Part shown: one piece after another, positions 1-32,000 of the stretch
How positions within the stretch are numbered: the stretch's first letter is position 1
Layout: the number at the start of each line of letters is the position of its first letter
NCBI GenBank assembly: GCA_015256915.3
Contig: CP076101.2
Location: 330,001 to 362,000 of the forward strand
Length of the DNA: 32,000 nucleotides
Direction of reading: 5' to 3'
Source: Candidatus Saccharimonas sp.
GTDB lineage: Bacteria; Patescibacteriota; Saccharimonadia; Saccharimonadales; Saccharimonadaceae
Notes under the pieces: generated by a model
Told to the model about the DNA's origin: nothing
Seen by the model: the letters and a program-made list of their open reading frames with translations, nothing else
Database searches by the model: none
Program-made: the position numbers and the translations under genes

Positions 1-1296
1 ACTTTTCTTAACAATAGCAAAGAAGAATCTATCGTTTTCGGTGCTCCTGAATTTATTCTAAAAAACCTTTCAAAAGATAGTAAATCTGAAAGTATTTCGA
101 AAAAAATCGACAATTTAGCGTCTCAGGGCTTGCGAGTTTTACTTCTAGCAAAATTTCAAAAATCTGGCAAAATTTCAAAACTTCTCGAAAGCGAAAAACT
201 TGAGCCAATTGCAATAATTACACTTAAAAATACCCTGAGACCAAATGTTCAAGAAACCGTTAGTTTTTTGCAAAATCGTGGCGTTTCAATTCGTGTAATT
301 TCCGGAGATAATCCACGAACTGTGAGTTTTATTGCTCTTGAGGCCGGAATTAAAAATGCTGAAAAATACATAACTGGCGCAGAACTTGCTAATCTTTCGA
401 AAAAAGACTTCGAAAAGTCTGTTCTTGAAAATACAATTTTTGCACGAGTCTTGCCTGAACAAAAAGAGAAAATTATTGGTGTTTTTCAGAAAAACAAACT
501 ATATACAGGAATGATTGGCGATGGTGTAAATGACGCTCTTGCGATTAAAAAATCAGATTTGGGAATTTCTATGTTTGATGGCGCTCCTGCAACTCGCCGT
601 GTGGCAGATTTAGTTTTAATGGATAATTCTTTCACTTCTCTACCAAGTGGCGTGAAGGTTGGGAATAGAATTATGCTTTCGATTGAGATGATTGCGATTT
701 TGTTCTTCCATAAAATTATTCTTGGTGTAACAATTCTTTTTGCAACAATGCTTGCCGGCGTCAATTACCCATTCCTACCACGTCATATTACTTATATGAA
801 CTTTATTTTAGTGACAATGCCAACAGTTTTGACCACACTTTTTCCACCAATACCTAAAGCTAAAATTAACCCTAAGAACTTCTGGCGGGACACACTTTAT
901 TCAATTGCACCAGTAGCAATTTTAAGTGGTTTAGCAATTTCATTTATTTATATTAGTTTATATTTTAAAGTTGATGGCAGTCTCGCAAGTAAGCACATAA
1001 TGCATGGAATTTTAGCAACCGTTGTAATTGTAACCGCTTGGTTCGGTGTTTTTGCAACAATCTTGAGCGAAATATTCCTTGGCTCAAAGCCCTCAAAAAA
1101 TAACAAAATTCGTAGAACAATATATATTATTGGAACTTTAATTTTCACTGGTGTAATTTTTAGCGCTCCGATCTTACGTGAATTTTTCGAATTTAACTTG
1201 CCAAACATTAGTCAATTCTGGTTTATTTGCTCAGTGATTATTCTTGTTTCAGTTATCCAGTTATTTATTGCTTCAAGCAGATCTAAAAATAAATAG
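1..1296 (+). CDS. P-type (HAD-IC) cation-transporting ATPase, C-terminal part; 5' end lies outside the window
   Basis: Frame 1 is open from base 1, so the track Met at 130 is internal. GDGVNDALAIKKSDLGISM matches the P-type ATPase GDGxND hinge signature and is followed by several hydrophobic TM segments. Confidence 0.85.
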   Translation, partial: TFLNNSKEESIVFGAPEFILKNLSKDSKSESISKKIDNLASQGLRVLLLAKFQKSGKISKLLESEKLEPIAIITLKNTLRPNVQETVSFLQNRGVSIRVISGDNPRTVSFIALEAGIKNAEKYITGAELANLSKKDFEKSVLENTIFARVLPEQKEKIIGVFQKNKLYTGMIGDGVNDALAIKKSDLGISMFDGAPATRRVADLVLMDNSFTSLPSGVKVGNRIMLSIEMIAILFFHKIILGVTILFATMLAGVNYPFLPRHITYMNFILVTMPTVLTTLFPPIPKAKINPKNFWRDTLYSIAPVAILSGLAISFIYISLYFKVDGSLASKHIMHGILATVVIVTAWFGVFATILSEIFLGSKPSKNNKIRRTIYIIGTLIFTGVIFSAPILREFFEFNLPNISQFWFICSVIILVSVIQLFIASSRSKNK

Positions 1297-1320
1297 TCTC
1301 TCGGGAGGCTATTTTTATTA
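1295..1320 (+). terminator. intrinsic terminator after the ATPase gene
   Basis: AGTCTC-TCGG-GAGGCT hairpin (one G.U pair) followed by ATTTTTATTATTT. Confidence 0.55.
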
Positions 1321-1377
1321 TTTCGAAAAGCCAGCTATCACTAGTTCTTAGATTTTAAACAACTCTCTTTAGGAAGT

Positions 1378-1407
1378 AAAAATAAAATCAGGTCATTAAG
1401 CCTGATT
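1378..1407 (-). terminator. intrinsic terminator after the TPR gene
   Basis: On the minus strand, AATCAGG-CTTAATGA-CCTGATT starts right after the stop codon and is followed by TTATTTTT. Confidence 0.55.
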
Positions 1408-2076
1408 TTACATTGCAATTTTTTTGGTTGAAATTGATTCATTAGAGATTCGGTTTTGTTTTATAACCCTTCTGTTATCTTTTAACAACTCCAATCTATC
1501 TTTAATTTCTTTTGCTTTTTCTATATTTTCAACTTTAAGATAGAGCGCACCGAGAGTTCGTAAAGTTTGAGGTCTTTCGTCAAGTTCTATAGCCTTTTCT
1601 AGTGCTGAAATCGCCAATTTATCTTTTCCCATTTTTTCAAGAGCTCGGGCGTAAGCAATATATCGAGTCGGCACAGAATCTTCAATTTCTATAGCTTGTT
1701 CAAATGCTAGGGCAGCTTTTTGATAATTCTCGGTTTCAAGATAGATTAAGCCAACGTTATGAAGACTCGATGCGCTACTTTCTAAGCTTTGAGCAATTTC
1801 GAAACATTCAATAGCATCGTCAAACTTCTTTTGGCCCGCATATATTATCCCTAAACGGTTATATGCCGTAGCATTTCTTTCATCAAATCGCAAAATTGTT
1901 AATAAAACTTTCTCTGCTCGCAAATATTTTTTATCAATAATTGCCTCTTGCGCTACACGCCACAGCTTATCAATTTTATTCGCAAAATTATCTGGTAGGG
2001 CATTTTTTGTTAATTTTTCAGGATTTTTTAGAAAAACATAAGCACTAAGAACAATAATTAAAATCAAAACTAACAT
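1408..2076 (-). CDS. membrane-anchored tetratricopeptide (TPR) repeat protein
   Basis: N-terminal hydrophobic helix, then repeated 34-aa A/Y/G-pattern units (for example YNRLGIIYAGQKKFDDAIECFEIA and HNVGLIYLETENYQKAALAFEQAI). Confidence 0.7.
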   Translation of the reverse strand: MLVLILIIVLSAYVFLKNPEKLTKNALPDNFANKIDKLWRVAQEAIIDKKYLRAEKVLLTILRFDERNATAYNRLGIIYAGQKKFDDAIECFEIAQSLESSASSLHNVGLIYLETENYQKAALAFEQAIEIEDSVPTRYIAYARALEKMGKDKLAISALEKAIELDERPQTLRTLGALYLKVENIEKAKEIKDRLELLKDNRRVIKQNRISNESISTKKIAM

Positions 2077-2084
2077 ACCAATAT

Positions 2085-2114
2085 ATTATAGCATAGAAAT
2101 CAGCATTTTAGCAA
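2085..2114 (-). promoter_or_regulatory. sigma70-type promoter 8 nt upstream of the TPR gene ATG (near-leaderless)
   Basis: Minus strand reads TTGCTA-18 nt-TGcTATAAT, then ATATTGGT, then ATG. There is no SD. Confidence 0.5.
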
Positions 2115-2117
2115 ATT

Positions 2118-2909
2118 TTAGCCAATAATTAAATCAAGCAGAACCAACTTGATATTTCCATTTTTAGAGATCCTATCATAAGCTCTAAGAATTTTCTTTG
2201 CCGTTGTTGCTCCTTTTTTTGGATTTTGAGCAAAAGTTTGGTCAACCATTTTAAGCAAAATTTCTAAAAACTTTAGAATATCATTTCTTTCCAGTTTTAA
2301 ATCTTTTACAATTAATATTTTTTCAAATTTCGAACCCAAAAACCACCTTTTTGCAAATTCAGCAATCTCCATCTGTTCATTAAAATATTTTTTACTGTTC
2401 AAAAGTTTATCAATTTCACCAGGTAAACCATTCGCCATAAATAGAATTTTTTTCTTATCATCTTCACTCAATTTTGATTTTTGCAGCATCTTAATCGAAT
2501 CAATTTCCGATATTGGCGGAATTCGTAAAATCTGCGCTCGTGAAAGTATAGTCTTTTCGAAGGCATTCTTATTTTCAGTCAAAAGCACAAAAGATGTATT
2601 AGCATTTGGTTCTTCAAAAAGCTTCAAGAATTTATTTTGCGCAGATTCATTCATTTTTTCAGCATTCATCAATACGAAACAACGTTTTTTTACACTTTTT
2701 ACATTTGCTTTTTGCTGTAAAAATTCAATATCTTCAACATTGATAATTTCAGTTTTTTGCGCACCGTGAATAGTTGGCCTGAATTCAATTATTTGAATAT
2801 CTTTCAAAAATTTTAACTTTTTTAGAGCAAATTCAAAACCGAACCCACGAGGGATTTCCACAATCGTTGCATGCGAATTTAAAATTATATTTTCAAAGAA
2901 ATCTTTCAT
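2118..2909 (-). CDS. holB: DNA polymerase III delta-prime subunit-like (clamp-loader AAA+)
   Basis: FLKLFEEPNANTSFVLLTENKNAFEKTILSRAQILRIPPIS matches the delta-prime sensor and SRC-type region (KxLEEP...ILSR). Confidence 0.6.
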   Translation of the reverse strand: MKDFFENIILNSHATIVEIPRGFGFEFALKKLKFLKDIQIIEFRPTIHGAQKTEIINVEDIEFLQQKANVKSVKKRCFVLMNAEKMNESAQNKFLKLFEEPNANTSFVLLTENKNAFEKTILSRAQILRIPPISEIDSIKMLQKSKLSEDDKKKILFMANGLPGEIDKLLNSKKYFNEQMEIAEFAKRWFLGSKFEKILIVKDLKLERNDILKFLEILLKMVDQTFAQNPKKGATTAKKILRAYDRISKNGNIKLVLLDLIIG

Positions 2910-2911
2910 TT

Positions 2912-4093
2912 TTATAACTCAAAATTTTCAGGAGTTTCTGCTTCGAAAATCATTCTTTGCGATTCTTTTTCACCCTTTTTTGGTGGAATTGTAATCTCTA
3001 AACTTTGCGCATGCAAAAACATCCTATCTTCACTTTCAGATTTCGAAATATTTTTATCATAAACTCTATCGCCTAAAATTGGATGGTTTAGATAGCTTAA
3101 ATGAACACGCAATTGATGTGTTCGACCAGTTTTTGGCATAAGTTTTACTAACGAAAAATTTTCATTTTCCTTAAGAATTTCATATTTAGTTTGGGCTGGC
3201 TTTCCTTTTGCATGAATCATGAAAGTGCTCGGAGCTGAGCCGTTTCTCGCAATAGGTAGATCAATTAAGGCTTTTTTTGGATTCAAAACACCTTTAACGA
3301 TTGCCACATAGGTTTTTTTCGCAGTCCGTTCTGAAAATTGCTTTTGCAGCTTTTTAGCAGCTTCATCATTTTTTGCGCCAATTATTACACCGGAAGTCTC
3401 ACGGTCAAGCCTATGAATAATCCCAACACGATTTGTCCCTTTACCAAATTTTGCGCCACGACTTTCAAAAAAATCCGCAACAGTAAATTCATCATTCAAA
3501 GCACCTTTGCTATGCGTTAGAATTCCACGAGGCTTATTTATTACAATAACATTTTCATCTTCAAAAAGTATTGGAAAGTTGATTTTTTCAGCAGTTTTTT
3601 CTGGAATTTCGAGCTTAATCTTATCACCTTTTTCAATTGCATCTTTTGGTTTTTTCGCGATTCTTCCATTTACTTTTACAAAGCCATTTTTAATATATTT
3701 TTGAATTGTTGCTCGCGAAAATTCTGGGTAATTTTCAGTCAAATAAATATCGAGTCTTGTTTTTGAAGCAATATTTCGAAAGAGATAGATATCTTTACCT
3801 TCAAACGGTAAAGCAAAGCTCATCATTGAATCAAGTGGATTCTTAATTAATTCACCTTCAATATCACCAAAATGCTTTCGAAGAAGATCTTGAATATAGA
3901 ATTCATCATCTTCAGCCATTCCATCAACCACGATAAAAAACTTATGTTTGTTAAATTTAAAAGTGAAAATTTCTGAAAATTCATCGGCGGTAATCTTTTT
4001 TAGCTCTTCAACATCTCGCGGAACATTTTCTTCACCTGCAACTTGAAACTTTCGCAAAATTTTTAAAATATCACCAGAATTAAACTTTGCCAT
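2912..4093 (-). CDS. rluD: RluA/RluD-family 23S rRNA pseudouridine synthase with an S4 domain and a ~100-aa N-terminal extension
   Basis: HRLDRETSGVIIGAKN catalytic motif and an S4-like RLDIYLTE...VKVNGR segment. I prefer the ATG at 4093 (GGAG 6 nt upstream) over the track start at 4114. Confidence 0.8.
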   Translation of the reverse strand: MAKFNSGDILKILRKFQVAGEENVPRDVEELKKITADEFSEIFTFKFNKHKFFIVVDGMAEDDEFYIQDLLRKHFGDIEGELIKNPLDSMMSFALPFEGKDIYLFRNIASKTRLDIYLTENYPEFSRATIQKYIKNGFVKVNGRIAKKPKDAIEKGDKIKLEIPEKTAEKINFPILFEDENVIVINKPRGILTHSKGALNDEFTVADFFESRGAKFGKGTNRVGIIHRLDRETSGVIIGAKNDEAAKKLQKQFSERTAKKTYVAIVKGVLNPKKALIDLPIARNGSAPSTFMIHAKGKPAQTKYEILKENENFSLVKLMPKTGRTHQLRVHLSYLNHPILGDRVYDKNISKSESEDRMFLHAQSLEITIPPKKGEKESQRMIFEAETPENFEL

Positions 4094-5120
4094 TTTTATC
4101 TCCAAAATAATCAATCTTCATTGCTTGTTTAACTTCTTTAAGGGTTTGCGCTGCGATTTTTTCAGCCTTTAAGCTTCCTTTTCTAAGAATTTCATAAATT
4201 ATTTCAGGATTTTTTTCTAGCTCAGCTCGTTTTTCACGAATAGGCTTCAAAACTTTATCCATCTCTTCGATCAAGTATTTTTTAACCGCAACATCACCCA
4301 AGCCACCTTTTTGGTAGTGAGCTTTCATTTCAGCAACTTTCTCTTTATCTTCAGCAAAAATATCAAGATACGCAAAAACTACGTTTCCTTCAATCTTTCC
4401 AGGATCTTCAACCCGAATATGCTCAGGGTCGGTATACATTTTCATCACCTTCGCACGCATTTCTTCAAAAGAATCTGCCAGATAAATACCGTTGTTTAAG
4501 CTTTTGCTCATTTTAGCTTCCATTCCATTAATTCCCGGCAAGCGTCGTTCAATACCTTCTTTAGAAAGAATAACCTCCGGCTCAACAAGCGTATCTGTTT
4601 CATATGTTTGATTGAATGATCGAGAAATTTCGCGAGTCAGTTCAATCATTGGCATCTGGTCTTCACCAACTGGTACATGAGTTGCTTTAAAAGCCGTAAT
4701 ATCCGCCGCCTGCGAAATTGGGTAAAATACAAAACCGCTCGGTACGCCTTCACCGAAGTTTTTTTGCTTGATTTCAGTTTTAACGGTCGGGTTCCGCTCA
4801 AGGCGAGAAATCGAAACTAGGTTCGCATAATACATCGCAAGTTCTGGTAGTTGTGAGATTTGACTTTGCACAAAAATTGTAGTTTTCGAAGGGTCGATTC
4901 CTGCTGCTAAATAATCTAAAGCAACCTGCAAAACATTATTTCGAACTTTTTCAGGATTTTTTGCATTATCAGTTAAAGCTTGCGTGTCGGCAATCATAAT
5001 AAAAGTTTCATATTCGCCCGAATTCTGCAATTCCACGCGCTTTTTTAGTGAGCCAACATAATGACCAATATGCAATTTCCCAGTTGGTCGGTCGCCCGTT
5101 AAAATAACTTTTTTATTCAT
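4080..5120 (-). CDS. trpS: tryptophanyl-tRNA synthetase
   Basis: Class I HIGH motif (KLHIGHYVG), KMSKS motif, and TrpRS-like length and sequence. AAGGAG SD upstream. Confidence 0.9.
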   Translation of the reverse strand: MNKKVILTGDRPTGKLHIGHYVGSLKKRVELQNSGEYETFIMIADTQALTDNAKNPEKVRNNVLQVALDYLAAGIDPSKTTIFVQSQISQLPELAMYYANLVSISRLERNPTVKTEIKQKNFGEGVPSGFVFYPISQAADITAFKATHVPVGEDQMPMIELTREISRSFNQTYETDTLVEPEVILSKEGIERRLPGINGMEAKMSKSLNNGIYLADSFEEMRAKVMKMYTDPEHIRVEDPGKIEGNVVFAYLDIFAEDKEKVAEMKAHYQKGGLGDVAVKKYLIEEMDKVLKPIREKRAELEKNPEIIYEILRKGSLKAEKIAAQTLKEVKQAMKIDYFGDKNGKV

Positions 5121-5928
5121 ATTTCTCCTTTAAAATCTTATCAATACCTTTCGAAACCTGCTCAATCATTGACCTCGTCGGGTCGTGAGCACTCAAAACT
5201 CTTGAAGTTGTGATATTTTTATTGATCCTACCAAGTTTTCGAATATTTCGCCCAATCACAACAGGGTCAAAAACTCCATAAATAATTTTAGTTGGCGTTT
5301 TAGTTTTTGAAAGTACCGCGAAAGTATCTTGTTCAATTATTGCTTCTTTTAAAGATCTTCGAATCGGCCTAAATTGTTCTTGAGATTCAAATTTATCAAC
5401 ATCAACCGCACCAGTATCAATAACTGCATTCACGAATTTAATTGATTTTTCGGGCTTCTTAACGATTTTTTCATAACCTTTTTTTAAAATAGATTCCTGG
5501 ATTGTGCCGCGCGCTTCTTCTGGTGAATAAATTGGCGGTGAAAGTAGAAAAATTCCATCTACTACATTCGAATACTTTTTCGAAAATTCTGCCGCTACCA
5601 AAGATCCCATTGAATGCCCAACTAGGAAGAGCGGTTTTTTATATTTTTTCATTAGAAAAGTCATCCTTCGAATAGCTCTTGCTTGGACTCCAAGCTGTTG
5701 GGCGCCTGGCCATTTTGGTTTAGGAGATTCTCCGTGCCCAATTAGGTCAACCGCATAAATATCAAGTTCGCCCTCAATTTCACTTTCGGCTTTTTGCCAC
5801 ATTCCAGCATCACTCGCAATTCCATGAATAAAAATCACCACAGCTTTTGGGTTTTGAGACTTTCGCATTTTTGTAATATTTAATCTATATGGAATGCGTA
5901 AAGTTTTATGCAAAAATGAATCTAACAT
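5113..5928 (-). CDS. alpha/beta-fold hydrolase
   Basis: GHSMGS nucleophile elbow (GxSxG) and an HG oxyanion region (FIHGIASD). Confidence 0.7.
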   Translation of the reverse strand: MLDSFLHKTLRIPYRLNITKMRKSQNPKAVVIFIHGIASDAGMWQKAESEIEGELDIYAVDLIGHGESPKPKWPGAQQLGVQARAIRRMTFLMKKYKKPLFLVGHSMGSLVAAEFSKKYSNVVDGIFLLSPPIYSPEEARGTIQESILKKGYEKIVKKPEKSIKFVNAVIDTGAVDVDKFESQEQFRPIRRSLKEAIIEQDTFAVLSKTKTPTKIIYGVFDPVVIGRNIRKLGRINKNITTSRVLSAHDPTRSMIEQVSKGIDKILKEKYE

Positions 5929-5935
5929 TAAAAAT

Positions 5936-5944
5936 AGTATACCA
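5936..5944 (-). promoter_or_regulatory. extended -10 box 7 nt upstream of the hydrolase ATG (leaderless-type)
   Basis: Minus strand reads TGgTATACT, then ATTTTTA, then ATG. There is no SD. Confidence 0.4.
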
Positions 5945-6027
5945 TAAAATACACAAAAAATAAAGCTAAGCTATTTTTATAATAAATGCTAATTTAGTCC
6001 TACATATATAAATATTAAATAATTTAA

Positions 6028-6050
6028 AAGCCCCTCTAATGAGGGGGCTT
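6028..6050 (-). terminator. intrinsic terminator after the LPXTG gene (bidirectional shape)
   Basis: AAGCCCCTC-TAAT-GAGGGGGCTT hairpin flanked by A-rich and T-rich runs. Confidence 0.6.
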
Positions 6051-6075
6051 ATTTTAGTTGATAGACTGAGTTATT

Positions 6076-6666
6076 TTAAGACTTTTTTCGAAGCACAAAC
6101 CACGCCAGAGTAGCTGTTAGCAACCCTAGCAAGGTTATGCCAGCTGAATCTTTTTCACCAGTTTCTGGCAATTGAGGTTTATCAGGTTTAGCTGGATCTT
6201 TTTGATCTTTAGTTGGATCTGGCGTTGGCGCTGGATTTGGATCTGGCGTTGGCGCTGGAGTTGGATCTGGCGTTGGCGCTGGAGTTTCTTTCTTCTTGTA
6301 TTTTAGGTACATCTCAACGTACCCGTCTGATGCACCATAGAAATACGTGTTAGCTATCTCATGCGTCATGAGATAGCCCGGCATCCAATCAGGATGGGTG
6401 ACTATTTCATATCCATCAATATCTTTATAAATATTGATGCTTTCACCAGGGTTTATAACCCCAGTTTTAGGCGGTGCAATTTCTTGCCCCCCTCCAATAT
6501 GATACCTAATACGGTATTTCAATGGCTGTAGTGTTCCCATCTCTTCTGCTTTTACAATAGTAGCACCAAAAATAGGTGTATCAGTTAAAGCTGGAACAGT
6601 AACACCGAGAATAGCGACAGAGAGTAACGAAATACCAAGTTTGGTCCATTTATTAGTTTTCTTCAT
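6076..6666 (-). CDS. LPXTG cell-wall-anchored surface protein (signal peptide, small MucBP-like beta domain, Pro/Thr/Asp linker, LPETG sorting signal)
   Basis: C-terminal LPETG, then a hydrophobic stretch, then RKKS. N-terminal signal peptide. YRIRYHIGGGQEIAPPKTGVINPGESI...GYEIV resembles MucBP repeats (my inference). AAGGAGG SD. Confidence 0.85.
   Translation of the reverse strand: MKKTNKWTKLGISLLSVAILGVTVPALTDTPIFGATIVKAEEMGTLQPLKYRIRYHIGGGQEIAPPKTGVINPGESINIYKDIDGYEIVTHPDWMPGYLMTHEIANTYFYGASDGYVEMYLKYKKKETPAPTPDPTPAPTPDPNPAPTPDPTKDQKDPAKPDKPQLPETGEKDSAGITLLGLLTATLAWFVLRKKS
6213..6284. repeat. three tandem copies of a 24-bp unit inside the LPXTG gene
   Basis: TTGGATCTGGCGTTGGCGCTGGA(G/T) at 6213-6236, 6237-6260 and 6261-6284, with one substitution. 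It encodes the (PAPTPDP[TN])x3 linker. Confidence 0.9.
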
Positions 6667-6710
6667 ATTTTTTTCCTCCTTAGGAATTTTTATTTTTGCC
6701 TTTTAGACAT

Positions 6711-6804
6711 TATGCAACAAAAAGGCTTCCATCAAGACCACAAAAAGGAAAAATATGAGTAACCAAAACTCATTCTTCAACTTTTAATGTTCTTGATAGA
6801 AGCC
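6711..6804 (-). promoter_or_regulatory. long rod-like hairpin plus U5 in the 5' leader of the LPXTG gene (attenuator candidate)
   Basis: The 14-nt arms 6724-6737 and 6791-6804 pair perfectly on the minus-strand RNA, where the single non-Watson-Crick position is a G.U. On the plus strand that position is a C.A mismatch. Apical hairpin at 6755-6773. Followed on the minus strand by UUUUUGUUG. Confidence 0.45.
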
Positions 6805-6842
6805 TTACTATTTAGTTTTAAGCTATCTATCAACTGAGTAGT

Positions 6843-6871
6843 AGTTTATCATATTTTTATATATTTGTCAA
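6843..6871 (-). promoter_or_regulatory. promoter of the LPXTG gene (about 170-nt leader)
   Basis: Minus strand reads TTGACA-17 nt-TGaTAAACT. Confidence 0.5.
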
Positions 6872-6914
6872 TAGTTTTTAGTAATTTTATAAAAATCACA
6901 ATCTATCTCTTTTA

Positions 6915-6943
6915 TTGAAAGCTATTTCGAAAAGTGATAAAAT
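6915..6943 (+). promoter_or_regulatory. queA promoter placing +1 on the A of the ATG (leaderless)
   Basis: TTGAAA (6915-6920), 17 nt, TGaTAAAAT (6935-6943), then 6 nt, then ATG at 6950. There is no SD. Confidence 0.55.
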
Positions 6944-6949
6944 ATAAAA

Positions 6950-8083
6950 ATGGAACTAAAAGATTACACTTATAAATTACCTGAAAATAAAATCGCAGCA
7001 CATCCGCCAAAAGTTCGTGGCAGTTCGAGATTACTAGCTTTAGATCGAAAAAGTGGTAAAATTACTGATAGCTTTTATAAAAATATTGTGGATTTCTTTG
7101 AGAGTGGCGATTTGCTCATCTTGAATGATACGAAAGTTATTAAAGCACGGCTTTTCGCCACAAAAGAGAGTGGAGCTGAGCGCGAATTAGTTGTTTTAGA
7201 GCGACACAGTTTTGATAGCGATTGGCACAAACATAAAGTTATGTATCGTGGAAAAATCAAATCTGGTGACAAGCTTTTTGTAAAAGATTCTTCATTAAAA
7301 GATCTCGCCAAAAATAATTTCGAAAAAGCAGAAATTAAAGTTGAAGAAATTCTTGGCGACGGACTCGCGATTGTGAGCTCAAAAATTGATCTTCGTGATC
7401 TTTGCGAAAACTTTGGTACAGTTCCTCTTCCGCCATATATGAGAAGAAACGCTACACCACTTGATATCGAGCGCTATCAAACTGTTTTTGCGGAAGAAAA
7501 AGGATCGGTTGCAGCACCAACCGCCAGCCTAAATATGACTGATGAAATTTTGAACTCATTAAGAGAAAAAGGCGTAGAAATTGCATACTTAACACTTCAT
7601 GTTGGGCTTGGAACTTTTATGCCAATTCGGGTTGAAAAAATTGAAGAACACCGAATGCATCAGGAATACTTTGAAATTCCAGTAAAAACTGTTGCAAAAA
7701 TTCAAAAAACCGCACAAAATGGCGGTAGAGTATTCGCACTCGGCACAACAGTCGCTAGAACACTCGAATATGCCCATAATGCAATTTTCGAAAAAAACCT
7801 AAACGGAAATTCTGGTAATCGTGAAGATTTAAGCAAGATTTCGAAATCTCAAAATGGTGATTTATCCGGTGAAGCAGATATTTTTATTTTTCCAGGATAT
7901 GAGTTTAAAACAATTCAAGGTTTAATCACGAATTTCCACGCGCCAAAATCAACAGTTTTAATGCTTGCAAGTGCTTTTGCCAGCTGGGAAAATCTTAAAA
8001 ATGCCTACAATCACGCAATTCAAAATGGTGAATATAAATTTCTATCATATGGCGATTCAATGATCATCTACCAAAATAAATAG
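6950..8083 (+). CDS. queA: S-adenosylmethionine:tRNA ribosyltransferase-isomerase
   Basis: The N-terminus YKLPENKIAAHPPKVRGSSRLLALDR...LILNDTKVIKARLF and the LPPYM motif are typical of QueA. Confidence 0.9.
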   Translation: MELKDYTYKLPENKIAAHPPKVRGSSRLLALDRKSGKITDSFYKNIVDFFESGDLLILNDTKVIKARLFATKESGAERELVVLERHSFDSDWHKHKVMYRGKIKSGDKLFVKDSSLKDLAKNNFEKAEIKVEEILGDGLAIVSSKIDLRDLCENFGTVPLPPYMRRNATPLDIERYQTVFAEEKGSVAAPTASLNMTDEILNSLREKGVEIAYLTLHVGLGTFMPIRVEKIEEHRMHQEYFEIPVKTVAKIQKTAQNGGRVFALGTTVARTLEYAHNAIFEKNLNGNSGNREDLSKISKSQNGDLSGEADIFIFPGYEFKTIQGLITNFHAPKSTVLMLASAFASWENLKNAYNHAIQNGEYKFLSYGDSMIIYQNK

Positions 8084-8110
8084 AGCGACTTAACGCTCTA
8101 TTTTACTTTC
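8082..8110. terminator. bidirectional terminator between queA and gpmA
   Basis: AGAGCG-ACTTAA-CGCTCT with T-rich tracts on both strands. Confidence 0.55.
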
Positions 8111-8117
8111 TCGAAAG

Positions 8118-8810
8118 TTATTCACCAAGCGAATATTCATTCAGAATATTAAGATTCTCATCAAACTCAAAAACGAGTGGCGGAAAGTTTGGAATTTCGA
8201 CTCCCATGATTTCATCATCGCTCAAGCCTTTGATGTGTTTTACAAGCGCGCGAATTGAGTTTCCATGAGCACCAACGAATACATTCTTTCCACTTTTTAG
8301 AGCTGGCGCAATTTGATCTTCCCAAAAAGGTAAAGCACGTTCTAGAGTAACTTTTAAGTTTTCAGCATCTGGAACAACTGAATCATCAAGCAAAGCATAA
8401 CGGCGATCATTATGTGCAGAATATTCATCATCTCGTGGCATTTCTAGTGGAAGCGTATCATAAGAACGACGCCAAATATGAACTTGCTCTTCGCCAAATT
8501 TTTCAGCCGCCTCGGCTTTATTCTTACCAGTTAAACCACCATAATGCCGCTCGTTCAAACGCCAGGATTTTTGAACTGGAACCCAAAGTTGGTCAGAAAA
8601 TTCCAAAGCCAAATTCGTTGTCTTAATCGCACGCTTTAGAACTGATGTAAAAGCCACATCAAACTCAATTCCCGCTTTTTTAATTAATTTTCCAGCATCA
8701 ATTGCTTGCTGAACACCTTTTTCACTCAAATCAACATCAGCCCAACCAGTAAAAAGATTCGCTTTATTCCATTCACTTTCACCATGTCTTGCAAAAACTA
8801 ATTTAGCCAT
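8118..8810 (-). CDS. gpmA: 2,3-bisphosphoglycerate-dependent phosphoglycerate mutase
   Basis: RHGESEWN catalytic motif and full-length dPGM-like sequence. AAGGAG SD. Confidence 0.9.
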
Positions 8811-8845
8811 TTTTCTCCTTTCAAAAATTCATTTTATCTATTTTA

Positions 8846-8874
8846 ATTTTAACACTTTCAAACCATTCCTTCAA
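8846..8874 (-). promoter_or_regulatory. gpmA promoter
   Basis: Minus strand reads TTGAAG-17 nt-TGtTAAAAT, followed by a short leader with an SD. Confidence 0.45.
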
Positions 8875-9014
8875 GCTTTAGCTTACAGCTTTTTCTTGGC
8901 TTAAGTATCAAAATATCGCAGAATTTACCACAATCGAATAATAGCTCTTTCAAAAAGTTAGGTGAACTATTTTTGGGTTATTTTTTGAAATTTCTTATTA
9001 AAGGAGGCTCCTAA

Positions 9015-9149
9015 ATGGCTAAAAAGAGTGAAATTCAAGATAAACTGGAAAAATTAAAGTCTATTTTAGAATTTAATGCAAAAATTAGCAAAACTCACAA
9101 GAGGCCAAAATCAGAACTTAAAAAATCTCAAACACAAAAAATCTTTTGA
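9015..9149 (+). CDS. hypothetical 44-aa Lys-rich protein
   Basis: Strong AAGGAGG 6-7 nt upstream of the ATG. Not in the ORF track because it is under 60 aa. No recognisable family. Confidence 0.35.
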   Translation: MAKKSEIQDKLEKLKSILEFNAKISKTHKRPKSELKKSQTQKIF

Positions 9150-9358
9150 ATAGTTTTTGTGGAAAAACAGAATTTTTTACCAAAACCAATAAAACCTCAA
9201 AGACTAGAGATACTTTAAAATTAGTAATTAAAGGTAAAAAATTTGATTATATAGTTCTGTATTTAGATGGAATAAGCCACACAATAACAGATGGGATAAA
9301 TAAATGTCAAGAACCTAAAATTATTCTTGTTCAAAAAGGGCTGAAAATCATATTTTGA
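9146..9358 (+). CDS. hypothetical protein whose TTG start overlaps the stop of the preceding small ORF
   Basis: Open frame only. The TTTTGA overlap is consistent with either translational coupling or one frameshifted gene. Confidence 0.25.
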   Translation: MNSFCGKTEFFTKTNKTSKTRDTLKLVIKGKKFDYIVLYLDGISHTITDGINKCQEPKIILVQKGLKIIF

Positions 9359-9424
9359 TTAAAAGCCAAATTCTTGAAAGATGCTGTAAATATCAACTCA
9401 CATCAACCTAACTTTTAGTTCAAG

Positions 9425-9450
9425 TCCTCAAAATTGAGGATTTTTATTTT
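9425..9450 (+). terminator. intrinsic terminator for the small plus-strand ORFs
   Basis: TCCTCA-AAAT-TGAGGA followed by TTTTTATTTT. Confidence 0.6.
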
Positions 9451-9475
9451 AAAAAACGCCAGCTTTCGCTGACGC
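9451..9475 (-). terminator. intrinsic terminator after nrdD
   Basis: Minus strand GCGTCAGC-GAAA-GCTGGCGT (two G.U pairs) followed by TTTTTT. Confidence 0.55.
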
Positions 9476-9494
9476 TAAAATAAAATACTTACTT

Positions 9495-11735
9495 TTACAT
9501 TGTCGAGCCGTTCATATGTTTCACGCGAGCGGCAATTTCTTTATGTCTCCCTTTAACCATTGGACGGGCCTGCGGGTTGCCTAAGTAGCCACAAGTTCTT
9601 TTTACGACATCACAAGTTCTTGGGTCATTATTACCACAATTTGGACATTTGAATCCTCTTTCAGTTGGTTCAAAATCCCCTTCAAAGTTGCACTTGTAAC
9701 AGCGATCAATCGGAGTATTGGTCCCTAGATAACCGACACGGTCATAGGCATAGTCCCAAACAGCTTCCAAGGCTTTAGGATTTTGTTGAAGAACTGGATA
9801 CTCACAATAGTGGATAAAGCCACCTGATGCACCTGCTTCTGGATAAACTTTTTCAAAATCCAGCTTTTCAAACGGTGTCGGATTTTTTCGAACGTCATAA
9901 TGGAAAGAGTTCGTGTAATAACCCTTATCCGTAATATCAGGAATAGAACCGAATTTCTCTGTATCTAAACGGCAAAAGCGGTCAGTTAAGCTTTCGCTCG
10001 GTGTGGAATAAACACTAAAATGATAGCCAAATTCATTAGACCAGTCTTCACAGAGTTCTTTCATTTTTCGAACGATAGAAATTGTAAATTCTTTAGCCTT
10101 AGGATTAGTTTCCCACGAACCGCCATAAAAAACTGTACCGACTTCGTAAAGACCAATATAACCAAACGAAACAGTTGCACGACGATTTTTAAAAACCTCA
10201 TCAACCGAATCTTCAGGACTCAGCCTTTTGCCAAAAGCACCATATTGATACAAAATTGGCGCATTCGCTGGTGTTGCTTCCTTAGTCCGCTCAACACGAT
10301 AAACTAGTGCGTCTTTTACAATTTGAGCACGTTCATCAAAAATCCGCCAGAATTTTTCGAAATTGCCGTCAGATTCAATCGCAATTCGCGGCAAGTTTAG
10401 AGTAACTACGCCCAAATTCATTCGGCCAGAATTTACTTCTTCACCATTCTCATCTTTCCAACCTTGAAGGAAAGAACGACAACCCATTGGGACTTTAAAT
10501 GAACCCGTAAGTTCCACAATCTTATCATAAGATAAAATATCTGGATACATTCGCTTAGTCGCACACTGCAAAGCTAATTGCTTAATGTCATAATTCGGAT
10601 CTTCACGATAAAGATTTACGCCACGTTTAAGTGTAAATACCAGCTTTGGAAAAATCGCAGTGCGCTGCGACGCACCCAAACCTTTAATACGAATGGTTAA
10701 GATGGCTTTTTGAATTTCACGTTCGAGCTCAGTTTGACCGAGCCCAAAACCGAAAGTCACAAACGGCGTTTGACCGTTTGAAGTAAAAAGCGTGTTGACT
10801 TCATACTCAAGAGATTGTATAGCATCGTAGATATCTTTACGTGTTCTTTTCCAAGCATACTCTTCCCATTTGTTACTGTCTTCAATCCACTCTTCAGCAT
10901 CTCTAAGATGTTTTTCGAAATTCTTTTTCGCATAAGGCGCGAGAAGCTCGTCAATACGGTCAGCCGAACAGCCGCCATATTGGTTTGATGCAACATTTGC
11001 GATTATTTGAGCAATTTGAGCGGCCGCTGTCTGAATTGATTTCGGACTCTCAATATCAGCGTTTCCCATTCGAAAGCCATTCTTAAGCATTCCTTTAAAA
11101 TCAATCAAACAACAGTTAGTCATTGGTTCGTAAGGGTTATAGTCAAGATCATGATAGTGGATCTCACCCTTTTGATGAGCGTTCGAAACGTGCAATGGAA
11201 GCATTTGTAAACCGATAGCTTTACCTGTAACACCAGCTGTCAAATCACGTCTCGTTGCAAAAACATCGCTATTTTTGTTTGCATTTTCATTCACCGTTGA
11301 AGGCTCTTTCGAGATCAACCGGCTAATCGTCTCATCAATTGATTGAGCACCTTCGCGTTCACGTGCTCGTTCTTCTCGATAATTGTGAAAATTATGATAA
11401 GTTGCAATGTCATTATCATAAAGCTTTCGCTCAACCAAATCTTGAATCTCTTCCACGGTAAAAACTTTTTTACCGTTCTTCACACTTTCTTTTAACTCAT
11501 CAAGTACGAAATTGCCAATTTTCAGCGATTCCATAATTGGATTAGCTGGGTCTTCACCTTCAGAGAATGTTGATTGAAAAGCTTTTTCGATCGCGTTAAA
11601 AATTCTCTCAACATCAAGTAAAACCTTACGGCCATCTCGCTTTATCACTTTAATGCCTCTAAAAGAAATCTTTATTCCTCCTAACTCTAAAGATTTTAGT
11701 TCCTGGCCACTAAATAGTTCAAGTTGTTCTTTCAT
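9495..11735 (-). CDS. nrdD: anaerobic (class III) ribonucleoside-triphosphate reductase
   Basis: N-terminal ATP-cone (VIKRDGRKVLLDVERI). C-terminal Zn ribbon CxxC...CPNCG. Glycyl-radical motif RTCGYLG. Confidence 0.92.
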   Translation of the reverse strand: MKEQLELFSGQELKSLELGGIKISFRGIKVIKRDGRKVLLDVERIFNAIEKAFQSTFSEGEDPANPIMESLKIGNFVLDELKESVKNGKKVFTVEEIQDLVERKLYDNDIATYHNFHNYREERAREREGAQSIDETISRLISKEPSTVNENANKNSDVFATRRDLTAGVTGKAIGLQMLPLHVSNAHQKGEIHYHDLDYNPYEPMTNCCLIDFKGMLKNGFRMGNADIESPKSIQTAAAQIAQIIANVASNQYGGCSADRIDELLAPYAKKNFEKHLRDAEEWIEDSNKWEEYAWKRTRKDIYDAIQSLEYEVNTLFTSNGQTPFVTFGFGLGQTELEREIQKAILTIRIKGLGASQRTAIFPKLVFTLKRGVNLYREDPNYDIKQLALQCATKRMYPDILSYDKIVELTGSFKVPMGCRSFLQGWKDENGEEVNSGRMNLGVVTLNLPRIAIESDGNFEKFWRIFDERAQIVKDALVYRVERTKEATPANAPILYQYGAFGKRLSPEDSVDEVFKNRRATVSFGYIGLYEVGTVFYGGSWETNPKAKEFTISIVRKMKELCEDWSNEFGYHFSVYSTPSESLTDRFCRLDTEKFGSIPDITDKGYYTNSFHYDVRKNPTPFEKLDFEKVYPEAGASGGFIHYCEYPVLQQNPKALEAVWDYAYDRVGYLGTNTPIDRCYKCNFEGDFEPTERGFKCPNCGNNDPRTCDVVKRTCGYLGNPQARPMVKGRHKEIAARVKHMNGSTM

Positions 11736-11807
11736 TTTTATTCACCCCGTTTTTCTATAAAATTGAATTGTAAGTATTTTTTTAAAGTTCTTCTGCTCGA
11801 CTATTTA

Positions 11808-11836
11808 ATTATAGTGCTTTTGTTTATAAAAATCAA
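11808..11836 (-). promoter_or_regulatory. nrdD promoter
   Basis: Minus strand reads TTGATT-17 nt-TATAAT, with a leader of about 70 nt. Confidence 0.5.
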
Positions 11837-11843
11837 TAAAAAA

Positions 11844-11859
11844 ACGCTATATTTAGCGT
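11844..11859. promoter_or_regulatory. 16-bp palindrome just upstream of the nrdD -35 (NrdR-box-like or second terminator)
   Basis: ACGCTATATTTAGCGT resembles the NrdR-box consensus acaCwAtATaTwGtgt. On the minus strand it is followed by T7. Confidence 0.3.
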
Positions 11860-11870
11860 GTAATATTTAC

Positions 11871-11900
11871 AACAAAATAAAACCACCTCTTTCGAGATGG
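11871..11900 (-). terminator. intrinsic terminator after the 11913-12389 gene
   Basis: Minus strand CCATCTC-GAAA-GAGGTGG followed by TTTTATTTT. Confidence 0.55.
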
Positions 11901-11912
11901 CTATTCAGTGTT

Positions 11913-12389
11913 TTATTTTTTTGGACTTTGAAAACAAGACACTGTTAAGATTAGAAGATACAAAATATTAAAAATTATTTCGACAAAAAATGGTGTAGAT
12001 ATTTTTTGCGAAATATTTGGAAAATCTGTGAAAATTATTTGCGAAGAAATAATAGCAACACAGAAAATAGATAAATCTTGTCTAAATTTTGCCTCGCCCG
12101 AAATTTTATTCAGCAAAATCACTGAAATAATTATTTCAAAAATCAGTTTCGAAAGCGACAAGATAATCTTCATCTCCGTAAATTCGCCACCAATAATCTC
12201 TAAAAAAGAAAAAAATATAACTTCTTGGTTTGCAAGCTGTTTGATTATTAATAAAATCGAGCTTAAAACCATGACCGAAGAAAGAAAAATCATCATTTTT
12301 CTATTGATTTTTTCTTTTCCAACACTTCTCGCCAAAATAATTATCGTACAAATTAGAATTACAATAATTTTTTGTATCAATGTACTCAC
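11913..12389 (-). CDS. hypothetical multi-pass membrane protein
   Basis: Hydrophobic segments and an AGGAGG at 12390-12395. The true start is probably the TTG at 12380, giving 9-nt spacing. TGaTATAAT promoter at 12410-12418. Confidence 0.5.
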   Translation of the reverse strand: MSTLIQKIIVILICTIIILARSVGKEKINRKMMIFLSSVMVLSSILLIIKQLANQEVIFFSFLEIIGGEFTEMKIILSLSKLIFEIIISVILLNKISGEAKFRQDLSIFCVAIISSQIIFTDFPNISQKISTPFFVEIIFNILYLLILTVSCFQSPKK

Positions 12390-12434
12390 CTCCTAAAAGC
12401 GATAATTGCATTATATCACTTTATTTTAAAAAAG

Positions 12435-12734
12435 TCAAATCAAAAAACCAATTGGTAAAAAGAAACTTATAATCCCACAAATAAGAGAAATTGCATAAAA
12501 TACTCGCCGATTTTCTTGCCGATTTTCAAAAAAATAAATTAGCAAAAAAGAACTAAAAACTCCAATCGGAATACTTATATTTGTTTTAGTTTTTAGCCAG
12601 ATTAAAGCAAATAAAGCACACAAAATAAGTTTCACCAAAAAAACCGAATCGCTTTCGGGATTTTTTTCGAAACCACGACGGCTTAATTTTGTGCGATTTC
12701 GTGCATAAGTTCTTTGTTTGTTATTTTTGCTCAT
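12435..12734 (-). CDS. hypothetical small membrane protein (basic N-terminus, 2-3 TM)
   Basis: Open frame with its own TGaTATAAT box 10 nt upstream of the ATG. Confidence 0.45.
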   Translation of the reverse strand: MSKNNKQRTYARNRTKLSRRGFEKNPESDSVFLVKLILCALFALIWLKTKTNISIPIGVFSSFLLIYFFENRQENRRVFYAISLICGIISFFLPIGFLI

Positions 12735-12744
12735 ATTGCTTATG

Positions 12745-12753
12745 ATTATATCA
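12745..12753 (-). promoter_or_regulatory. extended -10 box 10 nt upstream of the 12734 ATG
   Basis: Minus strand reads TGaTATAAT, then CATAAGCAAT, then ATG. There is no SD. Confidence 0.4.
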
Positions 12754-12763
12754 TATTTTTTAC

Positions 12764-12786
12764 CAAAAATAAAACCGCCCGAAGGC
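12764..12786 (-). terminator. intrinsic terminator after rpsJ
   Basis: Minus strand CGCC-TTCG-GGCG followed by GTTTTATTTTT. Confidence 0.55.
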
Positions 12787-12797
12787 GATTTTGAAAA

Positions 12798-13112
12798 TTA
12801 CATTTTGATTTCTGCATCAACCCCAGCTGGAAGGCTAAGATTTTGCAAAGAATCAATTGTTTTTGGTGTAGCGTTACTAATATCAATGAGGCGCTTATGA
12901 ACACGCATTTCGTAAGCTTCACCACCCATTTTGTAAACATGTGGGCTTTTTACTACTGTAAAAGTGCTTCGTCGTGTTGGTAGAGGCACTGGTCCTGCAA
13001 CTGTTGCACCAGTTCGAATTGCTGTATCAACAATTTGTTTTGCACTTTGGTCGATAACTTTGTGGTCGTATGCCTTTAGGCGAATACGAATTGTTAGGCC
13101 TTGTTCTGCCAT
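12798..13112 (-). CDS. rpsJ: 30S ribosomal protein S10
   Basis: Full-length S10 sequence ([16 protein letters not shown]...GPVPLPT...RLIDI). AAGGAG SD. Confidence 0.95.
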
Positions 13113-13199
13113 TTTTTCTCCTTATTTTGCGTTTGTAACTTCTTTCGAAATTTTAAGATAACTTCGAATGAATTCTCAAACAATTTATATCACCTTAAT

Positions 13200-13228
13200 A
13201 TTTTAACATAAATCCGCCTAAAATACAA
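13200..13228 (-). promoter_or_regulatory. rpsJ promoter (about 90-nt leader)
   Basis: Minus strand reads TTGTAT-17 nt-TGtTAAAAT. Confidence 0.45.
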
Positions 13229-13340
13229 TAGAAAAATTCTCGCTTAGACGAGAGCTTTAATTAAAGGGGGCTTTTTAAGAATTACCTACATTTTTGTATA
13301 GCAAAAATATAAATGATAGGTTCATTACTAACTACATTCA

Positions 13341-13366
13341 TTAAAATAAAAAGCACCAAACGGTGC
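13341..13366 (-). terminator. intrinsic terminator after rpmG
   Basis: Minus strand GCACC-GTTT-GGTGC followed by TTTTTATTTT. Confidence 0.55.
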
Positions 13367-13372
13367 AATTTA

Positions 13373-13579
13373 TTAACCTTTTCGTGGTTTAACTTCATTT
13401 CGACCAAGAGACTTCTTAGTTTCTGTGAAGATTTCATGTTTTCGTGTCTTTGGATTATATTTTCGCAAAGAAAGTTTTTCAGGTGTATTCTGAGTATTTT
13501 TGCGAGTGTAGTAAATTCGGTCGCCAGTAATTTCACTTACAAGACCAATAATCTTTCGTTTAGTATTCTTTTTAGCCAT
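13373..13579 (-). CDS. rpmG: 50S ribosomal protein L33 (Cys-free form, short C-terminal extension)
   Basis: YYTRKNTQNTPEKLSLRKYNPKTRKHEIFTETK aligns with the L33 core (Y.T.KN.rn.peklelkKYcp.crkHt.hkE.K). The CxxC pairs are replaced. Confidence 0.85.
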   Translation of the reverse strand: MAKKNTKRKIIGLVSEITGDRIYYTRKNTQNTPEKLSLRKYNPKTRKHEIFTETKKSLGRNEVKPRKG

Positions 13580-13659
13580 AATCTCTCTTAAATTTATTAT
13601 TTACGTTCTGTTCTATTCTATCATAAGATTTCGCAAAAAGCAAGACTTTTAATCTCTTA

Positions 13660-13688
13660 TTGACTTATTTTATTTTTTATGGTATAAT
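13660..13688 (+). promoter_or_regulatory. consensus promoter 7 nt upstream of the ATG at 13696 (leaderless-type)
   Basis: TTGACT-17 nt-TGgTATAAT, then TTTGATT, then ATG. The track start at 13660 is actually the -35 hexamer. Confidence 0.55.
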
Positions 13689-13695
13689 TTTGATT

Positions 13696-13950
13696 ATGAA
13701 CAATTTTTTAAAATTTATACAAAAAACTTTAAACAATTCAAATGAACGCATTGTGCTACAAAGATTTTATTTATTTATAGCATTATTCGGATTCATTATC
13801 GCAAGTTTTTTAAATATTTTCGAAAATTCAATTAGTAAAATTATCTTAATGATGGTTATTGCTGCAATTTCCATATTTTTTGTAAATGCAATAATATGGG
13901 TTATCGGTGAAGCTTTAAAGAGTAACTTTCTAAAAAATAATAAGAAATAG
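13696..13950 (+). CDS. hypothetical small membrane protein (84 aa)
   Basis: Two hydrophobic helices. The start is reassigned to the ATG directly downstream of the promoter. Confidence 0.45.
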   Translation: MNNFLKFIQKTLNNSNERIVLQRFYLFIALFGFIIASFLNIFENSISKIILMMVIAAISIFFVNAIIWVIGEALKSNFLKNNKK

Positions 13951-13974
13951 CTATATTAAACTTTTATTATGCAA

Positions 13975-14157
13975 CTAAAATAGAACCGTTTCTTTAATCC
14001 AAAGTTGTTCGTAATCTTCATTTTCTAAACTGAGCTGGTTCGAAATTCTAATCATTTCATCAAGACGCTCAACTTCATCTTCAATATCGAACTTATCTAA
14101 AACTTTAAAGAAATATTTATCTCCAATTCTATACTTCATTATCGTTACTGTTTTCAT
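13975..14157 (-). CDS. hypothetical small acidic protein (60 aa)
   Basis: Open frame preceded by GGAGGG and by the TTGACA-17-TATAAT promoter at 14200-14228. Confidence 0.4.
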   Translation of the reverse strand: MKTVTIMKYRIGDKYFFKVLDKFDIEDEVERLDEMIRISNQLSLENEDYEQLWIKETVLF

Positions 14158-14199
14158 AGCCCTCCATAAGAATTATTTTTAGATAAAATATACCTAATT

Positions 14200-14228
14200 A
14201 TTATATATTAAAAACCTTAATTTGTCAA
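14200..14228 (-). promoter_or_regulatory. promoter for the 60-aa ORF
   Basis: Minus strand reads TTGACA-17 nt-TATAAT. Confidence 0.45.
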
Positions 14229-14261
14229 CAGAAGCCTCGATTTGATACCTAAATATTCATA

Positions 14262-14291
14262 TTGACATTGATATAATTTATATGATATAAT
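14262..14291 (+). promoter_or_regulatory. tRNA-Thr promoter
   Basis: TTGACA-18 nt-TGaTATAAT ends 10 nt before the mature tRNA 5' end. Confidence 0.55.
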
Positions 14292-14301
14292 TCATTTATT
14301 C

Positions 14302-14377
14302 GCCGCGATAGCTCAGTTGGTAGAGCGCATCCATGGTAAGGATGAGGTCTCGGGTTCAAGCCCCGATCGTGGCTCCA
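14302..14377 (+). tRNA. tRNA-Thr (anticodon GGU), CCA encoded
   Basis: Hand-folded cloverleaf: 7-bp acceptor stem (one G.U), D arm GCTC/GAGC, anticodon arm CATCC-ATGGTAA-GGATG, T arm TCGGG-TTCAAGC-CCCGA, discriminator T plus CCA. 76 nt. Confidence 0.92.
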
Positions 14378-14417
14378 AGAGATTCTTTATTTCTTGGCAG
14401 TCTACGAAAATCAAATA

Positions 14418-14458
14418 CCGCACTCTGTTAATACATAAAGATGCGGCTTTTTATTTTT
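14418..14458 (+). terminator. terminator after tRNA-Thr
   Basis: CCGCA(C)TCT...AGATGCGG hairpin followed by CTTTTTATTTTT. Confidence 0.5.
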
Positions 14459-14500
14459 CCGATCAAGGAAATTTATAGATGAGTATAAATTACCTCTGGA

Positions 14501-15604
14501 TTAATAAAATCGCGTAAAAAAATTATATGCCTTACCAGTCCCTTTACTAATCATCCAGTCAAAAGCACTTCCGACGGTTTGAGCGGTCTTTTCACTACCA
14601 CCGTTGATAATATTTCCGGCAATATTTCGAATATGTGTAGTTGGTGCGGTCAAAAGTCCAGCTTTCCAAAGAGTTGTGAATTTATCCCATTTTGAGCTTG
14701 GAATTTGATCCCTTACTTCCCGAATAGCTTCACCAATCGCAATTCTTCGCGCTCGAATCTCTTTCAAATCACCTTCCGGCATCGCATAAGCTTCCCGTAG
14801 TTTTCCCAAGAATTCTGCTCGTTGCTCTGGTGTGATGTTAATTTGCTTGTTTGGCTTGTCCTTCATCTTGTCGTTGTAACTTTCAACTTCACGCATTGTA
14901 CTCATCAACACACCTTCAGGGGTTGTTCTTCGCATTAAGTTCAAAGCTTGCACGGTTCGCCCAGCTTCTGTTGCTTTTTTCGCAAGTTCAACATAGAGTT
15001 CACTTGCTTTTAGATCATCACCCATTGCTTGGTAGTGTTTGGCTAGAGCAATTCCTTTAGCCATAGTTTCATCATTTGCTACACGGGTATTTTCTAGTTC
15101 ATTAAACACTCTTTCTGGGCTTTCTTGTACAGATTTAGCTGCCTTGTTCCATAGTTCACTGTTCTTTTTTGGTGTATATTTCAAAGATTCATCACCAGCA
15201 TGCATTAATTTCACAAAGTCTTTTGGTGGCGTGTCTGTATCTAATACAGTTTCAGCGAATTTGCGGGTTTTTTGGTCTGTTTCAGCTAAATCACCTTTCG
15301 AATCTTGAGCAATCTTATAAACTGGATTTTCGTTATATACTGGTGCATTCTGCTTGTAGTTTTGGGCAAATTTACCAGTTTCAGCTTGTGCATAGAATTG
15401 TTTTAAAGTGTCTTGCTGTAATCCCAAAATACCCTTGATTGCTTCCACGATTCTGTCGTAGACTGCAAGCACTCTTGGTGGAATTCCTAATTTTGCACCA
15501 AGTCGTTGACTATCTTCACCAGCTAAAATACCGTTATAGTAATCACTAAAGCCATCTGCTAGATACTCTTCCGCAAAAAGGTTTGCACGCTCTTCGGGGT
15601 TCAT
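14501..15604 (-). CDS. C-terminal 367-aa part of the giant protein (as called in the track)
   Basis: Begins MNPEERANLFAEEYLADG, which looks like the glutamate-containing helix downstream of HExxH in ImmA/IrrE-like zincins. Only a weak SD (AGG) precedes its ATG. Confidence 0.5.
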   Translation of the reverse strand: MNPEERANLFAEEYLADGFSDYYNGILAGEDSQRLGAKLGIPPRVLAVYDRIVEAIKGILGLQQDTLKQFYAQAETGKFAQNYKQNAPVYNENPVYKIAQDSKGDLAETDQKTRKFAETVLDTDTPPKDFVKLMHAGDESLKYTPKKNSELWNKAAKSVQESPERVFNELENTRVANDETMAKGIALAKHYQAMGDDLKASELYVELAKKATEAGRTVQALNLMRRTTPEGVLMSTMREVESYNDKMKDKPNKQINITPEQRAEFLGKLREAYAMPEGDLKEIRARRIAIGEAIREVRDQIPSSKWDKFTTLWKAGLLTAPTTHIRNIAGNIINGGSEKTAQTVGSAFDWMISKGTGKAYNFFTRFY

Positions 15605-15670
15605 ATTAGCGACCTGTTGTGCGTAATTTTCACCATATTTTGCGTTTAGAGCTTCATCACCAACAGTATT

Positions 15671-18499
15671 TCAAATATCTGCAAGTAGTTCTGCTCGGTT
15701 ATCGGCACGTGTTAACAATTTGTGTCCAAGCTCATGGTTGAGTGTGTTTAAATCGCCATCGTTAATGGTAATTTTACCAGTTTTCTCATCAAAGAAACCT
15801 TGTGCACGGCGTTCCAATTCGTTCGCCCATTCATTGAAAGCAATGCTTTGATCTCCGGTAAGTTCTTGGTGACGAGCTTGAAGGTTCTCTTTGGCTACTC
15901 TTACCAAATTCTCCGCTTCAGCCTTTTGTTTAAAGCGTATAATTCCAGCAGCATCATCAACGCCCTTAAAGTATACAACTTCACCACTCTCGCCAAACTT
16001 ATCGCCTGTTTCTACAAAAGGTTTTTTAGTATATTGAGCAAAAGCTTCTGGTCGGCCAAGCGCCATTTGTTCTAAGAGATCATATTCATCTTCATCCATC
16101 TCATCATATAGCTTAGGATTTCGCATAATCTCATCCATTCGCTTATTAGCCATAGCTTGAAGCTTGTCTGATTCTTGCACTGAAACAGTGTTTTTGTCAT
16201 TTCTGCGAGTTTCAAGAATGTTATCACCATATTTATGTGCTGTATCTAAATTATCTGTAAAGAATGCTCCGTTTTCATAGTTGCCAGAATCTGCAAAGTT
16301 AGTTTGATTCTTAATAATCCCCCTACCAGTTTGTGCTTGACCACGATAGATTGGTGTTCCTTCGGTTTCGGTATAGTTAACTTCTGGTAAGTTAGAATTG
16401 TCGTTTGGTAGTCTATATTTTACGCTATCATTGACTTTTTGGTCATTTCGTGCTAAACTATCACTAGAAACATCGGAATAGGATCCAGTGGATGAGTTTT
16501 CTCTGAAGTTGGAAGTTCCGGTGTTTTCTTTTGTTGTAATTCCATATAAAGAATTTATATTTTGAGCATTATTTTTAGCAATATTTAAAGTATTATCAAA
16601 GCTTTTGCCGGCATATCGAGATTTTATATTTCGATAATCAAAACCATCTGGTGCTATACCATGGGCTTTAGAATCATCAGCACTATGTAGATATTGCGAT
16701 TTTTCAATTACATCTTTTATTCTTGGCACTAGTCGTTGCTTAGCGATAAATTCAGTATCTGTACCTGTTCCAGTGGTGTAACTGGATATTTTTTTATTCC
16801 CCTTATTAGTCAAGCTAATTTCTTGCCCATCACCCGTCACATACGGATTATTCGCCCGTAAATCTTGAAGCATATTAAAGCTACGCTCACTCATTCGTTT
16901 GCGAGTATCACCTGTAAATCTACCAATTAGCTCATCTTTAGTAAAGCCTAACTGATCGCTATCTAAACGACCAATGTTTGTTTCTCTCCTTGGGGTATAT
17001 TGCAAGTCTCCACCTCGGTTTTGCCTCTCCGCTTCTGCGAGGGTGATTTTTTCGCGCGTTGGAATTGTTGCATTTCTTTCTGCCTCATATAATGCTTTAG
17101 GATCATAATAGGTGTTTCTTTTAGTGTTGCCTAAAACTGCATCTGGGTGAAGTTTAGAGATACTCACTTCGCCATCTGCCATATTGTTGCTTTTATATGG
17201 ATTCTTAACCGATTCCATTCCACCGAAGGCCATTTTGCCAGCTCCGCCCATAATTCCACCCATTAAAGCACTTTCAGCGACACCTTCGTGAATATCTTGT
17301 TTGTTGTCGAAAAGCTTTTTGGTGAAGTTTTCGGCATATTGTTGTGCACCTTCTTCACCAGCTTCGCCCAATGCACCAGTAATAGCTCGCCCAACCATAT
17401 TTTTTGCAAATTTACCGCCAATTTTACCAGTAAGGTTATCAATTCCAAGCTTTTCAATTGCGGCTTGCACTCCAGCGTTAGCAGTTGAAGCTAAATAGCG
17501 CGAAGTAAAGCTACTTGGTGTGTATGTTTCACCTTTTGCTGCTGTTTCAGCCTTTTTGCGAGCTTCAATGTTGTCTAAGTGGTCCATCATATCTGAATGT
17601 GCCTCAACACCATGTACTACCGCTGGGGCGATACCACCAGTCACGGGGGTCATTGCAGCATCGATCGCCATTCTTGCTCCAGAACTACCTAAGCCATATG
17701 CCATTTTATTATCTTGATCAGTTAAGCCTGTTGCATCATTGAGTGTTTTTCGCACAATGTTCTTTTCACGGTCTGCTCGCACCCGTTTAATTAAATTGTT
17801 TGCAAATTGGTTGTCTTCATCAAATAATTTAATTGTATTAGCCCCAAATTCTGTAAGCGCTCCAGAAGTTTTCGGCACAAATTCTCCCACGGTATTAACT
17901 GCACCTTTCACTGCTGATACTGGCACAACAACTGTTTGTTGAAGATTATCATTATAATTTTTAGTGAAATCACTCACCGCTGTAGCATTTTTATTGATAT
18001 TCTGGCTAGTTTGCGCAATATTTTGCTTCGCTTGCTGATCATCTGGTCCATATTTTCGGAGCATTTCAGCGTTCACCCGGTTTTGAATATTCTGGTTAAT
18101 GGTGTTTTCTCGCATTTGGGCTGTTTTACCACCACTAAAAATATCATTCAAAAAGTTCGCCGCATGGTCTGACCCTTGGTTGTAGCGGTCTGTTTCTTCT
18201 TGCCGATACTTATCCGCCAACTGCTGGCGTTCTTGGTCTCGGTTCATTTGTGGTTGTGGTTGAATGGGTTGCACCGGTTTCACTGGGTTTAAGTCCACCG
18301 AACTCTTCGCAAATTCTTTTGGCTGTTGTGGCTGGGTGGGGTTGCTTAAATTATTCGCAAAATTATCTCCCAGTTTTGGTATGCTATTAAAACTCACCGC
18401 AGATTGTTGTTGCTGTGGTTGCTGTTGTTCATCTTCTCGCTTTTTCTTTTGGCCAAAAAGTCCACCAAAAAAGTCGCCAATACCTTTGAAAATATCCAT
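15671..18499 (-). CDS. N-terminal 942-aa part of the giant protein
   Basis: AAGGAG SD. Gly-rich hydrophobic N-terminus (MDIFKGIGDFFGGLFG), a Q/P-rich tract (codons 22-85), a glycine-zipper-like GGIMGGAGKMAFGG, and HELGH at 15722-15736. No recognisable housekeeping family. Resembles phage or conjugative-element polyvalent proteins (inference). Confidence 0.6.
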   Translation of the reverse strand: MDIFKGIGDFFGGLFGQKKKREDEQQQPQQQQSAVSFNSIPKLGDNFANNLSNPTQPQQPKEFAKSSVDLNPVKPVQPIQPQPQMNRDQERQQLADKYRQEETDRYNQGSDHAANFLNDIFSGGKTAQMRENTINQNIQNRVNAEMLRKYGPDDQQAKQNIAQTSQNINKNATAVSDFTKNYNDNLQQTVVVPVSAVKGAVNTVGEFVPKTSGALTEFGANTIKLFDEDNQFANNLIKRVRADREKNIVRKTLNDATGLTDQDNKMAYGLGSSGARMAIDAAMTPVTGGIAPAVVHGVEAHSDMMDHLDNIEARKKAETAAKGETYTPSSFTSRYLASTANAGVQAAIEKLGIDNLTGKIGGKFAKNMVGRAITGALGEAGEEGAQQYAENFTKKLFDNKQDIHEGVAESALMGGIMGGAGKMAFGGMESVKNPYKSNNMADGEVSISKLHPDAVLGNTKRNTYYDPKALYEAERNATIPTREKITLAEAERQNRGGDLQYTPRRETNIGRLDSDQLGFTKDELIGRFTGDTRKRMSERSFNMLQDLRANNPYVTGDGQEISLTNKGNKKISSYTTGTGTDTEFIAKQRLVPRIKDVIEKSQYLHSADDSKAHGIAPDGFDYRNIKSRYAGKSFDNTLNIAKNNAQNINSLYGITTKENTGTSNFRENSSTGSYSDVSSDSLARNDQKVNDSVKYRLPNDNSNLPEVNYTETEGTPIYRGQAQTGRGIIKNQTNFADSGNYENGAFFTDNLDTAHKYGDNILETRRNDKNTVSVQESDKLQAMANKRMDEIMRNPKLYDEMDEDEYDLLEQMALGRPEAFAQYTKKPFVETGDKFGESGEVVYFKGVDDAAGIIRFKQKAEAENLVRVAKENLQARHQELTGDQSIAFNEWANELERRAQGFFDEKTGKITINDGDLNTLNHELGHKLLTRADNRAELLADI

Positions 18500-18595
18500 C
18501 TCTTCTCCTTATCTTGTCGCTGCAAAATAAAAAACTGAGCGACGCAAATGTTAATATTTTGCTAATCGCTCAGCGCTCTGAGTGGATTATTTTAT
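18500..18595 (-). promoter_or_regulatory. about 96-nt 5' leader of the giant gene with three mutually exclusive hairpins, one terminator-like
   Basis: Plus-strand coordinates: hairpin C 18566-18585; hairpin B 18536-18542 / 18566-18572, followed on the RNA by GUUUUUUAUUUU; hairpin A 18516-18521 / 18538-18543. Confidence 0.4.
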
Positions 18596-18601
18596 AATTT
18601 T

Positions 18602-18631
18602 ATTATAACACAAAACCCATGTCTCTAACAA
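18602..18631 (-). promoter_or_regulatory. promoter of the giant gene
   Basis: Minus strand reads TTGTTA-18 nt-TGtTATAAT. Confidence 0.45.
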
Positions 18632-18711
18632 TTTTTATTCTACTTATGTTTTGTCAATACCTTTTTTGGGCTTTTTTCGCCAATTTTATATCTGTAATTT
18701 GACAAAATGTA

Positions 18712-18740
18712 TTGATTATTTTTTAATAGTGTGGTATAAT
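18712..18740 (+). promoter_or_regulatory. orphan near-consensus promoter pointing into the 3' end of the DUF3644-like gene
   Basis: TTGATT-17 nt-TGgTATAAT. No plus-strand protein gene lies downstream. Confidence 0.5.
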
Positions 18741-18746
18741 AGAAAC

Positions 18747-18840
18747 ATAAAGATAGCCTGTAAAGGAAAAAAGCTGAGTTCCCGAATGGGAGTAAGACAA
18801 CGGTCGAGAATTCTCATGCTCCTGGGGCTATTTTTCTTTT
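18747..18840 (+). ncRNA. candidate ~95-nt structured small RNA, or just a bidirectional terminator module
   Basis: P1 18753-18758 / 18826-18831, P2 18772-18778 / 18813-18820 (one bulge), P3 18780-18783 / 18788-18791, then UUUUUCUUUU. It overlaps the stop codon of the convergent gene. Confidence 0.35.
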
Positions 18841-19820
18841 AGCTCTTCAATTGATCGCTTAAGATTTTCTATAATATTTTCAGGATCTTTTTTTATAGCT
18901 TCTATGATAATATTTACGAATTTATCCGAGTAAGCAAATCTATTCAGCCATTTAAAGCAATATTCGGGATTATCTTTAGCATTATAAAATTTCACAAATA
19001 ACTGAAAATCATTAGTAGTAAAAATAGAGTTTATTCTCTCTTCTCCTTTTATTTTAGTTATTTTTATATTTTCGTTCTTTAACGCTTTATTCACCAAATT
19101 AACCACATTATTCGTAAAGCGTGGGTGAGTTTTCCGCGGATCAAGGATCTTATTAACCTGAACTACCGAATCGTCAGCATCTAGGCTAACAGATACAGAC
19201 CAGTCAGCTTCGTCTTCATTCTTAGTGATAAATATTTTTGACTCGATCGGTATAGCAAATTTATCACCACTACTTTGAATTTCCTGTTCTATCTGATGTT
19301 TTTCCGATAATATCTTTTCGGCCATCTCTGGTGAATATTTGGCTCGGATCTCTTCATCTGTTGCTACATTTACTTGAGCAGATAACATAATAAACCCATG
19401 CGGTAAAATATTCAAAATATCTATCCCGTGATATTCTTTCATTTTATCTATATAATCGATAACATTTCGCTGAAAAATTTGAACATACATAGACTCGTGG
19501 TCTGTTGTAATAAAATGACTGCTCTTATTGCGCAGATTATTTATTGTATTTATATTTTTACGAAGAGGAGAATTCTTATTTGTTATAACTCGCTTAAGAG
19601 ACTCTGGTAAAGAAAGCGTATTATTACTATTTTTGTAGTAGATAGGTTTTTCATCTTTTAATAATTTAGCTTTCAGCATAAGTTCCCAAGCATTGCATAC
19701 GAAAAGAGCAAACCCCTCAACTCTATATTTAATAGTTGGTTTATTATAGATTTCTAAAGCCATAGTAAAAGCTTCAATACTTTTTTCTATCATTTTTTCA
19801 GAAAGTTGTTTATTATTCAT
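18828..19820 (-). CDS. DUF3644-like protein with an Rx4H (HEPN-like) motif; candidate defence or abortive-infection gene
   Basis: The N-terminal IEAFTMALEIYNKPTIKYRVEGFALFVCNAWELMLKAKL matches my memory of the DUF3644 signature (YNKP...YR.E.F......AWE.L.KA). LRNKSSH fits Rx4-6H. Start moved to the ATG at 19820; the track start at 19931 overlaps the upstream gene. Confidence 0.6.
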   Translation of the reverse strand: MNNKQLSEKMIEKSIEAFTMALEIYNKPTIKYRVEGFALFVCNAWELMLKAKLLKDEKPIYYKNSNNTLSLPESLKRVITNKNSPLRKNINTINNLRNKSSHFITTDHESMYVQIFQRNVIDYIDKMKEYHGIDILNILPHGFIMLSAQVNVATDEEIRAKYSPEMAEKILSEKHQIEQEIQSSGDKFAIPIESKIFITKNEDEADWSVSVSLDADDSVVQVNKILDPRKTHPRFTNNVVNLVNKALKNENIKITKIKGEERINSIFTTNDFQLFVKFYNAKDNPEYCFKWLNRFAYSDKFVNIIIEAIKKDPENIIENLKRSIEELKEK

Positions 19821-19827
19821 ACCTACT

Positions 19828-19836
19828 ATTATACCA
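19828..19836 (-). promoter_or_regulatory. extended -10 box 7 nt upstream of the DUF3644-like ATG (leaderless-type)
   Basis: Minus strand reads TGgTATAAT, then AGTAGGT, then ATG. Confidence 0.45.
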
Positions 19837-19839
19837 TAA

Positions 19840-19862
19840 CCAAAAGAAAGCCCTTTCGAGCT
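19840..19862 (-). terminator. short terminator after the 383-aa gene
   Basis: Minus strand AGCUC-GAAA-GGGCU (one G.U pair) followed by UUCUUUUGG. Confidence 0.4.
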
Positions 19863-19869
19863 CCCTTTT

Positions 19870-21021
19870 CTACACCTGCAAATCCTTTTTCTTCTTATTT
19901 GGATCAAGCAACGCAGCAAGTCGTGGGTCAAGCTGGTCTTGGAGTCCCGCCTGATCCGGATTTCCGCTGTCCACTTTCACACCTTGCACATTTTCGCTAT
20001 AATCGCTAAGCTTTGGTGCTTTAAATTCCACTTTTTCAAGGGCTTTTGGTGTTTCCTTGCTCAAATCCAAAATCTTGTTCTGGCTGTTGCTAATCTGGTT
20101 AGATAGATCCCGTGTTTGGTCTATCGCACTCTGCAACCCTTGGCCATTGGCAGTCTTCTGTTTCTGCCTTGCATCCATAATGCGGCTATTCAAGTCAATT
20201 CGGCTACTTTCAATTTGTGAGTCAACATTATTTAACGCATCTTGGCGGTTAGTTTCCCAATCTTTCTTGTTCTTATTGTACGCATTAGTTGCGCTAGCAA
20301 ACTCCAAGTCTTGGTTTCGGCGATCTCGAGCGAAAGCATCTTGTGCGCTTCCAGCGTTTCGGCTCGCCTCCAAACCAACTGCCCAAGGAGCGACAATTTG
20401 TGCTGCGCTTGAATCTCCCGCTCCACCTGCTGCAAACATTTGGCGCAAAGCGTTGGTTTGATTGTTTGCATCTTCCATGATTTGTGAACGCACTGCACGG
20501 TTTTGGGCTTCTGAGTCTCGTTTGTTCATCTCATATGCGCCCTTGCTTTGGGTATAGCTGTTTTCAAGGTCATTTAGCTGGTGGGCGTAGTTATTTTCAA
20601 CATTACCACGCCAAATATCTCGTTGGCGATCCAATCTGCCCAAACCTTCAGTTGCCACTCGTTCTTGCTCACGGTATTTCGCAATTTCATCTGCTCTTGC
20701 TTTTGCTTGAGGGTCGTAGGTTCCGCCTTGGCGTGGGTCTGAGTAGACTGGATCTGGTTTCTCCCTCTTGTTTTGATTTACATTATTCTTTTTCCAGTCA
20801 TTATATAATCCCCTTACAACATTGCTAGTTCCAGCGTATTCAAACCCTAGGTCGTTAGCATCATTAAAACCAGTTCCGTCAGGATGATTAGCCCTAATTA
20901 GAGCATTTCTATCTACGCCACCGTCATTTCCGGTATATTTCAAGAAGTTATTAAAACCGTTCGCAGCCAAAAAACCACGAAAGTCATCCTTGCCGTTATA
21001 ATTATTGTAGTCTAAAGCCAT
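19870..21021 (-). CDS. hypothetical Q/N/D/R-rich, predicted coiled-coil protein (383 aa)
   Basis: Long open frame with high local G+C and a GAGGA SD. No signal peptide or TM segment. No family recognised. Confidence 0.6.
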   Translation of the reverse strand: MALDYNNYNGKDDFRGFLAANGFNNFLKYTGNDGGVDRNALIRANHPDGTGFNDANDLGFEYAGTSNVVRGLYNDWKKNNVNQNKREKPDPVYSDPRQGGTYDPQAKARADEIAKYREQERVATEGLGRLDRQRDIWRGNVENNYAHQLNDLENSYTQSKGAYEMNKRDSEAQNRAVRSQIMEDANNQTNALRQMFAAGGAGDSSAAQIVAPWAVGLEASRNAGSAQDAFARDRRNQDLEFASATNAYNKNKKDWETNRQDALNNVDSQIESSRIDLNSRIMDARQKQKTANGQGLQSAIDQTRDLSNQISNSQNKILDLSKETPKALEKVEFKAPKLSDYSENVQGVKVDSGNPDQAGLQDQLDPRLAALLDPNKKKKDLQV

Positions 21022-21063
21022 ATCTTCCTCTATATGTTATTTGGGAGATAATGTTTGGCTTAG

Positions 21064-21642
21064 TTATTTTTTTTGACAAAAATGTTGAACAGCTATAGTA
21101 TGATAATGCTTCTCTCTTCCACCGCGCGTTACATACATTCCAGCGTGCGTAAATTTAGGGTTTAAAATATTCTCTTTATGTCCTTGACTACCCATCCAGC
21201 CATCTACGAGTTGTTTTTCTACAGGGTAGTTCCAAGAGATATTTTCCCCAAGCCAGCTACACCTTAAATTAGGGTTTAAATCTACGATATAATCCATCCC
21301 ATCATATCCGGTTTGCGGGTCTACATGGTCGGTGTTCTGAATATCCTGCATACGCTTAGCTTTTGTTTCGGCAGAAATATCAAGTTCATGAAGCCTTACT
21401 AAAGGTTTAACTCCAGCTTTAATTCTTTCTTCATTGACAAGCCTGAAGAGTTCGTCAGAGCTCAATTCTTTAAAAGTGTAATCTACTTTGGGCTCTTCTT
21501 TTTTCGCACATGTACCAGATAAGCAGTTGTTTATAAAATACATCGGAACGGCTATCAATACCACAGGTATCATAGCTATAGCTAAAATCATAAAAAATAC
21601 TTTAAGCATTCTTTTTATAGCTATCTTTTGCACATCTTTCAT
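21064..21642 (-). CDS. membrane-anchored CAP/SCP/PR-1 (YkwD-like) domain protein
   Basis: N-terminal TM helix. VNEERIKAGVKPL...GENI...VDGWMGSQGHKENILNPKFTHAGM matches the CAP-domain pattern (N..R...G..PL ... W..S.GH..N.L). Confidence 0.7.
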   Translation of the reverse strand: MKDVQKIAIKRMLKVFFMILAIAMIPVVLIAVPMYFINNCLSGTCAKKEEPKVDYTFKELSSDELFRLVNEERIKAGVKPLVRLHELDISAETKAKRMQDIQNTDHVDPQTGYDGMDYIVDLNPNLRCSWLGENISWNYPVEKQLVDGWMGSQGHKENILNPKFTHAGMYVTRGGREKHYHTIAVQHFCQKK

Positions 21643-21666
21643 ATCTTGATATTACTCCATTTAATT

Positions 21667-21700
21667 CAAAAAACAACCACCCATAAAATGAACGGTTGTT
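21667..21700 (-). terminator. terminator after rpsI (bidirectional shape)
   Basis: AACAACC...GGTTGTT 7-bp stem with T tracts on both sides. Confidence 0.45.
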
Positions 21701-21710
21701 TTTTTGTATA

Positions 21711-22109
21711 TTAACGCTTTGAGAACTGTTCTCGTTTTCGAGCAGATCGCAAACCGTATTTTTTGCGTTCCTTTTCGCGAGGGTCGCGTTTTAGGAATTC
21801 AGCCTTTTTAAGAACTGGTCGCAAGTCAGCATGAGCAATAGTTAGAGCTTTCGAAATAGCAAGCTTAATTGCGTCAACCTGACCAGCCAAACCACCACCG
21901 TTAACCTTTACAGTAATATCAAAATCAGCTTGTTTACCAACTAAGGCGAGCGGATCTGTGATCTCAGCAAGCATAGATTTATTACCATCAAGGTATTCAA
22001 TTGCAGTTTTACCATTAATAGTTAAATTACCTTTTCCAGCATATAGTCGAGCGCGAGCTGTTGCAGCCTTGCGTCGGCCAAGACCGTAGAAATATTTAGC
22101 TTCAGCCAT
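21711..22109 (-). CDS. rpsI: 30S ribosomal protein S9
   Basis: Full-length S9 ending in ...RKKYGLRSARKREQFSKR. Confidence 0.95.
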   Translation of the reverse strand: MAEAKYFYGLGRRKAATARARLYAGKGNLTINGKTAIEYLDGNKSMLAEITDPLALVGKQADFDITVKVNGGGLAGQVDAIKLAISKALTIAHADLRPVLKKAEFLKRDPREKERKKYGLRSARKREQFSKR

Positions 22110-22111
22110 AA

Positions 22112-22558
22112 TTATTTAACCTCAACTTTCTCTGGTTTTTGAGCAGCGTGATTATGTTCAGCACCAGTATAAACTTTCAAACGTTTCATTCGATCTGCTT
22201 GAAGTTTATTCTTTGGAAGCATTCCATAAACAGCTTTTTCGATAATCATTGCAGCGTTCTTTTCACGCAATTCTTTTAGTGAAGCTTCACTCAAACCACC
22301 AGGGAAACCACTGTGTCGGTAATACATCTTAGCTTCTTCCTTATTGCCAGTAACTTTAACTTTTTCAGCATTAATAACAATCACATAATCTCCACCATCT
22401 GTGTGTGGGGTGTATGTTGGTTTATTTTTGCCTGTTAGTAAAGTTGCAATTTTTGCACTAAGTCGACCAAGTGTAGCCGATTCCGCAGCGTCGATCAATA
22501 GCCACTTTCGCTCAACTTCAGTTGGTTTTTGTGAATAAGTTTTCGCATTAACAGCCAT
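22112..22558 (-). CDS. rplM: 50S ribosomal protein L13
   Basis: Full-length L13 (KWLLIDA...LGRLSAKIATLLTGKNKPTYTPH). Confidence 0.95.
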   Translation of the reverse strand: MAVNAKTYSQKPTEVERKWLLIDAAESATLGRLSAKIATLLTGKNKPTYTPHTDGGDYVIVINAEKVKVTGNKEEAKMYYRHSGFPGGLSEASLKELREKNAAMIIEKAVYGMLPKNKLQADRMKRLKVYTGAEHNHAAQKPEKVEVK

Positions 22559-22942
22559 TTACTTATCCTCGCTTTCATGTTTAATTTCATCAACAAACTC
22601 AATTGTAGCCATTTGAGCAGCATCACCGCGACGAATTCGAGTTCGTTCAATTCGCAAATGACCACTATTTCGCTTCGAAAGTTGTGGAGCAATAATGTCT
22701 ACTAATTTATTTGCTGCGTCAATATTACCAAGTTTGGCCATAACTTGACGACGGTTATGTAAATCACCTTTTTTAGCTTTAGTGATAAGCTTTTCTGTGT
22801 AGCGCAAAGTCTCTTTGGCTTTTGGCAAAGTTGTTTCAATTTTGCCATGAATGACTAACGAAGTCGCTAAGCCTTTGAGGAGCGCACGGCGTTGGTCGCG
22901 TTCACGACCAAATTTTCGCCCTTTATATCCATGTCGGTGCAT
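22559..22942 (-). CDS. rplQ: 50S ribosomal protein L17
   Basis: MHRHGYKGRKFGRERDQRRALLKGLATSLVIHGKIETTLPKAKE is typical of L17. Confidence 0.95.
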   Translation of the reverse strand: MHRHGYKGRKFGRERDQRRALLKGLATSLVIHGKIETTLPKAKETLRYTEKLITKAKKGDLHNRRQVMAKLGNIDAANKLVDIIAPQLSKRNSGHLRIERTRIRRGDAAQMATIEFVDEIKHESEDK

Positions 22943-22943
22943 A

Positions 22944-23867
22944 TTATAAATTTAACTCCGCTATTTTATCTTTTACTTCATCCAAAGCTTTGCTTCCAAA
23001 GCCTTTAAGTTCACGCAAATCTTGTTCGGTAAGGTTTACTAGGTCGTGAACAGTGCGAATGTCATTATTAACAAGCGCATTTGTTGTTCGAGCTGTCAAG
23101 TTTAAATCTTCAATTGATGTGTGAAGTTCACTTGCTTCATCCTCAAATTCTTCACCTAAAGCTGGAGCAGCTTCAATCGTTGTAGAACCAGCAAGTGCCG
23201 TATATTGATTTGCTAAAATTGCCGATGCTTGTTCGAAAGCTTCCCGTGGAGAAAGCGATCCATCGGTCTCGATAGTTAGATCTAATCTATCAAGGTTCGA
23301 AACCTGACCAACACGAGTATTATCAACTTTGTATCGAACTCGCAAAACTGGCGTGAAAATTGCATCAACCGCAATCATATCACTATGAATTCGGTCCTCA
23401 CTAGATTCTTCAATAGTTTTATAACCATGACCAGATTCAACTACAATATCCATTACAAATTTAGTCTTTTTATCGTCAATAGTAGCGATAACTTGATCTG
23501 GATTTACTACTTCCATATCAGCATTTGTTTGAATATCACCAGCAGTAATTACGCCAGCACCAGTTTTTTCCAATCGAAGTTCAACAGGCGAATCAGTGTG
23601 AGCCTTAAATTTTATATTCTTAAGATTTAACATTATATCAACCACGTCTTCTTTCACACCTTCAATTGATGTAAATTCATGGCTAACTCCGTCAATCTTA
23701 AAAGCAACTATTGCTGCACCATTAATACTCGAAAGGAGCACTCGGCGCAAGCTATTTCCAAGCGTATTACCGTATCCAGGCTCAAGCGGCTTCACAACAA
23801 AAGTTGCAACATTTTCGCTTAAGTCTTGAATTTCAGCAAGCGCTGGGTTATGAATTAATTTTGACAT
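22944..23867 (-). CDS. rpoA: DNA-directed RNA polymerase alpha subunit
   Basis: N-terminal domain (GYGNTLGNSLRRVLLSS) and C-terminal domain (LNLTARTTNAL...). Sits in the conserved alpha-operon position. Confidence 0.95.
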   Translation of the reverse strand: MSKLIHNPALAEIQDLSENVATFVVKPLEPGYGNTLGNSLRRVLLSSINGAAIVAFKIDGVSHEFTSIEGVKEDVVDIMLNLKNIKFKAHTDSPVELRLEKTGAGVITAGDIQTNADMEVVNPDQVIATIDDKKTKFVMDIVVESGHGYKTIEESSEDRIHSDMIAVDAIFTPVLRVRYKVDNTRVGQVSNLDRLDLTIETDGSLSPREAFEQASAILANQYTALAGSTTIEAAPALGEEFEDEASELHTSIEDLNLTARTTNALVNNDIRTVHDLVNLTEQDLRELKGFGSKALDEVKDKIAELNL

Positions 23868-23890
23868 ATAAACTTTTAGCTCCTTACCTT

Positions 23891-24508
23891 TTATCGTGAG
23901 TAATATTCAACGATTAGCTGTTCATTAATTCCAGCTTCTGCCTCTTCTCGTTTAGGAAGACCTGAAATAGAAACTGTCATTTTCTTACTGTCAGCTTTTA
24001 ACCAGCTAAGTGGAGCTGGGGCTGCATCAGCAACAACATCTTCAAGATTTGTGAAATAGCCAGATTTTTGGCTCTTTGGTCGAACAACAATCTCGTCGCC
24101 AGCTTTTAGTCGAATTGAAGGAATATCAACTCGTCGACCATTCAACAAGAAATGTCCGTGGCTCACCAACTGGCGAGCTTGTCGTCGTGAAGTTGCGAAA
24201 CCTGCTCGATAAATAGCATTATCTAAACGAAGTTCCAAAAGCTGTAGTAAGTTTTCACCAGCCAAACCTTCACGGCGTGACGCTTCTTTCATCAATCGTG
24301 CAAATTGCTTTTCGAGAAGTCCATAAAGTCTTCGAACTTTCTGCTTTTCGCGCAATTGAACTGCATATAAACTTGGCTTTCCCTGTCGAGAACCTGAATG
24401 TTGACCAGGAATTCCACTTTTACGTGCCATAATTTTAGCAGCTTTTCGATGAAGGGCATAGCCTTCTCGGCGTGATTGTTTAACAATCGGAGATCTATCT
24501 CTCGCCAT
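23891..24508 (-). CDS. rpsD: 30S ribosomal protein S4
   Basis: Full-length S4 with an S4 RNA-binding domain (RLDNAIYRAGFATSRRQARQLVSHGHFLLNGRRVDIPS). Confidence 0.95.
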   Translation of the reverse strand: MARDRSPIVKQSRREGYALHRKAAKIMARKSGIPGQHSGSRQGKPSLYAVQLREKQKVRRLYGLLEKQFARLMKEASRREGLAGENLLQLLELRLDNAIYRAGFATSRRQARQLVSHGHFLLNGRRVDIPSIRLKAGDEIVVRPKSQKSGYFTNLEDVVADAAPAPLSWLKADSKKMTVSISGLPKREEAEAGINEQLIVEYYSR

Positions 24509-24510
24509 AA

Positions 24511-24897
24511 TTAAGCCCTCCTTGCTTTCTTAGGACGAACGCCACCGTGTGGGACGCCAGTCACATCTTTAATACTTTCAACATTAATGTTTACATTCGA
24601 AAGTGAGCGAATCGCTGAATCGCGACCAAGTCCAACACCTTTAACGAAAACATCAACTGATTTTAGCCCATAAAGAGCTTGTACATTTTCGGCTGCTTTT
24701 TCAGTTGCAACCTGCGCTGCATAAGCTGTACCTTTTTTGCTTCCTCGGAAGCCACAAGCACCAGCACTTGCTGCCGCTAAAGCGTTACCTTTTTTATCCG
24801 TAAAAGTAATGATTGTGTTGTTAAAGGTTGCTTGAATATGCATTTGACCTGATGGAACAGATCGGCGCTGTTTTTTACGACTAACTTTTTCTGCCAT
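24511..24897 (-). CDS. rpsK: 30S ribosomal protein S11
   Basis: Full-length S11 (HIQATFNNTIITFTDKKGN...GFRGSKKGT). Confidence 0.95.
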   Translation of the reverse strand: MAEKVSRKKQRRSVPSGQMHIQATFNNTIITFTDKKGNALAAASAGACGFRGSKKGTAYAAQVATEKAAENVQALYGLKSVDVFVKGVGLGRDSAIRSLSNVNINVESIKDVTGVPHGGVRPKKARRA

Positions 24898-24917
24898 TTT
24901 TCTATCCCTTTCCTAAA

Positions 24918-25304
24918 TCAAGTCTTGCTTGCTGCTTTTGGCTGTGCTCCACCAACGGCGATTGCGCGACCCTTTCGAGTTCGTGCATTCGTTCGTGTGC
25001 GCTGACCGTTTACAGGCAACCCTGATTTGTGTCGCATACCTTTATAGTTGTTAATGTCTTTTAGACGTTTAATATTATTTGCCACGAGGCGTTGCAGATC
25101 ACCTTCTACGGTATAATTATTATCAATAATTTCACGTAGTTTCTGTTCTTCAGCCTCGGTGAGATTTTTCACCCGAGTGGTCGGCTCAATATTAGCCGCC
25201 GCAAGGATGGTTCGCGAAGTTGTTTCACCAATACCATAAATGTAGGTAAGAGCAATCCAAACTTGCTTTTCTGCTGGGATTGTTACCCCTGCGATTCGAG
25301 CCAT
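24918..25304 (-). CDS. rpsM: 30S ribosomal protein S13
   Basis: [10 protein letters not shown]...ALTYIYGIG is typical of S13. Confidence 0.95.
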
Positions 25305-25306
25305 AC

Positions 25307-25423
25307 TTAACCCTGCCTTTGCTTATTCTTAGGTTTTTTCTTATTGATAACACGAAGTCGACCTTTTCGGCGAACTAAAATGTCATCTGGACTGATTTTT
25401 TTAACACTTGCACGAACTTTCAT
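25307..25423 (-). CDS. rpmJ: 50S ribosomal protein L36 (Cys-free form); missing from the ORF track
   Basis: Hand translation gives [38 protein letters not shown] (38 aa). It sits in the canonical infA-rpmJ-rpsM position. Confidence 0.9.
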
Positions 25424-25475
25424 AAGTGTATAAAAACTCCTTATCCTTTAGGTTTATATTATCTGCAAATCCCCA

Positions 25476-25507
25476 TAGAAATAATAAGCCATTTCGAAAG
25501 CTGGCTT
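25476..25507 (-). terminator. hairpin after infA (terminator or attenuator)
   Basis: AAGCCA / TGGCTT stem with a TTTCGAAA-containing loop, followed on the minus strand by UAUUAUUUCUA. Confidence 0.35.
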
Positions 25508-25524
25508 TTTCTATTTCGAACTTG

Positions 25525-25746
25525 CTAATCTCTTAGGCGGAAGCTGATTCTTCCCTTAGTAAGGTCATAAGGGGTCAACTCTACTTCAACCTTGTCGCCC
25601 GGCACCAATCGAATATAATGCTTTCGCATCTTTCCACTGATATGAGCGATGATTGTATGCCCATTCTGAAGTTCAACTTTAAACTGCGTGTTTGGCAAAG
25701 CCTCCACGATTCGTCCTTCCAATTTTATTACTTCCTTTTGAGCCAT
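25525..25746 (-). CDS. infA: translation initiation factor IF-1
   Basis: Full-length S1-like IF-1 ([48 protein letters not shown]). Confidence 0.95.
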
Positions 25747-25960
25747 AAATCTATACCATTCTACATTATACTACTCAAAAAGTCAAGCCCTTTTTATAAC
25801 TTTCTTAAAATTAAAAAGAACATTAAGTTATCAGTCTTCCTTTTTCTTTCGGAGATAATCGTAAATTTTAAATACTCTAGATCATATATTTCTAACGAGT
25901 TATTCTATCGATATTAAAAAAAACGATATTTTGCTTTGGCATATTTTCCACCCCTAAATT

Positions 25961-25996
25961 AAAAATGTACTACTTAATTGTAGTAGTACATTTTTA
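25961..25996. terminator. perfect bidirectional terminator after the sortase gene
   Basis: A5, then ATGTACTACT-TAATTGT-AGTAGTACAT (10-bp stem), then T5. Confidence 0.7.
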
Positions 25997-26011
25997 ATAT
26001 TTTTATTAATT

Positions 26012-26713
26012 TCAAGACTTTCTAACAGCCCTTAGCACCACTCGTTTATTGAAGGTATTTTTCGAATAATCCCAATCACCAACACATGTTATGATGTTCA
26101 ATCCTTCTTTTGAAGACTCAAATGAGTCAAGCATCGTGCTCATTCCAAATTTATTATTTTCATCATTAATTTCATCAACAGTCATTTCACGGACATCTTT
26201 AACTTCATAAGTTATTTTTTGTCCATCACCCCTTTCAACTATTATATCTGAACCTTTCAAAAGGTTGCCAAGATTTTCGAAAATGCCCCCTTTAGTTGGA
26301 CCTCCATTATGCCCATCTATGAGAAGTGCGCCTTTGGAGTTTCCCGGTAAGGCACTTTTCATATACCAACCAGCATCATGAATTGAAATTGGCGAATCGA
26401 GTTGGTTGGTATTTTTTATTAGTCCCAATTGAACAACACGAGCATTTGAGATTTTTAAGTTAGGGATTGATAAAAATCTCGGGAAAAGTGGATTAGGAAC
26501 TTTATAAGAGTTTTTTTTCTCTTCAGTAACTTCAGTTTCATCAACTTGGTGAGTTAATGCTGAGCCACCTGGAATTTTCTGCTGATTTTTTTTAGGCTGT
26601 AGAAAATTATTGTATACATAAACTCCAGTATAGCCTATTAAACAAACCCAACAAATTATAAGAACTACAGACAATATTTTTTTAGCTTTTTTTCGAGAAT
26701 TTTTAATCTTCAT
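26012..26713 (-). CDS. sortase (membrane-anchored cysteine transpeptidase)
   Basis: N-terminal TM helix, conserved His (LLIDGHNG), catalytic Cys in LNIITCVG (TLxTC-like), and a C-terminal Arg (RVVLRA). Confidence 0.8.
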   Translation of the reverse strand: MKIKNSRKKAKKILSVVLIICWVCLIGYTGVYVYNNFLQPKKNQQKIPGGSALTHQVDETEVTEEKKNSYKVPNPLFPRFLSIPNLKISNARVVQLGLIKNTNQLDSPISIHDAGWYMKSALPGNSKGALLIDGHNGGPTKGGIFENLGNLLKGSDIIVERGDGQKITYEVKDVREMTVDEINDENNKFGMSTMLDSFESSKEGLNIITCVGDWDYSKNTFNKRVVLRAVRKS

Positions 26714-26725
26714 TTAAAGATCTCT

Positions 26726-28132
26726 TTATTTGTAATCGTCGTAAGTAACCATCAACGCTCGCGAATTTATCTGTCTAATAGTCTCGAGAGCAACAGTTAC
26801 AATAATCAAGATTCCAGTTCCACCAATTGAAAGATTACTATTTTGAATTGAAGCTAGGTTATATAGGAGATAATCTGCAACAAATGGTAATAATGCAATC
26901 AGACCAAGAGCTACTGCACCAAACAAATTTAAGCGATTAACCACTTTATTTAAATAGTTTGCTGTCGAAATACCGGGGCGTATACCCTCAATAAATCCAC
27001 CTTGTTTTTGAAGATTGTCAGCGATTTCATTCGAGTTAAATACAATCGAAGTATAAAAATATGTAAATACCACGATTAAAACAAAATATACGGCCGGATA
27101 AATAAACGACTCAGGAGAAGATCCGGTAAAAGTTCCTTGATTTGGGGCAGAAAACCATTTAATTAAGTTTTCAGCCAATGAAACATTAACTTTAGCATTC
27201 TTCATCACCTGACCAATAAACGCAGGAAGACTCAAGAATGAAACAGCAAAAATTACTGGAATAACACCGGCAACAATAAGTTTTACTGGCAATATACTTT
27301 TTATTCCACCATAAGATGAATTTCCATGAACTCGTTTTGCATAATTAATAGTAATAACTCTTTGCGCTTCATTAATCTTAACTAAAATATAAAGAAGAAT
27401 TAAGCTTATTACTAGAAGTATCAATGTAACCATAAATGCAATACGATTAACAGGCAAAGTAAACCAACCGAAAACATCAAAAGCACCATCTTTAGTATCT
27501 GTAATTGAAGAAATTAGAGTTGCTAATGTTGTTGGTAGCTGTGAAATAATACCAGCAAAAATAACTAAGGAAATTCCATTTCCAACGCCTTTTTCTGTGA
27601 TAATTTCACCAATCCACATCAAAAGAACCGAACCGGCGACCATTGCAGTTACGGCAACAATCCAGTTAGACAAACTCATGCCTTTGAAGCCCGCAGAGTT
27701 AGATTGAAGAACGGTTGTCTGCAATATGAAAATATAAGCAATAGATTGAATGATTGCCAAAGGAATAGTTAAAATTCGCGTCCATTGATTAATCTTTCGT
27801 CGACCAGACTCGCCATCATTATTTAGCTCTTCTAGTGATGGGATAGCTTTTGTCATTAACTGAGTAATAATTGAGGCAGTAATAAATGGGCTTAGACCAA
27901 CAAGCATAATTGAAAAGCTTGTCAAAGCACCACCAGTTAGCAGATTGATAAATCCTCCTAAATCGGTGCTCTTAATAGCAGATTCAACAACCTCTTTCAA
28001 GTTTCCCGCATTAGCAAGAGGAATTGGCACATGTGCCAAGAATCTAAAAATTATTAAAAGACCAACCACTCCAAAGACACGCTTTTGCATATCTTTATTT
28101 TTCATCGATTTAACTATTATTTTCCAATTCAT
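26726..28132 (-). CDS. secY: preprotein translocase subunit SecY
   Basis: Full-length 10-TM SecY-like sequence in the canonical position upstream of infA. Confidence 0.93.
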   Translation of the reverse strand: MNWKIIVKSMKNKDMQKRVFGVVGLLIIFRFLAHVPIPLANAGNLKEVVESAIKSTDLGGFINLLTGGALTSFSIMLVGLSPFITASIITQLMTKAIPSLEELNNDGESGRRKINQWTRILTIPLAIIQSIAYIFILQTTVLQSNSAGFKGMSLSNWIVAVTAMVAGSVLLMWIGEIITEKGVGNGISLVIFAGIISQLPTTLATLISSITDTKDGAFDVFGWFTLPVNRIAFMVTLILLVISLILLYILVKINEAQRVITINYAKRVHGNSSYGGIKSILPVKLIVAGVIPVIFAVSFLSLPAFIGQVMKNAKVNVSLAENLIKWFSAPNQGTFTGSSPESFIYPAVYFVLIVVFTYFYTSIVFNSNEIADNLQKQGGFIEGIRPGISTANYLNKVVNRLNLFGAVALGLIALLPFVADYLLYNLASIQNSNLSIGGTGILIIVTVALETIRQINSRALMVTYDDYK

Positions 28133-28139
28133 AATAACT

Positions 28140-28168
28140 ATTTTACCATACTTTCAATCTTATTTAAA
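28140..28168 (-). promoter_or_regulatory. secY promoter with the -10 box 7 nt upstream of the ATG (leaderless-type)
   Basis: Minus strand reads TTTAAA-17 nt incl. TGg-TAAAAT, then AGTTATT, then ATG. There is no SD. Confidence 0.45.
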
Positions 28169-28178
28169 GATTCAATTC

Positions 28179-29006
28179 CTATTTAATTAAAAAATACCCA
28201 ACTATTAATATTGCTAATAAAATTCTATACCAACCAAACATTTGAAAATCATTATTCTTAAGATAGTTAACTAGAGACTTTATAACAAACATTGAAACGA
28301 CAAATGTTAAAATTAAGGCAACTGATAGGTAGAAAATCTCAGTATTAGAATATTTAAAGCCATGTTTAACAATCTTAAGCATACTCGAACCTAGCATGAT
28401 AGGAATGCCCATAAAAAATGAAAATTCTACTGCGATTTTTCTTGAAACTCCCGTCAATAGCCCACCAATTATTGTCGATCCACTTCGAGAAGTTCCAGGA
28501 ATAAGTGCTAAAATTTGGTATCCACCAATTTTAAGTGCATCCAAATAAGTCATCTCTCCAAAACTTTCAATTTTTGGCTTTATATTTTTATTTTTTCGAA
28601 ATTGCTCTATAACAATAAACAAAATACCGTAAACCATCAACATCGCTGAAATAACCCACATATTTTCGAAATATTTTTCTATAAAATTATTAAATAGTAT
28701 CCCCATAGCTCCTGCAGGAATTGCGCCAATTAATATTTTTTTCCATAATTCAATTGTATTCTTTTTTTCACGATGATTTTTGTGTTTATCAAAAGGATTT
28801 AGCTTAGACCAATAAGTAAAAATAACTGCCATTATAGCTCCGAGCTGAATAACAACCATAAATACAGATTTAAACTCACTCGAAAAATTAAGCTTAGTAA
28901 ATTCATCAAATAGTAGCATGTGGCCAGTGCTTGAAATAGGCAGCCATTCGGTAACACCTTCAATTATACTAACTATAACGATTTTAAATAATTCCAAAAT
29001 ATCCAT
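28179..29006 (-). CDS. uppP: undecaprenyl-diphosphate phosphatase (BacA/UppP)
   Basis: The EGVTEWLPISSTGH motif, PGTSRSG and a multi-TM profile are typical of UppP. Confidence 0.9.
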   Translation of the reverse strand: MDILELFKIVIVSIIEGVTEWLPISSTGHMLLFDEFTKLNFSSEFKSVFMVVIQLGAIMAVIFTYWSKLNPFDKHKNHREKKNTIELWKKILIGAIPAGAMGILFNNFIEKYFENMWVISAMLMVYGILFIVIEQFRKNKNIKPKIESFGEMTYLDALKIGGYQILALIPGTSRSGSTIIGGLLTGVSRKIAVEFSFFMGIPIMLGSSMLKIVKHGFKYSNTEIFYLSVALILTFVVSMFVIKSLVNYLKNNDFQMFGWYRILLAILIVGYFLIK

Positions 29007-29015
29007 AACTCTAAC

Positions 29016-29024
29016 ATTATATCA
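29016..29024 (-). promoter_or_regulatory. extended -10 box 9 nt upstream of the uppP ATG
   Basis: Minus strand reads TGaTATAAT, then GTTAGAGTT, then ATG. Confidence 0.4.
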
Positions 29025-29068
29025 TGCTTTTGGTTAAATTAAAATAACAACAAATTTGATTATTTTAG

Positions 29069-29100
29069 ACAAAATAAAGAACACCCCTCTTGGAGTGCTC
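29069..29100 (-). terminator. intrinsic terminator after tuf
   Basis: Minus strand GAGCACUCC-AAGA-GGGGUGUUC (two G.U pairs) followed by UUUAUUUU. Confidence 0.6.
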
Positions 29101-29116
29101 TTTGAATTATAAACTA

Positions 29117-30301
29117 TTATTTGATGATGTTTGTAACAACACCAGCACCAACAGTTCGTCCACCTTCACGGATAGCAAAGTTCAAACCTTGCTCCATGGC
29201 GATAGGTGCTTGCAATTTAACTTTGAAAGTTACATTGTCACCAGGCATAACCATTTCTTTATCAGCTGGAAGTTCAACTTCACCAGTAACGTCAGTTGTT
29301 CGGAAGTAGAATTGTGGTTTGTAACCCTTTGAGAATGGAGTGTGTCGTCCACCTTCATCTTTTTTCAAGATATAAACTTCAGCTTCAAATTCTGTGTGTG
29401 GAGTAATTGTGCCAGGAGCAGCAATAACTTGTCCACGTTCGATTTGATCTCGATCAATACCTCGAAGAAGAAGACCAGCGTTGTCACCTGCTTGACCTTG
29501 ATCAAGAGATTTTTTGAAAGCTTCAATACCTGTAACAACAGTTTTTTGTGAATCTTTCAAACCAACAATTTCAACTTCATCATTAAGTTTAACAACACCT
29601 TGTTCGATTCGTCCTGTAGCAACTGTACCACGACCTTTGATTGAGAAAACATCTTCGATAGGCATCAAGAATGGTTTATCCATATCGCGAACTGGTTCTT
29701 CAATGTATGTATCCATAGCATCAACCAATTCCATAATAGCGTCTTCGTATTTTTCATCACCTTCAAGAGCTTTAAGAGCTGAACCTTTGATGATTGGAGC
29801 ATTGTCGCCATCAAATCCGTTTGCTGAAAGAAGTTCACGAACATCCATTTCGATCAACTCAACAAGTTCTTCATCGGCCATATCCATTTTGTTCAAGAAA
29901 ACAACAATCTTAGGCACACCAACTTGTTTTGCCAAAAGAACGTGTTCACGAGTTTGTGGCATAGGACCATCTGTAGCTGCAATCACAAGAACAGCACCAT
30001 CAACCTGAGCAGCACCAGTGATCATGTTTTTAACATAGTCTGCGTGTCCAGGCATGTCAACGTGAGCATAGTGTCGGTTCTTTGATTCGTATTCTTGGTG
30101 AGAAGAAGCAATCGTAATACCACGAGCTTTTTCTTCTGGTGCGTTATCGATTTGGTCGTACGCAATTGGTTTGTTAACTTCTGATGGAAGTCGTTTTGCA
30201 AGAACTGCTGTGATAGCCGCAGTAAGAGTTGTTTTACCGTGGTCAACGTGTCCCATAGTACCAACGTTTACGTGTGGCTTTGAGCGGTCAAATTCTGCCA
30301 T
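29117..30301 (-). CDS. tuf: elongation factor Tu
   Basis: [26 protein letters not shown]... is a full-length EF-Tu. The start is set at the ATG at 30301 with an AAGGAG upstream; the track start at 30370 is an upstream extension. Confidence 0.95.
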
Positions 30302-30336
30302 TTTTAGAATTTCTCCTTTTATTAATAATATTATGC

Positions 30337-30380
30337 GCGTCGCACGAGTCACTGTTTTAGCAAAACACACGACGCGACGC
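30337..30380 (-). promoter_or_regulatory. GC-rich imperfect hairpin in the tuf 5' leader
   Basis: GCGTCGC (30337-30343) pairs with GCGACGC (30374-30380). Inner TGTTTT / AAAACA stem. Lies in an otherwise AT-rich spacer. Confidence 0.35.
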
Positions 30381-30388
30381 TACCTATA

Positions 30389-30417
30389 ATTATACCTAAT
30401 CTTCAATATTTTGTAAA
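30389..30417 (-). promoter_or_regulatory. tuf promoter
   Basis: Minus strand reads TTTACA-17 nt-TATAAT. Confidence 0.5.
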
Positions 30418-30432
30418 GAGGTTTTATAAAAA

Positions 30433-31512
30433 TTATTTTGAAACTTTATATAAACCCTCATGCCTCTGGTTTTCATAAATCAAAGTTGGAATACTCTTCG
30501 TCTTAATTTCTTCATTTACAACTCGAATATTCTCTTTAATACGCTCCTGGATTTCATTACTTTTAGCTTTTTTTGAAATTTCCTCAACTTGCGTATCTGA
30601 ATAACCCGCATCTTTAAGCCAGCTTTGCAAAATCTTTTCAGTTTCCTCCGCCGTTGTTGAAGTTTGATTTTCGCCATTAAACTTCTCTTGAAATAAAACT
30701 CCTTTTTCATCCTTTTCAGTAAAAATCTTCTCAATAATCATCCATTCAGCCGAAATCTTCTTACCATTTTCAGGTTGAATTCCTCGAACAGCTTCAAGAT
30801 ATTTCGAAATCAACTCAGAATTTTTAAACTTTCCATCAATCGGATATGGTAAGAGATGGGTTTTATGATTTTTAAAGAATCCGCTATTTTTCTGATTTAT
30901 AAATGAGCGCCGACAAACAATACAACCAGGGTCAAAAATATCAATCGCCACGCTCGCATCTTTCGAAACTTCATTAGAGAACTCACCACGATAAGTTGAA
31001 TTTTTTACAACATAATCTTGCGCATTCCAACTTCGAAACTTTGCAGGCATCGCATTAAAGATCTGCCCCCAATCTGTAAACCATGAAACTATTGGATTTT
31101 CAGTATTTCCGCCATCGATTGAGCAAGCCTCAGTTGAATTTAGTGCACAAGAAGCCGGCCGTTGAATATCACAAGTTCCAAAAACAAATAGCGCTAAGGC
31201 TGATTTAATTACTGTTAGAACCGACCAAATTGTGATTAGAACAATCAAGCCAGCCACCGCCTCAATCGCCCAAGAAACTGGTTTTACCCATTTTTTGTGC
31301 TTCACAATTACTTTTCGAAGAATTGAATTTTTAATTTCATCTTTAAAATTCGAATCGCAAGCACGCAAAGTTACTCTTCGTGAGAAACAATGCATTGATT
31401 TTTTAAACATTTGATTGATTGATTTCGCTTGTTTTTTAAAGCCAAAAAGCTTCAAAGCGGGTGTAAATAACCAAATAATTAGCAAAACTATAAACGCAGC
31501 AATACAAATCAT
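30433..31512 (-). CDS. membrane-anchored DsbA-family thiol:disulfide oxidoreductase
   Basis: Two N-terminal TM helices, a thioredoxin-fold CxxC (DPGCIVCRR), and a cis-Pro region near the C-terminus (IPTLIY). Confidence 0.65.
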   Translation of the reverse strand: MICIAAFIVLLIIWLFTPALKLFGFKKQAKSINQMFKKSMHCFSRRVTLRACDSNFKDEIKNSILRKVIVKHKKWVKPVSWAIEAVAGLIVLITIWSVLTVIKSALALFVFGTCDIQRPASCALNSTEACSIDGGNTENPIVSWFTDWGQIFNAMPAKFRSWNAQDYVVKNSTYRGEFSNEVSKDASVAIDIFDPGCIVCRRSFINQKNSGFFKNHKTHLLPYPIDGKFKNSELISKYLEAVRGIQPENGKKISAEWMIIEKIFTEKDEKGVLFQEKFNGENQTSTTAEETEKILQSWLKDAGYSDTQVEEISKKAKSNEIQERIKENIRVVNEEIKTKSIPTLIYENQRHEGLYKVSK

Positions 31513-32000
31513 TAGCTAAAAATCCTTTCCAAAACTTCTTTTAATTTTACAACATCAGCTTCAGTATTATGTAAGCCAATTGAAATTCGCACTAAGTGTG
31601 GCAGTTTTCGAACCTCTTTTAAATAGTAATGCGCGCAAAAATAACCGCTTCGCACCATAATTCCTTCATCGCTCAAAGCTTGTGCAATCAAGTGCGCATC
31701 AAGCTTATCGTGATAAAAACTAATCACAGGAGCCGGCTTTTTATTTAAAATATTAACGCCCTTTTGGTTTTTTAAAAACTCGAAAATATCTTTCGAAAAC
31801 TCATCAACTCGTGAAGTTTTCTTTTGCTTTTTCAGCCAATCAATCGCTGTTTTTAAAGCAATAATTTCGCCCCAAGCCTGCAAACCTGGCTCGAACAAAG
31901 CATGAATGTGCTCATCACCCAAAACTTCATAAGATTCTTTGGAGACACTTGAAACCATTCCACCACCAACAAAAGAGGTTTTTATAAATTTTGCAAAATC
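31512..32000 (-). CDS. class V aminotransferase / cysteine desulfurase (SufS/Csd-like), C-terminal part; 5' end outside the window
   Basis: The frame stays open to base 32000. FEPGLQAWGEIIALKTAIDWL and IRISIGLHNTEADV resemble the C-terminal domain of cysteine desulfurases. Its TAA overlaps the next ATG (TAATG). Confidence 0.7.
   Translation of the reverse strand, partial: DFAKFIKTSFVGGGMVSSVSKESYEVLGDEHIHALFEPGLQAWGEIIALKTAIDWLKKQKKTSRVDEFSKDIFEFLKNQKGVNILNKKPAPVISFYHDKLDAHLIAQALSDEGIMVRSGYFCAHYYLKEVRKLPHLVRISIGLHNTEADVVKLKEVLERIFS

Follow-up and report, generated by a model that had tools for sequence, protein, structure and literature searches.

The 32 kb stretch of chromosome analysed here (the window), from a MAG of human-associated Saccharibacteria (TM7) that falls near Ca. 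Nanogingivalis (G6), is crowded with the palindrome TTTCGAAA, raising the question of what keeps so short a word so abundant. An exact recount gave 59 copies of TTCGAA and 26 of TTTCGAAA, reproducing the numbers and example positions (95, 395, 6925 and 25492) of a preliminary description made by eye; 10.9 and 1.11 are expected from the window's composition (36.15% G+C), close to the roughly 10 and 1 anticipated at a guessed 35%. A hyper-abundant TTTCGAAA palindrome has not previously been reported for the Saccharibacteria phylum. The arrangement of the window is as follows, where eight-nucleotide intervals are copies of TTTCGAAA, given with the codons they occupy.

1-14500, core ('host') chromosome block 1, motif-rich: 38 TTCGAA, 18 within TTTCGAAA; P-type ATPase (partial), TPR protein, holB, rluD-like, trpS, alpha/beta hydrolase, LPXTG protein, queA, gpmA, nrdD, rpsJ
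95-102, coding, P-type ATPase gene (running off the window's left end)
395-402, ATPase gene, CTT TCG AAA (L-S-K)
1321-1328, intergenic, ATPase/TPR gap
1797-1804, TPR gene, minus strand, TGT TTC GAA ATT
3041-3048, rluD-like gene, minus strand, ATT TCG AAA
3774-3781, rluD-like gene, minus strand, TTT CGA AAT
5149-5156, alpha/beta hydrolase gene, minus strand, GTT TCG AAA
5578-5585, alpha/beta hydrolase gene, minus strand, TTT TCG AAA
6925-6932, intergenic, queA promoter-like site at 6915-6943 (TTGAAA-17-TAAAAT), inside its 17-nt spacer
7318-7325, queA, plus strand, AAT TTC GAA AAA
7786-7793, queA, plus strand, ATT TTC GAA AAA
7839-7846, queA, plus strand, ATT TCG AAA
10355-10362, nrdD, minus strand, AAT TTC GAA AAA
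10913-10920, nrdD, minus strand, AAT TTC GAA AAA
12147-12154, hypothetical 158-aa ORF, minus strand, CTT TCG AAA
12665-12672, hypothetical 99-aa ORF, minus strand, GGT TTC GAA AAA
13143-13150, intergenic, immediately upstream of rpsJ
13818-13825, intergenic, no confident gene at this spot
14302-14377, plus strand, tRNA-Thr (GGT), left border of the accessory island
14501-21660, minus strand, accessory MGE-like island, motif-poor: 2 TTCGAA (14626 and 15297, both in the first gene), 0 TTTCGAAA; 367-aa unknown, 942-aa LPD3 polyvalent-protein-domain protein, DUF3644 + EC042_2821 REase-like protein, 383-aa unknown, CAP-domain protein
21661-32000, core chromosome block 2, motif-rich: 19 TTCGAA, 8 within TTTCGAAA; rpsI, rplM, rplQ, rpoA, rpsD, rpsK, rpsM, rpmJ, infA, sortase, secY, uppP, tuf, 359-aa unknown, cysteine desulfurase (partial)
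21849-21856, rpsI, minus strand, ATT TCG AAA
25492-25499, intergenic, after infA, loop of a hairpin (weak, U-rich tail)
26275-26282, sortase gene, minus strand, ATT TTC GAA AAT
28594-28601, uppP, minus strand, TTT CGA AAA
28664-28671, uppP, minus strand, TAT TTC GAA AAT
30802-30809, hypothetical 359-aa gene, minus strand, ATT TCG AAA
30961-30968, hypothetical 359-aa gene, minus strand, GTT TCG AAA
31791-31798, cysteine desulfurase gene, minus strand, TTT TCG AAA

The motif ranks first in the window at both lengths (TTCGAA among 6-mers, z = 20.7; TTTCGAAA among 8-mers, z = 33.5), and 100 dinucleotide-preserving shuffles gave a mean of 2.66 TTTCGAAA (sd 1.65, maximum 7), none reaching 26. When synonymous codons were shuffled in 28 host genes, with protein sequences and the codon usage of every gene held fixed, 19.0 +/- 3.7 TTCGAA and 4.5 +/- 1.9 TTTCGAAA were expected against 48 and 20 observed, counts matched by 0 of 1000 shuffles; of the nulls originally proposed, this codon-shuffled one thus leaves the excess intact. 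Local codon choice leans the same way: TCG is used at 40 of 74 serines in the context T-Ser-AA (14.5 expected), CGA at 26 of 36 arginines in the context TT-Arg-A (12.6 expected), and Phe-Glu is written TTCGAA in 19 of 49 cases (9.4 expected). Coding copies of TTCGAA are divided 13/17/20 between the reading frames, further copies being intergenic, and its density is alike in coding and intergenic DNA. Since the excess survives protein-preserving shuffles and codon choice depends on context in each of the three frames, the results support an enrichment at the level of DNA rather than of protein or codon usage, as had been argued from the motif's presence in every frame and from a counter-example, ATT TCA AAA near position 170, which is indeed there. 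Two intergenic copies had also been singled out: that at 6925 does lie within the queA promoter-like spacer, while that at 25492 does occupy a loop, in a weak hairpin whose stability is not significant (z = -0.8).

The two flanks of the palindrome are nearly independent given the TCGA core (97 vs 86 expected, 37 vs 38 and 54 vs 56.5), and such additive half-sites are the pattern that graded, PWM-like recognition would give. Enrichment of TTTCGAAA forms is itself graded, with O/E of 33, 3.7, 1.6 and 1.3 at 0, 1, 2 and 3 mismatches. The excess recurs in around 25 kb of flanking chromosome: 8.6 kb on the left side carry 31 TTCGAA (2.9 expected) and 13 TTTCGAAA (0.32 expected), another 10 kb that take in the main ribosomal operon carry 25 TTCGAA, and over a pooled 35.7 kb the O/E is 8.0 for TTCGAA and 33 for TTTCGAAA. 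As this chromosome was examined over one contiguous region of about 56 kb, under 10% of the genome, 'genome-wide' is an extrapolation. Core-chromosome density is around 2.7 TTCGAA and 1.2 TTTCGAAA per kb, varying from 0 to 7.4 TTCGAA per kb gene by gene in block 1.

By contrast, if the island at 14501-21660 were as dense as host DNA it would hold 16.4 TTCGAA and 7.5 TTTCGAAA (Poisson p = 1e-5 and 6e-4), in line with the 16 or so hexamers originally estimated, and the motif-free gap here spans 6.55 kb, against a host maximum of 2.3 kb. Part of this deficit arises because the island offers half as many chances in coding sequence (3.25 vs 6.13 per kb) and avoids TCGA in general (11 vs 21.6 expected); the O/E of ACGT is 0.04. 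The rate at which opportunities are realised, 9% in the island vs 37% in host genes (Fisher p = 0.013), is a cleaner contrast than raw density. The proposal that the block is foreign holds and is supported by independent evidence. The island is strain-variable, MGE-like accessory DNA: it is missing or replaced in strains L002, L008-L011, L013 and L015, it adjoins tRNA-Thr, it encodes LPD3 and restriction-endonuclease-like proteins, and relatives of it are present in seven IMG/VR contigs. More widely, strain-variable or acquired DNA, defence islands included, lacks the motif.

Individual sites do not persist from one enriched lineage to another. Two related lineages, L023 (CAZVBN01) and L028 (JBAQCW01), retain 0 of 23 and 3 of 23 window sites, against 25% for background 6-mers; codons within the motif are no better conserved than those outside and at depth are worse (0.12 vs 0.53, p = 0.003). 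Sites turn over, and therefore motif abundance must be continually replenished. Residues beneath the motif are poorly conserved, matching L030 in 39% of cases vs 66% (p = 1e-5), and the tripeptide it encodes, [FLIV]SK, is 2.4-fold over-represented, vs 0.3-1.2-fold in non-enriched relatives. Variable-residue placement, peptide over-representation, graded mismatch enrichment and absence from acquired DNA are all shared with published uptake-sequence signatures (PMC2817400, PMC1939737). The earlier comparison with uptake sequences, which was based on density, is apt: about one TTTCGAAA per kb resembles the DNA-uptake 'self tags' of Neisseria and Haemophilus.

Comparison with related genomes, which had been suggested as a test, gave a divided answer. 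The species cluster of the window is strongly enriched, as are L023 and L028, but enrichment is absent from their sister lineage L025 (CAURWW01), from the oral G1 relative L080 and from around 50 more distant Saccharibacteria, and in N. gingivitcus the trend is reversed, with TCGA avoided. The trait is thus patchy and labile across lineages.

Our leading, if tentative, explanation is that TTTCGAAA is a lineage-specific 'self' word akin to USS and HIP1, whose abundance stems from a directional process acting across the genome, probably tied to natural transformation, rather than from conservation of particular functional sites. A component of transformation, acting in uptake, processing or recombination, would prefer word-bearing DNA, possibly by reading a methyl mark on the site, such that word-creating alleles would be over-transmitted among conspecifics through molecular drive. 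The word would then build up wherever sequence is free to change, at synonymous positions, variable residues and intergenic DNA, and DNA entering by other routes, such as the MGE and defence islands, would lack it. [quoted passage not shown] Natural transformation that depends on ComEC has been demonstrated in Saccharibacteria, with competence genes conserved phylum-wide (PMC10633639, PMC11665869). That TTTCGAAA is linked to transformation, that a receptor or methyltransferase exists and that the word brings any benefit in fitness are what we infer; the search suggested earlier found no competence gene, pilin, methyltransferase, receptor or other candidate reader in the roughly 56 kb examined. 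Counting against the self-word explanation, most of these patterns would also be expected from a pure mutation or repair bias that acts less strongly on DNA of recent arrival, and an A/T-rich 8-mer carries little information for discriminating self DNA. Also against it, cultivated Saccharibacteria take synthetic DNA in transformation, with no uptake sequence reported for them (PMC10633639), and L080 lacks the enrichment. Unlike TTTCGAAA, known uptake sequences are non-palindromic, 9-12 bp long and far more enriched over expectation.

A serious but rather unlikely alternative is methyltransferase-linked biased repair, as in Elhai's HIP model or Vsr-type very-short-patch repair, whereby an orphan or R-M methyltransferase would mark TTCGAA or TCGA and a linked mismatch-processing activity would resolve near-cognates toward the methylatable site, ratcheting up the word as a by-product with no function of its own. 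TTCGAA is a classical type II palindrome, the AsuII/BstBI-type site, and so fits a methyltransferase target, and every cyanobacterium with a highly iterated palindrome carries a cognate methyltransferase (PMC4390886). A neutral replenishing process predicts exactly the observed turnover without site conservation, and a mobile methyltransferase gene would suit the patchy distribution. Restriction aimed at TCGA is evidently in circulation within the family (O/E of TCGA 0.29 in L026, 0.32 in L059 and 0.47 in the island), and gains and losses of TTCGAA pass mostly through its CpG-transition neighbours TTTGAA and TTCAAA (23 of 41 single-step alternatives). Yet T:G-to-C:G repair should deplete those neighbours, whose O/E is instead 2.3-3.6 in enriched lineages vs 0.9-1.9 in non-enriched ones, and in the T-Ser-AA context the distant synonyms AGT and AGC, two steps away, are depleted more than TCA. 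The loci examined here contain no shared methyltransferase, just strain-specific ones in defence islands, although this is weak evidence because less than 10% of the genome is covered. Nor is TTCGAA avoided in the MGE island or its IMG/VR relatives (O/E 0.5-3), which makes a cognate restriction enzyme unlikely.

It is less probable again that TTTCGAAA is the binding site of an abundant dimeric protein, its density selected along the chromosome for nucleoid organisation, segregation, or a strand-discrimination or nicking signal in mismatch repair. The palindromy, additive half-sites, matching coding and intergenic densities and lack of host gaps above 2.3 kb would suit such a protein, and a role in nucleoid structure has been proposed for HIP1 (PMC5861425). 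However, spacing in host DNA is indistinguishable from random (CV 1.13 vs 0.99 +/- 0.10), and so does not suggest selection for even coverage; no single site is conserved above background, unlike HIP1 sites (PMC5861425); L025 and N. gingivitcus manage without the motif; and the region examined contains no candidate protein. Least credible of all, with very little probability left to it, is the view that the motif arises passively, as a by-product of base composition or of codon or dipeptide usage, or else acts as a signal in RNA. A/T runs are over-represented in general (AAAA O/E 2.1), and a palindrome reads the same in the mRNA of genes in either orientation, such that presence on both strands alone excludes no mRNA role. 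The maximal-order Markov null proposed in the preliminary description also shows no excess (26 vs 25.8 expected), but this equality is an artefact, uninformative rather than refuting, because the motif itself dominates its nested sub-words. The by-product reading is largely refuted by the protein- and codon-preserving shuffles, by intergenic enrichment, promoter spacer included, by L025 and L026 (PRLK01), sister lineages of the same G+C and lifestyle with orthologous genes that show no enrichment, and by the 16 TTTNNAAA words, none of which exceeds 12 copies apart from TTTCGAAA with 26.

Under the favoured self-word explanation, a lineage losing the recognising component would see the word decay via CpG transitions. 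L025 keeps a remnant, a 2.25-fold excess of one-mismatch forms together with an excess of TCA in the T-Ser-AA context, which fits decay after loss of the driver.

Exact counting returned 59 copies of the hexamer TTCGAA and 26 of the palindromic octamer TTTCGAAA in the window, the same numbers at the same coordinates as had been obtained by hand in the preliminary description. The composition of the window, at 36.15% G+C, predicts 10.9 and 1.11 instances respectively, and the word is the strongest outlier both of all 6-mers and of all 8-mers across the window. When the 16 TTTNNAAA words are compared, TTTCGAAA has 26 copies and each of the others at most 12. In 8.6 kb newly fetched from the left flank there were 31 further hexamers where 2.9 would be expected, and 13 octamers against 0.32, and another 10 kb of chromosome, including the main ribosomal-protein operon, contained 25 hexamers. 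The observed/expected ratio (O/E) relative to composition is 23.5 for the octamer in the window, rising to 33 in 35.7 kb of pooled core DNA, where that of the hexamer is 8.0. As in HIP-type sequences, this is a palindromic octamer within the range of 15- to 300-fold over-representation across a chromosome, here over the ~56 kb of one contiguous region that was reached, representing <10% of the genome; a scan of JGI metagenomes for independent regions of the genome returned the same syntenic region of related strains.

The excess persists under more stringent null models. In 100 dinucleotide-preserving shuffles the octamer occurred 2.66 times on average and at most seven times (O/E 9.8), and against codon-preserving shuffles its O/E is 4.5. 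The maximal-order Markov model that had originally been proposed for this purpose is blind to the signal, predicting 25.8 octamers (O/E 1.0), because TTTCGAA, TTCGAAA and TTCGAA are themselves mostly copies of the motif; it was dropped as uninformative in favour of half-site, dinucleotide and codon-preserving nulls. When the word is built up from its centre outwards, the tetranucleotide TCGA is the product of its halves (150 vs 149.8), and the excess appears in TTCGAA (59 vs 31.6 from the half-site product) and TTTCGAAA (26 vs 7.2).

Instances of TTCGAA are spread over the three reading frames (13, 17 and 20 copies) with a further eight in intergenic DNA and, as with HIP-type words, this occurrence in all frames and in non-coding sequence means the enrichment is not a peptide or codon effect. 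The octamer at 95-102 lies within a P-type ATPase gene cut off by the edge of the window, and another copy falls, as had been described, in the spacer of a promoter-like site 5' of queA. A copy attributed to a terminator loop after infA is indeed located in the loop of a hairpin, although the hairpin is weak and statistically unremarkable. Synonymous codons were shuffled 1000 times within each of 28 core genes, retaining both the protein and the per-gene codon usage, and no shuffle reached the observed 48 hexamers (19.0 +/- 3.7 expected) or 20 octamers (4.5 +/- 1.9 expected). TTCGAA is written in 48 of the 129 amino acid contexts (37%) that permit it in core genes, and codon choice depends on context in every frame, as listed below. 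An explanation at the level of composition, codon usage or RNA is effectively excluded.

Motif-forming codon choice by amino acid context
T-Ser-AA context: motif-forming TCG in 40 of 74, 14.5 expected
TT-Arg-A context: motif-forming CGA in 26 of 36, 12.6 expected
Phe-Glu context: motif-forming TTCGAA in 19 of 49, 9.4 expected

The word itself has a simple anatomy. In the NTCGAN matrix of species A, the species cluster to which the window belongs, the T...A cell contains 97 instances and no other cell more than 18. Once TCGA is fixed, its two flanks are close to independent both in this species and in two enriched relatives, L023 (CAZVBN01) and L028 (JBAQCW01), as the following counts indicate.

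Copies of TTCGAA and the number expected from independent flanks
Species A: 97 copies, 86 expected
L023: 37 copies, 38 expected
L028: 54 copies, 56.5 expected

The outer T and A are present on ~60-66% of hexamers in each lineage, and no consistent extension beyond them was found across lineages: a weak A at -4 and T at +9, seen in species A and the related locus L029, is missing from L023 and L028, and an extended motif was therefore rejected. With near-independent flanks and nothing beyond the outer T/A, the unit acts like a pair of additive half-sites, TCGAA(A), on either side of a self-complementary core, which would be the pattern expected from a graded preference resembling a position weight matrix. 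Its informative length is that of a perfect palindrome of 6-8 bases rather than of the asymmetric, oriented 9-12 bp core typical of the uptake signal sequences (USS) of Pasteurellaceae and the DNA uptake sequences (DUS) of Neisseriaceae. As TTTCGAAA is its own reverse complement it can have no orientation, and consequently lacks the strand asymmetry with replication direction that defines Chi, KOPS/SRS-type and other oriented architectural words. Separately, the ATPase gene contains two copies of a 14-bp direct repeat, GCAAAATTTCAAAA, 18 bp apart at 150-181; both contain TTTCAAAA, a transition neighbour of the motif.

The genome, a Saccharibacteria (TM7) MAG, encodes a SecY protein found exactly in hundreds of human-associated metagenome assemblies, the nearest named relative being Ca. 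Nanogingivalis (G6; 79% SecY identity). A 240 kb ENA scaffold, L001 (ERZ28635535 scaffold_18), shows 100% identity to the window across 15 kb and therefore represents the same genome. Across 86 SecY-anchored loci the enrichment is patchy. Strong enrichment characterises the species cluster (94-100% SecY identity), L023 (80%) and L028 (77%). It is missing from L025 (CAURWW010000003.1; 80%) and from every locus at 72% SecY identity or below, and inverted in N. gingivitcus (L026; PRLK01), where the O/E of TCGA is 0.29. In a neighbour-joining tree of eight proteins, L025 is sister to L023 and L028, with L026 outside, a topology that implies either one gain with later loss or two separate gains. 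In L025, one-mismatch forms of TTTCGAAA are in 2.25-fold excess and TCA is used in the T-Ser-AA context ten times (5.1 expected), excesses that look like the decayed remnant of a former enrichment. L023 and L028, which are 41-42% G+C, have a wider enrichment (TCGA O/E 2.5-2.9; CpG 1.55), with NTCGAA raised whatever the 5' base and TTTAAA depleted (O/E 0.3-0.6); the word favoured in them may not be quite the one favoured in the window's species.

Individual copies of the motif are not maintained over evolutionary time. Retention of the window's sites in close strains approximates to the background, yet at greater distance (76% identity) none of 23 is retained in L023 and three of 23 in L028, vs 25% of background 6-mers. 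Using the codon-conservation method of PMC5861425, TCG and CGA codons within the motif were found to be no more conserved than the same codons elsewhere, and less so at depth (0.12 in motifs vs 0.53 outside, p = 0.003; 0.24 vs 0.52, p = 0.036), the opposite of the behaviour of HIP1; both tests leave HIP1-like site-specific selection unsupported. The residues overlapped by motifs are only 39% identical to those of the related locus L030, vs 66% for the rest of the same proteins (p = 1e-5), with a similarly lower identity for five other relatives, and the most conserved genes, tuf, secY, gpmA and infA, contain no copies. The encoded tripeptide [FLIV]-S-K is 2.4-fold in excess in species A (41 vs 17.3 expected) and 2.0-fold in L029, vs 0.3-1.2-fold in non-enriched relatives. 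In pooled core DNA the O/E of the octamer declines from 33 through 3.7 and 1.56 to 1.27 with zero, one, two and three mismatches, the corresponding control values in L026 and in L030 with L031 being ~0-1.2. Polymorphic alternatives to TTCGAA are mainly the CpG transitions TTTGAA and TTCAAA, which are not depleted (O/E 2.3-3.6, vs 0.9-1.9 in non-enriched lineages). Motif spacing is random on the local scale (CV 1.13), with neither even spacing nor clustering present where these were sought, and close pairs of motifs that could form hairpins are no more frequent than chance. The turnover of sites, their location at poorly conserved residues, the peptide excess, the grading by mismatch and the spacing together indicate that a directional process operating genome-wide keeps renewing the stock of copies; they show that this process acts wherever sequence is free to change, rather than by conserving particular sites.

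The accessory island at 14501-21660 is poor in the motif. It contains, as originally counted, two hexamers, both in its first gene, and no octamers, where core density predicts 16.4 (p = 1e-5) and 7.5 (p = 6e-4), and it includes a motif-free gap of 6.55 kb, vs a maximum of 2.3 kb in the core. Contexts in which the motif could be encoded are also half as frequent in the island (3.25 vs 6.13 per kb in the core) and codon shuffles predict only 1.5 hexamers within it, so the rate at which possible contexts are realised is the cleaner statistic: two of 22 (9%) in the island vs 48 of 129 (37%) in host genes (Fisher p = 0.013). The preliminary description took this scarcity to mark the block as foreign, and independent evidence bears out its accessory nature. 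The island lies between tRNA-Thr and rpsI; it encodes a protein with the LPD3 polyvalent-protein domain and a DUF3644 + EC042_2821 restriction endonuclease-like protein; many strains are without it, a type I restriction-modification (R-M) system taking its place in L002 and ~3 kb of other DNA in L015; and its large protein has relatives of 79-97% in seven IMG/VR contigs, in which the O/E of TTCGAA is 0.5-3. A second strain-variable defence island just past the right end of the window (L001:1-3900) likewise has no motif sites. Acquired or non-homologous genes, in both islands and in the IMG/VR relatives, thus lack the enrichment. Within the island TCGA is depleted (11 vs 21.6 expected; O/E 0.47) and ACGT occurs once in 7.2 kb (O/E 0.04), which suggests a mobile element shaped by restriction.

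Both loci are strain-variable hotspots, one downstream of rpsI (~13.6-21.7 kb of the window) and the other past its right end (L001-L006:1-2600; L009:161-1996), and their defence systems differ by strain. L002 has type I R-M and HamA/helicase systems; L005 and L006 share a DpnII-type GATC R-M system with two methyltransferases; the window's own genome (L001) has an Eco57I/ResIII type IIG-like enzyme and AAA_13; and L009 encodes a 611-aa C5-methyltransferase. ACGT is strongly avoided throughout this Saccharibacteria family (O/E 0.2-0.56; window, L001-L031 and L093-L124), and the IMG/VR relatives of the island have only 4-9 sites where 25-46 would be expected. TACGTA is wholly absent. These are the marks of a widely distributed restriction system that targets ACGT. 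The avoidance of TCGA is strong in N. gingivitcus, L059 and the island, with O/E values of 0.29, 0.32 and 0.47 respectively, so that a single tetranucleotide has been raised in one lineage and suppressed in another closely related to it.

Of the known hyper-abundant words, the cyanobacterial HIP1 (GCGATCGC, plus alternate HIPs) is similar in being a palindromic octamer with a restriction-type core, in its density of approximately at least one per kb, in occurring in three frames and in non-coding DNA, in having its most degenerate positions on the outside, and in its patchy distribution among lineages, with losses. Current ideas on its cause are repair linked to methylation or a methylation-dependent role in transformation (PMC4390886, PMC5861425, bioRxiv 10.1101/2024.09.10.611283, 10.64898/2026.06.24.733823), each HIP-bearing genome encodes a cognate DNA methyltransferase (PMC4390886), and HIP1 is periodic at the 10-90 kb scale (PMC5861425). 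By contrast, TTTCGAAA is A/T-rich, CpG-centred and found in Patescibacteria; HIP1 sites and codons are conserved above controls (PMC5861425), whereas those of TTTCGAAA are not, and are less so at depth; and the centre of HIP1 disfavours deviation at positions 4 and 5 (PMC4390886), whereas central variants make up 38 of the 105 one-mismatch forms of TTTCGAAA.

USS and DUS are likewise found at ~1 per kb, inside genes and in all frames (PMC2817400, PMC1939737, PMC3630211). The tripeptides they encode are approximately doubled, their sites fall at poorly conserved residues, and acquired DNA, meaning genes with no homologue in related genomes, is free of them (PMC2817400); mismatched forms are in graded excess (PMC1939737), variants are lineage-specific, and their hosts, like the phylum considered here, are naturally competent. 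However, they are not palindromes, measure 9-12 bp and exceed expectation hundreds-fold, DUS often form inverted pairs in terminators, and preferential uptake has been demonstrated experimentally, with the ComP pilin acting as the DUS receptor. The Neisseria Ssn/NTS system was set aside as a parallel, since NTS is a 28-30 bp oriented hairpin repeat almost never found inside genes.

A self mark also operates in the transformation of Campylobacter jejuni, in which RAATTY is methylated by CtsM. This too is a short A/T-rich palindromic hexamer, and in C. jejuni it is recognised through its methylation state; unlike TTTCGAAA, it is abundant simply through the A/T-richness of the genome, and to our knowledge no strong codon-level drive has been reported for it. 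TTCGAA is not known to be methylated in Saccharibacteria. In Escherichia coli, CCWGG is over-represented as a side effect of the correction of T:G mismatches by Dcm/Vsr, a case in which the site of a methyltransferase is raised at a CpG-like position; TTTCGAAA, too, turns over via its transition neighbour. That effect is less than 2-fold and depletes the deamination product, whereas the excess here is 8-33-fold, and a repair signature of this type was rejected since the deamination neighbours are not depleted. TTCGAA is a type II restriction site of the AsuII/BstBI family, and TCGA one of the TaqI family; the avoidance of TCGA in L026, L059 and the island indicates that such restriction systems act in this Saccharibacteria family. 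Were TTCGAA itself a restriction target it should be under-represented, but its O/E is 8.0 in the host, 0.85 in the island and 0.5-3 in the IMG/VR relatives; ACGT (O/E 0.2-0.5) behaves like a restricted site, and TTCGAA does not.

The overall pattern matches the published genomic signatures of uptake sequences point for point (PMC2817400, PMC1939737). Cultivated Saccharibacteria are naturally transformable via ComEC, with com genes conserved in the phylum (PMC10633639, PMC11665869), and HIP1, the closest formal analogue, raises transformation efficiency in a methylation-dependent manner, with a role in uptake or recognition now being proposed (bioRxiv 10.1101/2024.09.10.611283, 10.64898/2026.06.24.733823). 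On these grounds a transformation-linked molecular drive is tentatively favoured as the process that might sustain TTTCGAAA. The main rival is a repair bias linked to a methyltransferase, as Elhai proposed for HIPs, which would fit a restriction-type palindrome, a patchiness like that of a mobile gene and turnover by the CpG-transition route, but fits poorly with the undepleted neighbour words TTTGAA and TTCAAA and with the depletion of two-step synonymous codons. A binding site for a nucleoid protein or a repair signal is less likely, and neither the spacing nor the conservation of the motif lends it support. Regular-expression scans of all family loci, and Pfam and NCBIfam annotation of the window, both flanks and the further 10 kb, found no methyltransferase, competence gene or pilin common to the enriched lineages in these related loci and the ~56 kb of chromosome (<10% of the genome); the methyltransferases seen in related loci are strain-specific and confined to defence islands.

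Beyond a transformation-linked drive in general, it is conceivable, if rather unlikely, that TTTCGAAA truly serves in DNA uptake or kin recognition. It would then be the first such sequence in Patescibacteria, and the first of palindromic form, and would be read by the competence machinery, possibly via the mark of an orphan methyltransferase. Were this so, an epibiont constantly exposed to host DNA could recombine preferentially with its own kind; the loss of the word in a sister lineage and avoidance of TCGA in another would represent 'dialect' or immunity switches; and donor DNA supplied with the word should transform this uncultivated or poorly tractable group more efficiently.

Among the papers searched, none presents TTTCGAAA as a word of high genomic abundance or connects TTCGAA with Saccharibacteria, and no methylome from this group was found. 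Few short words reach such abundance, and each of those that do has proved instructive: self-biased DNA uptake came to light through USS and DUS, and HIP1, a puzzle for 30 years, is now being tied to transformation. TTTCGAAA belongs with the hyper-abundant 'self' words of USS/HIP type, although both its phylum and its sequence are new, and it is set apart from HIP1 by its lack of site conservation and from USS/DUS by its palindromy. It provides a third, independent case, with a different sequence, from an epibiont in the Candidate Phyla Radiation whose genome is reduced, and a natural experiment in which close relatives carry the word, no longer have it or avoid its core, so that its cause is directly testable by comparative genomics and gene presence or absence could identify the effector. 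The word also draws a clean line between the core and accessory DNA of these MAGs, an aid to binning and to the calling of mobile genetic elements, and if tied to transformation could improve genetic tools for Saccharibacteria.

Several features of genome organisation were also observed. Opposite-strand long ORFs overlap at 11913-12389 (minus strand, without a family match) and 12028-12396 (plus strand), each being a candidate gene only. The ribosomal-protein super-operon is broken up and rearranged (window 12798-13112 and 21711-28132; L087:15890-17917; L102:13511-19972), with rpsJ alone and separate blocks comprising rplC to rpsH, rplF-rplR-rpsE-rplO and secY-sortase-infA-rpmJ-rpsM-rpsK-rpsD-rpoA-rplQ-rplM-rpsI; the sortase gene is directly 3' of secY, and a two-component system is found just 5' of rplC. 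In a related species (~81-88% nucleotide identity; L110, L119, L121, L122 and L124 vs L102) the order is rearranged such that the 6.9-14.3 kb segment of the window (queA, gpmA, nrdD, rpsJ and the tRNA-Thr side) adjoins the ABC-transporter/ribosomal operon region. The anchor for this comparison, an ABC-2 permease, evolves unusually fast, with 38-77% amino acid identity vs 76-96% for the flanking DNA.

Follow-up and report, generated by a model that had tools for sequence, protein, structure and literature searches.

What occupies the interval between rpsI and a tRNA-Thr gene in a Candidatus Saccharimonas sp., and why would a bacterium with a genome of ~0.64 Mb, recovered as a metagenome-assembled genome (MAG), keep it? 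The original prediction took the block at 14378–21710 for a foreign island that had begun as a mobile element and since decayed, or else had become a domesticated module. Strain variability, phage context, truncation and the polyvalent relatives of the largest gene all support this view. The window is the whole 32,000-nucleotide stretch analyzed, and the features needed here are as follows.

14302–14377, plus strand: tRNA-Thr(GGT) (ARAGORN, Rfam); the variable interval ends on the right at its 3' end, which also serves phages for attachment
14378–14530, no strand: non-phage junction, which gives the truncated giant reading frame its last 9 codons and stop (14501–14530, AYNFFTRFY-stop)
14531–15670, minus strand: part of the giant gene beyond the nonsense codon, aa 944–1323 of the intact form (translation)
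15671–15673, minus strand: in-frame TGA in place of a conserved CGA (Arg) codon, a nonsense mutation, aTTTGAAa here and aTTCGAAa in the sister contig L001
15674–18499, minus strand: 942-aa N-terminal product of the giant gene (translation, profile searches)
18500–18631, minus strand: the giant gene's own promoter-like site and leader (TTGTTA, 18 nt, TATAAT with a TG extension, 18631–18602)
18614–19841, no strand: variable cargo slot, bounded by the 383-aa and giant genes (BLAST borders 18613 and 19842)
18828–19820, minus strand: 330-aa HEPN (DUF3644) plus EC042_2821 REase-like protein (PF12358, E 2e-46; PF18740, E 1e-22)
19829–19837, minus strand: putative extended −10 element TGGTATAAT of the HEPN-REase gene, read from the sequence
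19870–21021, minus strand: 383-aa Q/N-rich helical protein, middle gene of the trio, at the same position in phage A (translation)
21064–21642, minus strand: membrane-anchored CAP/SCP-domain protein, first gene of the trio (PF00188, E 5e-13; phrog_16914, E 5e-18)
21643–21710, minus strand: left junction, a phage-derived ribosome-binding region to ~21659 followed by a weak rpsI terminator hairpin at ~21668–21700

The tRNA-Thr(GGT) gene adjoining the block (ARAGORN), the 383-aa Q/N-rich gene and the DUF3644/HEPN-like gene in the AT-rich stretch (Pfam) lie where they had been predicted. The CAP protein is also as described, with PF00188 and an N-terminal hydrophobic anchor seen in the translation.

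The interval between rpsI and tRNA-Thr

Comparison of relatives with an identical RpsI revealed that the rpsI-to-tRNA-Thr interval is filled by this block, by a type I R-M system or by BREX. Since its contents differ among such relatives, the interval is a variable hotspot. The borders first proposed are nearly exact, as relatives bearing R-M or BREX lose homology to the window at ~21668 and regain it at 14377. L009 carries a type I R-M system, after which the homology picks up exactly at 14377, L002 combines type I R-M with a retained part of the block, and L006 has BREX between rpsI and tRNA-Thr. Across loci, the contents are type I R-M, BREX, or the trio of CAP, 383-aa and giant genes with PDC-S19, a Panacea TA, an SLFN-like ATPase or others. 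Close relatives share the flanks and differ in defence or mobile cargo, the arrangement that characterizes a defence hotspot. The block itself is found at the same rpsI/tRNA-Thr locus in several species-level MAGs.

The composition of the block differs from that of its flanks. The TTTCGAAA signature, predicted to be missing from the block, occurs 26 times in the window, at ~1.05 per kb outside the block and 0 inside, and the hand counts of G+C are exact (34/60 at 20341–20400 and 12/60 at 19021–19080). Host flanks of 10.4 kb hold 8–12 copies of TTTCGAAA, phage A (described below) has one per 10–18 kb, and trio blocks contain 0–2; the R-M islands, with 7 copies, are host-like. The original prediction had named conservation at this locus together with host-like k-mer usage as evidence against a foreign origin. 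The block is indeed kept at the locus in many relatives, yet its k-mer usage is phage-like, not host-like.

The CAP protein scores 50.3 bits against a Pfam gathering score of 21.1, which places it in the CAP/SCP/PR-1 superfamily. It occurs as two or more very divergent allele classes (~30% versus >90% amino acid identity), in chromosomal and phage copies alike. The CAP gene lies directly behind the weak rpsI terminator, with no space for a separate promoter in the left junction, and is probably expressed by read-through from rplM-rpsI. The 383-aa protein has no Pfam, PHROG or PDB match; it has 461 relatives, the best 120 of which are all at least 90% identical.

Relation of the block to temperate phages

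The CAP, 383-aa and giant genes were found in the IMG/VR contigs L011, L012, L016 and L017 at 85–94% nucleotide identity and with other flanks. On these phage A contigs, the trio sits between the head and tail genes of an integrase-bearing prophage. It is preceded by TerS (PF03592), TerL (PF04466, E 8e-16), portal and major head protein genes (phrog_422, E 8e-36) and followed by genes for a collagen-like fibre and a minor tail protein. The contigs encode tyrosine integrases (XerC/XerD-type recombinase matches, E 6e-13 and 2e-26), and in L039 the prophage borders the host genes arcC and pyk. Intact copies of phage A run from the integrase through small and large terminase, portal, major capsid and DUF3761 to CAP and the 383-aa protein, after which come the cargo slot, the giant polyvalent protein, tail/fibre genes and holin/lysin.

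All that is left of this order in the chromosome is CAP, the gene for the 383-aa protein, the slot and a giant cut down to its first ~1,320 codons. Pfam and PHROG profile searches found no terminase, capsid, tail, lysis or integrase gene in the block, and the prediction that it would lack an integrase, capsid, terminase or conjugation gene holds. The chromosomal and phage A giants are collinear up to the residues GTGK and diverge after them, the phage reading frame extending 736 codons beyond the chromosomal end. A motif search matched five other chromosomal loci, and four of them (L001, L005, L007 and L008) have an identical truncation junction. The block is a collinear phage segment from which essential genes are absent, and its border gene, the giant, stops 736 codons early relative to the phage copy, both of which are features of defective prophages. 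We conclude, with a probability of roughly three in four, that the block is itself such a prophage, derived from an internal stretch of the ~25-kb temperate phage A of oral Saccharibacteria. In NJ trees, the phage copies interleave with the chromosomal copies.

The 3' end of tRNA-Thr(GGT) is a live phage attachment site. In L013–L015, a distinct second phage, prophage B, is integrated in tRNA-Thr, and a 48-nt copy of the tRNA 3' half lies between the giant gene and this prophage, whose genes include SLT lysin, Rad52, YqaJ and TerL (phrog_38, 2e-94). As predicted, the tRNA 3' end is not repeated elsewhere in the window, and att repeats flanking the element are therefore not seen there. A degenerate 40-nt copy of the tRNA-Thr 3' half, with 3 mismatches, was found in L020 between rpsI and a truncated DUF3761 gene. 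L020 is the sole relative with such a copy at the rpsI-side border, and this single relative suggests a tRNA-Thr origin of the block. The only phage A copy with a visible host junction adjoins arcC, not tRNA-Thr. The phage A contigs showed no att resembling tRNA-Thr, so how phage A-type DNA reached this tRNA gene is an inference. Two further candidates were considered and set aside. In L018, a 442-aa ORF lies beside a tRNA-Thr copy in inverted orientation, but it could not be recognised as an integrase. L035 contains a distant phage A-like prophage with its integrase beside a tRNA cluster that includes tRNA-Thr(GGT), a geometry that is no proof of integration into that gene.

Cryptic prophages lie beside tRNA genes in E. 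coli K-12, for example, and recombine with infecting relatives. The block resembles the K-12 cryptic prophages in being a temperate-phage fragment that lacks integrase, packaging or lysis genes, with an adjoining tRNA 3' end, a truncated border gene and foreign composition, and probably in recombining with infecting phages. It differs from them in that an internal virion-module piece was kept, not lysogeny or accessory genes, and in that it persists across species-level lineages, in a ~0.64-Mb genome and under strong purifying selection.

The giant gene and the cargo slot

The Gly-rich N-terminus, Q/P-rich tract, glycine zipper and HELGH segment ascribed to the giant protein are all seen in the translation. 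The giant consists of a constant N-terminal 445-aa module and, after it, exchangeable modules, here an LPD3-like region, an unassigned module at the position of the relatives' ART-PolyVal domain and an HExxH module. The conserved N-terminal domain covers aa 1–445 (17165–18499), and is followed by the LPD3-like region at aa 543–613 (16661–16873; E 2e-5, 25 bits, below the Pfam gathering score of 27) and the swappable module at aa 697–855 (15935–16411). The first part of the HExxH module occupies aa 860–942, with HELGH at 15722–15736. Beyond the TGA lie the remainder of the HExxH module and a conserved C-terminal helical region (aa 1064–1323, 14531–15310); this part is 94–98% identical in amino acids to the other copies, chromosomal as well as phage A. 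The N-terminal ~445 aa are ~90% or more identical among 10 relatives inspected, have many invariant columns across 44 aligned relatives, and top proteins of 1,500–3,050 aa in 50%-identity clusters.

Comparison of P0001 and P0013 revealed cassette replacement at fixed borders; P0013 is near-identical to the window giant apart from aa 697–855, which are swapped for ART-PolyVal (E 3e-23). Close relatives with common N- and C-terminal parts carry either ART-PolyVal (E 3e-23) together with LPD3, or PBECR5 (E 1e-17). Among distant relatives, ART-PolyVal is present in 8 of 26 and LPD3 in 5 of 26, and PBECR3, LPD38 and ddrB-ParB occur too. In the relatives, the scores for ART-PolyVal, PBECR3/5, LPD3, LPD38 and ddrB-ParB all exceed the Pfam thresholds, and this domain set bears out the likeness to polyvalent proteins first proposed. 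Two or more such domains in one polypeptide are seen in the family, while LPD3, below threshold, is the sole match of the window giant to the polyvalent repertoire. The gene lies beside virion and packaging genes in L011, L012, L016 and L017.

Polyvalent proteins have been described from phages and conjugative elements (Iyer, Burroughs, Anand, de Souza & Aravind 2017, PMC5512222). The giant shares with them its size and multidomain build, its place among virion genes, its strongly mosaic alleles, an HExxH module between other domains, and relatives that combine ART-PolyVal, PBECR, LPD3, LPD38 and ddrB-ParB. It departs from the class as described (PMC5512222) in four respects: the window copy shows only the sub-threshold LPD3; its HExxH and ART-position modules have no Pfam or PDB match; the constant 445-aa domain at its N-terminus is neither MuF nor portal nor DarA-N; and it is chromosomal, 3'-truncated and interrupted by a nonsense codon. 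The zincin-like MPTase hub domain of polyvalent proteins combines an HExxH helix with a Glu-bearing helix that follows a small beta sheet. Of these traits, HELGH and, further downstream, a conserved AEE..AD helix show no variation among 7 diverged homologues, and a predicted model places short strands ahead of the HExxH helix. The HExxH module gave no Pfam match, PDB sequence match or fold match, and a profile search with the module at the ART position gave no significant PDB match. The giant as a whole had no significant PDB sequence match and 0 tblastn matches in 50,697 GenBank phage records, and neither it nor the 383-aa protein falls in a PHROGs family. AF2 modelling gave pLDDT values of 37 and 63; the model of the 942-aa product (44-sequence alignment), with a mean of 37, is unusable.

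A tape-measure protein was also considered, as the giant's position before the distal tail genes fits. This reading was rejected because the giant's length varies by cassette, from 2,031 to 2,302 aa in the phage copies; no tape-measure PHROG or Pfam match was found in the giant.

The gene had been presented as a single 1,332-codon frame (14501–18499), but the TGA splits it into two ORFs of 942 and 389 codons. The TGA falls behind the HExxH helix and ahead of the conserved AEE helix. After the TGA, no further stop interrupts the frame for 389 codons, as would be expected if the codon were read through or recoded and the intact 1,332-aa protein made. Against this, the 99.97%-identical sister contig L001 has CGA (Arg) at this position, at least 90% of the 44 relatives have Arg there, TGA terminates three other genes in the window, and the NCBI annotation gives a 942-aa product (P0082). 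These observations identify the TGA as a nonsense mutation or a base error, not recoding; a recent mutation or a base-call error explains an allele that is found on a single contig only (P0082), and recoding is hardly credible. An alternative code with TGA as a sense codon was rejected on the single TGA, the CGA of L001 and the same three TGA-terminated genes.

Upstream of the giant gene, a hairpin-rich leader of ~100 nt carries an AAGGAG ribosome-binding site and is structured in the sense direction (fold z-score −3.2). Homology to phage A begins at 18613, inside this promoter/leader region. The leaderless-type promoter proposed for the cassette is plausible by sequence, as TGGTATAAT ends 7 nt before the ATG at 19820. 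The proposed convergent promoter did not hold up beyond a consensus match at 18712–18740 (plus strand); promoter-like matches in the region number 33 against 19.4 ± 4.4 in shuffled sequences, typical of AT-rich DNA. The structured convergent RNA fared no better, the antisense RNA from the putative promoter being ordinary in structure (z +0.57). Apart from the tRNA, no Rfam family was matched.

The cargo slot has a G+C content of ~31%, compared with 40–45% in its neighbours. Elsewhere it is either empty or filled by SocA/Panacea with a 125-aa gene, by an SLFN/AlbA_2 ATPase, by DUF3800 or by unknown genes. It is a feature of the phage itself, being empty in L012, L016 and L017 and holding DUF3800 in the phage contig L011. 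In the window, it contains the HEPN-REase gene, whose product matches PADLOC PDC-S19 over its full length (E 7e-113) and phrog_9605 (E 8e-107). An Rx4H motif (RNKSSH) is seen in the translation, so that the DUF3644 HEPN domain, Rx4-6H motif and REase-like domain that define the EC042_2821 HEPN-REase/PDC-S19 type are all present. Its relatives form one 96%-identical cluster, the remaining ones being 50% or less identical. The named relatives among the matches listed are nearly all from Firmicutes (mostly Lactobacillales, with Staphylococcus and Finegoldia), with one from Streptobacillus.

That DUF3644 is HEPN-like, as described earlier, is in line with Anantharaman et al. 2013 (PMC3710099). Among related DUF3644-HEPN proteins, the defences HEC-08 (bioRxiv 10.1101/2024.01.29.577857), whose C-terminal domains are of another type, and Ishtar (bioRxiv 10.64898/2026.07.06.735840) have been tested. 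The protein shares the N-terminal DUF3644 HEPN domain, the Rx4-6H motif and the occurrence as a single-gene cassette in defence contexts with EC042_2821-type HEPN (PMC3710099), HEC-08, Ishtar and PDC-S19, and the REase-like C-terminal domain with EC042_2821-type HEPN and PDC-S19. The C-terminal domains of HEC-08 are zinc-finger-like (bioRxiv 10.1101/2024.01.29.577857), whereas the one here is EC042_2821 REase-like. We regard the protein as a candidate single-gene anti-phage/anti-plasmid nuclease, its PDC-S19 activity being predicted. The slot is comparable to the hotspots of P2/P4 prophages and satellites (bioRxiv 10.1101/2021.01.21.427644) in its fixed position between conserved phage genes and its alternative defence cargo. 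It differs from them in lying between two virion-module genes of a Saccharibacteria phage and in its turnover continuing in a remnant unable to form phage.

Retention of the trio and its meaning

Analysis of substitution patterns indicated strong purifying selection on the three trio genes (dN/dS 0.06–0.20; ~0.06 for the part of the giant beyond the TGA and 0.17 for the 383-aa gene). Within an all-chromosomal clade with a common derived deletion, pN/pS is 0.03–0.08. The dS of the trio is 0.4–0.8, compared with 0.04–0.2 for the flanking ribosomal genes, and together with the interleaved trees this speaks for exchange with the phage pool. Purifying selection and a common truncation junction across species-level lineages are more readily explained by a function that was kept than by passive decay, but a similar purifying-selection signal could also arise through gene conversion from phages.

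These data bear on the strongest competing explanation, a domesticated phage module in which CAP, the 383-aa protein and the truncated giant are selected for a job that benefits the host. That job might be superinfection exclusion of phage A-type phages, with CAP blocking entry or the giant poisoning assembly or ejection, or the three might act as effectors against the bacterial host of the episymbiont. Domestication would account for the low dN/dS and the low pN/pS in the all-chromosomal clade, for ORFs of 993–1,332 codons open in most chromosomal copies though the DNA is AT-rich, for the homologous truncation junction in more than one lineage, and for the presence of the block at this locus in several species-level MAGs. 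The placement of CAP behind a weak rpsI terminator, the promoter-like site retained by the giant, the divergent CAP allele classes, as expected in an arms race, and the cost of 7 kb of junk in a genome of only ~0.64 Mb point the same way. However, the giant has a nonsense codon in the window genome, reaches no more than 740 aa in L018 and just 406 aa in L026, and is missing from L036, and the 383-aa gene is partial in L002 and L018. The trio is also dispensable, with R-M or BREX in its place in identical-RpsI relatives, and the interleaved trees let the selection signal come from phages. Domestication is thus possible, though we consider it doubtful. A more specific version is put forward still more tentatively: the three genes, for a membrane CAP protein, a helical partner and a truncated polyvalent giant whose enzymatic heads are swappable, would be a selected module serving a streamlined episymbiont as a superinfection-exclusion or assembly-poisoning device or as anti-host effectors, and the slot would be a platform on which phage and chromosome exchange defence genes by homologous recombination.

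A transfer in the reverse direction, with phage A acquiring a native Saccharibacteria module such as a cell-surface or effector operon, is very unlikely. The module is commoner in long chromosomal contigs than in phage contigs, and CAP and DUF3761 resemble surface proteins, not virion parts. Yet the trio lies between capsid and tail genes in the phage, the phage giant is complete and the chromosomal one truncated, the block is without the host TTTCGAAA signature, a fossil att copy borders it in L020, and polyvalent domains have been described from phages and conjugative elements (PMC5512222). Descent from a conjugative/T4SS element whose polyvalent protein was transferred with DNA is scarcely conceivable: conjugative elements do bear such proteins (PMC5512222), but relaxase, coupling protein and T4SS genes were not found in the block or the related loci examined, every informative context is a phage virion module, and the ddrB-ParB and LPD38 domains of the relatives are listed as phage-type only (PMC5512222).

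Under the preferred reading, a defective prophage derived from phage A, the giant would have served in the phage as a virion-delivered multi-effector protein. Packaging and delivery with the DNA are known for T4 Alt, P1 DarB/DdrB and the N4 virion RNA polymerase (PMC5512222), and the same is proposed for the giant, possibly with the zincin-like module processing it. The giant has no sequence similarity to these proteins, and its delivery is only proposed. In the cell, the HEPN-REase product is likeliest to be the part that acts today, by nuclease-based defence against incoming phage or plasmid nucleic acid. Homology arms of ~1–2 kb that flank the slot and the giant's variable centre would let the remnant trade alleles and cargo with infecting phage A relatives, which may keep the three genes intact. 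Direct selection on them is a possible further contribution.

The phage biology of Saccharibacteria and other CPR bacteria is nearly uncharted, and such interactions are still described as largely speculative in a 2026 paper (PMC13578794). The locus yields two distinct temperate phages of oral Saccharibacteria and a defined attachment site, tRNA-Thr(GGT), within a hotspot in which phage-borne cargo alternates with R-M and BREX. In a genome of 0.64 Mb, about 1% of the DNA comes from phage and has stayed intact across species-level lineages. The giant adds a polyvalent family in which the N-terminal module is constant and the enzymatic modules are exchangeable, two of the latter without a Pfam or PDB match. 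The TTTCGAAA signature cleanly divides native from phage-derived DNA here and could help to locate foreign DNA across these genomes.

Contents and borders of the rpsI/tRNA-Thr interval

The block between tRNA-Thr and rpsI carries the following genes, all of those between the two boundaries lying on the minus strand.

14302-14377, plus strand: tRNA-Thr(GGT)
14501-18499, minus strand: long frame of the giant protein
18828-19931, minus strand: DUF3644 + EC042_2821 protein, as listed by the ORF lister
19870-21021, minus strand: 383-aa Q/N-rich protein, without a family match
21064-21642, minus strand: CAP-domain protein (PF00188, E 5e-13) with a hydrophobic anchor at the N-terminus
21711-22109: rpsI, far boundary of the gene set that starts at tRNA-Thr

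Contigs encoding an identical RpsI were collected and aligned to the window. Their flanks are 94–98% identical to the window, and the rpsI/tRNA-Thr interval differs. Homology ends at about 21668 and restarts exactly at 14377, the 3' end of the tRNA, and these breaks coincide with the block borders of the original prediction. A second, inner variable segment (18614-19841), hereafter the slot, lies between the 383-aa gene and the giant.

Contents of the rpsI/tRNA-Thr interval in related contigs (loci were picked for diversity and hence are not a source of frequencies)
L001: block as in the window
L003, L010: CAP, 378-aa protein, SocA/Panacea plus 125-aa gene, 1,305-aa giant
L004: DUF3644 variant (43% identical) plus 993-aa giant
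L005: slot with two unknown genes
L007: DUF3761, CAP, 383-aa protein, giant; slot empty
L008: slot with SLFN/AlbA_2 ATPase
L009: whole block replaced by a type I R-M system
L006: whole block replaced by BREX
L002: type I R-M plus part of the block

Among species-representative genomes, several MAGs of Saccharimonas and Nanogingivalaceae have the trio of CAP gene, 383-aa gene and giant between rpsI and rpmG. In Nanogingivalis gingivitcus the trio is also present, with rearranged surroundings. The tRNA-Thr(GGT) is duplicated in inverted orientation, or displaced, in several contigs (L018:7741-7816 and 13836-13911; L002:16498-16919; L022, L023, L025), the displaced form being a unit of tRNA-Thr and a 60-aa ORF that has an R-M island on one side and, on the other, a 383-aa gene of which half is deleted. 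A 442-aa ORF beside the inverted copy had no Pfam match. These arrangements point to repeated rearrangement or recombination at the site. A second small variable spot lies at about 25750-26010 of the window, between the sortase gene and infA, where relatives (L002, L006, L009: 5363-6268) have an extra HAD-family gene or fragments (99, 185, 230 or 301 aa) absent in the window.

Relation of the block to two phages

We consider the block, with a probability of roughly three in four, to be a defective prophage fragment situated at tRNA-Thr in a hotspot of integration and defence. When IMG/VR was scanned with the giant N-terminus as the query, it yielded contigs carrying the trio at 85–94% nucleotide identity, with flanks wholly different from those of the window. 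The gene order in three of them (L012, L016 and L017) starts with TerS (PF03592), TerL (PF04466), an 83-aa gene and a portal gene (weak PHROG match), continues with 106-aa and 290-aa genes, a major head protein (phrog_422, E 8e-36) and a 113-aa gene, and then runs through DUF3761, CAP, a 374–383-aa protein and the giant. The L012 giant has 2,302 aa and is followed by a 220-aa gene; the L016 and L017 contigs stop within or just before the giant gene. The L011 giant has 2,015 aa from the ATG aligned with the chromosomal start, or 2,031 aa from the upstream TTG used by the ORF lister. After it come genes for products of 205, 680 and 126 aa, then a collagen-repeat protein and a gene weakly matching a minor tail protein. 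The remainder of the trio-bearing phage contigs encodes a holin-like protein, a lysin-like protein of 455 aa and a tyrosine integrase (XerC-like in PDB, E 2e-26), and we name this integrase-bearing prophage of about 25 kb phage A. The collinearity of the trio with phage A genes supports the earlier proposal of a foreign island or mobile element. On the other side of phage A, a second integrase type (E 6e-13) adjoins carbamate kinase (PDB 1b7b, E 5e-95) and a gene whose N-terminus, as read by eye, resembles that of pyruvate kinase. One strain (L039:10441-14117) has phage A beside carbamate kinase (arcC) and the pyruvate-kinase-like gene, with a 312-aa tyrosine integrase at the junction; a phage A variant (L041) has a different integrase of 288 aa.

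Comparison of the chromosomal and phage giants revealed that they are collinear up to ...GTGK, after which the chromosomal frame has nine unrelated codons and a stop and the phage ORF extends for another 736 codons. This junction is shared among chromosomal loci, one clade of which has an extra deletion of about 230 nt beside it, which points to a single truncation of the giant in their ancestor. At the opposite side of the block, DUF3761 is still present in L007 and L020. In L020, the stretch from rpsI to a truncated DUF3761 contains 40 nt that repeat the 3' half of tRNA-Thr with 3 mismatches, as would be expected if the element had entered by integrating into tRNA-Thr.

The starts of DUF3761 and CAP share a near-identical ribosome-binding/start region of about 25 nt, TGGA(A/G)TAA(C/T)ATCAAGATATGAAAGA (compared at window 21643-21665; L007:10440-10470 and 10940-10970; L012:7550-7580 and 8060-8090), and recombination between these repeats could explain the loss of DUF3761 in the window lineage. 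The CAP alleles (window 21064-21642 versus L003, L004, L012 and L019) fall into classes that share only about 30% identity, and each class is found on chromosomes and on phage A contigs; the adjacent 383-aa gene is about 80% or more identical.

A distinct phage, phage B, is inserted at tRNA-Thr(GGT) beside the trio in L013–L015. As described from L013, L014, L015, L030 and L031, it encodes an SLT lysin, Rad52-like and YqaJ proteins, a TerL (493 aa; phrog_38, 2e-94), a portal-MuF-like 870-aa protein, a protease and a major head protein. Its insertion leaves an att copy beside the giant, 48 nt of the tRNA 3' half spanning the anticodon loop to CCA (L013:4329-4376, L014:3674-3721, L015:5770-5817), and in L036 this att copy abuts a truncated 383-aa gene, with the giant missing. 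The tRNA-Thr(GGT) is thus a live phage attachment site.

The palindrome TTTCGAAA is the commonest 8-mer in the window (26 copies, about 1 per kb, e.g. at 95, 395, 1321 and 31791), roughly 30-fold over expectation from a rough base-composition estimate. As originally noted, the block contains no copy of it, and the hand G+C counts proved exact. The motif occurs 8–12 times per 10.4 kb in host flanks and 7 times per 6.6 kb in type I R-M islands, compared with 0–2 per 6.6 kb in trio blocks and 1 per 10–18 kb in phage A contigs, and this distribution is consistent with a phage origin. The motif is as dense in the flanks of L001–L010 and in R-M islands as in the window, and near-absent from DNA of phage origin. 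In density it is similar to DNA-uptake sequences; a link to a TTCGAA-specific methylation or restriction system is also possible.

The giant as a polyvalent-type protein

The N-terminal ~445 residues of the giant are about 90% or more identical in ten inspected relatives, with many columns invariant among 44 aligned relatives, and its centre is modular. The relative P0013 is equal to the intact form of the window giant except at residues 697-855: these are ART-PolyVal (E 3e-23) in P0013 and a different module, with a conserved YRG...FFT...E, in the window. A further relative carries PBECR5 (E 1e-17), and nr lists this protein as a Caudoviricetes nuclease. Among 1.84 billion cluster representatives searched, only 84 clusters matched, in which the N-terminal domain heads proteins of 1,500–3,050 aa, and the LPD3 region, the ART-position module and the HExxH module each recur separately in other giants. 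Pfam analysis of 26 clusters identified ART-PolyVal (8), LPD3 (5), PBECR3, ddrB-ParB, LPD38, ADPrib_exo_Tox and ART. In the window giant itself, LPD3 is the sole domain detectable by Pfam, with a score below threshold. The HExxH and a downstream AEE..AD helix are invariant in the HExxH module, which had no match in Pfam, PDB or a fold search. The giant is probably a phage-type polyvalent protein, and the suspected likeness to this class was upheld by relatives with ART-PolyVal, PBECR5, LPD3, LPD38 and ddrB-ParB. The definition of these domains is due to Iyer et al. 2017 (PMC5512222), who argue that polyvalent proteins whose genes lie among virion genes enter the particle and are injected along with the DNA, and that zincin-like peptidase domains process them.

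The 1,332-codon frame originally described as one protein is not a single gene in this genome, as the frame at 14501-18499 is interrupted by an in-frame TGA at 15671-15673. Recoding of TGA was rejected: L001, 99.97% identical to the window over 20.3 kb, has CGA at this position, Arg occupies the column in at least 90% of the 44 relatives, TGA is the stop codon of three other genes in the window, and the NCBI annotation of this MAG (Candidatus Saccharimonas sp., contig of 637,739 bp) gives a 942-aa product (P0082). The TGA falls between the HExxH and the AEE..AD helix, so the 942-aa product would lose the presumed third metal ligand and also the conserved C-terminal region. The TGA allele is known from one contig only and may be a recent mutation or a base-call error. 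The CGA-to-TGA change removes a TTCGAA site kept in L001 and is a C-to-T change at a CpG in the host signature motif, a pattern that, speculatively, fits deamination of a methylated cytosine.

Slot cargo, selection and decay

The slot is present in phage A itself, being empty in L012, L016 and L017 and occupied by DUF3800 in L011. The window slot is occupied by a gene for a 330-aa protein, with a likely start at the ATG at 19820, matching the sister-contig call. This protein matches PADLOC PDC-S19 over its full length (E 7e-113) and phrog_9605 (E 8e-107), and contains the Rx4H motif RNKSSH. DUF3644 corresponds to a HEPN family reported under the name EC042_2821, which occurs in R-M operons and in fusions with REase domains (PMC3710099). 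Two other DUF3644-HEPN proteins are protective: HEC-08, which has a different C-terminal domain from the slot protein, against phage (bioRxiv 10.1101/2024.01.29.577857), and Ishtar, whose C-terminal domain probably differs as well, against plasmid (bioRxiv 10.64898/2026.07.06.735840). The slot protein has one 96%-identical cluster, the next relatives being 50% identical or less, and its named relatives are almost all from Firmicutes (mostly Lactobacillales, plus Staphylococcus and Finegoldia), with one from Streptobacillus. The slot gene has a G+C content of 30%, versus 40–45% in its neighbours, and an extended -10 element ends 7 nt upstream of its ATG. The gene is a plug-in HEPN-REase cassette and a candidate defence nuclease.

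The dN/dS values (Nei-Gojobori) are 0.08 for the giant N-terminal domain, 0.06 for its C-terminal region, 0.17 for the 383-aa protein and 0.20 for CAP, and pN/pS is 0.03–0.08 over 60–80 synonymous differences in the chromosomal clade with the common derived deletion. Such low ratios fit a remnant under selection in the cell; they fit as well a remnant continually overwritten by functional phage copies, for which the sequences flanking the slot and the variable centre of the giant would serve as homology arms. The trio has a dS of 0.4–0.8, several-fold above that of rpoA, rpsD, rplQ, rplM and rpsI (0.04–0.2), and in NJ trees of the giant N-terminal domain, its C-terminal region and the 383-aa gene, phage copies are interleaved with chromosomal copies. 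Signs of decay comprise the nonsense codon in the window giant, giants of 740 aa in L018 and 406 aa in L026, partial 383-aa genes in L002 and L018, and loss of the giant in L036. Elements of this kind are already known; what is noteworthy here is the lineage, the modules without assignment, and the fact that the block persists in so small a genome.

Follow-up and report, generated by a model that had tools for sequence, protein, structure and literature searches.

A premature TGA in a truncated phage-type polyvalent protein gene of the Saccharibacteria genome JB002 is probably a recent nonsense mutation

Organisation of the locus

We analysed a stretch of 32,000 nucleotides (the window) from the oral Saccharibacteria clade G6 genome JB002 (CP076101), in which a prophage remnant of ~7 kb forms an island between rpsI and a tRNA-Thr gene and harbours a gene for a giant protein that is interrupted by an in-frame TGA. 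The features of the island, in window coordinates, are as follows.

14302..14377 (+): tRNA-Thr (GGT), one boundary of the island
14501..14531 (-): truncation junction, where similarity to a prophage protein of ~2,200 aa ends after residue 1323
14501..15670 (-): 3' fragment of the giant gene, 389 codons plus a TAA stop in a frame identical to that of the 5' fragment, containing the module's Glu helix and a conserved helical region; just 14501-15604 is annotated in GenBank, as a separate 367-aa protein (HXL38_001830)
15671..15673 (-): premature TGA at codon 943; the single derived base is T at 15673 (A on the plus strand)
15674..18499 (-): 5' fragment, 942 codons (18499..15671 with the stop), GenBank hypothetical protein HXL38_001835 (QWB90718.2), with a conserved N-terminal region containing Gly-rich hydrophobic stretches, a weak LPD3 match, a variable middle cassette and, with HELGH in it, the first half of the metallopeptidase-like module
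15416..15853 (-): residues 883-1028 in the 1,332-aa product, by motifs and AlphaFold2 a putative metallopeptidase module of zincin type; three predicted beta strands are followed by the HExxH helix (H922, E923 and H926 at 15736-15722), a two-helix insert with R943, and the A976-E977-E978 helix (15574-15566), these three residues being invariant
15950..16402 (-): variable middle cassette, residues ~700-850, no domain assigned in the window allele
16661..16873 (-): LPD3 (large polyvalent protein-associated domain 3) at residues 543-613, a weak match scoring 25 bits where the cut-off is 27
18828-19931 (-): prophage remnant, DUF3644 and EC042_2821 nuclease-like protein
19870-21021 (-): prophage remnant, 383-aa protein, function unassigned
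21064-21642 (-): prophage remnant, CAP-domain protein

The 942-codon ORF ends with ...NRAELLADI-TGA, after which the same frame runs through NTVGDEALNAKYGENYAQQVAN-M... into the 367-aa ORF (ATG at 15604-15602, stop at 14503-14501, minus strand), with HELGH at 15736-15722 upstream of the stop and EERANLFAEEY at 15595-15563 downstream of it. The preliminary description had reported this continuation of the frame past a TGA, and every coordinate was confirmed; there is exactly one in-frame stop in the 1,333 codons. The read-through product aligns end to end with intact homologues, and dN/dS against relatives is 0.03-0.08 on both sides of the stop (codons 858-1322), so that the frame beyond it, open for 389 codons, is not a product of chance, and the lesion must be young. 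The low ratios show selection on the family and are no proof that the truncated chromosomal copy worked before the mutation.

GenBank presents two proteins here, and one might suppose that the split is functional, a 942-aa N-terminal product being made beside a 367-aa product restarted at ATG 15604, and that the truncation brings an advantage, such as silencing a costly peptidase and sparing the N-terminal part. The 66-nt gap between the premature TGA and this ATG contains no terminator, as described earlier, and on its minus strand we found neither a terminator-like nor a promoter-like site. The missing promoter-like site, and an AGG ahead of the ATG that is only weak, argue against a functional split.

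Intact alleles and the ancestral codon

Six other metagenome assemblies, from six different samples, carry a 3,999-nt gene at the same locus, in syntenic flanks of 99.8-99.99% identity, and within the gene a single base sets each of them apart from the window, CGA (Arg943) standing in place of TGA. One of them (L004) is distinguished from the window across 14,180 nt solely by the codon-943 base, and position 15673 is the only site that sets the window apart from all assemblies compared base by base. Arginine occupies the site, and is read through, in 119 of the 120 best homologues, all of them single proteins, the exception being the window's own 942-aa product; the site is also spanned by all 24 aligned diverged representatives of the HExxH module, and its codon is CGA in each of the ten relatives for which DNA was in hand. 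Judged from these sequences, the ancestral codon 943 is CGA. In a collection of 15 billion proteins, at least six contigs encode the intact 1,332-aa product, and one contig only, the window's own record, has the truncated 942-aa and 367-aa products. The suggestion that the stop lies inside one domain and not between genes is thus borne out by the homologues and module representatives that span the site; an arrangement as two genes with the same boundary, looked for among the 120 homologues, was absent, which speaks further against a functional split, as does the restriction of the allele to one genome. Six assemblies with an otherwise identical gene and CGA in place of TGA strongly support the recent nonsense mutation that had been listed first among the possible explanations.

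Assembly error and decoding of UGA

An error of assembly or polishing, with JB002 really carrying CGA and an intact 1,332-codon gene, would produce the same single-base difference from the six other assemblies and the same presence of the TGA allele in one record only. JB002 was recovered from a saliva metagenome by Unicycler hybrid assembly (Illumina and nanopore) with Pilon polishing, and according to its authors cross-mapped reads led Pilon to introduce errors in the rRNA operons (PMC8386444 Text S1), a provenance that counts in favour of an error. Against it, random substitution errors are rare with Unicycler, which starts from Illumina contigs, and cross-mapped reads of related strains or phages would carry CGA, as found in all ten relatives, and could not have written the T. 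The mutated C lies within a TTCGAA palindrome. This motif occurs 59 more times in the window, each time without a change against the sister assemblies, so that a systematic error tied to the motif is improbable, and a methylation-motif basecalling error or hotspot was rejected on the same grounds. Deamination of a methylated C may, speculatively, lie behind the change. We consider an assembly or polishing error unlikely; the best reading ranks a nonsense mutation above it, and we infer that the mutation is real.

UGA is reassigned in some lineages of the candidate phyla radiation (CPR) and in some phages, and the frame is open beyond the stop, both of which might point to UGA being decoded here, whether by recoding (code 4 or 25), programmed read-through, selenocysteine insertion or inheritance from a UGA-recoding donor. 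The site is, however, universally and ancestrally CGA (Arg), not TGG, GGN or TGA. TGA ends rpsM and the sortase gene of the window at normal lengths, no in-frame TGA other than that at codon 943 interrupts the window's 30 ORFs (about 10,000 codons), and full-length phage copies of the gene have no in-frame stops under code 11. As TGA is a normal terminator in the window, recoding and read-through are rejected. Two explanations offered in the preliminary description, UGA read-through and a relic of a UGA-recoding donor, fall accordingly, because the ancestral codon is CGA (Arg), neither a conserved TGA nor a codon for Trp or Gly, and because TGA terminates rpsM and the sortase gene. Decoding of UGA in any of these forms is extremely improbable. 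CGA is the commonest Arg codon of the window (158 uses), and the change is best read as an ordinary gene-inactivating mutation that involves no unusual genetic code.

The HExxH module

The stop falls between two conserved motifs, N-H-E-x-x-H upstream, which is invariant in 18 diverged sequences with identities down to 23%, and A-E-E (E977, E978) downstream, which is invariant or nearly so in the same 18 sequences. An AlphaFold2 model of the trimmed module (pLDDT 87.9) has strands at 4-6, 19-22 and 27-30, HExxH in a helix at 35-48 and A-E-E in a helix at 86-110. Structure prediction had been proposed as a check, and the model places the stop within one fold, which it splits into two halves; two such products of a single predicted fold would hardly be expected of a functional split.

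Fold comparison required the trimmed model, the first model of 205 residues being uninformative beyond one weak zincin-related match. In a Foldseek search against the PDB the top eight matches of the trimmed model were all zincin-fold proteins, at non-significant values (E 0.2-1, TM 0.31-0.38), among them PrpR of M. tuberculosis, PprI/IrrE (PprI 8sln, E 0.28, TM 0.33; IrrE 3dte, E 0.66, TM 0.36) and anthrax lethal factor. By Iyer-type reasoning, PrpR would carry a COG2856-like domain. The best fold matches in BFVD were large phage polyvalent or structural proteins, the first at E 6.7e-3 and TM 0.54. At the sequence level, the window module has no Pfam hit, and none of the Pfam metallopeptidase models matched it at E up to 10; Peptidase_M78 was found neither in the module at E up to 10 nor among the 18 members at E up to 5, and Peptidase_Mx and DUF6782 matched two of the 18 members each, with best E-values of 0.007 and 0.013. 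A search against PHROGs gave no significant match, a sequence-profile search against the PDB returned nothing, and the clade of the module is small (33 representatives among 1.84 billion). From motifs, predicted structure and non-significant fold matches, the module looks like a metallopeptidase; it would bind zinc and cleave protein, with the E977/E978 helix presumably supplying the third zinc ligand.

Two known groups were compared with the module. With ImmA/IrrE (PprI; MEROPS M78 / COG2856) it shares the HExxH helix followed by a Glu helix and the hydrophobic A/F/L pattern, but fold similarity to this group stays below significance (E 0.2-0.8, TM 0.31-0.37), the motif here is AEE-LAD-F where theirs is E-x-x-A-N-x-F-A, no XRE-type HTH repressor is adjacent or fused, and the protein is a virion-module giant (1,332-2,200 aa) rather than part of an antirepressor switch. 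The earlier placement among ImmA/IrrE-type zincins thus stands as regards the zincin hallmarks, with IrrE/PprI among the nearest solved folds, and is not supported as regards the family, with no Pfam M78 match and no ImmA-like partner. The metallopeptidases of polyvalent proteins (Iyer, Burroughs, Anand, de Souza, Aravind 2017, J Bacteriol) have a zincin core of a three-stranded sheet, the HExxH helix, a variable insert and a further helix bearing a conserved Glu (PMC5512222), a layout that the module shares. Like them, it is part of a very large phage protein that also has LPD3, its homologues adding ART-PolyVal, PBECR or LPD38, and its gene belongs, as the homologues show, to a block of prophage structural genes. 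It differs in that this copy is a relic on the chromosome, truncated, non-mobile and with a stop, and in that the window sequence matches no Pfam metallopeptidase model and its clade is small. The module fits better as a zincin-like metallopeptidase of phage polyvalent proteins.

Origin and decay of the giant gene

Full-length copies of 2,198 aa reside in prophages with terminase, portal, major head, tail-fibre, amidase and integrase genes, where the giant gene sits between the head and tail-fibre genes, and on IMG/VR viral contigs; the gene order of the remnant (18828..21642) is that of the intact prophages. LPD3, weak in the window, exceeds the cut-off in homologues (47.9 bits in P0031, 66 bits in P0142, 73 bits in P0145), and relatives carry ART-PolyVal, PBECR5, PBECR3 and LPD38 as further domains. 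The middle cassette is swapped, being ART-PolyVal in otherwise identical alleles and a PBECR5 nuclease in the prophage form. A tape measure protein, considered for the position of the gene and the Gly-rich hydrophobic stretches, is the less favoured reading, since the LPD3, ART and PBECR content fits a polyvalent (injected) protein better, and the two readings are compatible, not mutually exclusive. In a megablast search against a phage collection we obtained only short matches, to dubious records labelled Enterococcus, Staphylococcus or Listeria phages, and these fall on the ribosomal/SecY end of the query and not on the giant gene.

At the 3' end, the protein alignment to P0105 stops at 1323/1473 and nucleotide similarity to the prophages stops at 14532, the final nine codons (AYNFFTRFY) and the stop being unrelated in sequence to the prophage protein. 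The window gene is a C-terminally truncated copy of the ~2,200-aa prophage polyvalent protein, and was so already before the stop arose. Other chromosomal copies have decayed independently, by a frameshift and truncation (L015), by stops (L010, L011) or by an internal deletion (L012). In several chromosomal copies only the N-terminal ~675-690 codons are still open, and in one viral contig (L017) an in-frame deletion takes out HExxH and leaves the gene otherwise open; both observations would suit a functional split. Set against the boundary seen in no homologue, the poorly equipped internal ATG and the private allele, they leave a functional split very improbable, and the mutation appears to have no programmed role. 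The locus is much like prophage-remnant pseudogenes formed by CGA-to-TGA changes, in that the difference is one transition in the most used Arg codon, sister strains keep an intact allele at the orthologous locus, neighbouring phage genes are gone and other lineages bear independent lesions. Nothing essential is different; what is unusual is to find it in the ultra-small genome of an episymbiotic Saccharibacteria host, where there is hardly any dispensable DNA.

Interpretation and significance

The TGA is probably a recent, private nonsense mutation in the truncated phage-type polyvalent protein gene of JB002. A C-to-T transition would have changed codon 943 from CGA (Arg) to TGA, in an allele seen in this genome only. 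The stop lies within the insert that separates the two catalytic helices of the putative zincin-like module, so that translation would end past the HExxH helix, and the invariant Glu-Glu helix and a conserved C-terminal region of ~355 residues would not be made, barring a weak restart at the internal ATG. With or without a restart the module would be unable to assemble, and the gene would therefore be undergoing pseudogenisation.

A further reading, which we consider rather improbable, is that the truncated gene is a domesticated prophage relic held under purifying selection at a fixed site in oral clade G6 Saccharibacteria. If so, the toxin cassette in its middle would be swapped with circulating TM7 phages through recombination, a candidate defence gene would adjoin the relic, the JB002 nonsense allele would represent its loss or functional splitting in progress, and the HExxH module would be a metallopeptidase clade confined to these phages, for which no profile exists.

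For the annotation of CP076101, HXL38_001835 and HXL38_001830 should be given as one disrupted gene (pseudogene) instead of two hypothetical proteins, and the stop is no sign of an alternative genetic code in Saccharibacteria. To our knowledge, almost no phages of Saccharibacteria have been characterised. The locus ties a conserved chromosomal island of the oral clade G6 to a family of integrating phages whose giant polyvalent protein takes interchangeable ADP-ribosyltransferase or nuclease cassettes, and it is useful as a marker for phage-host assignment.

An interrupted polyvalent-protein gene

The giant gene, a phage-type polyvalent protein gene on the minus strand (14501-18499), is cut by a TGA at codon 943. 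Its ORF runs from 18499 to 15671 (942 codons) and ends in ...NHELGHKLLTRADNRAELLADI-TGA, the TGA occupying 15673-15671, after which the frame stays open for 389 further codons up to a TAA at 14503-14501; the 367-aa ORF reported by the ORF finder begins at an internal ATG (15604), 66 nt beyond the TGA. HELGH lies at 15736-15722 and EERANLFAEEY at 15595-15563 in the same frame. All of this was re-derived as given in the preliminary description, which had also seen no terminator in the 66-nt gap, and our check of the minus strand found neither a terminator-like nor a promoter-like site there. The two products exactly match QWB90718.2 (942 aa, HXL38_001835) and QWB90717.1 (367 aa, HXL38_001830) of a 637,739-bp record named "Candidatus Saccharimonas sp."; the practical consequence of the split gene is an annotation fix.

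Comparison with homologues

With the conceptual read-through translation (1,332 aa, Arg943 in place of the TGA) as query, a search of ~5.8 billion protein clusters yielded 681 matches. Among the best 120 of these, the site is read straight through in all but the window's own 942-aa product (...AELLADI-R-NTVGDE..., with the variant ...DLIDEV-R-RTFGDE... in cluster P0090), which is the opposite of homologues existing consistently as two genes with the same boundary, the finding that would have spoken for separate genes. Three proteins are ~100% identical over the 1,332 residues, and the contigs encoding the first of them were compared at the DNA level. The gene occupies the same chromosomal context in six assemblies, each of a different sample (ENA and Logan), with flanks 99.8-99.99% identical to the window, and its 3,999 nt differ from the window in one base, gene position 2827 (window 15673), where the codon is CGA in the six other assemblies and TGA in the window. 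In one compared contig (L004) this base is the sole difference over 14,180 nt, and at no position other than 15673 does the window depart from all assemblies compared base by base. Codon 943 is CGA in 10/10 relatives with DNA compared, including prophage copies at only ~91% identity; the truncated products are found on a single contig, the window's own record, and the intact product on at least six. The event is accordingly a transition, C to T, in a codon for Arg, which agrees with the recent nonsense mutation listed among the explanations in the preliminary description. CGA is the commonest Arg codon in the window (158 uses).

The contigs L001-L006 come from six metagenomes and at least three projects; all carry an identical 3,999-nt gene, and the surrounding 8-24 kb are 99.8-99.99% identical to JB002, the source genome of the window; judged from these sequences, the G6 lineage carrying the giant gene appears remarkably clonal across human samples.

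Origin of the stop codon

The TGA is probably a real mutation; the nonsense change is an ordinary event and a very recent one. JB002 (GenBank CP076101) is a complete clade G6 oral Saccharibacteria genome (PMC8386444). Its reads, Illumina and nanopore, came from a saliva metagenome; Unicycler was used for the assembly and Pilon for polishing (PMC8386444 with Text S1). An assembly or consensus error is conceivable in such a polished metagenome assembly, whose authors found Pilon-induced errors from cross-mapped reads (PMC8386444 Text S1), but it is less probable: the assembly was founded on Illumina contigs, cross-mapped reads of relatives, all with CGA, would bring C and not T, and although the mutated site lies inside TTCGAA, 0/59 other TTCGAA sites of the window differ from the sister assemblies, so that a motif-linked systematic error is improbable.

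UGA read-through and descent from a UGA-recoding donor, both offered in the preliminary description, were rejected because the sortase gene and rpsM (128 aa, with an S13 domain of full length) end in TGA, because codon 943 was ancestrally Arg rather than Trp or Gly, and because relatives do not share the TGA. The same lengths of rpsM and the sortase gene are called in sister assemblies, and full-length phage copies of the giant gene are open under code 11. The 30 ORFs of the window end in TAA (22), TAG (5) or TGA (3), and none of them contains a further in-frame TGA. The TGA in the giant gene says nothing about the genetic code.

Prophage remnant and its chromosomal setting

Full-length relatives (2,193-2,216 aa) are located in integrated phages of Saccharibacteria, where the gene order starts with the small and large terminase, portal and major head protein, continues with DUF3761, a CAP-domain protein, a 379-aa protein, a variable slot and the giant gene, and closes with five genes including a collagen-like tail fibre, then amidase and integrase. 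The giant gene is also present on two IMG/VR viral contigs. The only phage genes of the window are the CAP gene, a 383-aa gene, the variable-slot gene and the giant gene; they form an island without any head, tail, lysis or integrase gene, which is found at the same chromosomal site in several other G6 species.

Features of the island and its border
14378-21710: prophage remnant island, ~7 kb, between rpsI and tRNA-Thr(GGT), with the gene order of the intact prophages L007 and L009
18828-19931, minus strand: DUF3644 and EC042_2821 nuclease-like protein (PADLOC PDC-S19, E 1e-112; phrog_9605)
15950-16402, minus strand: middle cassette of the giant gene, residues ~700-850, swapped between alleles
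14262-14291, plus strand: predicted sigma-70 promoter, 12/12 consensus, extended -10 TG, 11 nt upstream of tRNA-Thr
14228-14200, minus strand: predicted sigma-70 promoter, 12/12 consensus, facing a 60-aa ORF and rpmG

Immediately upstream of the giant gene, the variable slot is filled by the nuclease-like gene in the window and by a DUF3800 protein gene in L007, and is empty in L009; PDC-S19 is a PADLOC candidate defence family, and gene callers elsewhere give the nuclease-like gene a later ATG start (330 aa). The palindrome TTCGAA occurs 59 times in the window against 17.5 expected from shuffles (sd 4.4). The core chromosome (24.7 kb) accounts for 57 of these sites and the island (7.3 kb) for just 2; the nonsense change, TTCGAA to TTTGAA, abolishes a would-be third island site.

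Core genes lie on both flanks (secY, infA, rpsM, rpsK, rpsD, rpoA, rplQ, rplM and rpsI on one; tRNA-Thr, rpmG, rpsJ and nrdD on the other), and the two perfect predicted promoters (14200-14291) are in divergent orientation. Near secY, the stretch ~29200-30300 gave 71-75% megablast matches (query positions 14833-15895) to unannotated phage-collection records labelled Enterococcus, Staphylococcus, Listeria and Acinetobacter phages; this stretch is bacterial core DNA, not phage DNA, and these records probably contain bacterial contamination.

Chromosomal copies of the giant gene in other species are damaged in differing ways and, from their sequences, seem to have decayed independently.

Damaged chromosomal copies
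L015, 10001-12746: frameshift after ~codon 655; truncated just before HExxH
L010 and L011: stop within the aligned stretch
L012: internal deletion of ~380 codons

L011 carries tRNA-Thr(GGT) twice, inverted, on either side of the island (7741-7816, minus strand; 13836-13911, plus strand), which suggests a possible att-site duplication and inversion at an integration hotspot.

Architecture of the giant protein

The giant protein shows a weak match to LPD3, and its homologues also carry ART-PolyVal, PBECR5, PBECR3 and LPD38, all hallmarks of phage-type polyvalent proteins. Over residues 1-250 and ~900-1332 the homologue P0013 matches the window protein at 100% identity, but identity falls to 14-30% in the middle cassette, which is ART-PolyVal in P0013 (E 3e-23) and a PBECR5 nuclease in the prophage form P0105. 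The window's cassette has no profile match; its motifs IYRG and AFFTD may hint at a divergent ADP-ribosyltransferase. Similarity to phage proteins ends at residue 1323 (window 14532), followed by nine unrelated codons and the stop, so that even the "intact" allele of 1,332 aa is a truncated relic, lying in a prophage remnant of ~7 kb. Several classes of truncation can be told apart among the relatives: ~78 of the 120 top homologue clusters (P0012-P0119) share the end ...REAYAMPEGN, which falls 79 residues short of the point where the window protein is truncated; three further end points define smaller classes, and full length (~2,200 aa) is reached in only 12. When the window allele is compared with relatives in prophages or chromosomes, dN/dS is 0.03-0.08 before as well as after the stop, and the family is under strong purifying selection.

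The split zincin-like module

A sensitive search with residues 846-1050 of the intact product against 1.84 billion cluster representatives matched only 33 proteins. Both sides of the stop are covered in all 24 of these that were aligned with the module (residues 883-1028, 15416-15853, minus strand), and the stop thus lies inside one domain rather than between genes, as had been proposed. When 18 diverged members with identities as low as 23% were aligned, N-H-E-x-x-H proved invariant, as did two Tyr and several Gly, and A-E-E, which follows HExxH by ~50 residues, fully or almost fully conserved; in the column equivalent to the stop, R/K stands in closer members, whereas distant ones have I, A or V.

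A confident AlphaFold2 model from the trimmed alignment (mean pLDDT 87.9, pTM 0.82) predicts, in order, three short strands, the helix with HExxH, an insert of two helices containing R943, a long A-E-E helix and two more helices. These elements correspond to the core of the zincin-like MPTase of polyvalent proteins described by Iyer et al., with its three-stranded sheet, HExxH helix, variable insert and Glu helix (PMC5512222). In the PDB, Foldseek placed zincin-fold proteins in all of the first eight ranks (PrpR of M. tuberculosis, PprI/IrrE of Deinococcus and anthrax lethal factor), none of them at a significant level (E 0.2-1, TM 0.31-0.38). The best BFVD match reached E 6.7e-3 and TM 0.54, in a list made up mostly of large structural or polyvalent proteins of phages, in which some entries are IrrE-like, SprT-like or lethal-factor-like. 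Pfam gave no match to the window's module (2/18 members weakly touch Peptidase_Mx and DUF6782), and PDB sequence and profile searches with the module found nothing. Of the ImmA/IrrE-type zincin suggested earlier, the zincin-like part is supported (HExxH, A-E-E, model), whereas membership of M78 is unsupported, the module lacking two defining features of that family. We conclude that the module would work like a gluzincin-type MPTase of polyvalent proteins; with the two halves of the predicted catalytic site parted by the stop, it should not be able to function in this allele. In the viral contig L017 (IMG/VR UViG_3300008331_000015, ~6800-6870) the giant gene is open but has lost, in frame, the segment between two GDE tripeptide repeats and with it the strands and the HExxH helix of the module; the AEE helix is retained.

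A private CGA-to-TGA nonsense mutation, or with less probability a consensus error, splits the zincin-like module of an already truncated, phage-derived polyvalent protein gene. The novelty is modest and consists of an MPTase clade without any profile so far, together with a polyvalent-protein family of TM7 phages.
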